NCBI RefSeq assembly: GCF_006345805.1
Contig: NC_043018.1
Span: 23,560,001 to 23,624,000, forward strand
Direction: 5' to 3'
Source of the DNA: Octopus sinensis
Lineage: Eukaryota
Length of the DNA stretch: 64,000 nucleotides
Shown here: positions 1 to 64,000 of the stretch, in pieces
Position numbering within the stretch: position 1 is the stretch's first letter
Layout of the letters: each line of letters begins with the position of its first letter
The notes under the pieces: generated by a model
The model's input: only the letters and a program-made list of their open reading frames with translations
Told to the model about the DNA's origin: nothing
The model's database searches: none
Translations under genes and position numbers: made by a program

Positions 1-544
1 AGGACCCCCTTAATTTTATTACTGGGGAAAACAGATATATCCACTCAAAATTTCACTACCTTTACTAGCAGAATGAAAGTTTATTTACCAATCTATCTTT
101 TGTTAAAGAATGTCATATTTGAAACTATTTTTTGTTAAGATATGCCAAGTTTATTGAGGTACTGTGACTTGCAGAAAATGCCAATTCTAATTTTTTGGTA
201 GATATTTAACATCACTACTGGAATAATCACCTTCCTAGGTGTAAATATTGTTTTTATTTCTAAAAAAAGAAAATGAGTTTTAATTAGTGTGAAAGCATTA
301 TAATTGTTAATAATTAATTTCAGAGACATAAAGGTAGCAAGCTGGTAGAATTATATATACACACATCAGACAAAATGCTTAGTGGCATTTCTTCCGGTTC
401 TTTATCTTTTGAATTGAAATTCTGTCAAGGATGTTTGCCCTTTGTCCTTTCTAGATTGATAAAATAAGTACTATTTCAGTTCCTGGAATCAATTTCCTCT
501 TTCCATCAAAAATTGCTGGCTTTGTGCCAAAAGTATTATTATTA

Positions 545-880
545 TTACCTCCGCCTTAGCAAAGGTGGAGGGATTGTTTTCAGTTGTGTTTGTTTGTTTG
601 TTGGTTTGTCTGTGGACAAGATATCTCAAGAACCGCTGGATGGATTCAGATGAAACTTTCAGAGATGTTTGACCTTGTGACTGGCACGAACTGATTAGAT
701 TTTGGGATCAATCCGGTGGCAGACAAGATTCTAGATTATTTTTCCGTTTTTTCAACTTAATTTTTAAGAGCAGTCGAGTTTATTTCAGATATTTTCATTT
801 TAAAAATCATCTCTGGCTAGTCATTGAGAGGACGTTGGTGTTGCTTTGGCAGAGGTTTGCACTCTCTGAGTGCTCTTGTT
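545..880 (+). mobile_element. Helentron/DINE-1-like non-autonomous element
   Basis: Sub-terminal inverted repeats ACCTCCGCC (547) / GGCAGAGGT (~848), a 5' palindromic partner (GGTGGAGG), an internal (GTTT)n tract and a 3' hairpin GCACTC-tct-GAGTGC, with T-rich flanks. This is the HINE/DINE-1 architecture. Confidence 0.65.
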
Positions 881-889
881 ATTATTATT

Positions 890-1397
890 CGTATACACAC
901 AACAGATTAGACTGATGGAAAAGAAAAAATCCTAACATTGGGCTACAACAAGTAACCTTAGATGTCAAGAACCCTCCTAAGTATCCTAGTTGTCCCTAAT
1001 AACACTGTTCTCTGCAGCTGTACTAAACTGGGTTTTATGCCTATTTCCTTTATCCATCTGTTCAGGTCTTTAGGCATAGTACCCAATGCACCTATAACTA
1101 CTGGGATACATTTTACCTGCATTTTCCGTAGTCTCTGTAATCCAATGGCTAGGTCCTGGTACTTTGTAATTTTTTCTATTCTTCTCGTATTGATTTTTTT
1201 TCATCCTTTACAACTGTAAGGTCAATTATCTAGCACTTTCTATTCCCTTTCTCTACTACTACTAAATCAGGCTTTCTAGCTTCTATCATTCTGTCAGTCT
1301 GAATGTTAAAGTCCCACAACATCTTGCATTTCTTACTTTCTAGGACTCTACTAGGTTCATGTTCATGTATTTCTTACTTTCTAGTACTTTACTGGGT

Positions 1398-1401
<4 letters not shown>
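890..1401 (-). mobile_element. 3' fragment of an R4/Dong-like non-LTR retrotransposon (restriction-like endonuclease domain)
   Basis: Minus strand reads ...KMLWDFNIQTDRMIEARKPDL...EKITKYQDLAIGLQRL...CIPVVIGALGT...LQRTVLLGTTRILRRVLDI* (stop 960-958), with disruptions. It has the PD..D / K..KY motifs and is flanked by (TAA)n, the known Dong target. Confidence 0.8.
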
Positions 1402-1428
<27 letters not shown>

Positions 1429-1433
1429 TATTG

Positions 1434-2330
1434 AAGGTGGCGAGCTGGCAGAAACGTTAGCAAGCCAGGCGAAATGCTCACCAGTATTTCGTCTGTCTTC
1501 ATGTTCTCAGTTCAATTTCTGCCGAGGTCGACTTTGCCTTTCATCCTTTCAGGGTAGATAAATTAAGTACCAGTTACGTACTGGGGAGGTCAATCTAATC
1601 AACTATCCCTCTCCCCCAAAATTTCAGGCCTTGTGCCTAGAGTAGAAAAGATTATTATTATTATTATTATTATTATAATTAAGGTGAGCTGGCAGAATTG
1701 TTAGTGCGTTGGGTGAAATGCTTAGTGGTATTTCATCTGTTGCTATGTTCTGAGTTCAAATTCTGCCGAGGTTGACTTTGCAGTTCATCTTTTTGGGGTC
1801 AATAAAATAAGTACCAGTGGAGCACTGAGGTATATGATCGACTAACCCCTTCCCCAAAAATTTGTGTCTATAGTAGAAAGGATTATTATTATTATTATTA
1901 TTTGTATGGAAAAATGGGATCAGCTGGCAGAATCATTAGCATGCCAGGCATTTTGTCTGCCTTTATGTTCTGAGTTCAAATTCCACCGAGGCTGACTTTG
2001 TCATTCATCCTTTCAGGGTTGATAAAATAAGTACCAGTTACCCCACCCCCACCCTAAAATTGATGACCTTGTGCTAAAATTTGAAATCATTATTATATAC
2101 CTGACAAGTTAGAAGAATCATTAATGTGTTGGACAAAATGTTTGGCAACATTTCTTCTGACATTTTATGTTCTAAGCCCAAATTCCACCAAGGTCAACTG
2201 TATCTTCCACCCTGTCAAAATTTATAAAATAAGCACCAGTTGAACACAAGGGAGGGGGTGGGGTTGATGTAATCAATTTTCCCCACCTCTCTGCAAAAAT
2301 TGCAGGCCTTGTGCTAAATTTAGAAATAAT
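1434..2330 (+). mobile_element. Cluster of 4 head-to-tail tRNA-derived SINEs (family B, Nin/Deu-like central domain)
   Basis: Repeated unit AAGGYGGCGAGCTGGCAGAA...TTCTGAGTTCAAATTC...GCCTTTCATCCTTTCGGGGTCGATAAA.TAAGTACCAG...GGCCTTGTGCC, with copies separated by (ATT)n. Further copies at ~330-535, 3231-3416, 7891-8350, 18830-19230 and 52490-52650. Confidence 0.85.
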
Positions 2331-2378
2331 TAATTTCAACCATTTAAATAAATGTGGGTTTGCTTAATTTTCTTTCAG

Positions 2379-2545
2379 ATTGTCGTCGTGGTCAGTCCCT
2401 GGTGGTGTGGGCAATACACGAAGGCAGACAAGCAGCACGACAGATAGATAAGGACCTGACGGGCATCATGTCGCTACCGGGCCCAGGAGGAGTGGTGCAG
2501 TTAGTCATAGACACACCTTTGATGAACGGTGTTACAGTGAGCTGA
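2379..2545 (+). CDS. GLT1: Terminal coding exon of NADH-dependent glutamate synthase
   Basis: Polypyrimidine tract plus acceptor (ttttctttcag|AT, phase 1). Encodes (D)[26 protein letters not shown]..., the hallmark C-terminal motif of the glutamate synthase beta/GltD-like part. Stop TGA at 2543-2545. Upstream exons lie outside the window. Confidence 0.93.
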
Positions 2546-3027
2546 GGATAGATGGAGAAGCCACTGACCCCCTGAAACCAGACCTTGATTCTTGGCCTGA
2601 AGCAATCTTTAAGTGTTTCTGGATGTTTTGGTGATGTGTTGTGCTCATAGCAAAAAGAAGAAGAAAAAATAACAAAGAAAATTAACAAAAAAAAACCCAA
2701 AAACAGATCAGAAGACAAATAACCATTGTTGCTTGGTGATGGGTTAAGTGTTTGTTATATGTTTAATTATGTTAATATTTTAGGGATTGATGGTTGCTGT
2801 TGTTGCTATTGTAGTTGTAAAACAAATAAAATTTACATCGTTGACAGTTGAAGCATAAAATGAAATTTCACTCTGAGAATTATTCCCCCGCCTCTTCCCC
2901 ATACCAGTTCCGGTATGCTGCCTTTTATACACAAGCGGTGTACCATGGTACAGGTACAACATCGATTTTTCGGGAACTTTTGTTTCTGGAACCGTTTCCG
3001 GATTACTGATTTTTTTTCAAACGTTTT

Positions 3028-3200
3028 TGTCGCGACCCATTTTATTTATCTCATGACTCACTAAAGGGTCGGGACCCACAGTTTGAAAAACACTGGTTTA
3101 TATTCTGCACTTTGCACCCACTTGCATTTTTTTTCTTTCTTTCCTTCTTTTCTGTCATGACCAACTAAAGGGTTGAGACCCTCAGTTCGAAAAACGCTGC
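3028..3200. mobile_element. hAT-like MITE termini (two partial copies)
   Basis: GGGTCGGGACCCACAGTTTGAAAAACACTG (~3066-3095) and a degenerate second copy (~3168-3199) resemble the CAGTGTTTTTCAAAC ends of Charlie-like hAT MITEs. Confidence 0.5.
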
Positions 3201-4493
3201 TCTAAATTATACAAATAATCTAATTACAGACGGCAGCAAGCTGGCAGAATCGTTACCATGCCAGGTAAAATGCTTAACAGCATTTCGTCCGTCTTTACAT
3301 TCTGAGTTCAAATTCCACCATGGTTAACTTTGCCTTTCGTCCTTTCAAGGTCAATAAAATAATCGATCAGCTTGTCCCTCCCCCAAAATTGCTGGCCATG
3401 TGCCCTAATTTGAAACTAATAATTAAATAAATGAAATAAAGTTATTTGTACAAATCTCTTAATACTGAACTGTGCAAGATACCAGTATAAACTAGTCTGG
3501 TAGCTGGAGGAATTTGAAGTTCCCACTTGTAAATTAGTGCAGATTTTAAAAGGATCTGGACCGTTCAGATCCAAAAAGTTGGTGTTGTACCTGTACACAG
3601 AACCAGAGTGTGGTGAGCAGAGTGACGAGGTAAACTGGGAAATTGTTTTACAAAGTAATTACTTCATTTGTTTATGATTCATTATGTAATTGACTGTGTT
3701 TTAAATCTCTGGTGTGGGAAATACGATACAGACGGCAGTGAGCTTCAATTCACACACACTTTGAAACTCACATGCACACACATGTGAGAGAGAAAGAGAA
3801 GTGTAAGATATACATGGCTAGAGAGACAGGGTGTATTGAAAATTAGAATTAAGTAAACATCAATATTACTTTTAGAGATTAAACAATCTATGTGTTTAAG
3901 TGCTACTCTGTTTATTTACACACGCACACACACACACATATGTATATGTAACAAAGCCATCATAAACCAAGACCTATAAGAGCCAGAACTTAAATAAAAG
4001 ACAGCTTAGAGTCATAATAACATAAGAGACTATCTAAGACTATGTATATGTATATATATATGTGTGTATAAATATAAATATATAAATATATGTATAAATA
4101 TAGATGTATAAATGTATATGTATAAATATATATATATGTACAAATATATATATATATGTATAAATATAATAATAATATTAGGGAGTATAACTCCAAACTT
4201 ACAGGGGAAAATTCAATTTAGTATTAAATCAAATTTCACAATATAAATATATAAATTAGAGAAATATATATGTATAAATATTAATATACTTAATTGGTTT
4301 CACACTTATATGATTTTCAAAAGTGTAAGTTTTAAGGTATAGAGAGCTGTGTCACATACTGTATCATTTCTAATTTCATATATATATATATATATATGAA
4401 TTTATAAATAAGGATAATATTGATATTTAAATATCGATATTATCAAGTGGCCAGCATGGGAAAAAATACCATACAAAGGTAATAATTTTTTAC

Positions 4494-4704
4494 AACTAAA
4501 AATAAGGGTGTCTGAGAAATACCACCTTGCCGAAATAGCAGTCAAATCCCTGACTCTAAAAGATATTACATCTTTTTGCTAGTCTATTTTGTCCCTCTAT
4601 CTTATCTCATGGTGCGATATGAACATTTAAGGTGGTTCTTAGAGTCAGGGATTTGACTGCTATTTCGGCATGGTGGTGTCTCTCAGACACCCTTATTTTT
4701 AGTT
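4494..4704. repeat. Fold-back element (inverted arms ~65 bp)
   Basis: AACTAAAAATAAGGGTGTCTGAGA...CCCTGACTCTAA and its near-perfect reverse complement at ~4639-4704. Confidence 0.9.
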
Positions 4705-5109
4705 ATATACACAATAGTAAAATATAATCTCAAAATAAACACACAGATGTAGTGTTTAATCTGGCAATGATGAATTATCTCCGTTAAACCATCATTCTCA
4801 CGATTCCTTGTTGCCAACAGCAAAAACTGGAATTCAACAATAAAAACGAAACACACTCTATCCGTACTTCATTCTTAAGAGTTATTTCTAGAAACATTAT
4901 CAGACTTAAGAACAATACTGTCTCAAACTAATTATAAAGGACTAATTAAGAAATGTGGAAAATCTGTAATAAAAAAGTTAAACATGGTTCATTAGCCATA
5001 GCTTTAAAAATAATGTTTGAAAGGAAAACTGGTCTCCATGTCTATCGACACACATGTGTGTATAAATCATGTGTAAAATTGAGACTCAAACATTATATTG
5101 GTAGCAATG

Positions 5110-5170
<61 letters not shown>

Positions 5171-6003
5171 CATACAGATATGTACTTATGTATATGTGTC
5201 ATTATATAGACACATTAATATAAATAGAAGTTATACATATGAGCTAAAGAAGGAACCTCTATCTGTCCAATCAAGCTGATAGAAATAGAAGCCAAATACT
5301 CAATGAACCACAGAACCACAATTAATAAAAAAGAAAAAGAAAGAAAGAATGCACTGGATAAAGGAATCTTAGAAAACCAAAAAACACCTGACAAAAGGTC
5401 TGATGGATCAATGGCCCAGGGCTAAATAGCAGCCACAATATACAAGCTAGTGATTTCTCTTAAAGGGTGTGTTAAATGTTTTAGTAAGTCTGAACATTGT
5501 TGCTATAAAACATACATATATACACTAACACATCAATAATGCTATTCAAACACACACACACATATTAGAAAATGTTGAAATAAATTCAATATTCATTTCC
5601 TGCTCTACACCATGTTGTATACTCCACTTGCTACTCATATATATGTATGTATGTATGCATAAATATGTATAAATATATATATATATGTATATATATATAT
5701 GTATGTATGTATGTATAAATATATATGCATGTATAAACATATATATATATATGTATGTATGTATGAATATTTAAATATATATGTATGTGTGTATGTATAA
5801 ATATATATATATAGATATTTATGTGTATATATGTATATATATAAAATATTAGAAAAACCCACCTTTTATCAATTCAAAATGAATAATTAAATTACACCAT
5901 CTAGAAAATTACATATAATAGAAAAGTGAAAATTAAAATAACAATAAAAAGTAAAGATTAAGTAGATTACAAAAATAATAAAAATGTATATAATCGGTAG
6001 AAA

Positions 6004-6082
6004 AACATGTTTCGCTGCTATATTTAAGAAGTGATTATAGTAGTAGAGAAATCACTTCCATATAAATATAGTCGCTCATCAG
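6004..6082 (-). ncRNA. Hammerhead ribozyme core (type I-like, stem I not evident)
   Basis: Minus strand: CTGATGA (6082-6076), long stem II (GC..CTATATTTA..GAAGTGATT / AATCACTTC..TAAATATAG..GC), GAAA (6013-6010), palindromic ACATGT stem III, then UU. No pairing stem I found. Confidence 0.45.
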
Positions 6083-6690
6083 GTTAAAAATAAAATAGAA
6101 CAATAAAATAATTAATTAATAAATATACTTTAATATATATATATATATATATGTAAATCCTAAATATATATATGTATAAATATATATATGTATCAATATA
6201 TATATATGTATAAATAAATATATATATAGATATGTATGTATATATAAATATATATATGTATAAATATATAAAAATTAGAAAAAAACACCTTTTATCAATT
6301 AATGATGATGATGATGTATAAATATATAAAAATTTATACATAAATATATATATAAATATATGTGTATAAATATAGATATAAATATGTGTGTATATATATA
6401 TATATATATATGTGTGTATAAATATAGATATATAAATATATGTATAAATATAGATATATAATATAAATGTATATGTATAAATATATATATATGTACAAAT
6501 ATATATATATGTATAAATATAATAATAATATTAGGGAGTATAACTCCAAACTTACAGAGAAAAATTCAATTTAGTATTAAATCAAATTTCACAATATAAA
6601 TATATAATATATAAATTAGAGAAATATATATATGTATAAATATATATATATGTATAAATATTTATATATATATATATATATATATGTGTG

Positions 6691-6721
<31 letters not shown>

Positions 6722-9700
6722 GAAACGTATTGACTGAGACAATGACCAGACTGATTCTCTGAAATATATCTTTGTCCTAAGTACATAGAGCAATGCATGT
6801 CATCTCTCTTTCTCTCTCTCTCTCATTATCACGCGTGAGCTTTGTGTGTGCCATTGATGAGCATCAACCAAGACAGTTTTTGGCAGTTACTCAGTATAAT
6901 CTACTGATTATGTAACATCACTGCATTGAGTATTGGGCAGAAGATGAGCTTGTGATCCTATATTAAATTTTGGACCAATGTGTCTATACTAAATATTGAC
7001 CTAGATGTATTGTCATTGTACTTGAGGCAAGTACTGAGCTATGACCAGCTTTTCTCTCATCATATAGTCTTTCTTAAGATTGTTCTTAATAATGTTAGCT
7101 TGCTCAGGGTACACCTTTTCCGTCCTAGCTCAGGGAAGGGTTGGTGAAATCCTGCGCCTCTGTCCAGTAAATGTCGGTCTTTCACAGTAATGAATCATAA
7201 TGCTAAACTTTTGAGATTAGTATACGGGTAGAAATTTATGTTTGATCTTGCTTTTGAGAAAATAAACTGCAGACCCATGTGCGACTAGACTACATGTGTA
7301 TATGGGTGTGCATGTATCCTTGCGAATGTCTCTGTATTTACGTGTTCCTGTCCATAAAGCTGACATACTTTCCCTTTTATCACTTAATACTAAAGAAAAA
7401 GGAAATTATTTTTCAAAGAATTTTTAACCATTTTTTTTTGTTGCTTTTGTTTTTATTTTTATTTTTTGAAATGAAATTTTTAAAGCTTTCCTTTTGTAAA
7501 TTTTTACCAGCCACCTTGCTGATTTTTTGTCTTTTTTTTTTGTTATTTTTTTTTGTTAACTGACTTATCAACGAAATTCTTTTTCTTTTTCTAAAGTTTT
7601 ATTTACTTCAATGTGTACTCTTTATATCATGTACTCTTTATATTATGTACTCCTGGAGTAAAGCTTTGTTGATTTTGTTGTTGCTTACATCCCGTGTTGT
7701 TGCTATTAGTTCAAATCCCAAGGGGTCGTTTTTATCACCCTGGGGCTCGTTAAAACAAAGAACAAGTCCAATACTGGACATTAATTGAGCATAATATCTT
7801 TTCTTGTAAATTTCTGGCCTTGCACTAGTAAAAGATCATTATCATCATCATTATTATTATTATCCTTATTGTTAATGTTATTAAAAAAAAAAGGCAGTAG
7901 ATTGCCAGAATTGCTAAAGTGTTGGACAAAAAATGCTTTGGAGTGCGTGCTCTTGTTCTCTATGATACAAGTTTGTATCTCAAGCATGGTTGACTTTGCC
8001 TTTCATCCTTTCAAGGGATGATAAATTACCAGTCTGGAACTGGGTTTGGTTTAATCAGCTGAGCCCATCCCAAATTTCAGTCCTTGCCTATGTTAAAAAA
8101 AAAAAATAATATTATTGTTATTGTTATTATTATTATTATTATTATTAAGGTGGTGAGCTGGCAAAATCGTTAGCACACCAGGCAAAATGCTGAGTGGCAT
8201 TTCGTCCACCTTTACGTTCTGAGTTCTAATTCTGCGAAGGTTGACTCTGCTTTTCATCCCTTCGGGGCTGATAAAATAAGTACCAGTTGAGTACTGGGGT
8301 TGATATAATCGACTTACTCCCTCCCCCAAAATTTCAAAATTTGAAACCATTATTACTATTATTATTATAATAATAATAATAATTATTATTATTATTATGG
8401 CAACTGGTCTCCAGCAAGTTCTTAACATCAAAGAGGCAAGTTGGTTTCAATTCTCAATAGTAACCATTTTGACTTTACACCAATCACTTCTTTAGAAAGA
8501 CATCAATGTCGTTTCTTCTTGCTTTTCCCCTCTTCCCTCTCCCTTATAAGCTCTGGATTACTTTGTGCCTATGTAAAGAAAATCATTTGTGATTATCATA
8601 TTTTGTATATGGAATACCAACTGTCTTGATAAATATACATTCATACATGTGTATATAAAATTTGCTCTGTCAAACGCAAGGTAATAAAAATGGTTGTGAA
8701 AAATGAACAACAACAGGAACCAACAACGGAAGTATTTCTATCAATAATGTATTATATTTGAGTAAAGGACCAGATGTGAGTGTAATGGCAGCTTAATAAA
8801 CACCAAATAAAACATTCAACAGATTATAAATATTTGACTTGAGTATATACACGTGTGTATACATTTGTGTGTGTGTTATAACTAATGTGGATTTGTTTTT
8901 TTTTTTCCTCTGCCAAACATGACATGAAGATGCTCAATATACACTCATTGAAAGTCTGGTAGAGCATCTTATATATATATATATTGTGACTGTGGTTAGG
9001 TCCCTACCTTGATTTTGTGTTTGTTGTGAAAACAACAAAGACAAAAGTCTATGAAAGGCCACTAGATCCAAATACTAGTGTCAACCATGGTCCAGAATTA
9101 TGGGATATATATAATAATATGTAATATCACGCATACTTGCTAATTTATTTCTCCTAGTCAAATTAACAGTATCAGTACTGTAATAGCAGGGTAAATAAGA
9201 GTTTGTTTATTTCCCCTTCTTTTTATATCTAAATCAAATGCTACAATTCTAGTTTACTTTGGGCTAAACCAGAGCTCATTGTGGAATTCTTCAGACAGAA
9301 ACTATGCAGAAGCCAGATGTATGCATGCTTGTACGTATGTGTGTGTATGAGTGTATATGTACACACAAACACACACATACATACATACATATACATACAT
9401 ACGTACATACATACACACATATTAGTAATGAACTGAAACAAGTACTCAACACTGAATGGGTGAATAAATAATTCCATTTTAAAGAATTGTGTTACTTTTC
9501 CAGCACCATTGGTTTCTTGTGTGGATCTTTCAATCAAATAACTAGTGAGATACGATCCATTCTTCAAATTCTGGTTGCATAACTGGAAATTTTCACAAGA
9601 AACCAACAGTACGGGGAAAATAACACAAATGTATTTAAGAATTTTATATATATATATATATATATATCAATATATATCATTTTTGGTTATGTACAAATAA

Positions 9701-9974
9701 GTATATTGGTAAGAATAATATGGTTAGAAGAAATGAAGGAATTATTCCAGAGTTTATTTATATAAAAATATAGAAAATCTTAAAATTTTCCAAGGAAATG
9801 AAACAAAATAAAGTAAAATATTTACATTTGATAAAAAATTCTTAAATGTAATATGATTAAATATTTTACTTACTTGCTTTATTCATTTCGTTTCCTTAAA
9901 AAATTCCAAATACTGTATTTAAATAAACTAAGGAACATATCGTTCATTTCTTCTGACGAACTTTATTATTATTA

Positions 9975-10031
<57 letters not shown>

Positions 10032-10954
10032 TATGATGATATATATATATATATATTTATATAGTTAAGTCTGAAAGTAACTGTAAATTTTGTAGCATTC
10101 AGTTTTTAAAGAATATATTCACACAGACTTATAAGGTGTATTTTTATACACATATACTTATGTGCATAAACATACACACACATTTGTATATATATGAGAT
10201 ATATATACCATACTAATGATAACAAAGAGAAAATTTTTTCTTTGTTTTTTTTTCTGGTTTTTTTTTCTCTGTTAAATCAATGTTGTATTTCAAAGCTGAA
10301 ATCATGTGATATTTGTTATTGAATGAAAATATTGTCAATATTTTATGTTACTGAAAAGGAGCAGTAATATTGTTGTGTCCAAGTGGTGCAGCTTGGTATT
10401 TGAACCGTGTGATTAGAGGTTCTAACCAGTGGTATTTTGAAATATTAAGAGCTTTTGTGAGGCATTTGTCAACATGTTAGAATTATTATATAAATTTATG
10501 GAATATACTGTAAATGCTGAAATCCTAATCAAAAACCAAGAATTTATAGTAACTGAGCAGTTGTTTTTGTTTTTTAAATGCAGTTCTTTTCCTATTTTGT
10601 GACTCTGAATTTTTAATCATCATTTAAATATTCAAAATTGTTTTGTAAAGTTATTTTGCAGAAAATTATTCTTTTAAAAAGAAATATTTTGCTATTGAAA
10701 AACTGTCAAAATTTGATGGCATAATTGGTGGATAAGATGGTTTTTGTTCTTATTTTGTGTTTGGTGCAAGATTTCAATAACCTCTCTGTCTGTCTGCCTG
10801 CCTCGAGTGTTTTTGCTATCAGACAAGAATTCCATCCATACAAAAAACAAAACAAAACAAAAAACCTTCTCCACAGACACACACATTTAATGTATATACA
10901 AACACACATACATACTCACACACATACACCCCCCACACATATAGAAACATACAT

Positions 10955-11005
<51 letters not shown>

Positions 11006-11031
11006 TCTGTATGTGTGTGTGTGTGTATATA

Positions 11032-11079
<48 letters not shown>

Positions 11080-12582
11080 CATATATAATATATATATATA
11101 TACATAGCAGTTACAGGTATTATTTAAAACAATTTGATTTGGCTTTTTGCAGAATCAGACTGTTTTAAATAATAATAATAATGATCATGATCATGATGAT
11201 AACAATAATGCATACATACATATTTCATTAGATACACAACTGTGTTCAACTTTTATCGTTTTCATTTTATATTTATTAGTTTGAATCAATAAAATTCATG
11301 AATTCATGTTTCACATTTTCAGGTCTTCACACGTCTGGAAATGTATAATATGAATATAGGAATTTTAGTCTTCCAAACTAGCTGTAAAAAAAAAGCAAGA
11401 AGAAAATATGAAAATTCTAAAATACAGAAGATAAAAGTTGAATAGTTATGTAAGACATCAGAGCTAACTTAGCTGATCTGTCTGTTTGTGGTCCATACAT
11501 GTCAGTGTAGACAAATTGATGTTTGAAACAATGCAATAAAGTGTAGGGTTTTTGCTCTTTTCTAAAACTAATTCCTTATGTAATGAAAATACTATGACCA
11601 GCATGTGATTAAATCTAATTAATGAATTAATCCAATAGATTAGCTAATTCAAGAAGATATGTAAGTGAAATGAAATATGGAATTTGTAACCCTTAACTGT
11701 ATCTAGAATAAATTTCTTTATAATTAATCTAAATATTATTGTTAGTTTTATAAATTTAAACTGGCTGGGATATTTAATGAGTGAAGTTGAGAGAGGAAAT
11801 CTGAGAAACAGATTTCAATTAAATTTATTTTAACTAAATGTAAATTTAATACTTACAAATAAAATGACAAGATGTTCACGGAATTCGATTCTTTTCATTT
11901 AACTGAATTATATCCTGGTAAGTGATGCTGGAATCTGAATGATTTCTTTCAACACTTGCTGGATTTATGATTTCAAAGGAATGAAAGTTAATATATCTCT
12001 TTTGAAACAATGACCCTCCATAAAACAGCAGTGAATCCCTGTGACTTGGAATAAAAAAAAAAAAGAAGAAAATCCTCTGAATTTAGAAATCCGTTGACTT
12101 TCTTCAGAGTGACATTCTTCAAATTGAGCAGTTGGAATTCCAATACACTTTAATGTTTTGTGGATTTGGGATGGAAAATGCTGGGGTGGAAAATTTCAAT
12201 TCAATTACCCCTCCACAAAGGCACAGTCACTTGTTAGTATTTTATCTGAATATAATCCAGGCGGAATACACAACAATGAGGGTTGCCTTTTCCCGTCTTT
12301 TTACAGACAGAACAAAAAATCAAAATTAATAATTGATCCTAAACAATTCACAACTAATTAAAGGGATATAACTGATTAATTATATCTTTTTAAATAGTTG
12401 ATAACTGCACTTGTTGCCGGCTTTGTTTGAAGTGCGATGGTAGAAGCAGGGACTTCAACCCATCTTCACCCAACAAAGAATTTTAAGGATATACTTCTTG
12501 TTAGGTAGAAAAGAATAGAGTTTATCTGGTGGAGGTCTTTGTCAGCAAAGCATCTCATTAATTAAGATCATATCTAGTAAAC

Positions 12583-12613
<31 letters not shown>

Positions 12614-13750
12614 GTGGTGAGCTGACAGAATCATAAACATGTCTGACAAAATGTCTGATAACATTTCTTCCAGCTCTTTACATACTGAAATCAAATTCCA
12701 GGGTCAGATTTACCTTTTGTCCTTTTGTGAGGACAATAAGATAAATTTCAGTAAAACACTGGGGATCAATATTATCATCCTGTCCCTCTCCTAAAATTGT
12801 TAGCTTTGTACCAAACATTTGAAACATTATTATTATTATTATTATTATTATTAAGACTATGAGCTGGTAGAATCTTTAGTACACTGGGCAAAATGCTCAG
12901 AGGCATTTCATCCATCTGTGAGTTCAAATTCCACCAAAGTCAACTTTGCTTTTCATCCTTTCGGAATTGATAAAATTAAGCACCAGTTGCATACTGGGGT
13001 CAATGTAATCAACTAGCCCCCGCCCAGATTTCAGGCCTTGTGCCTATAGTAGAAAGGATTATTATTATTATTATTATTATTATTATTTAAGAGAGAGAGT
13101 TGGCAGTATTGTTAGCACACAAGACAAAATGCTTAGCAGCATTTTTTCTGGGTTTATGTTGTGAGTTCAAATCCTGCCAAGGTTGACTTCGTCTTTCATC
13201 TTTTTGGGATTAATAAAATAAGTACCAGTTGTACACTGAGGTCATTATAATCGATTAGCCCCATCCCCTAAAGTTTCAAGTCTTGTGCCTATAGTAGAAA
13301 GGATTATTATTATGCGGGTGGTGGATTGGCAGTATTGTTAGAGCATTAGACAAAATGCTTTATCCAATACTTTACTTTCAGAGTTCAAATCCCACACGGA
13401 CCAACATTACCTTTCATCCTTTCAGAGTTAATAAAATACAGTACCAGTAAAATACTGGGGGTGATGATATCCATTAAATCTCCTCCCCACAAAAATGCTG
13501 GCTTTATGCCTAATACGGAAATAGTTATTGTACCAAGGGCAGCAGATTGGCAGAAATGATTGGACATTGGATAAAATGCCTTGTGGTGTTTCTTCCAGCT
13601 CTTTACATTCTGAGTTCAAATCCTGCTGAGGTAAACTTTACCTTTCACTCTTTTGTAATCAATGAAATAAAGTGCCACTCAAATACTGGGGTTAATCATA
13701 CTGATTAATGCCATTCCTCAAATTTCAAGCTGTTGGCCTAAACTAGAAAC
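12614..13750 (+). mobile_element. Five tandem family-B SINEs separated by (ATT)n
   Basis: Copies at ~12614, 12854, 13090, 13320 and 13536, all in the same orientation, with the same conserved blocks as at 1434. Confidence 0.85.
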
Positions 13751-13810
13751 ATTTTTTTGCTCAACTCTGACATTTATTATAGAAAATGTTAAACAATACT
13801 TTCCAATAAT

Positions 13811-14203
13811 AGGCGCAGGAGTGGCTGTGTGGTAAGTAGCTTGTTTACCAACCACATGGTTCCGGGTTCAGTCCCACTGCGTGGCACCTTGGGCAAGTGT
13901 CTTCTACTATAGCCTCGGGCCGACCAAAGCCTTGTGAGTGGATTTGGTAGACGGAAACTGAAAGAAGCCCGTCGTATATATGCATGCGTGTGTTTGTGTG
14001 TCTGTGTTTGTCCCCCTAGCATTGCTTGATAACTGATGCTGGTGTGTTTATGTCTCCATCACTTAGCGGTTCGGCAAAAGAGACCGATAGAATAAGTACT
14101 GGGCTTACAAAAGAATAAGTCCCAGGGTCGAGTTGCTCGATTAAAGGCGGTGCTCCAGCATGGCCGCAGTCAAATGACTGAAACAAGTAAAAGAGTAAAG
14201 AGT
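13811..14203 (+). mobile_element. Full-length tRNA-derived SINE, family A (CORE-like; resembles octopus OR-type SINEs)
   Basis: Head GGCGCAGGAGTGGCTGTGTGGTAAG (A box), GGTTCAGTCCC (B box), CORE-like GGCACCTTGGGCAAGTGTCTT, tail ...GACTGAAACAAGTAAAAGAG. Other copies at ~22546-22969(-), 22980-23395(-), 39820-40485(-), 46496-46860(+), 54810-55160(+), 57810-58080(-), 61043-61370(+) and 63079-63725(+). Confidence 0.85.
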
Positions 14204-15028
14204 AATAATAATGATAATAATAATATCTCTAATCACGAGCAGTAGTGGGGCAGGGAGGGTAACATAGCCATGTGTTAAGAGGAATTCTTTGGGGTTTGAA
14301 TAATTCACTTCTGGAAACATCGGTGTTTCGTTCATCATCCTTAGACAAACCTTAATTAAGGACCTTTTGAGTGAGATGGGATACTTGACCTGAAGAAAAT
14401 TCTAACTGGGTCCCACCTGCAAGGCATGCATTGATGGTATGCATTGCTCTCTCATTCAATAATAATTATTATTCTTTCTACTAAAGGCACAAGGCCTGAA
14501 ATTTGGTGGGAGGGGACTAGTTGACTACATCGACCCCAGTGTTTCACTGGTACTTAATTTATCAACCCTGAAGAGATGAAAGACAAAGCTGACCTCGGTG
14601 GAATTTGAACTTAGAATGTAAGGATGGATGAAATGCTACTAAGCATTTTACCTGGCACTCTAAAGACTGCCAGCTCACTGCCTTATTCAATAATGATGAT
14701 AATAATAATAATAACGATGATGATAATAATAATAATAATGATAATGATAATAATCATATTCACCTCAGTAATATTAATCCAGAGATTATCCACATTTAAA
14801 GAGTGGTCACAATGGTTAAGTAATTCTATCCGAATCTATTGAGTACTTAGGACAAGGTCCAGTGGTCATCAGAATATTGCAACAGGAGTCAGTTTACTAA
14901 ATTAATTCAACTGCAAGTAGAGAACTGTTTCTAATATTGATTAGTAGATAATGAGTACTTAACTGTCTAAATAGAACTTACATCTCATTAGGATGGGGAA
15001 GAGGAGAAGGAACTCCCCCCTCCTCTTG

Positions 15029-15067
<39 letters not shown>

Positions 15068-15169
15068 CTTCCTAGTAGTCTCAGATTTGCTACCAGCCAC
15101 TTTTTTTTGCTTCCAGCATCTGTACCAAAATTTTGATCATATTTAGAATTGTAATCTCTTAATCACTTG

Positions 15170-15730
15170 GATGGCCAAGTGGCGAGGGTTATTGCACTAT
15201 GATTATAAGACCTTGGTTTTGATTCCTAGACCATGCAGTATATTCTGTTCTTGAGCAGAGAATTTCATTTCTTGTTGCTCCAGTGTACTCAGCTGTGAAA
15301 GAGTTCCAGCAATAGTCGAGGAGTTAACCTTGTGACAGACTGGCATCCTAGCCAGGGAAGGAGGATTTGTAATTGCCATAGAAACTAGGTTCACCTCTAA
15401 CCTTGGGTGTTAGGGCTCATGACAGACTCAAGTCTAAGTTTAATCTCTTTGATGAAGTTTAAAAGACATAAATCTGCAAAGTTCTAAAATTTCATCTCAC
15501 TCTTAGAACTAAGTGGAGGCACACAACTTAGTGGTGGTTAAGATGTTGAGCTCATTATCGTAACGTGGTTTCAATCCTGGACTGGGCAATGCATTGTGTT
15601 CTTGAGCAAAACTCTTCATTTCATGTTGCTCCAGTCCACTCAGCCAGCAAAAATAAATAATCCTGTGACAGACTGGTCTCTTGTCCAGGGAGGAATATTT
15701 ACATAGGTCAGTGAAACCAGGAGACCAGCT
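15170..15730 (+). mobile_element. Two degenerate SINEs, family C (TGTTCTTGAGCAAGACACTT domain)
   Basis: tRNA-like head plus TTCTTGAGCA...CATTTC..GTTGCTCCAGT.CACTCAGC. Related copies at ~19620-19925 (+) and ~41225-41430 (-). Confidence 0.65.
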
Positions 15731-17009
15731 TTTACAGACTAATGGTGGACTAACCAAACAGCTAGGTCATACATAGTCACATGCATGCATTTGCAAGCAC
15801 ACACACACACACACACGTACACATGTGCACTCATACATGCAGACATTTGCCAATCCATACAGATCAACACACACACACACACTCATATTGGCAATGGTTG
15901 GTCAGTAATGGAAACCTGTACAATATCAATGGGTGTGAGGTGTGTAAATAAGTGTCTTCTTACTTGCCTAAGCTACTGATGTACAAACTTGTTTCTTGCT
16001 TTTTCCTCTTTGTCTGATGATTTGTCAATATATATCTACACACACACACACACACATATCATTGAAACTTCCAGAAACATCTTATTTATTTAACCCTAAT
16101 CCTTAACTGCAACAACAACATGGTGGTTTTTTTTTAAAGAACAAAACAAAAAAAAAAGCAAAGCGTAAATTGTTGTCGTAGGTAGAGGTTGCCATTACAG
16201 GTAAATAGGTAATGGAGTGTTGCACTTACAAGTAAGTGAATTGATGCACCTAAGCACCCACCCCCCACCTTTGTATTTAAAAATAATACACACACACACA
16301 CATATTTCAGCTAAACTACAGATTTAGCCCACTGTCCTGTATTAGCAACTTTGCATTATAATCGAAATTGTTGACATTATTGAGAATACCTGTATCAAGG
16401 GGGACGGGTGGCAGGTGGCCTGGCCCTAATATATTTTTTAGTATCAACACATTGTTAAAGAAACTCCCTATAGTATTGACAAGATTGTTAAAGAAGTGAC
16501 AACACTTGAAAAAGTAAGCAGATTGCTAAAGAGCAACTCCCCCCCATCTCCCCGATAAAGTTGAACAGATTTTTATCTTAAAGAAATTATCCCTCTTTAA
16601 AAAGTTGTTGAACAAGTTGTTAAAGAATGATTCCCACCCCCCTACTTTCAAGTTGAACAGATTGTTAAATAAAATTAAAAAAAAAACTTCTAAAATACAC
16701 AAAAAAATATTGAAGTATAAGAACATAGAATGAAGAGTGTCTGAGAGCAAAGATGAGCTCCCAAGTTCCACAAGTCAATGTCAAATTCCTCAATGGAATC
16801 ATTTCTTTTATCATTTATGCCACAGATTCCATTTGGGGGAAGGCATGAACATCATAACACCCTCCTGCCTACAACCTTCAGCCATATCTGCTTTCACTCT
16901 AAATATGAGGCCTTGTATCATCTGTGTGCGTAATTGATATTTTATCTTTTAAAATGCCTTTCTAGTTGTGACGCTGATGATGACGATGTTAGATTTATGC
17001 TACATTAAA

Positions 17010-17236
17010 ATGTTGTCAAGTCAGTTAAAACGCGAAATACAGAGCACTCACATCACATGTAGCTGAAACATATTGTCAGCCAGTTAAAGCACAAACACAG
17101 CCCTCACACTACATGTGGCTGGCATATATATATCAGCCAGTTAAAGCACAAACAAAGCCCTCATTTGACATGTAGCTGGCATATATTGTCAGCCAATTAA
17201 AACATGAGTGCAGCCACATAACATATAGCTAGCACA
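17010..17236 (+). repeat. Degenerate tandem repeat, ~55-bp unit x4
   Basis: Unit ATATTGTCAGCCAGTTAAAGCACAAACACAGCCCTCAC..ACATGTAGCTGGC. A fifth unit resumes at ~17456 after a TA-flanked insert. Confidence 0.8.
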
Positions 17237-17400
17237 TATATATATATATATATATATTATATTAAATTAGAGATAAAACCACTATTAGGCAAATCAAACA
17301 GTGAAAATCATAAGCCAATACATAGAAATAAAATTAATTAAAAAAAATATATAAAAAATATAAAATTCCAAATTAAAAAATTTTTTTAATTATTTAAATA

Positions 17401-17460
<60 letters not shown>

Positions 17461-18499
17461 CCAACCAGTTAAAACAAAAACAGTGCTTATCTCTCCCACA
17501 TGTAGCTTTGTTTTCTAGTCTCCATACACAACTTTCTAAGTTTCTGCCAATCTGACCTGAACACCTAGCAAATACCAAAACCATTCCAGGTTTGCATTTT
17601 GGAGGAAAACTTAAGGAAAGATATATCTCTTTTTCACTTTTTCATTTTTTGATGTGGTGGTGGCGATGATGATGATTGTGGTTAACACCTAGGTGGACAT
17701 GGACAGTCAATACTGAATAGTTTACAACGAATTGCGTTAGTATAGTAGAAAAGTGGAACATATTCACTATTATTATTAGTAGTAGTAGTAGTATAAATGA
17801 ATTTTGCTTTACATTCTTCTGGGATGAATAAAATAAAGTACCAGCTACTTTCCAAGATTGAACATAATCAACTATTTCCTTTCCCCTTAAGACAAATTAT
17901 TGTTGGCAATGGGAGGTCAACCTTGCCTTTCATTTTTCCATCTTTTGGTAATATTGATTTGTCGCTAGATTAATTAGAATCTAGGTGTATCAAGTATGAA
18001 GGGCACCAGAATTGGCTGGGTTCTTAGTGTTGAGCCTACAGTACATTGAAGGAACTCATAGTTATTTATTAGTAGTATATCATAAGCATGTATACACACA
18101 CACACACATCTATATATATGGATCAAAACAGTTTGCTTCAAATTTGTTGGTTCTCTTGAGTTTCAAACATAACGCTAGTTGTCAGCCATGAAATACAAGG
18201 GTACCAATGCATTTGAATCAAACTGTTTTGATCCATACATGTAACTCCCAATAAATTGGTTGAGTGCCCTTCGTTTGTCTGTCCACTCACTTGTATATGT
18301 GTGTGTTGTGTGGGCAGTTAAGGTAAATTCCTACTAGCAAATGAAACACATGTAATGATGAATAAATAATACCTAAAAATTTCCAATTTCCTGTTTAGTT
18401 ATATAAATATACATATAGACAAATACATATATATATATAGGCAGCCAATCCAACATCAAGGTGATTGATGACAAACTCAGAAGACCAGTGGATCCATGC

Positions 18500-18830
18500 C
18501 TTGCGACAGGCCTCCGTGCTGGTGGCATGTAAAAAGCATCATCCGATCATGGCCGTTGCCAGCCTCGCCTGGCCCCCATGCCAGTGGCACGTAAAAAGCA
18601 CCATCTGACCGTGGCCGTTTGCCAGCCCTGTCTGGTACCTGTGCCGGTGGCACGTTAAAAGCACCCACTACACTCACGGAGTGGTTGGCATTAGGAAAGG
18701 CATCCAGCCATAGATACATTGCCAGATCAGACTGGGCCTGGTGCAGCCTTCTGGCTTCCCAGACCCCAGTTGAACCGGCCAACCCATGCTAGCATGGAAA
18801 GCGGACGCTAAATGATCATCATCATCATCA
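18500..18830 (+). mobile_element. Non-autonomous RTE 3'-tail element with internal ~55-bp repeats (family D)
   Basis: GGTGGCACGTAAAAAGCACC repeats, then GAGTGGTTGGCATTAGGAAGGGCATCCAG...CCAACCCATGCTAGCATGGAAAGCGGACG and an (ATG)n-type tail. This is the same 3' end as the RTE LINEs at 34110 and 37670. Other copies at 33170-33650(-), 36172-36538(-), 43495-44005(+), 48960-49235(-), 51905-52135(+), 56010-56300(+) and 60549-61035(+). Confidence 0.85.
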
Positions 18831-20526
18831 CTTTAAGCTTCTGAGTTCAAATCCTAACAAGACAAACTTTGCCTTTCACCCCTCTAGGGCCAATAAAGCA
18901 GCAGGCTAGTAGTGGGATGTAATCAGCAAACCCAGCCTGTCAAAACTGCTGGCCTTCAGCCAAATTAGAAAGGATTCTTGTTTGGTGGCAATGCCTGTAG
19001 TAGAAAGGATTATTATTATTGTTAAGAGATGGCAGAATGGTTAACACGTAGGACAAAATGCTAAGGTGCATTGCTTTTAGCTTTATGTTCTGTGTTCAAA
19101 ATCTGTCAAGGTTGATTCTGCTTCCATCCTTTCAGGGTCAATGAGATAAGTACCAGTTATACACTGCAGTCAATACAATCAACAAGCTCCTCACCCCAAA
19201 ATTCCAAACCTTCTTCCTCTAGCAGAAACAATTATTATGATGAGGATGGTTAAAGGGTTGGTGAAATACATTTCTTCTGGTTCCAAGTTCAAATCTCACC
19301 AAGATCAACTAGGATCAAACCAAGCTTTGTGGGGGAGACTAAATGCATAGAAACAGTGTGTGGACGAATAGGTCTGCCAAATGGACCCTTCCTCTAATTT
19401 GAAAGGACCAGTCTTATCATACACACATGCCATCTCATGCCGATTCTGCCTGAAAATTACATTTAAGATACACATGCCTGTGGAATACTCAGCCATATTA
19501 CTCTACAATTCCCTAAGCTAGGGGTCCATTTGATCACACAACTGGAAATATTCATTCATCAGAAATTACCACCTGCCCCTCACCATGGAAGTCATAACAT
19601 ACCCACCATCTATTACTCTGAAGGCATACAGCTTAGTGATTAGGGTATTTGGTTGTGGGTTCAATCCCTGGTGAAACATTGTGTCCTTGAGCAAGACACT
19701 TTATTTCACATAGTTCCAGTCTACTCAGCTGGCAAAAAATTAGTTGCATTTGTAGCTCAAACAGCCAACCTTGTCACATTCTGCACCATGCTGAATCTAC
19801 TTGAGAACTACATTAAGGGTACACATGTCTGTGGAACGCTCAGCCACTTGCATATTAACTTCACAAGCAGGTTGCTCTGTTGATCAGATCACCTGGAATC
19901 TTCAACATCATAACTAACAGAGTGCCAGCTATCACCTGCTATTGGTCACTACTCTCATCCAACAGAGAAAACAACGAACTTCCACCATGACCACCACCAC
20001 CAGCCATCTTTATCGATTTCAGTCTCTGAAATTTCTAAACTTCAAATACTAAAATAGTTCCCATATACGTACACATGCACATTAGAACACACACACACAC
20101 ATTTATAACAAATAAAAATTTACACTTACGCACATATACACATACTCATGCATTTATGTATACACAAGAATATGTGTGTGTATGTATATATATATATATA
20201 GTCTAAGAAACTTTAAGTTGGAAAAATATGCACTCCTACATTTGTCAGTAGAGTGGATATATTAAAATATTATAGATCAATTTTAGCCAATATTACCAAT
20301 TAGTTTTGCTCTGGGTATTGGATAACCAGATATTAGATAAAAATGAAGTTAAGTAACACGTGCTCTTCAGGGATAGTAGGTATGAAAAAAAAACCTGCCA
20401 GCTCTGAAGAGCACATGTCACTACTTCACCACACTTAACTAATATCGTGTAATCTAAGACACTGTGCAAAACTAATTAGTAAGACTGGCTGAAATGGGTC
20501 TATACTAAATATTTTGATTTATATAT

Positions 20527-20618
<92 letters not shown>

Positions 20619-21081
20619 CTACACACATACGCACTCACACACATTCACTTATATAAAGTATTTAATCATGCATCAATTTAGTAAAAAATGTAGACCTCCC
20701 CTCCACCACCACAAACACATTAATACATTAATTACACTGTGTGTTGCACACCACCACCACCACCACCAATATAATAATCATATTGGGTATATATGTATAT
20801 AATAATAATAATGATATTGTTATTGTTGAATTGTTGTTATAATGCCATAGTTTAGTGATTGCTTCAAGCCAACATATTTCTGTGTCATTTGCTCTCCTCT
20901 GCCCCAGTTCACTCTCCCCCCGGCCCCGGCCCCTAACATATTCTTTTAGTCATGGGTTGAGTTGTCACTGGGCAGCAGAGAGGAGCTGGAAAAAAAAATA
21001 AAAAAGAAACCCTTCCCTCCTTAACAACAAACTAGACTAAAATGTGATATATTCTACTTTGATGGCAGCTTATTTCCCCAC

Positions 21082-21116
21082 ATACACACACACACATATA
21101 TATATATATGCACATA

Positions 21117-21158
<42 letters not shown>

Positions 21159-21270
21159 TATACACACATATATATATATATATATAACGTGTATGTATAT
21201 ATACATATACGTGTATGTATATATACATATACATATATATATATACATATACATATATATATACATATAC

Positions 21271-21367
<97 letters not shown>

Positions 21368-21397
21368 TATACATATATATATATACATATATATATA

Positions 21398-21440
<43 letters not shown>

Positions 21441-21549
21441 TATATATATATACACATACATATACACATATACATATATATATTACACATATACATATAT
21501 ATATACACACATATACATATTATATATACATATACATTATATATATATA

Positions 21550-21606
<57 letters not shown>

Positions 21607-21642
21607 TATATAATATACATATATATAATATATATATACATA

Positions 21643-21675
<33 letters not shown>

Positions 21676-21883
21676 CATATATAATATATATATATATATA
21701 TATATACCTATACATATATATATATATAACATATACATATACACATATACATATATATATATACACATATACATATATATATACAACATATACATATATA
21801 TATACACACATATACATATATATATACACACATATACATATATATATACACATATATAACATATATATATACACCATATATAT

Positions 21884-21917
<34 letters not shown>

Positions 21918-22078
21918 AATATATATATATACACATATATATATATATAATATATATATACGTATATATATATATATAAATGCATATATGCACATGTATA
22001 CATATATATATATAATATAATGCATATATTTATGTATACACATATACATACATACATACATAATATATATATATACAT
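21082..22078. repeat. ~1-kb compound (TA)/(CA)/(TACA) microsatellite
   Basis: Almost only A/T/C dinucleotide and tetranucleotide repeats. The long ORFs here (e.g. 348 aa) are YI/CI-repeat artefacts. Confidence 0.97.
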
Positions 22079-22743
22079 GTGTTACTCCTCATACATCAAT
22101 ACCTTTCATGTCATTTCCTTCCCCCCACCCCCTCACTACCATTTTTCGGACAGGAATGTGGGTAGGGGTGCAGGAACACTAATTGCTTTGCTCATATCAA
22201 GTGAATGTGAATGGGGTGGGTGGGGTGGAAGAAGTGACGTCTGTAGACTTCCAGTTATTTAGACCCATAGCACTAATAAAATAATAATAATAATAATTTC
22301 AGCATCTTGTGTTGTCATTTATAAAACTGTTGTTGTTTTTCTTATAGTGTAAAACAGAAGCGAGCTACTGCCATCTCTAGCAGACAAGGTGTCCCAGCAC
22401 TGAGAAAGGGCAGAAATAGCCCCCAAACAAGGCTGGTCTGCTGGTCCTGTCGTTAAGAGGTGGTAGGGGTTCGCTCCCCCTGTGCGCAATATATCGGATG
22501 CAGGTGTGCATCGTTAACCAGGTAGAGGAAATGACCTTTTCTCTTTTATCTCTTTTACTTGTTTCAGTCATTTGACTGCGGCCATGCTGCAGCACCGCCT
22601 TTAGTCGAGCAAATCGACCCCGGGACTTATTCTTTGTAAGGCCAGTACTTATTCTATCGGTCTCTTTTTGCCGAACCGCTAAGTGACGAGGACGTGAACA
22701 CACCAGCATCGGTTGTCAAGCAATGCTAGGGGGACAAACACAG

Positions 22744-22806
<63 letters not shown>

Positions 22807-23600
22807 TACGACAGGCTTCTTTCAGTTTCCGTCTACCAAATCCACTCACAAGGCATTGGTCGGCCCGGGGCTATAGCAGAAGACACTTGCCCAAGATGCC
22901 ACGCAGTGGGACTGAACCCGGAACCATGTGGCTGGTTAGCAAGCTACTTACCACACAGCCACTCCTGCGCTATCTTTTGTCTTTTACTTGTTTCAGTCAT
23001 TAGGCTCCGACCATGCTGGGGCACCGCCTTGAAGAACTTTTAGTCGAATGAATCGACCCCAGGACTTTTTTTAAGCTGGGCCTTATTCTATTGAATTCAT
23101 TTGCTGAACTGTTAAGTTACAGAGACGTAAACACACCATCACTGGGTGGGGAAGAAACAGGGATACAAAGACACACACACAGATATACGCATATCTATAT
23201 TATATATTGGTTGTCAAGTGATGGTGGTGGGGGACAAACAAACACAGACACACACACACACATGACAGACTTCTTTCAGTTTCCGTCCACCAAGTCCACT
23301 CACAAGACTTTGGTTGGCCCAGAGCTATAGTAGAAGTGGGACTGAACCCAGAACCATGTGGTTGGGAAGCAAGCTTCTTACCACACAGCCACACTACAAG
23401 TAATTAATGTACAATGAACTTGTTTCAATTTCCATCTATCAAATCCATTAGCAAGGCTTAGGTCGGCCCAAGGCGACAATAGAAGACATTTGCCTAAGGT
23501 GCCAGACAATAGGACTGAACCTAAGCCCATGTGGTTGGGAAGCAGACTTCTTACTAAGAAATCCTGCCTGTGCCTTATAAAATTGTTAGGATCCAGTGTA

Positions 23601-23631
<31 letters not shown>

Positions 23632-23634
23632 TAT

Positions 23635-23950
23635 GAAATACAAAATGGGACAAGAACCCAAAACATCCAGACAGTTAGGTGATACATAAAAGGGGCAACA
23701 AAGCATCCAGACAGACAAAGAAAACAAGGACGAGTCATTCGGAGTTTTCTTTCCTCAGTTGAGTTCCAGATTATCTTTGCAATTTCAGCTGGTTATACTC
23801 AAGATTGCTTCAATCTGACCAGCCCCAAGGAAAAACAAAGCTAAGAGCATTAGATTCTTTGGAAGAAGGCAGCGAATGTATACAAAAACAAGGATGGAAA
23901 AAAACAGAGAATGTTACACAAATACAAAAAAAATATTAATAACAGGACAT
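23635..23950. mobile_element. TA-flanked dispersed repeat (probable Penelope-like LTR fragment)
   Basis: ATACAAAATGGGACAAGAACGCAAAACATCCAGA...GAGATTGCTCCAATCTGGCCAGCCCCAAGGAAAAACTAAGCTAAGAGC recurs at ~36838-37140 and ~37537-37680, each next to (TA)n. The family assignment is inference. Confidence 0.6.
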
Positions 23951-23954
23951 ATCC

Positions 23955-24350
23955 AAGGGCACATTACCAGGATGGCGACAAAGTGCAGATGACTGGCTGG
24001 ATGGATCCTAAGAACATTCAGAACCAGAGATAAGGAAACCATGATGATCCTCTGACGGACATTCATCCTCAGCCACCTGGATTACTGCTCACAGCTATGG
24101 TCACCCACCAGTGTGAAATTAACAGTGGACCTTGAAGCCATCCAGAGAAGATTCACAAAGAAGATCGTCTCTTTGCAACAGCTCAGCTACTGGGAAAGGC
24201 TGAAACAGCTAAGACTCTACTCCCTGGAGAGAAGACGGGAGAGGTATGTAGTAATATATATCTGGAAGATCCTGGAAGGAATTGTGCCAAATTTTGGCAT
24301 TGCAAGCTACACCAATGCTAGAACAGGATGACACTGCTTAGTGCCAAAGA
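23955..24350 (+). mobile_element. CR1/L2-group LINE ORF2 C-terminal fragment
   Basis: LEAIQRRFTKKI..LSYWERLKQLRLYSLERRRERY is the typical post-RT C-terminus; an upstream HLDYCSQLWSP motif is in another frame. Confidence 0.85.
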
Positions 24351-24442
24351 TATGCATATATTTGTTTGTTAACAGAACCAATTGATGCCAGCTTGACAAT
24401 TCATCAAGAAACATTAAACAATTAAACAGAATCAACTAGATA

Positions 24443-25030
24443 CACATTAACAAGCAACATTTGGTCAGATGAAAGCTATGTTTTTAATAGTCCGATGACA
24501 ATACATAAAATCCGTTGAGAATGACTGGTTTTCGAATATATGAGCTGTAAAAAGCAATATTTGCGGATGTGAGTTTCCAGAGGGGTGGCCACATTAACAA
24601 GAAACATTTGGTCAGATGAAAGCTATGTTTTTAATAGTCCGATGACAATACATAAAATCCGTTGAGAATGACTGGTGTTCAAATATATGAACTGTAAAAA
24701 GCAATATTTGCGGATGTGAGTTTCCAGAGGGTGGCCACATTAACAAGCAACATTTGGTCAGATGAAAGCTATGTTTTTAATAGTCCAATGACAATACATA
24801 AAATCCGTTGAGAATGACTGGTGTTCGAATATATGAACTGTAAAAAGCAATATTTGCGGATGTGAGTTTCCAGAGGGGTGGCCACATTAACAAGCAACAT
24901 TTGGTCAGATGAAAGCTATGTTTTTAATAGTCCGATGAAAATATATAAAATCCGTTGAGAACAACTGGTTTTCGAATATATGAGCTGTAAAAAGAAATAT
25001 TTGCGGATGTGAGTTTCCAGAGGGGTGGCC
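24443..25030 (+). repeat. Tandem repeat, 147-bp unit x4
   Basis: Units start at 24443, 24590, 24736 and 24883 (CACATTAACAAGCAACATTTGGTCAGATGAAAGC...GAGGGGTGGC) and differ by only a few substitutions. Confidence 0.97.
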
Positions 25031-25775
25031 AAATATTTACATAAAAAGTCGGTTTCGAAGATTCTGAAATAAAAACAAGTGGTATGTCTCATATATACAT
25101 ATACATGTATTAAATGGAGTTCTTTTACTCCAAACATAGATGGAGTCACCTCAATTAAAGCTATGATTTTGAGAAACAAATGAGATGGTGGATGAATGCA
25201 CGTCCAAACAGCTGTTTTATGGTGAGCTTAAATAAAGGTTTAGGGACAGCATAAGGACCACCATATATATATATAAAGACTATTTGGTAACATAATGGGG
25301 TTGTACTGGAAGGGACGATTATTACTGTTGTTTAGCCCCAGGAAACATTGTTTCCATCTGGCTGTACAGCACAATATCTGTGTCCTTATGGAGCTAAACA
25401 ACAGTAACACTCGTCCCATTTAGGAATGCCACATTATGTTGGCAAATAGTCTTTACTTTAAAGAACTGTTACTGAATATTTCTCTTTGAGAGATTTAGAA
25501 ATAATTTTGTTTCTATATATATATATATATATTATACACACACACACATATATATATATATACACACATATATACACACATATATACACATATATATACA
25601 CATAACATATACACAAATATATATACACACACACACATATATATATATATATACATATATTATACACACATATATATACATACACATATAGAAACACATA
25701 TATACACATATATATATATATATATACATATATACACACATATACACCCACATATATATATTACACACACACACA

Positions 25776-25998
25776 TAGGGTGCAGCAGAAGTAACACCCT
25801 TTTTGCACTTAATAACTTTTATAGTATATAAATGTTCAGTAAATAATTTGTTATTAAACACAAATTTATTGCATCACTTAAAGAAACAAACAATAATCTA
25901 ATGAAAAAAATCGCAGAAGTTCCTGGAAATTTATTAAGTATTGTTTCATCAAAACAAAATGATTCAATATAAAAGGGCTTTACTTCTACTGCACACTG
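25776..25998. mobile_element. Tc1/mariner-type MITE
   Basis: Terminal inverted repeats (Y)AGGGTGCAGCAGAAGTAA / TTACTTCTACTGCACACTG followed by TA. Confidence 0.7.
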
Positions 25999-27091
25999 TA
26001 TATATACATATATATATACATACATATATATATATACATACATATATATACACATACATATATATACACATACATATATATACACATACATAATATACAT
26101 ATATATATATACATTATACTATACTATATACATATATATATAACATATATATATTACATACAATATATATCATACATATATATACATATAACATACATAT
26201 ACATACATATACACATACATATATATACATATACATATATATAGCCTATACATATATATACATATACATATATATACATAACATATATATGATATACATA
26301 TATACATATATATATACATATATACTATTACACATATATACATACACACATATACATACACATATATATACATACACATATATACATACACATATATATA
26401 CATACACATGATATACATACATAGATATACATACACATATATACACATACACATATATACATACACATAATACATACACATATATACATACCATATATAC
26501 ACATATATATATACTATATATAATAACACATATATAATACATATATATATATACATATATATATATATACATACATATAACATACATATATACATATATA
26601 TATATACATATATATATATACATATATATATACATATATATATACATATATATATACTATATATATACATCTATATATATATATATATACATACTATACA
26701 TACATATATACATACATACATATACATACATACATATACATACATACATATGCATACATACATATGCATACATACATATGCATACATACATATGCATACA
26801 TACATACATACATACATATGCATACATATATATGCATACAATAGATTGCATAAATATATATACATACATATATATGCTACAATATATCCATTACATATAT
26901 ATGCAACATAATATACCATACATATATATACATACATATATATTATACATACAGATATATATTACATACAATATATATATACACAACATACATATAGACA
27001 CATACAATATATAATACATACTAATAATATATAACTACATATATATACAGACATACATAATATATACATACATATATATATAAAATACATA

Positions 27092-27131
<40 letters not shown>

Positions 27132-27147
27132 CATACAATATATATAT

Positions 27148-27180
<33 letters not shown>

Positions 27181-28789
27181 AATATACATACATAATATAA
27201 TATACATACATACATATATATATATACATACTTATATATATACACATACATATATATATAACAACATACATATAATATATTATATCATACATATATATAT
27301 ATATATATACATACATATATATATATAACATACATATATATATATATACATACATATATAGGATACATACATACATAATATATATACATACATAATATAT
27401 TATACATACATATATATATATATACAGACATATATATATACATACATACATATATATATAATACATATAGTATATATATACATAATATATATATACATAC
27501 AACATATATATATACATACATATATATATATATACATACATAATATATACATACATACATATATATACTACATATAATATACTACATATATATATACATA
27601 CATATATATATTACATAATATATACATATACATATATATACATATACATATAATATATACATACATAATATATTATACATATACATATATAATATACATA
27701 CATATATACAATATTACATATATATTATACATATATAACATATACATATACATATATATACATATATATACATATAAATATATTATACATATACATATAT
27801 ATTACATACATATTATACATACATATATACATACATATATATATACATACACTATATATACATACATAATATATACATACATAATCATATATATATACAT
27901 ATAATATACATATATATATACATATATATATACATTATACATACATATATAATATATACATATACATATATAATACATATATTATATACATATTACATAT
28001 ACATATATATATACATATACATATATTATACATATACATATACATATACATATATACTACATATATATTACATATAATACATATATATATACATATATAT
28101 ACCTATATATATATAACATATCATATACATATCTACATATACATATACAATATATATATACATATATCATATATATATACATATATATATACATATATAT
28201 AACATAAATATACAATATATATACTAATATATACATATATATACATATAATATATACATATATAATACATATATTATATATACATATATATACATATATA
28301 TAATACATATATATATACACCTATATATATACCATATATTATACATATATATACACATATATATATACACATATATATATACACATATATATATACACAT
28401 ATATATACACATATATATATACATATATATACACATATATATATATACATATATATACACATATATAATATATACATATATATATACATATATATAACAT
28501 ATATATATACATATATATATAACATATACATACATACATATATACATATATACATATACATACATATACATACATATACATACATATATATATATACATA
28601 TATATATATATAACATATATCTATATACTATATACATACATATATATACATACATATACATACATATATATACATACTATACATACATATACATACATAT
28701 ATATACATATATACATACATATATATACATACATACATTAAACATATACATACATAATATACATATATTCATATATATACATACATACA

Positions 28790-28823
<34 letters not shown>
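25999..28823. repeat. ~2.8-kb compound (TA)/(TACA) microsatellite
   Basis: Low-complexity A/T/C sequence; all ORFs in it are artefacts. Confidence 0.97.
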
Positions 28824-28828
<5 letters not shown>

Positions 28829-29002
28829 GGGAAAGTTTACGAAAATAAACAAAAGACGAATGTATTAGTATAGCGCTCAGGAATAGAAATAGAAAAAGTC
28901 TTTTACGTTTCGAGCCTATGCTCTTTGACAGAAAGATACACAGAAAAAACAAGGAGAGAAACAAGGAGAGAAAAAATGCGTGTAGGAGCTAACGATCTAT
29001 CA

Positions 29003-29005
<3 letters not shown>
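28823..29005 (-). mobile_element. ~200-bp TA-flanked element carrying an atypical hammerhead motif (family H)
   Basis: Same element at 55777-55990, 32798-32945, 47265-47447, 52315-52480 and, inverted, 52680-52860; all or nearly all adjoin (TA)n or other microsatellites. Confidence 0.75.
28899..28936 (-). ncRNA. Minimal type-I hammerhead-like motif (variant core)
   Basis: TCTTT-CTGTCAAA-GAGC atag GCTC-GAAA-CG-TA-AAAGA. Stem I TCTTT/AAAGA, stem II GAGC/GCTC, palindromic ACGT stem III, GUA cleavage triplet. This copy also has G8A. Confidence 0.5.
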
Positions 29006-29052
<47 letters not shown>

Positions 29053-29562
29053 TTATATATATATATGTATGTATGTATGTATATATATATGGAAGAATTT
29101 ACAGTGGTCATGGTTGCATGGTGTTTGATTATAAGTTAAATAAAAAAAAAAATACACATTGTATACAGGACATCACCAACGAGTGAAAAATACGGAAACA
29201 CGCGAGAGATAAGAACAGGACAAAATATCAAAAGAAGATAACTCCTCATCAGTTGTCAGGCTGTTTATTATTATTTGATAAACACAATATGTCTTTTTAT
29301 AAGCAACCAATAGTTTCATGCAACTAAAGCATCAGGCAGCATATTTCTTGCCAAATGGGCAGAGCCCGAGGATCGCATGAAGGCACCAGACATGTTAAAA
29401 AATGCTGTCTGATGTTTTTATTGCATGAAACTATTAGTAGCTTATAAAAATATATATTGTGCTTACTAAATAATATTTATCTCTCACCAAACAGCGTATT
29501 TTTTTTTATTAATCTTACAATCACGGAACAGTACACTATCTATCTATATATATATATATATA

Positions 29563-30420
29563 TAGGGTGCAATGGGTAAATTGTCACCATTTTATATTTT
29601 TAATTTCGTGCATGTGCATTGATTGTTTTTGATTTTGTCAACTACACAGTATAGTAGGGTCAGTTGGGCACCGTCTGTGAGAAAAACAGCACCATGCCAG
29701 AAATTTGGAAATGACATGCTGTACTTCTTGGCATTTGCACTAGAATTTCCAGTACGAACATTTCAGAGTGTTTGGATGTCAATCTAAGGACATGTACCAA
29801 GAGTGATAAAGATCAAACATCCAGTCAACATCATGGTGTTTGGAGTGATCACTAGTAATGGCAACATTATGCCTCCATTCATCTTCCCACATGGCCTCAG
29901 ACTTAATATGGAGGCCTACAGCAAATGCCTGGAGGAGGTAGTGCTGCCCTGGGCTAAGAGGGTGGCTGCTGGAAGATTCTATGTCTGGCAACAGAACTCT
30001 GCACCATATCATACAAGCAGGAGAACCCAGTCATGGTTGTCAGACAATTTCTGTGACCACACTACCCCAAACATTTGGCTACCTAACTCCCCAGACTGCA
30101 ACCCCCTTGATTATTGTGTGTAGGGTGCAGTTGAGTGAGAGACCAACAAAACTCCTTGTAACACCAAAGATGATCTGAAAGCAAGGATTATGGCAGCAGT
30201 CACCAACTTAAACAAGGAGACTGTCCAGAAGATTTACAGGAGATTCTGATGTCTTCTGGAGGCCGAGGTTGAAGCCAATGGCGATTTTATTGAATAAATT
30301 TACTCTTTAGTATTTCAAGATATTTTTATGTATTTTTCGTAAATATATCTGTTAGAATGAAATATCTGTGTTATTTTCATTTTTGTGCAATTTAGGCAAC
30401 AGATTATTCACTACACCCTG
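29563..30420 (+). mobile_element. Internally deleted maT (DD37D) Tc1/mariner transposon
   Basis: TA-flanked TIRs (Y)AGGGTG...CACCCTG. ORF 29803-30123 reads KHPVNIMVFGVITSNG...WQQ(N)SAPYHTS...WLPNSPDCNPLDY, with 37 residues between the second (mutated to N) and third catalytic D. Confidence 0.88.
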
Positions 30421-30567
30421 TACCACACACACACACACATTATCAAAACATATTAGCATATATTACATACTACAATAAGCATATACAATGTATTAGGTCG
30501 AGAAATTAGCATACATAATGTGTTAGCATAAGAAATTAACACAAATAATGTATTAGTATAGGAAACT

Positions 30568-30852
30568 ATTGCAGCGTGGAAGGTGTTGGTAAGCCATTTA
30601 AGAAACACACAAAAGCCGTTCGATTCACTTCAACATTTAAGTTTAATTCGTCAAAATATTTTCGTCGCTAAAATCCGCGACCTGTTCACTGACAAAGGTC
30701 GCGGATTTTAGTGACGAAAATATTTTGACAAATTAAACTTAAATGTTGAAGTGAATCGAACGGCTTTTGTGTGTTTCTTAAATGGCTTACCAACACCTTC
30801 CACGCTGCAATTGTTTTCGTTCCAGCACACGATCTCAGATCAAATCCCTTGC
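30568..30852. mobile_element. Fold-back element with 12-bp target-site duplication
   Basis: Inverted arms of ~115 bp (30568-30683 / ~30696-30811), flanked by the direct repeat TATAGGAAACTA at 30557-30568 and 30853-30864. Confidence 0.85.
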
Positions 30853-31429
30853 TATAGGAAACTAGCATACATGAAATTATATAGTGCATGTGTGTGTGTA
30901 CACACATACAAGTACACATATATACACAAGGTACAATGACTGTGAGATATAGATACTAAATTACTTACCTCAAGGCTGCAAATTCAAATCTTTATTCACA
31001 GTTCACCCGTTGCACACCTTTCCTAAGAATGCTTGTTCCTGTTTATCTTACTACACAAAACCAAAATTCTCTTCAGACTTTCCAATTGAAATGATTAACA
31101 GTAAGAAAAGCAGTCGTGGTGGTGGTGATCGGATGGATCAATGGATAATCCACCCCACTCATGTATGTATGATCCAAACAACAAAAAAAAAAGAGGGAAA
31201 GTTAACTTACCATCCTTGTATTGTAAAATGAGGTGATGAATCCAAAGAAAGGGCGTGGTTTCACTTCACTGGTGAGTCATACTGGCTATAGTGTGACCTC
31301 GGTGTAGAGCAGCAGAAATTTGTTAAGGTAGAATGGTTACAAGGGGCACTGGCTGATGAGAATCAGTGAGCTGAGAATACTGTTGATGGTCAAACGGCTT
31401 TGGTCAGATGTGGATGAGTGTATTGTTTA

Positions 31430-31567
31430 TTGTGTGTGTGTGTGTGTGTGAGTGTATGTGTTGAGTAAGTGTGTGCGTGAGTGAGTGGGTATGGTGAGTG
31501 TAAGAATGTGTTGTGTGTGTGTGTGTGTGTGAGTATGGTGAGTGTAAGAATGTGTTGTGTGTGTGTG

Positions 31568-31600
<33 letters not shown>

Positions 31601-32000
31601 TATGAGTATGGTGAGTAAGAATGTGTTGTGTGTGTGAGTATGGTGAGTGTAAGAATGTGTTGTGCGTGTGTGTGAGTATGGTGAGTGTAAGAATGTGTTG
31701 TGTGTGTGTGTGTGAGCATAGTGAGTGTAAGAATGTATTGTGTGTGTGTGTATGATGAACGTATGTGTTGAGTAAGTGTGTGCGTGAGTGAGTGGGTATG
31801 GTGAGTGTAAGAATGTGTTGTGTGTGTGTGAGTATGGTGTGTGTAAGAATGTGTTGAGAAAGTGTGAGAGAAAGTGAGTGAGTATGGTGAGTGTAAGAAG
31901 GTGTTGAGTGTGTGTGTGTGTTGTGTGAGTGAGTATGGTGAGTGTAAAAATGTGTTGAGTGAGTGTGTGAGAGAGAGAGAGAGAGTGTGTGTGCATATCA
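31430..32000 (+). repeat. Compound minisatellite GAGTATGGTGAGTGTAAGAATGTGTTG(TG)n, about a dozen copies
   Basis: Recurrent fixed block separated by variable (TG)n. The His/Thr-rich ORFs on - are artefacts. Confidence 0.9.
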
Positions 32001-32264
32001 GTGACTGTGTGTATGTGTGTGTAAATGTGTGGAGCTCAGTGTGAATGAGTGTATGTGCATGTGCAAATGACTGAACAAGCAGCTGTATGCATGTGAGTGA
32101 GTGTGAGTGTGTGTGTGTGTGTGTGTGAGTGAATGAGTTAGTGCAAGCGTGTGTATGATACTGTGTGAATGAGCAAGTGACTACATATGTGTGTGTATGT
32201 GCCCTGTGAGTGAATTTGGTAGACAGAATTTGTGTGGAAGTACACCATAAAGATATTTATACAT

Positions 32265-32299
<35 letters not shown>

Positions 32300-32309
32300 C
32301 TTTATTTAA

Positions 32310-32423
32310 AGCAGCAGAAAATTCAACAAAATCTGTTACTCTGAGTTTCTCGTTGCCGTTCGTCATCTGCTGAACGGCAACGAGAAACTCAGAGTAACAG
32401 ATTTTGTTGAATTTTCTGCTGCT
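32310..32423. repeat. Perfect 52-bp inverted repeat with 10-nt loop
   Basis: 32310-32361 is the exact reverse complement of 32372-32423; (TA)n lies on both sides. Confidence 0.95.
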
Positions 32424-32472
32424 ATTTGAGTACTCTTTTTTTCCACCTTGTTTCACATTTATGTGTTTACTC

Positions 32473-32545
<73 letters not shown>

Positions 32546-32952
32546 TAATAATATATAAGAATAAAATCTGTATAAGAATTTATCAAGTAGCCAGCATGGA
32601 AAACCAGTTCAGGAAAAAATTAATACAAAATATACTATTTTTCTCTTCATATATAAATACATTCATTATATTAAGGGCTATTACCACATGTAAGTGCTTC
32701 ACGCTGTTATGGGTGTCAGAGTCCCATAGCAGTGTGAGGCATTTACATGTAGTAATAGACCTTAATATAATGAATGAATGAATGAATGGATGGATGGAAT
32801 TTATAGAAAAACAAAAGACAGGTTTATGAACGACAAGAAGGTGTATTAGTTTGATACTTGGGGAAGTGAAAAATGAAGTTTTTTATGTTTTGAGCCTCTG
32901 CTCTTCAGCAGAAAGGAATGAAGGGAAAAAACCAGAGAGAATGATGTATGTA

Positions 32953-32993
<41 letters not shown>

Positions 32994-33658
32994 TTCAAAA
33001 TAGAAAATTACCCTTTAACAGGTAATTTTTACATGTACCTGTTAAAGGGTAATTTTCTAGTTTGAAATATGAATATGTTGTCTATTGACTATTTATACAT
33101 GCTGGGCCACTGGTGATGATATTTATAACAAATATTTGCCACCCTATATATCATCATCATCATCATCATCATCATCATTTAACGTCCGCTTTCCATGCTA
33201 GCATGGGTTGGACGGTTCAACTGGGGTCTGGGGAGCCCGAAGGCTGCACCAGGCCAGTCAGATCTGGCAGTGTTTCTACAGCTAGATGCCCTTCCTAATG
33301 CCAACCACTCCGAGAGTGTAGTAGGTGATTTTATGTGCCACCGACACAGGTGCCAGACGAGGCTGGCGAACGGCCATGCTCGGATGGTGTTTTTTATGTG
33401 CCACCGACACAGGTGCCAGACGAGGCTCGCAGACAGCCACGCTCGGATGGTGTTTTTATGTGCCACCGACACAGGTGCCAGATGAGGCTCGCGAACGGCC
33501 ACGATCGGATGGTGTTTGTTACGTGCCCACAGCACGGAGGCCAGTCGATGCGGTACTGGCTATGGCCACGTTCGGATGGTTTTCTTGTGTGCCACCGGCA
33601 CTGGTACCACAAAGATACAAATTCCATTGATGTTCATCTATTTTGATTTGTCGGCCTA

Positions 33659-33694
<36 letters not shown>

Positions 33695-34102
33695 TATAGA
33701 TAGGGTACTACATGTAGCACCAGCAGGCTAAAATTAGCACTCAAAAGAATTCAAAACCACAGTTTTCACTTGTACACAAGGGCAAAATCAAGTGAACAAC
33801 GAATAAAATTTTAAGACCCTGTATCATAGATGAGAAGAATTGAAAATGCAAATCATTTTTGATTCTTTTTACTGCTCGTTCCCCCAATTTCCCCCTTGTG
33901 TACAAGTGAAAACTGGTTTTGAGTAGTTTTGACAGTTATTTTTAGCATGCTGGGGATACATGTACTAACCTTCATTATTAATTAATAATTTTGCCTTTAA
34001 GATTCTTTTAAGCATGCTAGCCACTGATATTATTGTGAATTATTAACAATAATATCCTTATATATTTTGATATAATAATATAATAATATATAATAATATA
34101 TC

Positions 34103-36161
34103 ATTATCATCATCGTTTAACGTCCATTTTCCATGCTAGCATGGGTTGGACAATTTGACTGAGGAATGGCGAACCAGATGGCAGCACCAGGATCCAATCT
34201 GATCTGGCAGAGTTTCCACAGCTGGATGCCCTTGCTAACGCCAACCACTCCGAGAGTGTAGTGGGTGCTTTTACGTGCCGCTGGCACGAGGGCCAGTCAG
34301 GCAGTACTGGCAACGGCCATGCTCAAAAGGTGCTTTTTATGTGCCACCTGCACAGGAGCCAGTCCAGCGGCACTGGCAGCAACCTCACTCGAATGTTTTG
34401 TTCAAGTGCCGGTAAGGTGAAGTTGGTAACGATCACGCTCAAATGGTGCTTTTTACGTACCACTGGCATAGAAGCCAGACAGCTACTCTGGCAGTGATCC
34501 TGCTCATATAGAGCTGTTAGTGCTCCACTGGCATAGATGCCAGTCATCGAATTTGGTTCAATTTCAATTACATTTGCTCCAACAGGTCTTCGCAAGCAGA
34601 GTTTAGTATCCGATGAAGGAAGGTGTGCCAGTCGTCGAATTTGGTTCGATTATGAATTCGATTTCACTTCCCTCAACAGGTCTTTGCAAGCAGAAATTTG
34701 TGTTCAAAGAAGAAAAGGTATGCATAAGTGGGCTGGCTACACCCCTGGTAAAGGCGATGGGTTATGGTCTCACTTGTCTTGCCGGGTCTTCTCATGCACA
34801 GCATATTTCCAAAGTTCTTGGTCTCTAGTCATTGCTTCGGTGAGGCCTAATGTTTGAAGGTCATGCTTCACCACCTCATCCTACGTCTACTTCTTCCACA
34901 GGTTCCCTCAACTGCTAGGGTGTGGCACTTTTTCACACAGTTATCCTCATCCATTCTCGCCACATGAACATACCAACGCAGTCTCCTTTGCACACCACAT
35001 CTGATGCTTCTAAGGTCTAACTTTTCTCTCAAGATACTTACACTCTGTTGAATATGCACACTGACATTACACATCCATCGGAGCATACAGGCTTCATTCC
35101 TTGTGAGCTTATGCATGTCCTCAGTAGTCACAGCCCATGTTTCACTGCCATGTAGCATGGTTGTTCGTACACATGCATCATACAATCTACCTTTTACTCT
35201 GAGCGAGAGGCCCTTTGTCACCAGTAGAGGTAAGAGCTCTCTGAACTTTGCCCAGGCTATTCTTATTCTAGCAGTTACACTTTCAGCACATCCGACCTCA
35301 CTACTGACTTGGTCACCTAGGTAATGGAAGCTATCAACTACTTCTAGTTTTTCTCCCTGGAATGTGGCAGAAGTTGTTCTCTGCATATTTTCAGTGTTTA
35401 TTACTCTTGAGCATCTGCCACATGCAAAAACTATCTTCCCAGTTAGCCTTCCTTTGACAATGCTGCACCTCTTACGTGTCCATAGCTTACACTGGGTACA
35501 TCTTATAGAGTTTCTACATACGCCTTTTCTACAGATCAAGCAGGGCCATCTACCTTCCTACTTATTAGGACTTTGGTTTTAGCTAGGTTGACTCTAAGGC
35601 CCTTCGATTCTAATCCTTGCTTCCACACCTGAAACTTCTCCTCTGGTTCTGATAGTGACTCAGCAATTAGAGCAAGGTCATCAGCATAGAGGAGTTCCCA
35701 GGGACATTCTGTCTTGAATTCCTCTGTTATTGCCTGGAGGACTATGATAAATAGGAGGAGGACTGAACCATAGTGGTCCCCTACTTCTACCCAGAATTCT
35801 TCACTGTACTCGTTGTCAACCCTCACCTTACTGACAGTGTGCATGTACATGGCTCGCACAGCTCTCACTAACCATTCATCTATCCCTAGTTTCCTCATTG
35901 ACCATCAGATAAGGGATCGGGGCACCTTGTCAAAGGCTTTCTCCATGTCAACGAAAGCCAGGTACAGAGGTTTATCTTTGGTTAAGTACCTTCATTACCT
36001 GATGCAAGAACTTGATACCCCTGTAATCATTTGTATCTAAAGTGTAACCTTACCTTTGTAGCAGTTGACTATGGTGCTGCTACACCAGTCATTGGGTATG
36101 ATTCCTTCATGTATCACCTGGTTAACAATACGAGTGACTAGGCTATAGCCAACACTGCCAG
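34103..36161 (-). mobile_element. 5'-truncated RTE-clade LINE (RT domain plus 3' tail), frameshifted
   Basis: LYLAFVDMEKAFD, ELLYADDLALIAES, GLRVNLAKTKV, Cys-rich CRNSIRCTQCKLW, AWAKFRELLPLL, LYDACVRTTMLHGSETW; internal deletion near 35990; (ATG)n tail at 34103. Confidence 0.93.
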
Positions 36162-36538
36162 ATATATATATATCATCATCATCATCATCGTTAAACGTCC
36201 ATTCTCCATGCTAGCATGGGTTGGACAGTTCGACCGGGGATCGGGGAAGCCAGAAGGCTGCACCAGGCTCCGGTCTTATCTGGCAATGTCTCTACAGCTG
36301 AATGCCCTTCCTAACGCCAACCACTCCGTGAGTGTAGTGGGTGCTTTTTACGTGCCACCTGCACTGGTGCCAGGCGAGGCTGACATCGGCCACGGTCGGA
36401 TTGGTGCATTTTACGTGCCACCTGCACGGAAGCCAGTCGAGACGGCACTGGCTTCGGCCACGATTCGGATGGTGCTTTTTACGTGCCACCAACACGGAAG
36501 CCAGTCGAGGCGGCGCTAGCATCAGCCACGATTCAGAT

Positions 36539-36733
36539 AATTATAAATAAGAACAAAAGAAGGAAATTTCCTATGCCAATATGCTGAAAAAATAGACTTT
36601 AGATTGTCTAACCACATATAATATTTTTCACTGTATTTATAGTGAAAAATATTGTATGTGGCTAGACGATCTAAAGTCTATTTTTCAGCATATTGGCATA
36701 GGAAATTTCCTTCTTTTGTTCTTATTTATAATT
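36539..36733. repeat. Fold-back element (arms ~93 bp)
   Basis: AATTATAAATAAGAACAAAAGAAGG...TTTTTCACT / AGTGAAAAA...CCTTCTTTTGTTCTTATTTATAATT with a tiny loop. Confidence 0.92.
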
Positions 36734-37310
36734 GTTTATAATTTTCACCTTCAAAGGTATTTTAATATGCTGGCTGCTGATAAGACCTTTTTGAAAAATT
36801 TTGTCCTTATATTAGAAGTATATATATATATATATAAAAATACAAAATGGGACAAGAACGCAAAACATCCAGAAGATGATACAAAAAACACACGACGGGT
36901 CATTCAAAGCCTTTAATTTTCAGTCAAGAATTGGATCATCCTCGCAATTTCGGCTGATTAATCTTGAGATTGCTCCAATCTGGCCAGCCCCAAGGAAAAA
37001 CTAAGCTAAGAGCATTAGATTCCTAGGAAAAAAGCTTCGAATGTACACGAAACAAGGATGGAAAAACGGACGATGTTACACGAATATAAATACAAAAATA
37101 ATACGTAAAAACAACAATAATAATAATAACAGGACATCACAACAGGCGTCTTTCGACTGGAAACGAACTGAATTCAGCTGGCATGTTAGGAATTTAAGCC
37201 TTAGGGCAGAAGAAATGTGTTGATGTTGCTCGACTGCTGCCAAACCCAAAAAGGCCAGTTGTCAGAGAAGAGAAGAGAGAGGAAAAGAGGAACAAAGGAA
37301 TTAAGGAGGG

Positions 37311-37354
<44 letters not shown>

Positions 37355-37671
37355 GTGAGAAAAAGGGAGAGACGGGGACAAAGTGAAGTGCAAAGTAAGA
37401 AAGGCAAAGAAATGTAAGTGAGCGGGGAGAGAGAGTGTTGTAGAAGTCATACAAAGTTTAGTGAAATGTGTACTTACATATAAGAGAACATAGTGTACGT
37501 ACACCGCTATATATATGTATATATATAAATAAAAATATACAAAATGGGACAAGAACGCAAAACATCCAGAAGACGATACAAAAAACACGGACAGGTCATT
37601 TGAAACCTTTAATCTTCAGTCAAGAACCGGATGATCCTCACAATTTCAGCTGTGGCCAGATTGGAGTAATC

Positions 37672-38800
37672 TCAAGTGTGCTGAAAGTGTAACTGCTAGA
37701 ATAAGAATAGCCTGGGAAAAGTTCATAGAGATCTTACCTCTGCTGGTGACAAAGGGCCTCTCGCTCAGAGTAAAAGGCAGACTGTATGACGCATGTGTAT
37801 GAACAGCCATGCTACATGGCAGTGAAACGTGGGCTGTGACTACTGAGGACATGCGTAAGCTCACAAGGAATGAAGCCAGTATGCTCCGACGGATGTGTAA
37901 TGTCAGTGTGCATACTCGACAGAGTGTTAGTACCTTGAGAGAAAAGTTAGACCTTAGAAGCATCAGATGTGGTGTGCAAGAGAGACGACTGCACTGGTAC
38001 CGCCATGTGGCGAGAATGGATGTGGATAGCTGTGTGAAAAAGAGCCACACCCTAGCGGTTGAGGAAACCTGTGGAAGAGGTAGACCCAGGAAGACCTGGT
38101 GAAGCATGACCTTCAAACATTGGGCCTCACCAAGGCAATGACTAGTGACCAGGACCTTTGGAAATATACCGTGCTTTAGAAGACTCAGCAAGCTCAAGTG
38201 AGACCATAACCTTGTGGCCTTTTCCAGGGGTGTAACTAGCCCACTTATGCATACCTTTCCATCATTGGACACTAAACTCTGCTTGCAGAGACCTGCTGAG
38301 GCAAGTGAAATCGAAATCAAATTCGATGACTGGCATCTGTGCTAGGGGAGCGCTAAGAGTACCATATGAGCTTGATCATTGCCAGAGCAATAAGCTGGCC
38401 TCCGGTGCCATGTAAAAAAAAAAATCGAGCGTGATCATTACCTGCGTTGCCTTACTGGCACTTATGCTGGTGGCATGTGAAAAAACATCCGAGCGAGGTT
38501 GTTGCCACTGCTGCTGGACTGGCTCCTGTGTAGGTGGCACATAAAAAGCACCTTTTGAGCATGGCCATTGCCAGTACTGCCTGACTGGCCCTCGTGCCAG
38601 TGGCATGTAAAAGCACCCACTAAACTCTCGGAGTGGTTGGCGTTAGGAAAGACATCCAACTGTAGAAACTCTGCCAGATCAGATTGGAGTCTGGTGCAGC
38701 CATCTGGTTCGCCAGACCTCAGTCAAATCATCCAACCCATGCTAACATGGAAAGCAGACGTTAAACAATGATGATGATGATGATGATGATGGTGATGATG
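37672..38800 (+). mobile_element. 5'-truncated RTE LINE copy
   Basis: MLHGSETWAVTTEDMRKL...LRSIRCGVQERRLHWY..HVARM...GRGRPRKTW, then the same 3' UTR and (ATG)n tail as the 34103 copy. Confidence 0.92.
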
Positions 38801-39301
38801 ATATTAGAAGAAATAAGGTACTCAGAAATCTGGATGGTTTTATATTTACAGATTTTTATTAATATGTCACATGTTTTTATAAATCATATATTAGCGCTAG
38901 CATCCACTTTAGTGGATTCTTCAGATTGAATTTTTTCAGATTTGTCTCTTTTTATAATATTATTGAGTGTGTAGGGGTGGAGAGAGATATAGGTTAGTAA
39001 AAGAGGGTGATATGTGTGTGTGTGTGTTTGCATCTTTATGCTTGTTGCTTGTGTTTGCCCTCCCTGCCGCTGCCTACCACTTCATAGTTGGAGCTAGTTT
39101 GTTTATGCCCCATGACTGGTAGTTTGGCAAAAGAAATTGACAATGAGTACAAGAATTAAAAATATTAATTCTGGGATCAATTGTTTGACTAAATAAACCT
39201 TTGAAAGGGGTGCCCCCACATGGCTGGAGTTCAATGGCCGAAACAAGCAGAAGGTAGAAAGTGCACACCAGTTCTGCATTATGAAAAATATGAAAGGATA
39301 C

Positions 39302-39446
39302 AAGCCGAAATTTGAAGCACCAACGATGTTTTCTCTGTGACAATACATAAATTATATTTCAAATTGATGCCACCTTCATATTTCTCAGTTAGAGCCGCAG
39401 GAATGTGGAGTCTGACTGTCAATTTCTCTTGGAGGCCAGCAGCAAT
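39302..39446 (-). CDS. SPAG17: SPAG17-like exon
   Basis: gcag|ATT acceptor, phase 0. IAAGLQEKLTVRLHIPAA...NLCIVTEKTSLVLQISA continues GP|VAAG as recalled for the SPAG17 C-terminus. The 3' boundary is uncertain: either a GTATCCTTT donor at 39301 or read-through to the stop at 39279. Confidence 0.8.
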
Positions 39447-40228
39447 CTGCATTGATAAACAATAAAAAAAAGAAATTAAACACACAATAGATACTTACTT
39501 TAAACTAATTACAATGCAACATCAAGGAATATGAGACATTTTGGCTCAGCATTTGTGGAACTGCTTATTTGGCATTGCAATTTCAACACTGGTTCATTTG
39601 ACATCAAACCTTCTAAAGCTTTCTAGTTTCTTGCTCTTTAACTCTCTCTCTCTCTCTCTCTCCTCCACCTTCCCTCTCTCTTTCTCTGTGTTCATGGGTG
39701 TGAGCATATTTCTCTCTTTGTGTCTGAAGAGAGGGAAACTGTTTATGTCAACCGTATTCAATTAATAACTTGTAATGTCTCTTCTCCTCCTCCCCCTCTC
39801 TCTCTCTCTGTATTCTTTTGTTATTTTACTTGTTTAAGTCACTTGACTGTGGCCATGCTGGAGCACTGCCTTAAAGGGTTTCAGTCAAAGAAATCGACCC
39901 TAGGACTTATTCTTTTGAAGCCTGGTATTTATTCTATCAGTCACTTTTGCTGAACTGCTAAGCTATGGGGATGCAAACACACCAACACTGGCCATCAAGT
40001 GATGATAGTGAGACAGAGATATAAAGACACGCACATAATAACTATATATACATATATACACACACACACACACCACACACACACACACAATGTGCTTTTT
40101 CCAGTTTCCTTCTATTAAACCCTCTCACAAAGCTTTGCTCAGCCTGTGACTATAGTAGAAGACACTTGCCCAAGGTGTCAAATAGTGGGATTGAACCTGA
40201 ACCATGTGGCTGCAAAGCAAGCTTCTTA

Positions 40229-40459
40229 TTTCTTTGTTGCCCACAAGGGACTAAACATAGAGGGAACAAACAAGGACAGACAAAGGGATTAAGTCGAATA
40301 CATCGACCCCAGTGCGTAACTGGTGCGTAATTAATCGATCCCGAAAGGATGAAAGGCAAAGTCGACCTCGGCGGGATTTGAACTCACAACGTAACGACAG
40401 ACAAAATACGGCTACGCATTTCGCCCGGTGTGCTAACGTTTCTGCCAGCTCGCCGCCTT
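40229..40459 (-). mobile_element. Family-B SINE nested in a family-A SINE
   Basis: A full family-B copy interrupts the family-A head; CTTCTTA is duplicated on both sides. Confidence 0.85.
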
Positions 40460-41756
40460 CTTACCACACAGCCACACCTGCGCCTATATTTCTGTGTGTT
40501 TGCGTGTGGAAAAGAGGAGGATTGAATGTGTGTATATACATATATGTGTGTGTACATAAGGGATTTTGTGTGTGTTTCTGTCCCATTGTTGAATTTTAAA
40601 TGAGTGTCCTCAAACAAGCAATGTCATTCATTTCCAATCTTTATGAAGACATGTCCAGATGTGTAGAAACATAAACTGCTTCGGGAACAATTGAGGATTG
40701 GCCTAAGAAATTCTGTTTTGATCCACACAAGCATGGAAAAGTGATGATGATGATGATGATGTCTATAAATTTCTGTAAGCATGTGCATATCATTTGCGAA
40801 TGCAGTACTGGAAAAAGATGTAAACTGTAGCAAGAAACCTGATAAACCAGTGATTTCATATGAAAATACCTTGAGTGATATTTGTTCAGTCCCCATTGCA
40901 CAGACAATTTCATGTCCCTCACATTACTACAAACTAATGATTACTCCAATGGATAGTGAGGCAGAGCTAAAAACACGAGGATCCAATGGAGAGAAGCAGA
41001 AAGGTCAGCCCAAAGTCGAAAACAGTGGAGAAAAGTCATTGAGGGCCTATGATCTATAGGAAGCAAAAAGGCTTAAGTAATAAAGCCTCCACCTTGAAGA
41101 GTAACTTACTAGTTGTAGCCATGACCAAAGGCAACCCTAAATAACCACAAAGCTAAAAGTTTGAGAAGAACAATGGTACAGTCACTTAATGATTTCTAAT
41201 ATGTCACCCACTGTAAAAAGTCAAGCTCCTTCCCAAGTCATATAGACTTACAGAGCCACTTTCCTGGTTTCCATGGCATATAAATTCCCCACCTGGATGG
41301 GATGCCAGTCCCTTGCAGGGTTAACTTATTTTTGCCAGCTGAGTGGACTGGAACAATGTGAAATGAAGTGTCTTGCTCAAGAACACAATGCATCACCCAG
41401 TCCAGGAATTGAAATCACAATCTTACAATCATCATTATCATCATTGTTCGACCGTGGTCAAGACAATGGAATTTACCATGCTACGCCAGACTTCACGGTC
41501 CATCATAGCATTATGGAGGTCCTGTTGCTGGATGCCTGTATCCCTGGAAATTACATCAGGGTAGGAGAGTGTGCGCCCTCTGGTATTGCGAGTAGATGGC
41601 TTCCAGAGGAGAAGAGTAGAAATTGCCTCGTTTTCAGCTCTACGACAATCATGAGTCCTACACCCTAACTACTAATCCACGCACCTCCACAGAAATATGC
41701 ACACCAAGGTAAAATAAAAGAAAAAAAGTAAAAAAAAAAAGCAATACATTACTTAC

Positions 41757-41999
41757 AGGTCCAAGTCGGTAGAAAACTTTCAAGCCAGAAGTAGGAGGTG
41801 GTTGTTTTATTTTAAAGCGGCACGAATCGACACCAATATTTCTAAGAAAGAAGAATTTTTCATAGGTCTGACCCACTTTGATTTTACCAAACTGAAGCTC
41901 TTTCACAGATAGTTCAAGGGACTTGCTAAGTTTCATCCTGTCCTTTTCTTGGAGAGACGAACCAGCGAGTCTGCTATCGATCGGTTTGACATTGTGAGA
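41757..41999 (-). CDS. SPAG17: SPAG17-like exon
   Basis: ttcatttccag| ... |gtaagt; 243 nt, phase 0-0. SHNVKPIDSRLAGSS...LQFGKIKVGQTYEKFFFLRNIGVDSCRFKIKQPPPTSGLKVFYRLGP matches the recalled SPAG17/PF6 C-terminal motif (N.GVD.CRF.VKQPPPSTGLKV.Y.PGP). Confidence 0.9.
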
Positions 42000-42588
42000 C
42001 TGGAAATGAAGACAGAATTAAGAGACCAAAAGATACTGGCAAGAAGACGCACTGACGCACATGAAATGCAATGCAAATGCACTCAATACAAATGTTGGTT
42101 TGTTTATGTCCCTATAGCTTAGTGGTTCTGGAAAAGAGACCAATAAAATCAGTATCAGACTTTAAAAAAGGATAAGTACTGGGAGTCAGTCAGTTTGATT
42201 AAACTTTTCAAGATGGTGCCCCAGCATGGCCACAGTCCAATGAGTGAAAACAAGGAAAAGGTAAATGATGAAACCCTTGCTGCCAACATAAAAGGGGTCA
42301 CAAATACAATGATGTTGATGATGATGACTACAACTAAAGTGATGATAATGACAACAACGATAATAATGATGACAATGATGATGGCGATGATGATGACAAT
42401 GGTGGTGATGATGGTGGTGGTGGTGATGATGACGGTGGTGGTGGTGGTGATGATGATGATCATGATAGCAATCACAATATTGATGATGGAAGTGGTGGTG
42501 ATGGTGGTTGTAATGATGATATGCATCCAACAAGCAAAATATTTCAACTAACAATAAATTTTTTTAAAAACCCCAAAAAAACCCTTAC

Positions 42589-42695
42589 CATTGGAAGCAA
42601 GTTCGTTTCGCATGGTATCTCTGATGAGAGGTTTTCTGATGTAGAAATGAACAGTTTCGGTAGGAGTGTAGGAGTTGAAGTATCTAGTGATGTAG
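42589..42695 (-). CDS. SPAG17: SPAG17-like exon
   Basis: tctttttttttaag| ... ATG|gtaagg; 107 nt, phase 1-0, open frame (A)TSLDTSTPTLLPKLFISTSENLSSEIPCETNLLPM. Phases fit both neighbouring exons. Confidence 0.7.
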
Positions 42696-42947
42696 CTTAA
42701 AAAAAAGAGAAAGACATATGTACAGACATGCCAACAGATATACACACACATTAGTAGTATAAACAGAATATATACACACACACACACACATATATATATA
42801 CACATACACACATATACACACAAATTATTATACATATATATATACACACACACACACATATTCACATATATATAAACACACATATATACATACATACATA
42901 CATACATATAAACACACATATATACATATATATACACGCACATATAC

Positions 42948-43378
42948 ATTTCATTGGACACTAAACTCTGCTTGCGAAGACCTGTTGAGGCAAGTGAAAT
43001 TGAAATCAGGAGCTCTGAGAGTACCATCTGAGCATGATCGTTGCCAGAGCAGCTGACTGGCTTCTGTGCCGGTGGCATGTAAAAAGCACCGTTTGAGCGA
43101 GATCGTTGCCAGTGCCGCTGGACTGGCTCCTGTGCAGGTGGCACATAAAAGCACCATTTAAGCGTGACTGTTGCCAGTACCGCCTGACTGGCCCTTGTGC
43201 CGGTGGCACATAAAAGCACCCACTACACTCTCAGGGTGGTTAGCATTAGAAAGGGCATCCAACCACAGAAACCATGTCAAATCAGACTGGGGTCTGATGC
43301 AGCCTTCTAGCTTGACAGTCCTGGTCAAACCATCCAACCCATGTCAGCATGGACAACAGACACTAAATGATGATGATA
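42948..43378 (+). mobile_element. RTE LINE 3' UTR fragment
   Basis: Matches 38260-38790 (TCATTGGACACTAAACTCTGCTTGC...). Confidence 0.85.
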
Positions 43379-44074
43379 ATATATATTGTTTCACACATGT
43401 ATCCTAAAACTGAATCAAACTTATTTGTGCGAAATTGGTGAATTACCAGCTAGTATAAAATAAATATATATATATATATATATCATTATCGAAATCGAAT
43501 TGAACCAGCCAGGATCCCTGGTCTGGTGGTACGTAAAAAGCACTATCCGACTCGTGGCCGTGGCACGTAAAATACTCCAATGCGACCGTACGACAGGCAC
43601 CCATGCCAACCCCCTTTGCTTGTGAGGACATGTTGGGGCAAGCGAAATCGAAATCGAATTGAACCAGCCAGGATCCCTGGTCTGGTGGTACGTAAAAAGC
43701 ACTATCCGAATCGTGGCCGATGCCAGCACCGCCTCGACTGGCTTCCGTGCCGGTGACACATAAAATACACCAATCTGACCATGGCCGTTGCCAGCCCCGC
43801 CTGGCACCTGTGCAGGTGGCACGTAAAAAGCACCCACTACACTCACGGAGTGGTTGGCGTTAGGAAGGGCATCCAGCTGTAGAAACATTGCCAGATTAGA
43901 CTGGAGCCTGGTGCAGCCTTCTGGCTTCCCAGAACCCCGGTCGAACCGTCCAACCCATGCTAGCATGGAGAACGGACGTTAAACGACGATGATGACGATG
44001 ATGATATACATATATATCATAATAAGAAATACTAAATTTCTAAATCTCTCGTAGAGACGTACGGTGGTGGGGCG

Positions 44075-44404
44075 ATAGAATGGTTGTATACTGTCAATCT
44101 AACACGAACGTGACAGTAGGGGGGGTACACCACCGCTGTATAGCCCTAGGAAGCATTGACGACTCCTGATGGCTTTTCACATTTTTCCCTGTGTCCTTAT
44201 ATACATTTACGAAGGGGAGACAAACACCCCCGGCCGCCGGAGCTGCATCTAGGGACACGTGTTTCAGGATCATTGTATATAAGGACACAGGGAAAAATGT
44301 GTCAAAGCCATCAGGAGGCGTCGATGCTTCCTAGGGCTATACAGCGGTGGTGTAGCCCGCTACTGTCACGTTCGTGTTAGATTGACAGTATACAACCATT
44401 CTAT
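44075..44404. repeat. Fold-back element (arms ~130 bp, loop ~66 nt)
   Basis: ATAGAATGGTTGTATACTGTCAATCTAACACGAACG...TCCTTATATACA and its reverse complement; (TA)n is adjacent. Confidence 0.93.
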
Positions 44405-45290
44405 ATATATATCATTATATATATATATATACTGTGTATATTATGACCTTTGTACCTCTCTCCTTCTTACACTATCATCACATCTATGCTCTGATCCTTG
44501 TTACTTGTGAGTATACCCTGGCACTTCACCATCTCTCTCCTGCTCTCTCTTACACTTTTGGTGTCTATCTCTCTCTCTCTCTCTCTGAGGTACATGGTTA
44601 CTGAGTAACCATGTACCTTCTCTATAACAAGACACCTATTTATGCCTCTCTATTTCTCTGTTACACTATGACCTTTCATCATCTGATACTGAATCACCAT
44701 CTGTTTCTGCCTCTCTGTCTCTTTATCACACTCTAACCTTTCACCCTCTGACACGAGTTCCCCTTCTCAAGAGCCCCTGCCCCTCTCACAGCTCCATGTC
44801 TTGTGAGTTACTTGGTGGCCCTGCTAGTGCTGGTACCACAAAAAAAAGCCTCCAGTCCACACTGTAAAGTGGTTGGCATTTGGAAGGGCATCCAGCTGTA
44901 AGAATCATGCAAAAACTGACCTCGCCTTTGCTACTGCCACATAAAAAGCACTGAGTTCACTCTGCGGAGTGCTTGGTGCTAGGAAGGGCATCCAGCCATA
45001 AAAAAACCTTGCCAAAACAGACACAGTTGCATAGGGGACTTTCTCTACCTGGCAAGCTCCAGTCAACTGTCTTACCCATGCATACATAGAAGATGGATGT
45101 TAAACAATGATGATGATTACAATGATGATATATGCTGTAATATGTTACAATAAATAACTGTATATGTGTTGTTTGTATACATACATGCTTACATATTATA
45201 TATGTACATGTTTTTTGTGTTTATGTATGCACGTGATACTTACATATATATATATATATTTAAAAAAGGAGATGTGGAACACGAGTTGTG

Positions 45291-45497
45291 ATATATAAAA
45301 AAGGAAATGAAGAAAATGCTGACAAAATAATTTAAGTAATTTAAGTAATTTAATTAGGTGAAAGTTCTTTTTACTAGTTGCGCATTTGTTATGCTTATAA
45401 CAAATGCGCAACCGGTAAAAAGAACTTTCACCTAATTAAATTACTTAAATTACTTAAATTATTTTGTCAGCATTTTCTTCATTTCCTTTTTTATATA
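45291..45497. repeat. Fold-back element (arms ~100 bp)
   Basis: Near-perfect palindrome centred on TTGTTATGCTTATAACAA (~45386-45403). Confidence 0.93.
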
Positions 45498-46440
45498 TAT
45501 ATATACATATTTATTACCTATAGGTGCTGAATGCCTTTGCCATAGTTGTGGCTTAATGGGCGATAGATATACCTCAGAAACTTCATCTCTACCTACGGTG
45601 CCTGAATAATGAACAACAGAAGGTCATTGATGGAAAACAGTGTTGGAGAGCAAAGTTACAAGTTAATGTTAGCAATGTTAATGGTCAATAACAGAAGTCA
45701 ATGTTAGCAGACACTGGTCAGAAGATGGCACTGGAAGCAAATGTCAGGTGTTTCAGGAAACCACAATATATCTTTTAGCATTTACCTGTTTCAGTCATTT
45801 GATTGTGACCATGCTGGGGCATCAAGTTGAAAGGTTTTAGTGGGAGAAATCGACCCCAGGACTTATTTTTTTAAAGCCTAGTACTTATTCTATCAGTCTC
45901 TTTTGCCAAACTGCTAAGTTGCAGGGACATACACACACCAACATCAGTTATCAAGCAGTGGTGGAGATCACACACACACACATATTATAGATATGTATGC
46001 AGAAATGAAAAGAAGTAATTAACTGCTGAATATAACTGGATATAAATCTCTGTTCTCCTTTATTATAAATTCAGTGTGTGTGTGTGTGTATGATGGGCTT
46101 CTTTCAGTTTCCGTCTACCAAATCCACTCACAAGGCTTTGGTCAGTCTGAGGCAACAGTAGGCTACTGTTAAGTTATGAGGACGTAAACACATCACCATC
46201 GGTTGTCAAGCGATGTTAGGGGGACAAACACAGGCACACAAACATACATACATACATACATACACATATATACGAGAGGCTTCTTTCAGTTTCCATCTAC
46301 CAAATCCACTCACAAGGCTTTGGTAGGCCCGAATAGAAGACACTTGCCTAAGATGCCATGCAGTGGGATTGAACCCAGAACTATATAGTTGGGAAGCAAG
46401 CTTCTTACCACACAGCCACACTTATATATATGTGTATGTA

Positions 46441-46488
<48 letters not shown>

Positions 46489-47225
46489 CGCAGGAGTGGC
46501 TGTGTGGTAAGTAGCTTGCTTACCAACCACATCATTCCAGGTTCATTCCCACTGCGTGGCACCTTGGGCAAGTGTCTTCTATTCGGGCCTACTAAAGCCT
46601 TGTGAGTGGATTTGGTAGATGGAAACTGAAAGAAGCCTCTCGTATATATGTGTATGTATGTATGTATGTATGTTTGTGTGCCTGTGTTTGTCCCCCTAAC
46701 ATCGCTTGACAACCAATGGTGGTGTGTTTACGCCCTCATAACTTAACGGTTCGGCAAAAGAGGCCAATAGAATATGTACTAGGCTTACAAAGAATAATTT
46801 GCTCGACTAAAGGCAGTGCTCCAGCATGGCCACAGTCAAAATGACTGAAACAAGTAAAAGAATTAATAGTATATAAAATAAGAATGCTTTATGATGCAAT
46901 CAAATTATTCATCAATAAAAAATGTGTTTAAAACAGATGTAGTGAACCTTTGACCCATTTGAGTTATTCTATATAAACATCATATCTGGAACCTTCCTTG
47001 TATTGAATCTGAAACTTACATTGGATTGTGAAACTCCACACTGGTGTGCATGGGTATATAATTTCATGTCTACACATATGCGTAAGTGTATGAATATGTC
47101 CATGTATACATGGGTATATATATATGGATGTGTTTGTATATGGTAGATGCACAGATCTTGGCCCTCATCTGGTCTCCTCCATATTAAACAAATCATATCA
47201 AATCCTACAAATAATTAATGACTAT

Positions 47226-47264
<39 letters not shown>

Positions 47265-47464
47265 GGGAAAATTCCCCAAAAAAAACAAAAGATGAAGAGA
47301 GGTGGTGTAGACAAAAATGTATTAGTATAATGCTCAGTAAGTGAAGAAGTCTTTAACATTTCAAGCCTACGCTCTTCCAAAGAAATGAACACAAAAAGAA
47401 ACAAGGATAGAAAATAAAGAATGTGTAGTGGCTAGCGATCTATCATCTATATATATGCTCAGGA

Positions 47465-48470
47465 GCAATAAACACTGAAAATATGCAGAGAACAACTTCC
47501 GCCACATTCCAGGGAGAAAAACTAAAAGTAGTTGATAGCTTCCGTTACCTAGATGACCAAGTCAGTAGCAGGGGAGTGTGCACTGAAAAGTGTAGGTACT
47601 AGAATAAGAATACCCTGGGCAAAGTTCAGAGAGCTCTTACCTCTGCTGGTGACAAAGGGTCTCTTGCTCAGAGTAAAAGGTAGACTGTACGATGCATGTG
47701 TACGAACAGCCATGCCATATGGCAGTGAAACATAGGCCGTGACTGCTGTGGACATGCGTAAGCTTGCAAGGAATGAAGCCAGTATGCTCCAATGGATGTG
47801 TAATGTCAGTGTGCATACTTGACAGGATGTAAGTACCTTGAGAGAAAAGTTGGCCCTAAGAAGCATCAGATGTGGTGTGCAAGAGAGAAGATCACGCTGG
47901 TATGGTCATGTGGGGAGAATGGATGAGGATAGCTGTGTAAAAAAAGGGTTGAGGGAACCTGTGGAAAAGGTAGACCCAGGAAAACCTGGGATGAAGTGGT
48001 GAAGCACAACCTTCAAACATTAGGCCTCACTGAGGCAATGACTAGTGACAGAGACCTTTGGAAATATGCTGTCCTTGAGAAGACCCAGCAAGCCAAGTGA
48101 GACCATAACCTCATGGCCTATGCGAGGGATGTAACTAGCCCACTTATGCATATCTTTCCTTCATTGGACTCTAAATTCTGCTTGCGAAGACCTGTTGAGG
48201 CAAGTGAAATTGACATCAAATTTGATGACTGGCATCCGTGCTAGTGGAGTGCTAAGAGCAACATCCGAGTGTGATCATTGCCAGAGCAGCTAACTGGCTT
48301 CCATGCCGGTGGCACATAAAAAGTACCATTTGAGTATGATCGTTACCAGCGACTCCTTAGTGGCACTTGTGCCGTAGGCACATGAAAAAACATTAGAGCG
48401 AAGTCATTGCCGGTGCCACTGGACTGGCTCCTGTGCAGGTGGCATGTAAAAAAACACCATTTGAATATGG
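47465..48470 (+). mobile_element. Truncated RTE LINE copy
   Basis: FQGEKLKVVDSFRYL..., WAKFRELLPLLVTKGL..., LYDACVRTAM; same family as 34103. Confidence 0.9.
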
Positions 48471-48509
48471 TACCTATGTGTGTATATATTTGTGTGTATG
48501 TATATATAT

Positions 48510-48935
48510 ATCACCTTGATCACCTTGACCGACCAGTCCGTCAGGTGTCCATTTGACACCGCTGGTCACAGCATGCTGTCCACTCCTCTCTGGATCACAC
48601 CTTTCACATCCATGTGATCCCAATCGTCCTCCTGAAATCGTAACTCCACCATCGTGGAGGCCTTTCCAGGTCGTCGTGTCCGCTCACGCGGGTACCACTC
48701 GACAACTGCGCGGGTCCATCGATTATCGGTGAGCCAGGCGACGTGTCCAGCCCATCTAAACTTGCTGCGTGTATACTCTGCGATGACATCCCTCACGCCA
48801 GACTTCTTTCTTATGATCTCACTACTGATGTGCTCTCTCAACGAGATACCAAGCATTGACCTTTCCATGGCTCTTTGAGCTGTTACCAGTCTCTGCTCTT
48901 CTCTCTTTGTTGTAGCCCATGTTTCACAGCCATGT
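48510..48935 (-). mobile_element. 3' end of a second RTE-clade LINE family
   Basis: MERSMLGISLREHISSEIIRKKSGVRDVI...KFRWAGHVAWLTDNRWTRAVVEWYPR...RW; tail ...GGTCGGTCAAGGTGATCAAGGTGA followed by (TA)n. Confidence 0.85.
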
Positions 48936-49535
48936 ATATATATATATATATATATATATCATCATCGTTGTCATTTAATGTCCACTTTCCATGCTGGCAT
49001 GGGTTGGATGGTTTGACCAAGGACTGGCAAACCAGGAGGCTGCACCAGACTCCAATCTGATCTAATAAGGTTTCTACAGCTGGATGCCCTTCCTAATGCC
49101 AACCACTCGAGAGTGTAGTGGGTACTTTTTACATGCCACCAGCACAGGGGCCAGTTAAGTGGCACTGGCATCGACCATACACGAATAATGCCTTTTACGT
49201 GCCACTGGCACGGGAACCAGTCAGGCAGTACTGACAACAAATATATATATCATATGTATATAATTGCATGTATATACATATGTACAAGGTTGTATAATAC
49301 ATACGTATATATTTATGTATGTATGTATATTTTATATATGTATGAATATATGTTTGTCAGCAAGTACTTATATTCATTGAGCACACTATCTGACTGTTAC
49401 CTGTGCCTTGTATATTGAAATACCTGGATTCTAACTAATGAATCTCACAATTAAATAATGATGTTTATATATATAACTAGATTATTTTATGCGCAACTCC
49501 ATTGTCTCCCGAGACAAAAAGGATGCCAACAACAA

Positions 49536-49903
49536 TCTATATATATAAAGCTGAAGTTGTCTGTGTGTGGCAGGTTTTGTAGCCTTCAACTAACACTATC
49601 TCTGAGACCCTGCGGTGTAGGTTGACCAATATTGAGAGTATGATAGAAGAAGGTTTGCTCTTCATTCCGTAGAAGATAAAATTTAAATTGGACCATGTTA
49701 AGACCAAAAATTATTTACATCAAAAAGGTGCTTTTTTTCTATGAAAATCCTGATTTTTTATGATTTTTTGACTCCTGTGTCACCATTTTTCGGTGTATTT
49801 CAACCAGAAAAATGTTCACTTAAAGAGAATAAGCTACATAATGCAAAAATTCCAATTCTAAAGGGTCGAAACAAACCCAAGCAATGCCGGGCAATACTGC
49901 TAG
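49536..49903 (+). mobile_element. Non-autonomous Helitron
   Basis: A|TCTATATATATAAAG... start; sub-terminal GC hairpin CCCAAGC-aat-GCCGGG ~10 nt before the CTAG|T end; no TSD. Confidence 0.8.
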
Positions 49904-50413
49904 TATATATATAAATAAAGATAAGATGATTATTTAAAATACCGATCATATCAAGTGGCTAGCATGGGTGCATTTTACATTTCACTGGCACAAGTGTCCT
50001 TGCATGTTATTGATATAAGTGCCATTTACATGACTCTGGCACAGGGTCTACTGAGAATTCTGACAGAAATGAGGCAATGTGTAAGGTAGGAGAGGTGGGC
50101 ATGGTAGTTAAAGACATGCATGTATGCATGGATGGCTACAATTTCATTGTGTTTGTCGTGTCTTCTTAAGCATGGCAAATCACCAGAAGTCTTGGTTCCT
50201 TGTCATCTCTGTGAGGCTCAACAGCCAAAGATAATCTTTCACCGCTTTGTCCAACATCTTACTGGGTCTACTCTTCCCACAGGTTCCCTCCACAGAGATC
50301 AGCATTTCTTTATGCTGCCATCTTTATCCATATGCATCACATGACAATACCAGCACAGTTTTTCCCTCTTGTACCCTACATCTCATGCCTCTTATACCCA
50401 ATTTTCCTCTTAA

Positions 50414-50633
50414 CCCTTTAGTGTTCAAACTGGTCATATCCGGCCCAAATAATCTACCTGTTTTCTGTTAAAACTGCCCAGATTTGGTATCTCACACCAA
50501 CCTATAATGTCAATCTAAAAACAGGTGATAACATCATCGAAACCTTAAAGCTACAAAATAATGCATGATTAGCTCAAAACAATATGGATGAATAAATATT
50601 ATATTTGACAGAATAATCTGAATGCTTGAAGGG
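50414..50633. mobile_element. TTAA-specific (piggyBac-like) MITE inserted in a degenerate RTE fragment (~50090-50735)
   Basis: TTAA|CCCTTTAGTGTTCA ... TGAATGCTTGAAGGG|TTAA. Another copy begins at 63957 (TTAA|CCTTTTAGCATC). Confidence 0.75.
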
Positions 50634-51863
50634 TTAAGCTGTCATACGTGCACACTGATATTGCACATCAAGAGGAGCATGTTGGTTTCTTTTCTTACAA
50701 CCCTCCACATGTCCTCTACAGTCACAGCCCATGTTTTGTGTGCGTGCGTGTGTAAGAGGGTCATCAGTGGATTATATATCCGAAGAAGAAGCACACTCTA
50801 ACAATTGGAGCAGTAATGTATTTACATGCATCTAAATATATGTCCCAGTCATAGAATGACCAATGGTTTCACATCCATAAAACTTAAGCTTTATAGACAA
50901 CTCCTCAGACTCCAATAGCCACGGACATCTAACCTCTCTTCAAACAGGAGGTAGAAAACTGTTACGGTCAGTTAATATATGTACATATTATTTTTCACTT
51001 GTTTCATTCATTAGATTGCAGCCATGGTAGGGCACCACCTTGAAGGGTTACAGTCAACGAACTGACCCCTGTTCATATTATTTTATCAAACCTGGTACTT
51101 ATTCTACCACAACCTTGGCGGAATTTGAACTCAGAATGTAAAGACAGACGAAATCCCACTAAGCATTTCGCCCAGCATGCTAACGTTTCTGCCAGCTCAC
51201 CACCTTACTAAAATCTGTACTCTACAACAAGTATTGAGTAATCTTTCAGTTAAATCCTAAATTGATTTTTAGTATATCTAGACATAAGAGTGAACATTAA
51301 TATTTTTTTTTTCTTTACTACCCACAAGGGTCTAAACACAGAGGGGACAAACAAGGACAGACAAAGGGATTAAGTCAATTACATTGATCCCAGTGCGTAA
51401 CTGGTACTTAATTTATCGACCCCGAAAGGATGAAAGGCAAAGTCGACCTCGGCGGAATTTGAACTCGGAACGTAACGACAGACGAAATACAGCTACGCAT
51501 TTCGCCCGGCATGCTAACGTTTCTGCCAGCTCGCCACCTGAACATTAATATTATTTATTAATGGCATGGCTGTGTGGTACGAAGCCTGGTTCTAGGTTCA
51601 GTCCCATTTAATCTCAGGCCAAACAAAGAAAGACTGGATTTGGTAGACCGAAAAGGAGTTTGTTGTGTACATTTTTTTATTGGTTTCAATCATTTGACTG
51701 CGGCCATGCTGGAGCATTGCCTTTAGTCTAACAAATTGACCCCAGGACCTATTCTTTTTTTAAGCCTAGTACTTATTCTATTGGTGTCTTTTGCTGAACC
51801 ACTAAGTTTCAGGGATATAAATATACCAACATCAGTTAAGTGATGGTGGAAGGACAAACACAG

Positions 51864-51900
<37 letters not shown>

Positions 51901-54457
51901 AATATCGTGCCAGTGGCACATAAAAAGCACCATCTGATTGTGGCCGTTTGCCAGCCTCGTCTGGCACGTAAAAAGCACCCACTACACTCACGGAGTGGTT
52001 GGCATTAGGAAGGGCATCCAGCCGTAGAAACATTGCCAGATCAGACTGGGCTTGGTGCAGCCTTCTGGCTTCCCAGACCCCAGTTGAACCGTCCAACCCA
52101 TGCTAGCATGGAAAGCGGACGCTAAATGATGATGATATATACGATGACCTTCTTTCAGTTTCCATCAACAAAATTTACTCAAGGCTTTGGCTAGCCTGAG
52201 GCTATAGTAGAAGACACTTGCCCAAGGTGCCATGCAGTGGGAACTGAACCTGAAACCATATGGTTGGGAACCACGCATCTTACCACACAGCCACGCCTGC
52301 ACCTATATATATAGTTGAAATTTACACAAAAATAAAAGACAAAGACAGGTGTATAAACAATAAACAGGTGCTTGGCGCTCGGGAAGGTGGGAGAGTCTTT
52401 TACGTTTTGAGCCAACACTCTTCAACAGAAAGGAACACAAGGAAATAAACAGAAAGAGAATAAAAAAAACTTGTGGATGTAGCAGTCGGCATTTTGTCCA
52501 TCTTTACATTCTGAGTTCAAATTCTGCTGAAGTTGACTTTGCCTTTCATCTTTTTACCTTTCATAAAATAAGTACCAGTTGAGGTCTGGAGTTGATGTAA
52601 TCAACAGCCCTTCCCTCAAACCTGCAGGCCTTGTGCCAAAATTTGAAATCAATATTATCAACATGTGGAACTGTTAATCCCAACATTTTTTTTTCTCCCT
52701 TTCTCCATTTTTCCTCCCATCCCTTTCTGTCAAACAGCATAGGCTCAAAATGTCAAAGAGAAAGGCTCAAAATGTCGAAGAGCCTCCCATTCTTCCTGAG
52801 CATTAAACTAATACACCTTGTTTGTTGTTGCTTCACCTGTCTTTGTCTTTTGTTTGGACCATATATAAATGTGTGTGTGTGTGTGTGTGTGTGTGCGCGT
52901 ATGTATGTGTGCATGGTTGACAGTTGTCAATTATGGAACACGACTGTCATTACATAAACCTGACGATTGTGTAACACATGAAAGTACTAGTTTATTTCAA
53001 CATTGTAAAACTACAAAAATAGTAAAGAATAAAAAGTGAAAATCAGACTAGGATGACACTCCCAGTATCAGTTTCTTTTATCACTCTTTCTTTCTTTCTC
53101 TCTTCCTCTGTGTGTGTGTCTGTCTGTCTGTCTCTTTCTCTCTCTCTCTCTTCCTTTGTTTGTCTCTTTCTCTTTCTCTCTCTCTCTGTTTTTTTCACTT
53201 TCTCTCTCTGGTTCTTCTGTCATCACTCTTCTCGCATCTATTCAGCCTCTTGGCAATTATGCCTCTAAAGACGTAACATATATTAGTGAGTACTCTTTAA
53301 TTTGAAAGAATTTTGAGGTGTGTATGCAAGTGACATTGAAGAACACACACACATACACAAAAACGGTCTCCATAGAGTTTCTGCCTTCTAAGCTTTCCTT
53401 CACAAAGTATGGGTCAGTCAACGTTTTGAATAGAAGACACTTTGCCAAGGTGCCATGCAGTGTGATGGGACCTCAAACCCCACATTGAAAACACAACCAA
53501 AGATTAAAAAAAAACACTATAAGTTTGAAATAGAGGAGTGAAAACAAATAGGGCCAAATGAGAGCAGATTGGGATGGAGTTTGCTATAGTCAGAAGCCCT
53601 TCCTACAGCCAACCCCCACTTGTTTCCAAGTGAAGTAATAGACTCCCAGTTTATAGAACAACAAACAGCCCAGACACGTTTATGGTGGGGAACTGGAAAC
53701 AAAAAAACAACACTATATGAATAAGTCTTTTGTTTAAAAAGATTGTGCAACATATCAAGAGTTGTCATTCAGCCCAGACATGTTTTTGCAGTGGACTGCC
53801 AGCAAATGACACTGTTAGCAAAACCACTGCTTACAGTAAGTTAGGAAACACTTGTGAGTATGGAAGCAAATATGAACTCACTAACACAATCAAACATGTG
53901 AGTTACCCATGTGTTTTTCTTTCTTGGTTCACCTTTCTTATCTCTTTTCTTTCCTTTTTTTCTCCTCTTCCCTGGACTTTTCTCTGTATATCCAACAAAG
54001 GGACATGACCAACACATTATACTTTTACTCTATAATTTTCCCTTTATAACTTCTTTTACCTTATTTGAGTATCAACATAATAATATTGGTTCCAAATTTT
54101 GGCACAAGGCCAACAATTTCGACCCCCAATATGCAACTGGTACTTAATTTATCAATTCCGAAAGAATGAAAGGCAAGGTCGACCACAGTGGAATTTGAAC
54201 TCAGAACATAGAGATGGAAAAAATGCTACTGAGCATTTTTCCTGGTGTCCTAACAATTGGAAGAAGCAAGGGCAAATAAAACACTTGTAGCGTTTCATCT
54301 GTCTTATGTTCTGAGTTCAAATTCCACCAGAGTCAACTTAGCCTTTGATTCTTTATCAATCTAATAACATTAACTGTTAACCTCCTTTGGACCTTCATTT
54401 TTTTTCTATTTAAATTTGTCTTTTGTTATTGATCTCTCTCTCCCTCTCTCTCTCTAT

Positions 54458-54490
<33 letters not shown>

Positions 54491-54498
54491 TATATATA

Positions 54499-54742
54499 TG
54501 GAGGCGCAATGGCCCAGTGGTTAGGGCAGCGGACTTGCGGTCGTAGGATCGCGGTTTCGATTCCCAGACCGGGCGTTGTGAGTGTTTATAGAGCCAAAAC
54601 ACCTAAAAAGCTCCGGCAGGGGGTGATGATCCCTGCTGTACTCTTTCACCACTCTTTCTTCTGTTGGCCTGCTCGCTTAGCCAACGGGGTGGCATTGTTA
54701 CCAGCGATGTATAACAACATCTGATGGTCTGGTCGGTCATGT

Positions 54743-54745
<3 letters not shown>
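54499..54745 (+). mobile_element. tRNA-derived SINE (family E) with an RTE-like 3' tail
   Basis: Head GGCGCAATGGCCCAGTGGTTAGGGCAGCGGACTTGCGGTC...GGTTTCGATTCCC (A/B boxes); tail ACATCTGATGGTCTGGTCGGTCATGTGA; inserted in (TA)n. Confidence 0.8.
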
Positions 54746-54776
<31 letters not shown>

Positions 54777-55746
54777 CACGCATGCACACACACGTTATAT
54801 ATAAGCACATGCATGGCTGTGCTGTAAGAAGCTTGCTTCCCAACCACATGGTTCCAGGTTCATTCCCACTGCATGCTGCATGGCACATTGGGCAAGTGTC
54901 TTCTACTATAGCCTCAGGCTGACCAAAATTTTAGGAGTGGATTTGGTAGACGAAAACTGAAAGAAGCCTGTCGTATGTGTGTGTGCATGCATGTCTGTGT
55001 TCATCCCCCACCACCACTTGACAACCAGTGTTGGTGTTTATGTTCCCGTAACTTAGCAGTTCAGCAAAAGAGACCAATAGAATAAGTACCAGGCTTAAAG
55101 AAATGAAACAAAAAAAGGAGTATTGGAGTTGATTAGTTCGACTAAAATTCCTCAAAGTGGTGACCATCATCATCATCATTTAGCATCCATTTTCCATGCT
55201 GGCATGGGTTGGATGGTTTGATAGGAGCTGCCAAGGCAGAAGACTGCACCAGGCTTCAGTGTCTGTTCTGGCTGGGTTTTTTATGGTTGGATGGCCTTTT
55301 TAACACCAATGATTCTATAAAGGGAACTGAGAGCATTTTACGTAGCACCAGCACTGGCAAGGTCTGTTTTGGCATCAGGATGATTACACACACATATATA
55401 TTATATACAGTGTACTTTTCCATGATGGCAAGATCAACAAAAAAAGTATTCCATATGGTGAGAAATAAATATTATTTGATAAACACAATATATGTATTTA
55501 TGTGCTACTATTAGTTTTATGTGCTGAGAGCATGCCAAACAGTATTTTTTAGCATGTCTGGTGTCCTAATACAATCATCAGACACTGTCCCCATGCCATA
55601 ATGAACTAAAAATGGGATGATAGGATGAGGGGAAAAAGTGAGAAAAGGCGAGAAAGAAGTAGATATAAAAGGTGAAAGGTTGAGAAAAACCCAGAAAACA
55701 CAAAAGAAATCAGAAAGAAACAAAAGGGAGAATTATATATATATAT

Positions 55747-55777
<31 letters not shown>

Positions 55778-55875
55778 ACGGGAAGCTTTATGAAAATAAA
55801 CAAAAGACGAAGGCAGGTGGAAAACAAACGAACAATTGTATTAGTATGGCGCTCAGGAAATATAAATAAAACAAG

Positions 55876-55913
55876 TCTTTAACGTTTCGAGCCTACGCTC
55901 TTCAACAGAAAGA
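55876..55913 (-). ncRNA. Minimal type-I hammerhead-like motif (A6U core, extra A before stem II)
   Basis: TCTTT-CTGTTGA-A-GAGC gtag GCTC-GAAA-CG-TT-AAAGA; all three stems can form. Confidence 0.55.
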
Positions 55914-57221
55914 TACACAGAGAGAGAAAAACACAGAAAGAAGGAGAAAAAAAAAATGCGTGCAGTAGCTAACGAATCAACATGGCGATATATATATATA
56001 TAAATAAAAATCAATCAACATCAATGGTAATTGTAGCTGTGATACCAGTACCGGTGGCACATAAGAGAACCATCCGAACATGGCCATTGCCAGCGCCGCC
56101 CTGACTGGCTTCCGTGCTGGTGGCACGTAAAAAGCACCCACTACACTCATGGAGTGGTTGGCATTAGGAAAGGCATCCAGCTGTAGAAACATTGCCAGAT
56201 CAGACTGGGCCTGGTGCAGCCTTCTGGCTTCCCAGACCCCAATAGCATCGTCCAACCCATGCCAGCATGGAAAGTGGACGCTAACGATGATGATGATGAT
56301 ATATGTGTGGTGAAGAAGATCATGGGTGCACTTGAGCTACCAGTTCCTATGAAAGAAAAGGAAAACTCTTGTCATCAAAACCTGTCCCTGTGTCTGTTGT
56401 TGAAAGGGTCACTGTACTATTGTGGGTTTAGGCAAGTAAAGTAGGCCAAGCTTAATATCCTCAAGTTGGTCTGCAACTACATTCACATCTGACATGTGGC
56501 ACTCTGTGTACCTGTACAGGCAATACAGGCAACAGTGATTTGATGGAAAGAGTGAGCTAATGTACAGCACAAACGTTTGATCACCATAAATGATTTGTGC
56601 AGGTTGTTCAGAAAAGCAGAGGCTCAATACAATATAGAGTTCTTGTTGCAAAATCTTCATCGGTTAATTATGATGGCAGGGTTCACCGTGTGTGTGTGTG
56701 TGTATTTTTATTAAAACAATGGCTTTGACAAGACTAATTATGTTTCATACCTGCTCTGTCTTTCAAGCCTCTCTCAGTAAAATGGTGGTTTAAGGAAGAG
56801 GACACGTGTGCATGCACACACACACATGCATGCGCATGCACTCACACACACACACACACACACAAATGACTGACTTCTTTCAGTTTCTTATTTCTTTATT
56901 GCCCACAAGGGGCTAAACATAGAGGGGACAAACCAGGACAGACAGACGGATTAAGTCGATTACGTCAACCCCAGTGTGTACTTTATTTATTGACCCCCGA
57001 AAGGATGACAGGCAAAGTCGACCTCAGCGGAATTTGAACACAGAACGTAACGGCAGGTGAAATACCGCTAAGCATTTCGGCCGTCGTGCTAATGATTCTG
57101 CCAGCTCAGCACCTTTGCTGACTTCTTTCAGCTTCTGTCAACCAAATCCACTCTTAACGCTTTGGTTGGCCCAAGGCACATGACAGCTGCCTAAGGGACT
57201 GAACCCAAAACCAGACACAAA

Positions 57222-57760
57222 CTCACCCAGGTGGCAGCCAATTTGTCAGTAATAATGAGAAAATAAGGTACATATTCTTCCTACCCAATTTATACACCCA
57301 TAATCCAACCAATGAATCAAGAAAAGAATCGTAACCAATGAAGAGAATTAGATGAAGTTTCCATGGTGACAGAAGAGACCAAGAATATAAGGGAAAACAA
57401 AAGTGTGGACAAATAGCTCTGGACAACATCAAGAACATCAAGTCAGCAATATTCTGTTTAACAGCATTCATAGAAGGCATTAAGAATACCCTTTGAAGCC
57501 AATATTTGGTAAATACTTCAGCATGATGATGTGGTAGAATGCAATTTTATAGGATTTGAAGAAAGTGAGTTTCATTGTATATTTCAAGGGGCAGGAGGTA
57601 CAGATGTCACTGAAGACAATGTCAACTCCTGGTTGGAAGACACAGAAGACACTGGATACCAAATATTAATGGAAAAAAATAAATTGCTGTTGGTGACAAC
57701 AGTTACTGAGGATGAAGAGGGAAACAATGAATCGTTATTCGTGAAACAAACTCTCTAAAC
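57222..57760 (+). pseudogene. Degraded pogo/Tigger transposase remnant
   Basis: FLPN/(frameshift)TPIIQPMNQ at ~57277-57322 resembles the FLPPNTTS.IQPMDQ motif; downstream WLEDTEDTGYQILME resembles the acidic Tigger C-terminus. Confidence 0.55.
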
Positions 57761-58719
57761 AAACTCGAACACACATACACAAGGTATGTGTGTTGTTAGT
57801 TTGTGGGTTGTGCTAAGTTACTGTGATGTAAACACACCAGCTCCAGTTGTCAAGTGGCAGTGGGGATCAAACAGTGACACCAAAGACACACACACACACA
57901 CACACATACATATTTATGATGGGCTTCTTTTAGTTTCCATCAACCAAATCCACTCACAAGGCTTTGGTCAGCCCAGGGCTATAGTAGAAGACACTTGCCC
58001 AAGGTGCCACGCAGTGGGACTGAACCCGGAACCATGTGGTTGGTAAACAAGCTACTTACCATACAGCCACTCCTGCGCCTATATATATATAGCACCTAGG
58101 TGCAGGTGTGATTGCACCTATACTATATATATATATTTTTGAGTGTTCTGTTCTGTAGTCTCAGCCTGAGACTACAGAACAGAACACTTGCCCATGGTGC
58201 CATATAGAGGGACTGAACCTGAAACCATGTGGTTGGCAACCAAGCTACTTACCACACAGCCATGCCTGTGCCTTTCAAATTTATCCACTCCTTGAAGACA
58301 TCAGGTTCATTTGTTATATTCCACAAGTAAATGAACTTAATTTATGGTATTAACTTTTTAATATTGCATAATGGCCTTTCCAATAATTTTATGAGACTCA
58401 TTACTATGTACCCTTTGTAGTAGATTTATAAGCAGGACAAGTTTAGTTATTTCCTGTAGACTGTCAAAATGACGAACAACCTTCATTGCTGATCAAATCT
58501 TATTGAATTCTCATCAGAGGTGTCTCCATCAATTTGACCAATTCCAAAGAAACCAGTTGCCAATTTGTTTATATATTCAACAATTTCAATAGCTACAGGA
58601 AACTGGAGTGGCTAATTTGCATGACACAAGTGTTAATACTTTATCTAATATGAAGGCCCTGTCAACAAGGGTCTCAGTCTACACAGTATCAAGGTATATA
58701 TGTAACATGCTGGCATGTG

Positions 58720-59056
58720 TTGGACTCAAAGACATACAGCATCTCAAAAGAGTCCAGAAGCTGGCTACCCGCATGGTTCATGGTCTCAAGAATTTGTCTT
58801 ATGAAGAAAGGCTGAAGACGCTCAACCTTTATTCTCTAGAAAAACGCCGCCGCCATGGTGATCTCATTCTCGCTCACAACATCATAAGCGGAAAGTATAA
58901 CCTCTCGAAAGAGCTGTTCTTCACTCCTGCTCCAGAGCGTCGGCTGCGGGGTCATTCCGAAAAGCTCTACCTGCAACGATTTCATCTCAATCGAAGGAGA
59001 GGAGCTTTCTCCGTCCGGGTTGCGGATCTGTGGAACAAGCTGCCAGACGAGATGGT
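58720..59056 (+). mobile_element. CR1-type LINE ORF2 C-terminal fragment
   Basis: KDIQHLKRVQKLATRMVHGLKNLSYEERLKTLNLYSLEKRRRHGDLI...LRGHSEKL...RRGAFSVRVADLWNKLP. Confidence 0.9.
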
Positions 59057-61633
59057 TGGAGATATGCAGCACATTGCTGTACTTGAGAAGACCCGCCCAT
59101 CACAAGAGATTTGAGATCCTAAAAGCAAGGTGCCAGATAAAAAGCAATGGTCTGGGTGCTGGTGCCATATAAAAAAGCATTAGTGATGGTGTCATGTAAA
59201 AACACCCAGTACACTCTGTGGAGTTGCTGACATTATGAAGGGCATCCAGCCATAGAAACCAAGCCAAAACAGCCTATGGAACCTGGTGCGGCCCCTGGCC
59301 TTGCCAGTTCCTGTCAAGCAGTCCAACACATGCCAGCATGGAAAACACATTAAATGATGATGATGATGATGGTGATGATGGTGAACCTATATAGTAGGTT
59401 TAGAGAGCTAATTCAGCTATTTCTCCATAGACTGTTCCTTCTTCCAATTCCCTTCACACCAAACTGATATTCACTGTATCCAACTCAAACCCCACCTCTA
59501 ATAACAAGTCACACTTTTCCCTCAAGTGCACCTGACCCACCCACCTTTTGTATTCCTCTATCCTTTTCTTTCTCTCATACTCTGTACCTAAACCTCACAT
59601 CACTCTCTTTCACTCCCTCACTCTCTCTTTCTCTCACTCAGTCACCTGCTCTCTCTCTCTCTCTTCCTCTCTCTCACTCACTCACATGCTCTCTCTCTCT
59701 CTCTCCCACTCACTCATACTCTCTCTCTTCCCAGATGGAGAAGCCATGTATCTACCTTCAGCAAGATACTTGTTCCAATCCCCACTATCATATGATGTTC
59801 ATATCCCTCAATTATATACCCCATTCACTTGAGTGGGGAGGGAAGGGTCTTGTCTTGCAAGTACTTGATGAACACATCAGTGCTGATGCCATGAAAAAAA
59901 TAACATCCAGTTACACTCTATGGCATGGTTGGAGTCAGGAAAGGCATCCAGCTGCAGAAACTATACTAACTCATCAATTCATGTTGATCCATCCGACCCA
60001 TGCTAGCGAGGAAAACAGGACGTTAAATGATGGTGATGATGTGATATAATGTTTACAGTATTTTCAATGATTTCATTATCATATATAAAGTCCAGTGCTC
60101 TTTTTTTAATTGCCTCTCTGGAAACTTGCAGACCATGTGTCTACACATGAAAACTCCTTATTTCTCTGTCTTGGTAATTATTTCTAACATAAGCACCAAA
60201 GCCAGAGAATTGAGGGAAAGGGGCTCAGTCTAAAATGATGACAAGCAAAGCTACCCCTGACAGGATTTGAACTCAGAACATTAAAGAGCCTGGAGAAATA
60301 CAGCAAAGTATTTTATCCAATGCTTTAATGACTCCAACAACTCCATCCCACTTCATAACTGATGTAACAAGCTATTTGGTGATAATTTTCTGATACTTTA
60401 AACTAATAAATATTATTTTTCCTGATGCTTCAAACTGACATTTCTTCAAACTTTTAAAATATCCTTTTGTTTTTGCAAAAACAAAAAACACAAAACAGGC
60501 ACAGGAGTGGCTGTGTGGTAAGTAGCTTGTTTACCAAAATCAAAACAAATCAAAATAGATGAACATCAATGGAATTTGTATCTTTGTGGTACCAGTGCCG
60601 GTGGCACACAAGAAAACCATCCGAACGTGGCCATAGCCAGTACCGCATCGACTGGCCTCCGTGCTGTGGGCACATAACAAACACCATCCGATCGTGGCCG
60701 TTCGCCAGCCTCATCTGGCACCTGTGTCGGTGGCACATAAAAACACCATCCGAGCGTGGCCGTCTGCCAGCCTCGTCTGGCACCTGTGTCAGTGGCATAT
60801 AAAAAACACCATCCGAGCGTGGCCGTTCGCCAGCCTCGTCTGGCACCTGTGTCGGTGGCACATAAAATCACCCACTACACTCTCGGAGTGGTTGGCGTTA
60901 GGAAGGGCATCCAGCTGTAGAAACACTGCCAGATCTGACTGGCCTGGTGCAGCCTTCGGGCTCCCCAGACCCCAGTTGAACCGTCCAACCCATGCTAGCA
61001 TGGAAAGCGGACGTTGAATGATGATGATGATGATGGTTCTGAGTTCATTCCCACTGCGTGACATCTTGGGCAAGTGTCTTCTACTATAGCCTCAGGCCGA
61101 CCAATGCCTTGTGAGTGGATTTGGTAGACGGAAACTGAAAGAAGCCTGTCGTATATGTGTGTATGTGTGTATATGTGTTTGTCCCCCCACCATTGCTTGA
61201 CAACCGATGCTGGTGTGTTTACGTCCCCGTCACTTAGCAGTTCGGCAAAAGAGACCGATAGAATAAGTACTGGGCTTACAAAAGAATAAGTCCCGCGGTC
61301 GATTTGGTCGACTAAAGGCGGTGCTCTAGCATGGCCACAGTCAAATGACTGAAACAAGTAAAAGAGTAAAACAAAATAACACAAAATTTACTTTAAGTAA
61401 AAAAATCGTTTTATTCTTGTTTAATTATATAAATGGTAAACGTGCGACTAAAACACAATCCCTTATTCTGTTAATTAATTGTCTCTGACACAAATCTGTT
61501 CAATTGTCTAATCGTTTACTATTACTAATGACAACCACTACCATCAACACCACAAAATTTGTACAGTACCACAGCTACAACAATCACTGTACTACAACAA
61601 TATCATAACAAGAGACATAGAATAATTACGCAC

Positions 61634-61780
61634 CAGGCCTTTCTGGAAAGTGAATATGTGAAATAGTTGGGGTCGGATTTGTGGGTCGAACAATTGTAGG
61701 TGAAGCAGTGCCTGAAGCATGCGCTGGAGACGGGTTGACTGGTCGCACTCCGTGGGGAGATTCAGCTTCTGCAATCTCAC
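61634..61780 (-). CDS. SPAG17: SPAG17-like exon (Pro-rich)
   Basis: cctttttcatttcag| ... G|gtgcgt; 147 nt, phase 1-1, (G)EIAEAESPHGVRPVNPSPAHASGTASPTIVRPTNPTPTISHIHFPERP. The phase fits the 42695 exon. The ORF track shows a different frame. Confidence 0.75.
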
Positions 61781-62164
61781 CTGAAATGAAAAAGGAAGGC
61801 TTTATTACAAATTGAAAATAAATGAAAATAAAATGAAAAAAAAAAATGGAAAAAAATGAAAAAAAACTGAAAAAAAATTTTTTTTTAAATGAAAAACAAT
61901 TTGAAAAAAATTTTTTTTAATTTTAAAAATGGAAAAAAAATTTTTTTAAATGAAAAAAAAAAAATTAAAAAAATTTTTTTAAATAAATAAAAATATAAAA
62001 ATAAAATAAAGTAAAATATAAAAATAAAAAATAAAAGAAAAAATAAAAGAAAATAAAATTTTTTTAAGTTGAAAAATAAAAAAATAAAATAAAATAAAAT
62101 AAAATAAAATAAAGAAAATATCTTATAATATAATATAATATATATATATATATATACATATATA

Positions 62165-63017
62165 CAAGGGGGTACCCAAAAGAAACCAGAATTTTGCAGT
62201 ATTATTTTAATCACTTAATTTTATGTGTTTACACTTTTATTACCTTCAAAATATTCTCCAATTGAAGCAATTCATCGGTCCAGACGCATTTCCCATTGTT
62301 CAAAGCAGCACTGGACCTCTTGTCAAGCGAAGCCTTTTATCGCCTCCATTATAATTTTGTTCACCTCTTCCATATCTGCAAATTCCATCACTTTCATCAC
62401 CAGTGATGACCTTTGGAAAAAGATCCAGATCAACTTCCAACTGTTCTTTCAGTTCACGATACACATTCAGTCGTGACTACTTTTGATCTTCCATGACCAA
62501 CCAAGGCATAATTTTTCTGCAACTCTTTTCATACGCAATTCCTCACACAAGTTTGTCAACTGTTCGGTGATGGTCCTTCAAGATCAGTTCATGAATTTTC
62601 GTGATGCTTTCATTCATTTGGAAGGTCCATGGTCGTTCTGATCGAGGATGGTCCTCAAGCGACAAGTGACCATTCCTGAACAATGGAAACCGCTCATAAA
62701 TTCGTGTTTTGCTCATGGCAGCGGCCTTGTAAGCTGTTTGAAGCATGACAACTGTTTTGGCCACTGTTTTCCCCGGCAGAAGACAGAATTTCATGGGAGC
62801 ATGCTGTTCCTTCATTTCAACCATCACAAAAATCGACAAACAGGGGTGGAGCACTGCAAAAAAAAAATGCACCGCATGGCAGTATGATCACACTTGACAA
62901 TGCTGGTCAGCAGGCTGATGCCTGAGGATTGCATCAAGTGGTTTCTAGTGGTGGGAGCCTGAACTACAACAGACTTGTCCCACAGAGAATGTTTCCAGTT
63001 ACTTTTCGGTACCACCC
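62165..63017 (-). mobile_element. Internally deleted mariner element
   Basis: Degenerate TIRs (GGGGGTACCCAAAAGAAACCAGAA / TTCCAGTTACTTTTCGGTACC). N-terminal HTH region EQHAPMKFC..GKT...AY...MS..RIYE.F..F..G..SLED.PRS.RP; C-terminal ...CFEQWEMRLDR.IASIGEYFEG. Confidence 0.85.
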
Positions 63018-64000
63018 ACCCACCCACCGTACATCTTCATTATCAACATCATCATCAACAACATGAAAGTAAATAAAGGTGCTCAGGTGTGGCTGTGTGG
63101 TAAGAAACTTGCTTCCCAGCTGCATGGTTCTAGGTTCAATTCCACTGTGTGTCACCTTTTGCAAGTGTCTTCTACTATAGCCTTGGGCTGACGAAAGCCT
63201 TGTGAGTGGATTTGGTAGACAGAAACTGAAAGAAACCTATTTCTTTACTACCTACAAGGAGCTACACACAGAGAGGACAAACAAAGACAAACGGATTAAG
63301 TCGATTATATCGACCCCAGAGCGTAACTGGTACTTATTTAATCAACCCCGAAAGGATGAAAGGCAAAGTCGACCTCGGCGGAATTTGAACTCAGAACGTA
63401 ACGACAGACGAAATACCGCTAAGCATTTCGCCCAGCGTGCTAACGTTTCTGCCAGCTCGCCGCCTTTTGAAAAAAACTGAAAGAAACCTGTCACAAATGT
63501 GTGTGTGTGTGTGTATTTGCCCCCACTTCACCACCACCACCACCATCGCTTGACAACTGGTGTTGGTATGTTTATGTCCCTGTAACTTAACAGTTTGGCA
63601 AGGAGACCGATAAAATAAGTAGCGGACTTAACAAAAGAAGAAAAACGTACTGGGGTCGAATCATTCTATTAAAAACTCTTCAATGCCCCAGCATGGCCAC
63701 AGTCTCATGACCGAAACAAGTAAAAGAGAAAAGATAAATCTGCATGTATGCATGCTTGTACGTGCACGCGGTTCGCATTCACAAACTACACGTTGACCTG
63801 AGGCTATAGTTGGAGACATCTACCCAAGGTTCCAAGCAATAGGATGAGATTTAGAATCTTAATGCTGTGCCAATGTGTGTTGAATAGGTTAACAAACCGA
63901 AATACTTGTATCACTGTCTCCATAGGTTGGACAGACCTGCAAATTTTGATGTTTAACCTTTTAGCATCCACGTTATTCCGTCAAAAGGTAATGCTTATTT

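Follow-up and report, generated by a model that had tools for sequence, protein, structure and literature searches.

Repeat ends and hairpins in the window

The 64-kb window of octopus DNA analysed here contains six short elements that carry a related motif just inside an end facing a (TA)n run, and 16 long non-simple hairpins, five of which have such an end. Motif elements are named below by the position of the motif, and three motif-less hairpin elements serve for comparison (positions in the window, strand in brackets).

4400..4490 (-), 4442 element, tail segment (profile recovery, distance to (TA)n, contigs)
4413..4444, 4442 element, terminal stem-loop flanked by the (TA)n end and the motif (z -4.95), with an equivalent in all six ends
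4442..4458 (+), 4442 element, exact copy of the motif (motif scan)
4491..4559 (+), 4442 element, inner, tail-bearing arm, which opens with a degenerate second copy of the end/stem-loop/motif module
4558..4576, 4442 element, small palindrome at the junction of the two copies (7-bp stem, 5-nt loop)
4573..4638 (+), 4442 element, hairpin loop consisting of family sequence that is collinear with the tail-less arm (contigs)
4639..4709 (+), 4442 element, outer, tail-less arm; in other copies, its fixed second end adjoins (TA)n
32552..32779 (+), 32582 element: tail 32552-32656 (motif 32582-32598), arms 32657-32713 and 32723-32779, loop 9 nt
32984..33150 (-), 33098 element: tail 33077-33150 (motif 33098-33117, with three inserted letters), arms 32984-33024 and 33036-33076, loop 11 nt, (TA)n beyond the outer arm
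33702..34066 (-), 34013 element: tail 33972-34066 (motif 34013-34028), arms 33702-33788 and 33887-33971 (82% identity), second module where the arm starts, (TA)n beyond the outer arm
36539..36815 (-), 36766 element: tail 36734-36815 (degenerate motif 36766-36781), arms 36539-36635 and 36638-36733 (95% identity), loop 2 nt, second module where the arm starts
49910..49966 (+), 49950 element: tail plus motif (49950-49966, one mismatch), not followed by a hairpin
29269..29545 (+), motif-less comparison element: hairpin 29269-29475, right-hand (TA)n 69 nt off, Hydra-type hammerhead half at 29427
30563..30880 (+), motif-less comparison element: 121-nt arms, right-hand (TA)n 61 nt off, complete hammerhead core
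32310..32476 (+), motif-less comparison element: perfect arms of 52 nt and a tail of 51 nt, flanked on either side by (TA)n

The initial annotation had listed a single 17-nt motif at all six positions. Six homologous, (TA)n-anchored ends are indeed present, whereas the 17-mer is exact in only two of them, 4442(+) and 32582(+), and has one mismatch in a third, 49950(+). These were the three matches obtained in a scan of the window at three or fewer mismatches (0.47 expected); the motif was matched at 34013(-) and 33098(-) only if indels were allowed and at 36766(-) only over a 9-nt core. Homology of the ends was evident from leave-one-out nhmmer searches with segments of about 60 nt, in which all six held-out ends were recovered with E values from 1.2e-5 to 0.033, outranking all other sites; no seventh end was found in the 64-kb window with this profile. 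Twenty of the 25 matches to the 9-nt core in the window were outside the six elements, nearly all of them at the ends of another abundant repeat. In agreement with the initial annotation, every tail was located 0-9 nt from a run of at least three TA units, compared with 14% of random positions within 12 nt, and the palindrome reported for some copies (TACC..AAGGT) was found at 4442 and 36766. An interpretation of the motif as an ORF start was ruled out by immediate stops in several copies. Pattern scans of metagenome contigs and viral contigs gave no match.

Hairpins were confirmed behind five of the six motif copies; the 49950 element, with no hairpin, is likely a single truncated copy. Arm lengths for the 4442, 32582, 33098, 34013 and 36766 elements were 69, 57, 41, 87 and 97 nt, with identities between arms of 94, 88, 93, 82 and 95% and loops of 79, 9, 11, 98 and 2 nt, respectively. 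Hairpins started 21-58 nt past the motif, an arrangement with a chance probability for five of six of about 3e-9, given a distance range chosen post hoc. Whole insertions were 170-370 nt long and included tails of 70-105 nt. The tail extension was present on one end only in all five hairpins, and the tail-less end was within 3 nt of (TA)n in three of these.

The hairpins had been described as unrelated, which holds for 32582 and 33098 in so far as no link was detected but not for the other three. Thus, in motif-anchored alignments the 4442, 34013 and 36766 bodies were collinear homologues (z 3.5-4.1, 0-1 of 1000 shuffles as good), and 34013 was homologous to 4442 across its whole body (z 5.0, 0 of 400 shuffles). 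No collinearity was noted in the 12 motif-anchored pairs involving 32582, 33098 or 49950, the bodies of 32582 and 33098 showed no significant link to others beyond single pairs at 3/400, and unanchored arm-to-arm comparisons were not significant (best 5/300 shuffles, controls equally good).

The 4442 family in public contigs

Public contigs that aligned to 4320-4800 numbered 1077 in data set X1, 831 in X3 and 37 in X12. The comparison concerned the 4442 family and covered 4442-4800, inward of the tail-side end. Contig depth over the motif and loop was 3,000-5,400 times that of unique flank (about 4,700 times for the loop in X1), a ratio that is not a copy number. The tail, arms and loop of the 4442 element are all one high-copy repeat. 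The second end of the family was fixed at 4709, with (TA)n beyond, in 25 contigs from X1 and 19 from X3, and five X1 contigs continued beyond the right arm (past 4704) into the reverse complement of the tail, 4400-4490. Contigs spanning 4573-4698 and 4586-4709 indicated that the loop is continuous with the tail-less arm. The inner junction varied between copies, nine different skip joints being noted, one contig each per run; with 4442 as the reference, a joint is visible only if the tail-less half is the longer one, and identical joints could also result from later deletions. In two of the nine (4471>4662 and 4476>4648), the left half ended before the arm start and the halves had no overlap. 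The freely variable self-complementary body proposed in the initial annotation was therefore not borne out: the arms and loop at 4442 are fixed sequence in which the inner junction alone varies, and three of the five bodies are homologous.

Terminal stem-loop and repeated module

A stem-loop occurs beside the motif in all six ends. Across these ends, 87% of cells in the stem were paired and four of eight pairs had a change on both sides; individual stems were weak in three ends (z -0.6 to -1.7), and RNA folds of whole ends (111-146 nt) were not significant (z -1.85 to +0.99). The 4442, 34013 and 36766 elements contain a second end/stem-loop/motif module at the second end. This module scored 15.3, 18.3 and 17.3 bits, values equalled in 0-1 of 300 shuffles compared with 21 of 300 for the best of 20 control ends; without anchoring, the same matrix gave 18-20 bits at unrelated sites (55457, 51137 and 45867). 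Neither 32582 nor 33098 has the module. Together with the stem-loop and the end, the motif probably forms a cis signal that serves initiation or integration and is kept across families as bodies diverge. The stem-loop in all six ends and the module repeated in three elements are new details; in a possibly new twist, the two ends would each be set by their own copy of one signal.

Other hairpins and the search for coding or ribozyme sequence

For six of the 16 long hairpins, (TA)n lay 10 nt or less away on one side and at a distance of 51-93 nt on the other. The core at 30563, of G3-C8 form, reads through the left arm and loop and had 10 of 10 core positions (0 of 40 shuffles as good), and the 32310 element has a Hydra-type hammerhead half in each arm. 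This half pattern occurred four times in the window compared with 0.5 expected, three of these inside hairpins 29269 and 32310. The 29269, 30563 and 32310 hairpins are similar in layout to the motif elements and contain hammerhead parts.

No ORF was present in the motif elements, and a Pfam scan of 130 of 316 complexity-filtered window ORFs revealed no GIY-YIG domain and no RT of a Penelope-like element. Pfam matches elsewhere in the window were to an RVT_1 fragment of another LINE (35539-35904), a PapD-like exon (41661-42017), a Mos1 HTH (62546-62887) and one weak, unrelated domain. No Rfam hammerhead match was obtained for the six motif elements, in which the best relaxed core had 9 of 10 positions (5 of 40 shuffles as good), and Rfam matches were limited to miRNA- and snoRNA-type hairpins below cut-offs. 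A hammerhead-like reading of the 4442 arm was set aside as not canonical, and contig variants did not restore the canonical form.

Comparison with known elements

Features of Penelope-like elements (PLEs) described in PMC8557442 include a 5'-truncated copy with an adjacent inverted 5'-truncated copy, a tail, a preference for (TA)n, and a hammerhead in the pLTR of canonical PLE clades and Hydra that is absent in Naiad and most Chlamys elements. Small palindromes occur at inverted PLE junctions, for which fold-back priming was proposed (PMC3846280), and two RT start sites bound the tail of Poseidon PAc from Anolis in vitro, where both target strands are nicked and extended (PMC11167929). The combination of a tail and an inverted 5'-truncated copy in (TA)n is thus already known for PLEs. 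Corresponding properties were noted here, namely a fixed end (4709) with variable truncation (the nine inner joints) in the 4442 family, an inverted truncated copy beside a direct copy in five of six elements, with arms of family sequence at 4442, and a one-sided tail with insertion in (TA)n or AT-rich DNA.

Like the motif elements, EN+ PLEs (Penelope/Poseidon, Neptune, Nematis, Naiad and Hydra), which occur in Octopus, have an inverted truncated copy, a one-sided extension and a junction palindrome, and Naiad and Hydra also target (TA)n. The octopus elements differ from these in length (170-370 nt), in a tail of 70-105 rather than 30-40 nt, and in having neither an ORF nor a canonical hammerhead; the pertinent parts of PMC8557442 and PMC3846280 describe neither a motif common to several families nor an end module that is repeated. 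Poseidon PAc shares two fixed ends around the tail, a stem-loop in the initiation region, an AT-rich target and use of both strands, but in PAc the tail follows a hammerhead and is located in the first part of the ORF, and the stem-loop is AC-rich, whereas the octopus stem-loop is AT-rich and without evident reading frame. Ends of the Hydra clade (PMC8557442, File S2) resemble hairpins 29269 and 32310 in layout and in a ribozyme half with GAA, a 4-bp stem III and a 1-nt loop; the six motif elements have no such half, and the stem-II-like hairpin of 4442 and 34013 is Hydra-like by eye only. Inspection by eye and with short terms did not reveal the motif at any 3' end among 53 Naiad and five Hydra consensuses, which included the three Octopus Naiads (Naiad_Obim, Naiad_Ovul and Naiad_Omin) and Hydra-1_Obim; octopus tails compared by eye did not match the ends of these four. 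One short match linked the motif to a spider Naiad end and another the arm to a mussel Naiad; both were taken as chance.

Non-LTR retrozymes (10.64898/2026.07.22.740005) and non-autonomous Chlamys elements are likewise short, non-coding and thought to be mobilised by PLEs, but in retrozymes direct repeats are arranged in tandem and every unit has a functional type I hammerhead, whereas the motif elements are dispersed and inverted, with neither tandem units nor a hammerhead found at their loci. HINE/DINE-1 elements derived from Helentrons (PMC4067079) share the absence of coding sequence, a short inverted repeat near one end and conserved termini. In contrast, the motif elements are flanked by TA rather than TT and have long inverted arms and a variable junction; they have about 8 nt in common between ends and stem-loops inside, instead of subTIRs of 11-15 nt with a 3' stem-loop outside. 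No paper on these octopus elements was found, and Repbase, Dfam or the PMC13282606 library may already hold the families.

Origin of the elements

The initial proposal of non-coding elements from several families with a common terminus and (TA)n targeting is supported, as is, by layout, its link to PLEs. No autonomous partner was found, and neither a hammerhead nor an ORF could be recognised in the motif elements, so that PLE membership is judged from layout and the result is descriptive. On balance, the repeats are probably the extreme 3' ends of PLEs, or short RNAs mobilised by PLEs, and the hairpins two head-to-head 5'-truncated copies. An RNA intermediate, a PLE enzyme and the strand polarity of the copies are inferred. 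The endonuclease of the element would nick both strands of a (TA)n run, and reverse transcription would begin at two fixed RNA sites about 85-95 nt apart, so that the copy from the outer site would carry the tail and motif and that from the inner site would have no tail. Both copies would end early and be joined at short inverted microhomologies, the arms representing shared template and the loop the extra length of the longer copy. In the 4442/34013/36766 lineage, the signal occurs twice, one copy preceding each end.

Two-sided priming of this kind must be weighed against self-priming, also proposed in the initial annotation, in which one PLE-type cDNA (or antisense template) would fold back and be copied to the inner start site. 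Fold-back has already been suggested for inverted PLE junctions (PMC3846280), would be a simpler explanation for the three motif elements whose loops measure 2, 9 and 11 nt, and is consistent with loops of 1-12 nt in six other hairpins of the window and with the palindrome at 4558-4576; it may apply to short-loop copies (2-11 nt). It fits 4442 poorly because the loop continues the tail-less arm and, at joints 4471>4662 and 4476>4648, a left half that stops before the arm cannot supply the right half by folding back. The intact core at 30563 also reads through the loop and tail-less arm, and together these observations would require a second primed copy or later deletions. Two separately primed cDNAs fit the 4442 copy better, and self-priming as the general explanation is rather unlikely.

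Superfamilies of fold-back, MITE-like and HINE elements typically combine conserved termini with bodies that diverge, as is seen here. Fold-back or MITE-like DNA transposons that target TA runs and undergo internal deletion, or a Helentron-derived HINE, would also be consistent with the similar 8-nt sequence that opens both ends in inverted orientation and with a stem-loop just inside one end, like the subTIR/IR pair of DINE-1. Such an origin is nonetheless improbable, since the inverted repeats are not at both outermost ends, the long match being between the right end and an inner left segment 70-105 nt from the left, tail-side end; no identical subTIR pair of 11-15 nt with a palindrome outside was found, flanks are (TA)n rather than TT, the inner junction is copy-specific in the 4442 family, and hairpins of the same layout contain PLE-type ribozyme parts. 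Any target-site duplication would be masked by the (TA)n flanks. Still less credible is a small repeat of its own next to inverted duplications made by the host through template switching in repair or replication at TA runs. The 32582, 33098 and 49950 bodies have no detectable relation to the rest, and 46165-46750 is an inverted duplication of 293 nt with (TA)n at its centre; against this, the 4442 body is high-copy, is joined to the tail in other copies and has a fixed second end, and three bodies are homologous. Fold-back reads in the assembly, or chance motif matches in AT-rich DNA, might be suspected from the two exact motifs among six and from the abundance of simple repeats, but arms differ by 5-18% and all six ends were recovered when held out. 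An artefact is refuted for 4442 by independent contigs across the junction 4682-4800, including X1 record 8 with 0 other letters, and this explanation has a negligible probability overall.

Significance

The origin of PLE tails and inverted copies is a question posed in PMC8557442 and only partly answered in vitro in PMC11167929. A useful natural collection for this question is provided by thousands of very short copies, each of which includes its two ends and its junction within 300 nt. Scoring the loop of each copy as an extension of one arm or the other distinguishes two-sided priming from fold-back, and the repeated module offers a specific candidate initiation signal. Automatic annotation tools could file such hairpins, of which the window has many with PLE-type layout, as MITEs or unknowns. 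More tentatively, and with considerable doubt, the elements may be octopus PLE passengers that form a SINE-like lineage without a ribozyme, in which the RNA 3' end consists of a tandem pair of one cis module (motif, stem-loop and end), each copy positioning one RT of a dimer. If so, the PLE tail would be the second module, tail length would be module spacing and the hairpins would record two-sided priming. Internal initiation in PLEs would then follow a sequence rule, and many octopus repeats classed as 'MITE', 'SINE' or unknown hairpins would be PLE products.

Shared ends and hairpins

The initial annotation placed one terminal motif at six positions, by which the elements are named here (4442, 32582, 33098, 34013, 36766 and 49950). 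This held for homologous ends of approximately 60 nt but not for the motif letter by letter, since the 17-mer was exact only at 4442 and 32582, had one mismatch at 49950 and, on the minus strand, required indels at 34013 and 33098 and was reduced to a 9-nt core match at 36766. Every held-out end was regained by leave-one-out profiles of the ~60-nt ends (E values of 1.2e-5 to 0.033), outranking all other sites, and this search found no seventh end in the window. The six ends are therefore one lineage. The 9-nt core was a poor probe, with 20 of its 25 window matches outside these elements. Adjacency to (TA)n, also annotated, was confirmed by a run of (TA)≥3 at 0–9 nt from all six ends. Two TA runs beside motif tails (33150, 34100) had been hit again by an (ATC)n-tailed repeat, an abundant window repeat that we take to be RTE-type, and a third by a hairpin-plus-CTAG end at 49876-49904, presumably a Helitron 3' end.

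Hairpins were seen 21–58 nt behind the motif in five of the six copies, as annotated (49950 being the exception), with arms of 41–97 nt and 82–95% identity and loops of 79, 9, 11, 98 and 2 nt. Unanchored local alignment of the arms (50 pairs) was matched at best by 5 of 300 shuffles, and controls were equally good. When alignments were anchored on the motif, z was 3.9 for 4442/34013, 4.1 for 4442/36766 and 3.5 for 34013/36766, as good values occurring in 0, 1 and 1 of 1000 shuffles and in 7–13 of 1500 random window pieces; the other 12 anchored pairs were without significance. The outer (tail-less) arm and loop of 4442 also aligned with the inner (tail-bearing) arm of 34013 along their length (z 5.0, 0 of 400). 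From these alignments, 4442, 34013 and 36766 are one diverged lineage, and the bodies of the other three ends could not be linked. Thus, the annotated lack of relationship among hairpins fails for these three elements; for 32582 and 33098, no link was found.

Other hairpins and repeats of the window

Simple repeats crowd the AT-rich animal DNA of the window, and hairpins, all included, occur about once per 4 kb. The window's own hairpins served as controls for the layout discussed below. Six of the 16 long ones (4442, 25274, 32310, 33098, 34013 and 44075) had a (TA)n run no more than 10 nt away on one side, and on the other at a distance of 51–93 nt. A hammerhead-half pattern taken from a table of Hydra hammerheads matched four sites as opposed to 0.5 expected, three inside hairpins 29269 and 32310 and one beside hairpin 20152; the former two are candidate short stubs of Hydra-clade Penelope-like elements (PLEs). 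The hammerhead core of hairpin 30563 reads through its left arm and loop.

Hairpins and domain matches in the window
29269-29545, tailed hairpin with Hydra-type hammerhead halves (pattern match)
32310-32476, tailed hairpin with Hydra-type hammerhead halves (pattern match)
30563-30816, young hairpin, arms 98% identical, complete hammerhead core (G3-C8 form)
9688-9996, 18111-18243, 20257-20522, 45291-45498, 54144-54373, 11277-11380 and 58142-58188, other hairpins, most touching TA runs
41661-42017, minus strand, exon with PapD-like domain (domain search)
35539-35904, minus strand, LINE RT fragment (domain search)
62546-62887, minus strand, mariner HTH fragment (domain search)

At ~41745-41945 (minus strand), the exon shares 97% identity with a PapD-like-domain protein predicted in Octopus vulgaris, which we take to be SPAG17; this match marks the host as an octopus. 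Further tailed hairpins between TA runs, at 25274-25515 and 44015-44404, differ in their bodies, but 13 identical nt and some additional sequence are common to their tails, which gives a second tail motif shared across families. At 46165-46750, common repeats form an inverted duplication of 293 nt (89%), spacerless and with a TA run at its centre, that differs in origin from the tailed hairpins. One TA-anchored repeat end occurs in two direct copies ~690 nt apart (36833-37160 and 37524-37650, the second interrupted by another element), a pair that resembles a PLE partial tandem. Near-identical repeat copies with internal 63-nt tandem units lie on opposite strands at 33329-33646 and 60550-60867, and a 147-nt unit is repeated in four tandem copies (96% identity) at 24443-25031.

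Contigs related to element 4442

Public contig sets were compared with 4320-4800 at 80% likeness, 4320-4441 being left out as repeats, which placed 1077 contigs from X1, 831 from X3 and 37 from X12 (another organism code); no X22 raw reads were placed. Summed depths relative to unique flank were 3,002x (motif bin) and 4,732x (loop bin) in X1 and 4,297x and 5,351x in X3, read only as "thousands" because summed depth is no copy number. In X12, depth was ~10,000–11,000 in motif bins and at most ~690 over the body, which suggests that the motif is more widely shared than the 4442 body.

Loose ends behind 4709 were (TA)n in at least 25 X1 and at least 19 X3 contigs. Past 4704, at least five X1 contigs entered the reverse complement of the tail; the body therefore continues through the arm into the tail as a single unit. 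At least nine skip joints connected the left part to differing points of the right part, each in one contig per run, and one (4471>4662) was found in both X1 and X3. Two strand-switch joints were among those listed. Loose ends before 4573-4574 agreed poorly (0.53–0.64, among those listed) and could indicate where a short template ends on its 5' side, or only where the 4442 copy does.

Origin of the hairpins

Fold-back second-strand synthesis, as proposed in the initial annotation, would have a single cDNA starting at the tail fold back on itself, for which loops of 2–11 nt in three elements are well suited. With such a start the loop can fall only on the tail-bearing arm, whereas contigs spanning 4573-4698 and 4586-4709 show the 4442 loop running on from the tail-less arm, and in two of nine listed skip joints the left part ends 15–20 nt short of the arm start, without overlap. 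The reference reveals one class of joint only, and later deletions could mimic that class. We regard fold-back as unlikely and lean towards formation of the hairpin from two separately primed cDNAs, which would account for a loop belonging to the tail-less arm as well as for joints without overlap. Both processes may operate.

Probable relationship to Penelope-like elements

The motif elements are a real feature and most likely PLE-type tailed inverted stubs. Their arrangement runs from (TA)n through tail, arm and loop to an inverted arm and a second (TA)n; the outer end is fixed, and the inner joint varies. This is the PLE layout, which PMC8557442 describes as a direct copy beside an inverted 5'-truncated copy with an extension at one end, (TA)n being the insertion target of Naiad and Hydra elements. 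In vitro, both strands of the target are cut and extended by a Poseidon PLE, which initiates at two sites of the RNA, one at each boundary of the tail (PMC11167929). Palindromes at inverted junctions are reported in PMC3846280, as is an explanation by self-priming, and the 4442 junction likewise carries a palindrome (4558-4576). PMC4209133 ties paired minimal hammerheads on opposite strands, 100–700 bp apart, to truncated PLEs, and PLEs are described as abundant in O. vulgaris in PMC13282606.

None of the six motif elements contained a canonical hammerhead or an ORF, the latter in agreement with the annotated non-autonomous state. The ends of Naiad (53) and Hydra (five) consensus sequences, inspected by eye and with short terms, did not show the motif; exact 9-letter terms gave internal matches only, and line breaks can hide others. 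Motif-element tails are 70–105 nt, unlike the published PLE tails of 30–40 nt. Because of these four results, PLE membership rests on layout, with one family compared with outside contigs. These families may already be present in the O. vulgaris repeat library, Repbase or Dfam.

A stem-loop lies between motif and end in all six elements (z −4.95, −1.68, −2.61, −5.45, −0.56 and −0.72). The shared stem, derived from the same six sequences on which its statistics were computed, had 87% of cells paired (slid controls, 41–63%) and two-sided change in four of eight pairs; for four of the five measures, equally high values arose in 2–10 of 500 shuffles. A two-block matrix made from the six tails scored 15.3, 18.3 and 17.3 bits on the tail-less ends of 4442, 34013 and 36766 (1, 0 and 1 of 300 shuffles), and a short palindrome was seen by eye between end and motif in each. 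By this matrix, such a second module was absent from the tail-less ends of 32582 and 33098 and from every one of the 20 control ends, the best of which was equalled by 21 of 300 shuffles. Used unanchored, the matrix scored unrelated sites at 18–20 bits, the top site outside the tails being the 34013 second module (24.3 bits). From these scores and palindromes, the tail resembles a tandem duplicate, now diverged, of the module lying before the inner end. The portions of the PLE and octopus repeat literature searched held no statement of one start site per module; we infer that each module sets one such site.

Follow-up and report, generated by a model that had tools for sequence, protein, structure and literature searches.

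A high-copy repeat of about 200 bp in octopus carries a minimal type-I hammerhead motif in which core position 6, canonically A, is U, a change that looks family-wide. Its copies lie in a TA context, include one head-to-head pair and have nearly fixed ends that flank an intact cleavage site. The reading favored here, with barely better than even confidence, is that the repeat is likely the pseudo-LTR (pLTR) end piece of a TA-targeting Penelope-like element (PLE), and that its hammerhead is attenuated and would cut weakly, either as a dimer or with the assistance of a protein. The class of element is ordinary in itself and the novelty resides in the U6 core. A lineage that has altered a near-invariant core base, kept the remainder and still multiplied represents a natural experiment on why PLEs retain weak hammerheads, whether as needed parts or as passengers. 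Cleavage by the U6 motif would broaden the hammerhead core consensus and show that counts based on descriptors are underestimates, whereas an inert motif would favour the view that PLEs can spread without cleavage.

In the window, that is, the whole 64,000-nucleotide stretch analyzed (Octopus sinensis contig NC_043018.1, positions 23,560,001 to 23,624,000 of the forward strand), blastn and nhmmer (E 1e-45 to 2e-34, the nhmmer profile being built from the same six window copies that it recovers) confirm a copy of the element at each of the six places given in the original prediction. Five of them carry the motif on the minus strand, the exception being the 52680 copy with its motif on the plus strand:

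28826..29004, minus strand: copy with U6 and C7, G8 lost (the 28823 copy); TA on both sides
32798..32946, minus strand: decayed copy, position 6 is C, G12 lost
47265..47447, minus strand: decayed copy with U6 and G7, G5 lost; TA on both sides
52315..52488, minus strand: copy with U6 and U7 in which G12 is lost; left member of the head-to-head pair
52488..52660, no strand assigned: unrelated dispersed repeat, matched at 26 other places in the window, that separates the two inverted copies at their 5' ends
52669..52860, plus strand: inverted (52680) copy, right half of the head-to-head pair, with a 22-bp internal duplication through the hammerhead
55778..55988, minus strand: best-preserved copy (the 55777 copy), flanked on either side by TA repeats and in sense orientation to the host gene

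Five of the six copies start within about 20 alignment columns of one another; the unit is accordingly nearly fixed in extent and not randomly truncated, and all six span the cleavage site. Tandem (head-to-tail) copies are absent from the window. Summed identity to the 55777 copy amounts to 159/190 in the motif, 251/361 in the 3' flank and 148/263 in the 5' flank, a contrast between motif and flanks that is inflated by fast mutation of the U-rich flanks. The next nhmmer match, at 56608-56647 on the plus strand (E 0.026), is to the hammerhead part of the profile and is possibly a seventh, very old copy. Within the hammerhead of the inverted copy, the 22-bp duplication occupies 52728-52783 with 2.5 units, the third of which retains U6, C7 and G8; slippage may lie behind it, a possible cause being the resemblance of the 5' half of the core to the sequence following GAAA.

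The hammerhead features, given in the coordinates of the best-preserved copy, are as follows:

55876..55913, minus strand: minimal type-I hammerhead motif with helix I of 4-5 bp, U6 core, extra A, 4-bp stem II with a 4-nt loop, GAAA, palindromic A15.1-C-G-U16.1 and N17
55905, minus strand: core position 6, U in place of the canonical A, compared across the six window copies and the contigs of four runs
55880..55881, minus strand: cleavage site predicted from the topology, 3' of N17 (55881), which is U here

The metazoan PLE minimal hammerhead consensus comprises a U-rich flank, CUGANGAH, a G..C stem II, GAAAN-palindrome-NUH and an AU-rich flank (Cervera & De la Pena 2014, PMC4209133), and the minus strand of 55876-55913 fits it everywhere but at position 6, where U stands and not A. 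The predicted type-I topology with a palindromic ACGU is found whole in the 55777 copy and is of the Penelope minimal type. Helix I is formed by 55913-55909 with 55880-55876, the core at 55908-55902 reads CUGUUGA and is followed by the extra A at 55901, stem II pairs 55900-55897 with 55892-55889, and GAAA (55888-55885) leads through C-G-U (55884-55882) to N17 at 55881. Helix I ends at 4-5 bp without a conserved extension. Across the six copies the extra A after A9 is always present, the 10.1-11.1 pair is G-C in four, G-U in one and broken in one, and GAAA is followed by A-C-G-U and then by U, A or C at N17, never by G (A or U in the contigs). Paired cells make up 80% of helix I and 96% of stem II, the fifth helix-I pair being broken in four of the six copies. 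The rest of the core is intact in a single copy (G12 is changed to A in three, G8 to A in two and G5 to U in one), and most of the core losses in the window copies are at CpG sites. The earlier statement that the two best copies both give CUGUYGA does not hold, since the 28823 copy has lost G8 and reads CUGUCAA. The description of the core as atypical survives only for U6: the extra A and the palindromic ACGU both belong to the published PLE consensus, which leaves U6 as the sole atypical feature.

A strict minimal-hammerhead descriptor that allows one change in the CUGANGA half matches the window once, at the 55777 copy, and gives no match on either strand of 150 windows simulated by an order-3 Markov model of it. 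As anticipated, CUGANGA-based searches miss the element: the CUGANGA descriptor does not match it and Rfam is likewise blind, with no hammerhead among the 150 of 214 window rows listed and none with the element alone. No second CUGANGA able to act in trans occurs within the element, and exact-pattern scans for the element gave no match in metagenome contigs, prokaryote genomes or viral contigs.

Position 6 is U in five of the six window copies, C in one and A in none. Beyond the window, 20 of 24 listed runs (11 studies, six organism labels) contain at least 60% of 15 sampled element words. In four runs under three organism labels, which may denote close relatives, 46,088 contigs (10,628 + 7,901 + 25,251 + 2,308) align at 80% identity or more, with only part of them covering position 6, with 418 loose-end rows outside the tally, and with a summed depth that is not a copy number. 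At 55905 no other base reaches 2% of depth in any of the four runs; the adjoining base, with a summed depth of 0.9-9 million, has its own variant. Five of the 38 motif sites are variable in the contigs: N17 (55881) changes from U to A in 55-87% of depth across runs, N7 (55904) changes from U to G in 8-9%, helix position 2.5 varies by 6-13%, position 1.4 by 3-6% and the CpG at 16.2 by 3-7%. Hundreds of contigs align over 55873-55912 only and then continue into mixed flanks, which we read as diverged subfamilies keeping a common core. These data agree with the proposal that U6 is fixed in the family and does not stem from decay of individual copies, within an alignment whose identity requirement would hide any A6 sister family that has a different stem II. 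A register shifted by three bases (U3-U4-G5-A6-A7-G8-A9) was considered and rejected: on inspection it breaks helix I and stem II, and it puts the 8-9% variant at 55904 on the invariant U4.

The probability that five variable sites among 38 include both N7 and N17 by chance is 0.014, a post hoc figure. Of the 12 cells that these two positions represent in the window copies, 6 deviate, compared with 5 of 150 cells at constrained positions outside CpG (Fisher p 2e-5, with classes chosen by the author; p = 0.002 when the two C7 cells are excluded as related to CpG). That all five variable sites fall outside the 13 core positions does not reach significance by itself (p 0.11), and variable sites are no rarer in the motif (5/38) than elsewhere in the element (16/171) in the contig data. 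Compensatory changes are seen at none of the 9 stem pairs among the six copies, whose stems are nearly invariant.

Insertion context points in the direction of PLEs, the clearest instance being the tract that adjoins the best-preserved copy:

55734..55777, no strand assigned: (TA)n tract at the 3' end of the element, likely insertion target

The 3' ends of five of the six copies lie within about 13 nt of a (TA)n run of at least three units, against 9.7% of background positions, which bears out the predicted TA targeting; 5' ends do so in three of the six, with copy ends set by eye and with one of the TA runs having only 3 units. The 52315 and 52680 copies form the single head-to-head (5'-to-5') pair, with another repeat between them. 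Targeting of (TA)n and inverted 5' copies are PLE traits (PMC4209133, PMC8557442). PLEs are common in octopus (PMC13282606, PMC8967140), and they make up 6.83% of the O. vulgaris genome in a study whose main text mentions no hammerheads (PMC13282606). The motif, the TA targeting and the one inverted pair make PLE membership likely, and from TA targeting together with the minimal motif we infer Neptune as the PLE clade of the element. Of the PLE or retrozyme lineage proposed originally, the former agrees with the PLE-type minimal hammerhead topology, while the latter fits poorly, the copies being not tandem and the hammerhead minimal. No RT with GIY-YIG and no PLE ORF was found next to the six copies among the selected ORFs scanned in the window. 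Protein searches with the open frame across the 52315 copy returned no genuine relative, and the three proteins matched by this frame were discarded as unrelated tandem-repeat proteins. The element's motifs did not appear in term searches of the PLE consensus supplement of Craig 2021 (PMC8557442).

The host locus is the gene SPAG17:

31269..61787, minus strand: 3' part of SPAG17, with coding exons 61787-61632, 45602-45516, 42696-42589, 41999-41751 and 39476-39282, and 31322-31269 in one isoform

The exon at 41999-41751 matches SPAG17, and along 67 residues it is 100% identical to a protein of Octopus vulgaris that shares its cluster with O. sinensis SPAG17; the cephalopod origin that had been suspected from the letters is thereby specified as octopus. 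One 16-kb SPAG17 intron contains four copies of the element, and a fifth is intronic in a single isoform; of the five intronic copies four are sense to the gene (too few for a test). The 28826 copy is situated about 2.3 kb past the last mapped SPAG17 coding exon. The last SPAG17 exon differs between the O. vulgaris and O. sinensis models.

With PLE minimal hammerheads (PMC4209133) the element shares type I topology, a helix I of 4-5 bp, the unpaired base A9/10.1, the G10.1-C11.1 pair, GAAA-C-G-U-H without helix III, the U-rich upstream flank, and an occurrence mostly as solo copies with some opposite-strand pairs. In contrast to U6 of the octopus element, A6 is present in all 44 rows of Fig. 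S3 compared, the core variant described there being U3-A8 (PMC4209133), and A6 is also present in all 34 rows of file S2 of Craig 2021 (PMC8557442). Since the architecture is that of a PLE minimal hammerhead but position 6 is not A, the element is filed as a variant and not as a canonical member. The octopus elements Hydra-1_Obim and Naiad_Obim/Ovul (Craig 2021, PMC8557442) resemble it in (TA)n preference and inverted 5' copies. The Hydra-1_Obim hammerhead differs in three respects, namely A6, a longer stem II and the presence of a real stem III, and Naiads are described without canonical hammerheads (PMC8557442). A natural pyrimidine at position 6 is shared with the A6C hammerhead of phage Bcep176 (PMC3088659, PMC7151607), which has C6, is a single phage sequence and shows slow, Mn-preferring activity, whereas the octopus element has U6 and is a high-copy animal repeat. 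Metazoan non-LTR retrozymes also consist of a short non-coding unit with a type-I hammerhead, are related to PLE pLTRs and occur as solo monomers (PMC7229834; Li et al. 2026, 10.64898/2026.07.22.740005); in comparison with them the element is non-tandem in the window and has a minimal rather than canonical ribozyme, lacking the canonical type-I hammerhead with extended helix I by which retrozymes are recognized. In the literature searched, from which Lünse 2017 (the largest PLE-variant catalogue) was left out and which excludes supplement file 1 of PMC4209133, bioRxiv supplements and Perreault Figs S6-S7, any of which could hold a case, there is no report of an A6U hammerhead or of a ribozyme of this octopus family. 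The passages covered from the reviews PMC6155905 and PMC6765202 and from PMC11014351 contain no U6 case.

Published changes at position 6 carry a heavy cost. The natural A6C hammerhead of phage Bcep176 is slow but active (Perreault 2011, PMC3088659); at 0.3 mM Mg a fast ribozyme slows with A6C from 0.30 to 3.6e-6 per min, but it reaches 0.33 per min in 10 mM Mg and 0.18 in 0.3 mM Mn (Naghdi 2020, PMC7151607). In a mutational scan every single change in the CUGA turn resulted in low activity (PMC9901934), and taken together with the drop in the A6C rate this means that the residual activity of the U6 motif may be nil. Folding models, which ignore tertiary structure, give a probability of the G5-C15.2 pair of 0.98 with U6 and of 0.02-0.10 with A6. 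In the predicted U6 monomer U4-G5-U6-U7 pairs with A14-A15.1-C-G and the open-core state lies 2.4 kcal/mol above the minimum; U6 is thus predicted to lock the monomer as an inactive hairpin or rod, and G7 or C7 beside U6 to weaken this lock. The predicted U6 dimer fold lies 5.7 kcal/mol above two monomer rods, compared with 0.9 for A6 U7 and 1.3 for U6 C7, a gap that depends on N7. Folding z-scores of the element are not significant, as is expected of a minimal motif.

The Anolis PLE offers a precedent for the route by which such an element could spread: its reverse transcription begins within the RNA, with uncut molecules as the principal template, and its hammerhead cleaves only with the protein, while ribozyme mutants still insert in vitro (PMC11167929). 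By the mechanism proposed here for the octopus family, a PLE RT/GIY-YIG protein would nick (TA)n, and RNA would be copied from a fixed internal start to the 5' end of the transcript, producing short solo copies. A transcript begun in the pLTR, combined with the internal start, would yield fixed-length copies across an intact cleavage site, matching the observation. The U6 change would have arisen in the master element prior to the subfamily split, lowering catalysis chemically and also pairing U4-G5-U6-U7 with A14-A15.1-C-G into the inactive monomer rod. Most transcripts would in consequence remain uncut and be copied whole, and the attenuated ribozyme would be no hindrance. A remnant of cleavage activity in master elements would account for the rest of the core being kept while N7 and N17 drift, and CpG decay would have killed most genomic copies. 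It is tempting to hypothesize, as a tentative extension of this mechanism, that the natural A6U hammerheads of this very large octopus family still cleave, with U6 acting as a monomer lock opened by dimerisation, Mn2+ or the element's protein. If so, the family would represent the first natural position-6 variant at high copy number in an animal, and CUGANGA searches would overlook whole retroelement ribozyme families.

The most serious competitor of an attenuated but functional hammerhead, although we regard it as doubtful, is a dead relic of PLE origin, in which U6 abolished catalysis in the master copy, high copy number was reached since insertion needs no cleavage, and the motif persists by descent or as an RT-bound hairpin. 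Insertion of the Anolis PLE in vitro is indeed unaffected by hammerhead knock-outs (PMC11167929) and published position-6 changes are very harmful (PMC3088659, PMC7151607, PMC9901934). The rod predicted for the U6 monomer, the cleavage site spanned by all six copies and the lack of covariation among 9 pairs also agree with such a relic, as does the sense orientation to host pre-mRNA of four of the five intronic copies, a count too small for a test. Against it, variation falls at N7 and N17, the positions left free by catalysis, with N17 never G; the core is kept in diverged subfamilies; and conservation does not extend to the rod itself, which the G7 and C7 variants weaken. The opposite extreme, a fully competent alternative core in which U6 is compensated by context, Mn2+ or the PLE protein and the monomer off-switch is released by dimerisation or protein binding, appears unlikely. 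A6C ribozymes are nearly normal in Mn2+ (PMC7151607), a PLE hammerhead is protein-assisted (PMC11167929), and U6 exceeds 98% of depth in three organism labels, but no compensating core change is visible, the dimer is predicted to be disfavoured, and even canonical PLE minimal hammerheads cut poorly as dimers (PMC4209133).

Two further explanations concern the identity of the element and not its activity. Derivation from non-LTR retrozyme monomers, each the product of one copying round of a circular RNA of ~200 nt, would account for the size and the nearly fixed ends of the copies, and solo monomers have been described (10.64898/2026.07.22.740005). We consider it more improbable still than a fully competent core: no tandem copies occur in the window, retrozymes are described with canonical hammerheads and PLEs with minimal ones (PMC7229834), and the head-to-head pair is a PLE trait. 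That the element is a SINE-like or other repeat resembling a hammerhead by chance would be in line with Rfam returning no hammerhead match and with the unremarkable folding z-scores; it is scarcely credible given the absence of descriptor matches in 150 simulated windows and the agreement with the PLE-specific extras.

Several other sequences in and beyond the window show hammerhead-like features. At 32310-32423 a near-perfect inverted repeat (108/114 bases) lies between TA tracts, each arm containing the 3' half of a hammerhead whose real stem III resembles that of Hydra-clade PLE hammerheads. This repeat probably consists of two copies of a second PLE family, head to head and fused within stem II, and it explains a sub-threshold mir-196 Rfam match. 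Another candidate for a hammerhead remnant, with a damaged core and a stem III of the Hydra type, is located at 29405-29440 on the plus strand. In the supplement of PMC8557442 the 3' end of the record preceding Naiad_Ovul has a stem and GAAAC with CUGAUGA downstream, an order unlike that of a type-I hammerhead, and is possibly a rearranged motif.

The remaining repeats of the window are of other kinds. A dispersed repeat with internal tandem units of 62-68 bp is present at 18514-18665, 33329-33527, 36340-36538, 43023-43220 and 60669-60867, the 33329 and 60669 copies looking closely alike. ORF fragments at 34868-35904, 37803-38102, 48566-48958, 24056-24331, 58593-59114, 62543-62887 and 29788-30123 are presumably LINE- and Tc1/mariner-like. 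Pfam places RVT_1 at 35536-35904 and, weakly, a Mos1 HTH at 62543. A satellite with a 147-bp unit occupies 24443-25031 in 4 copies with 96% matches.
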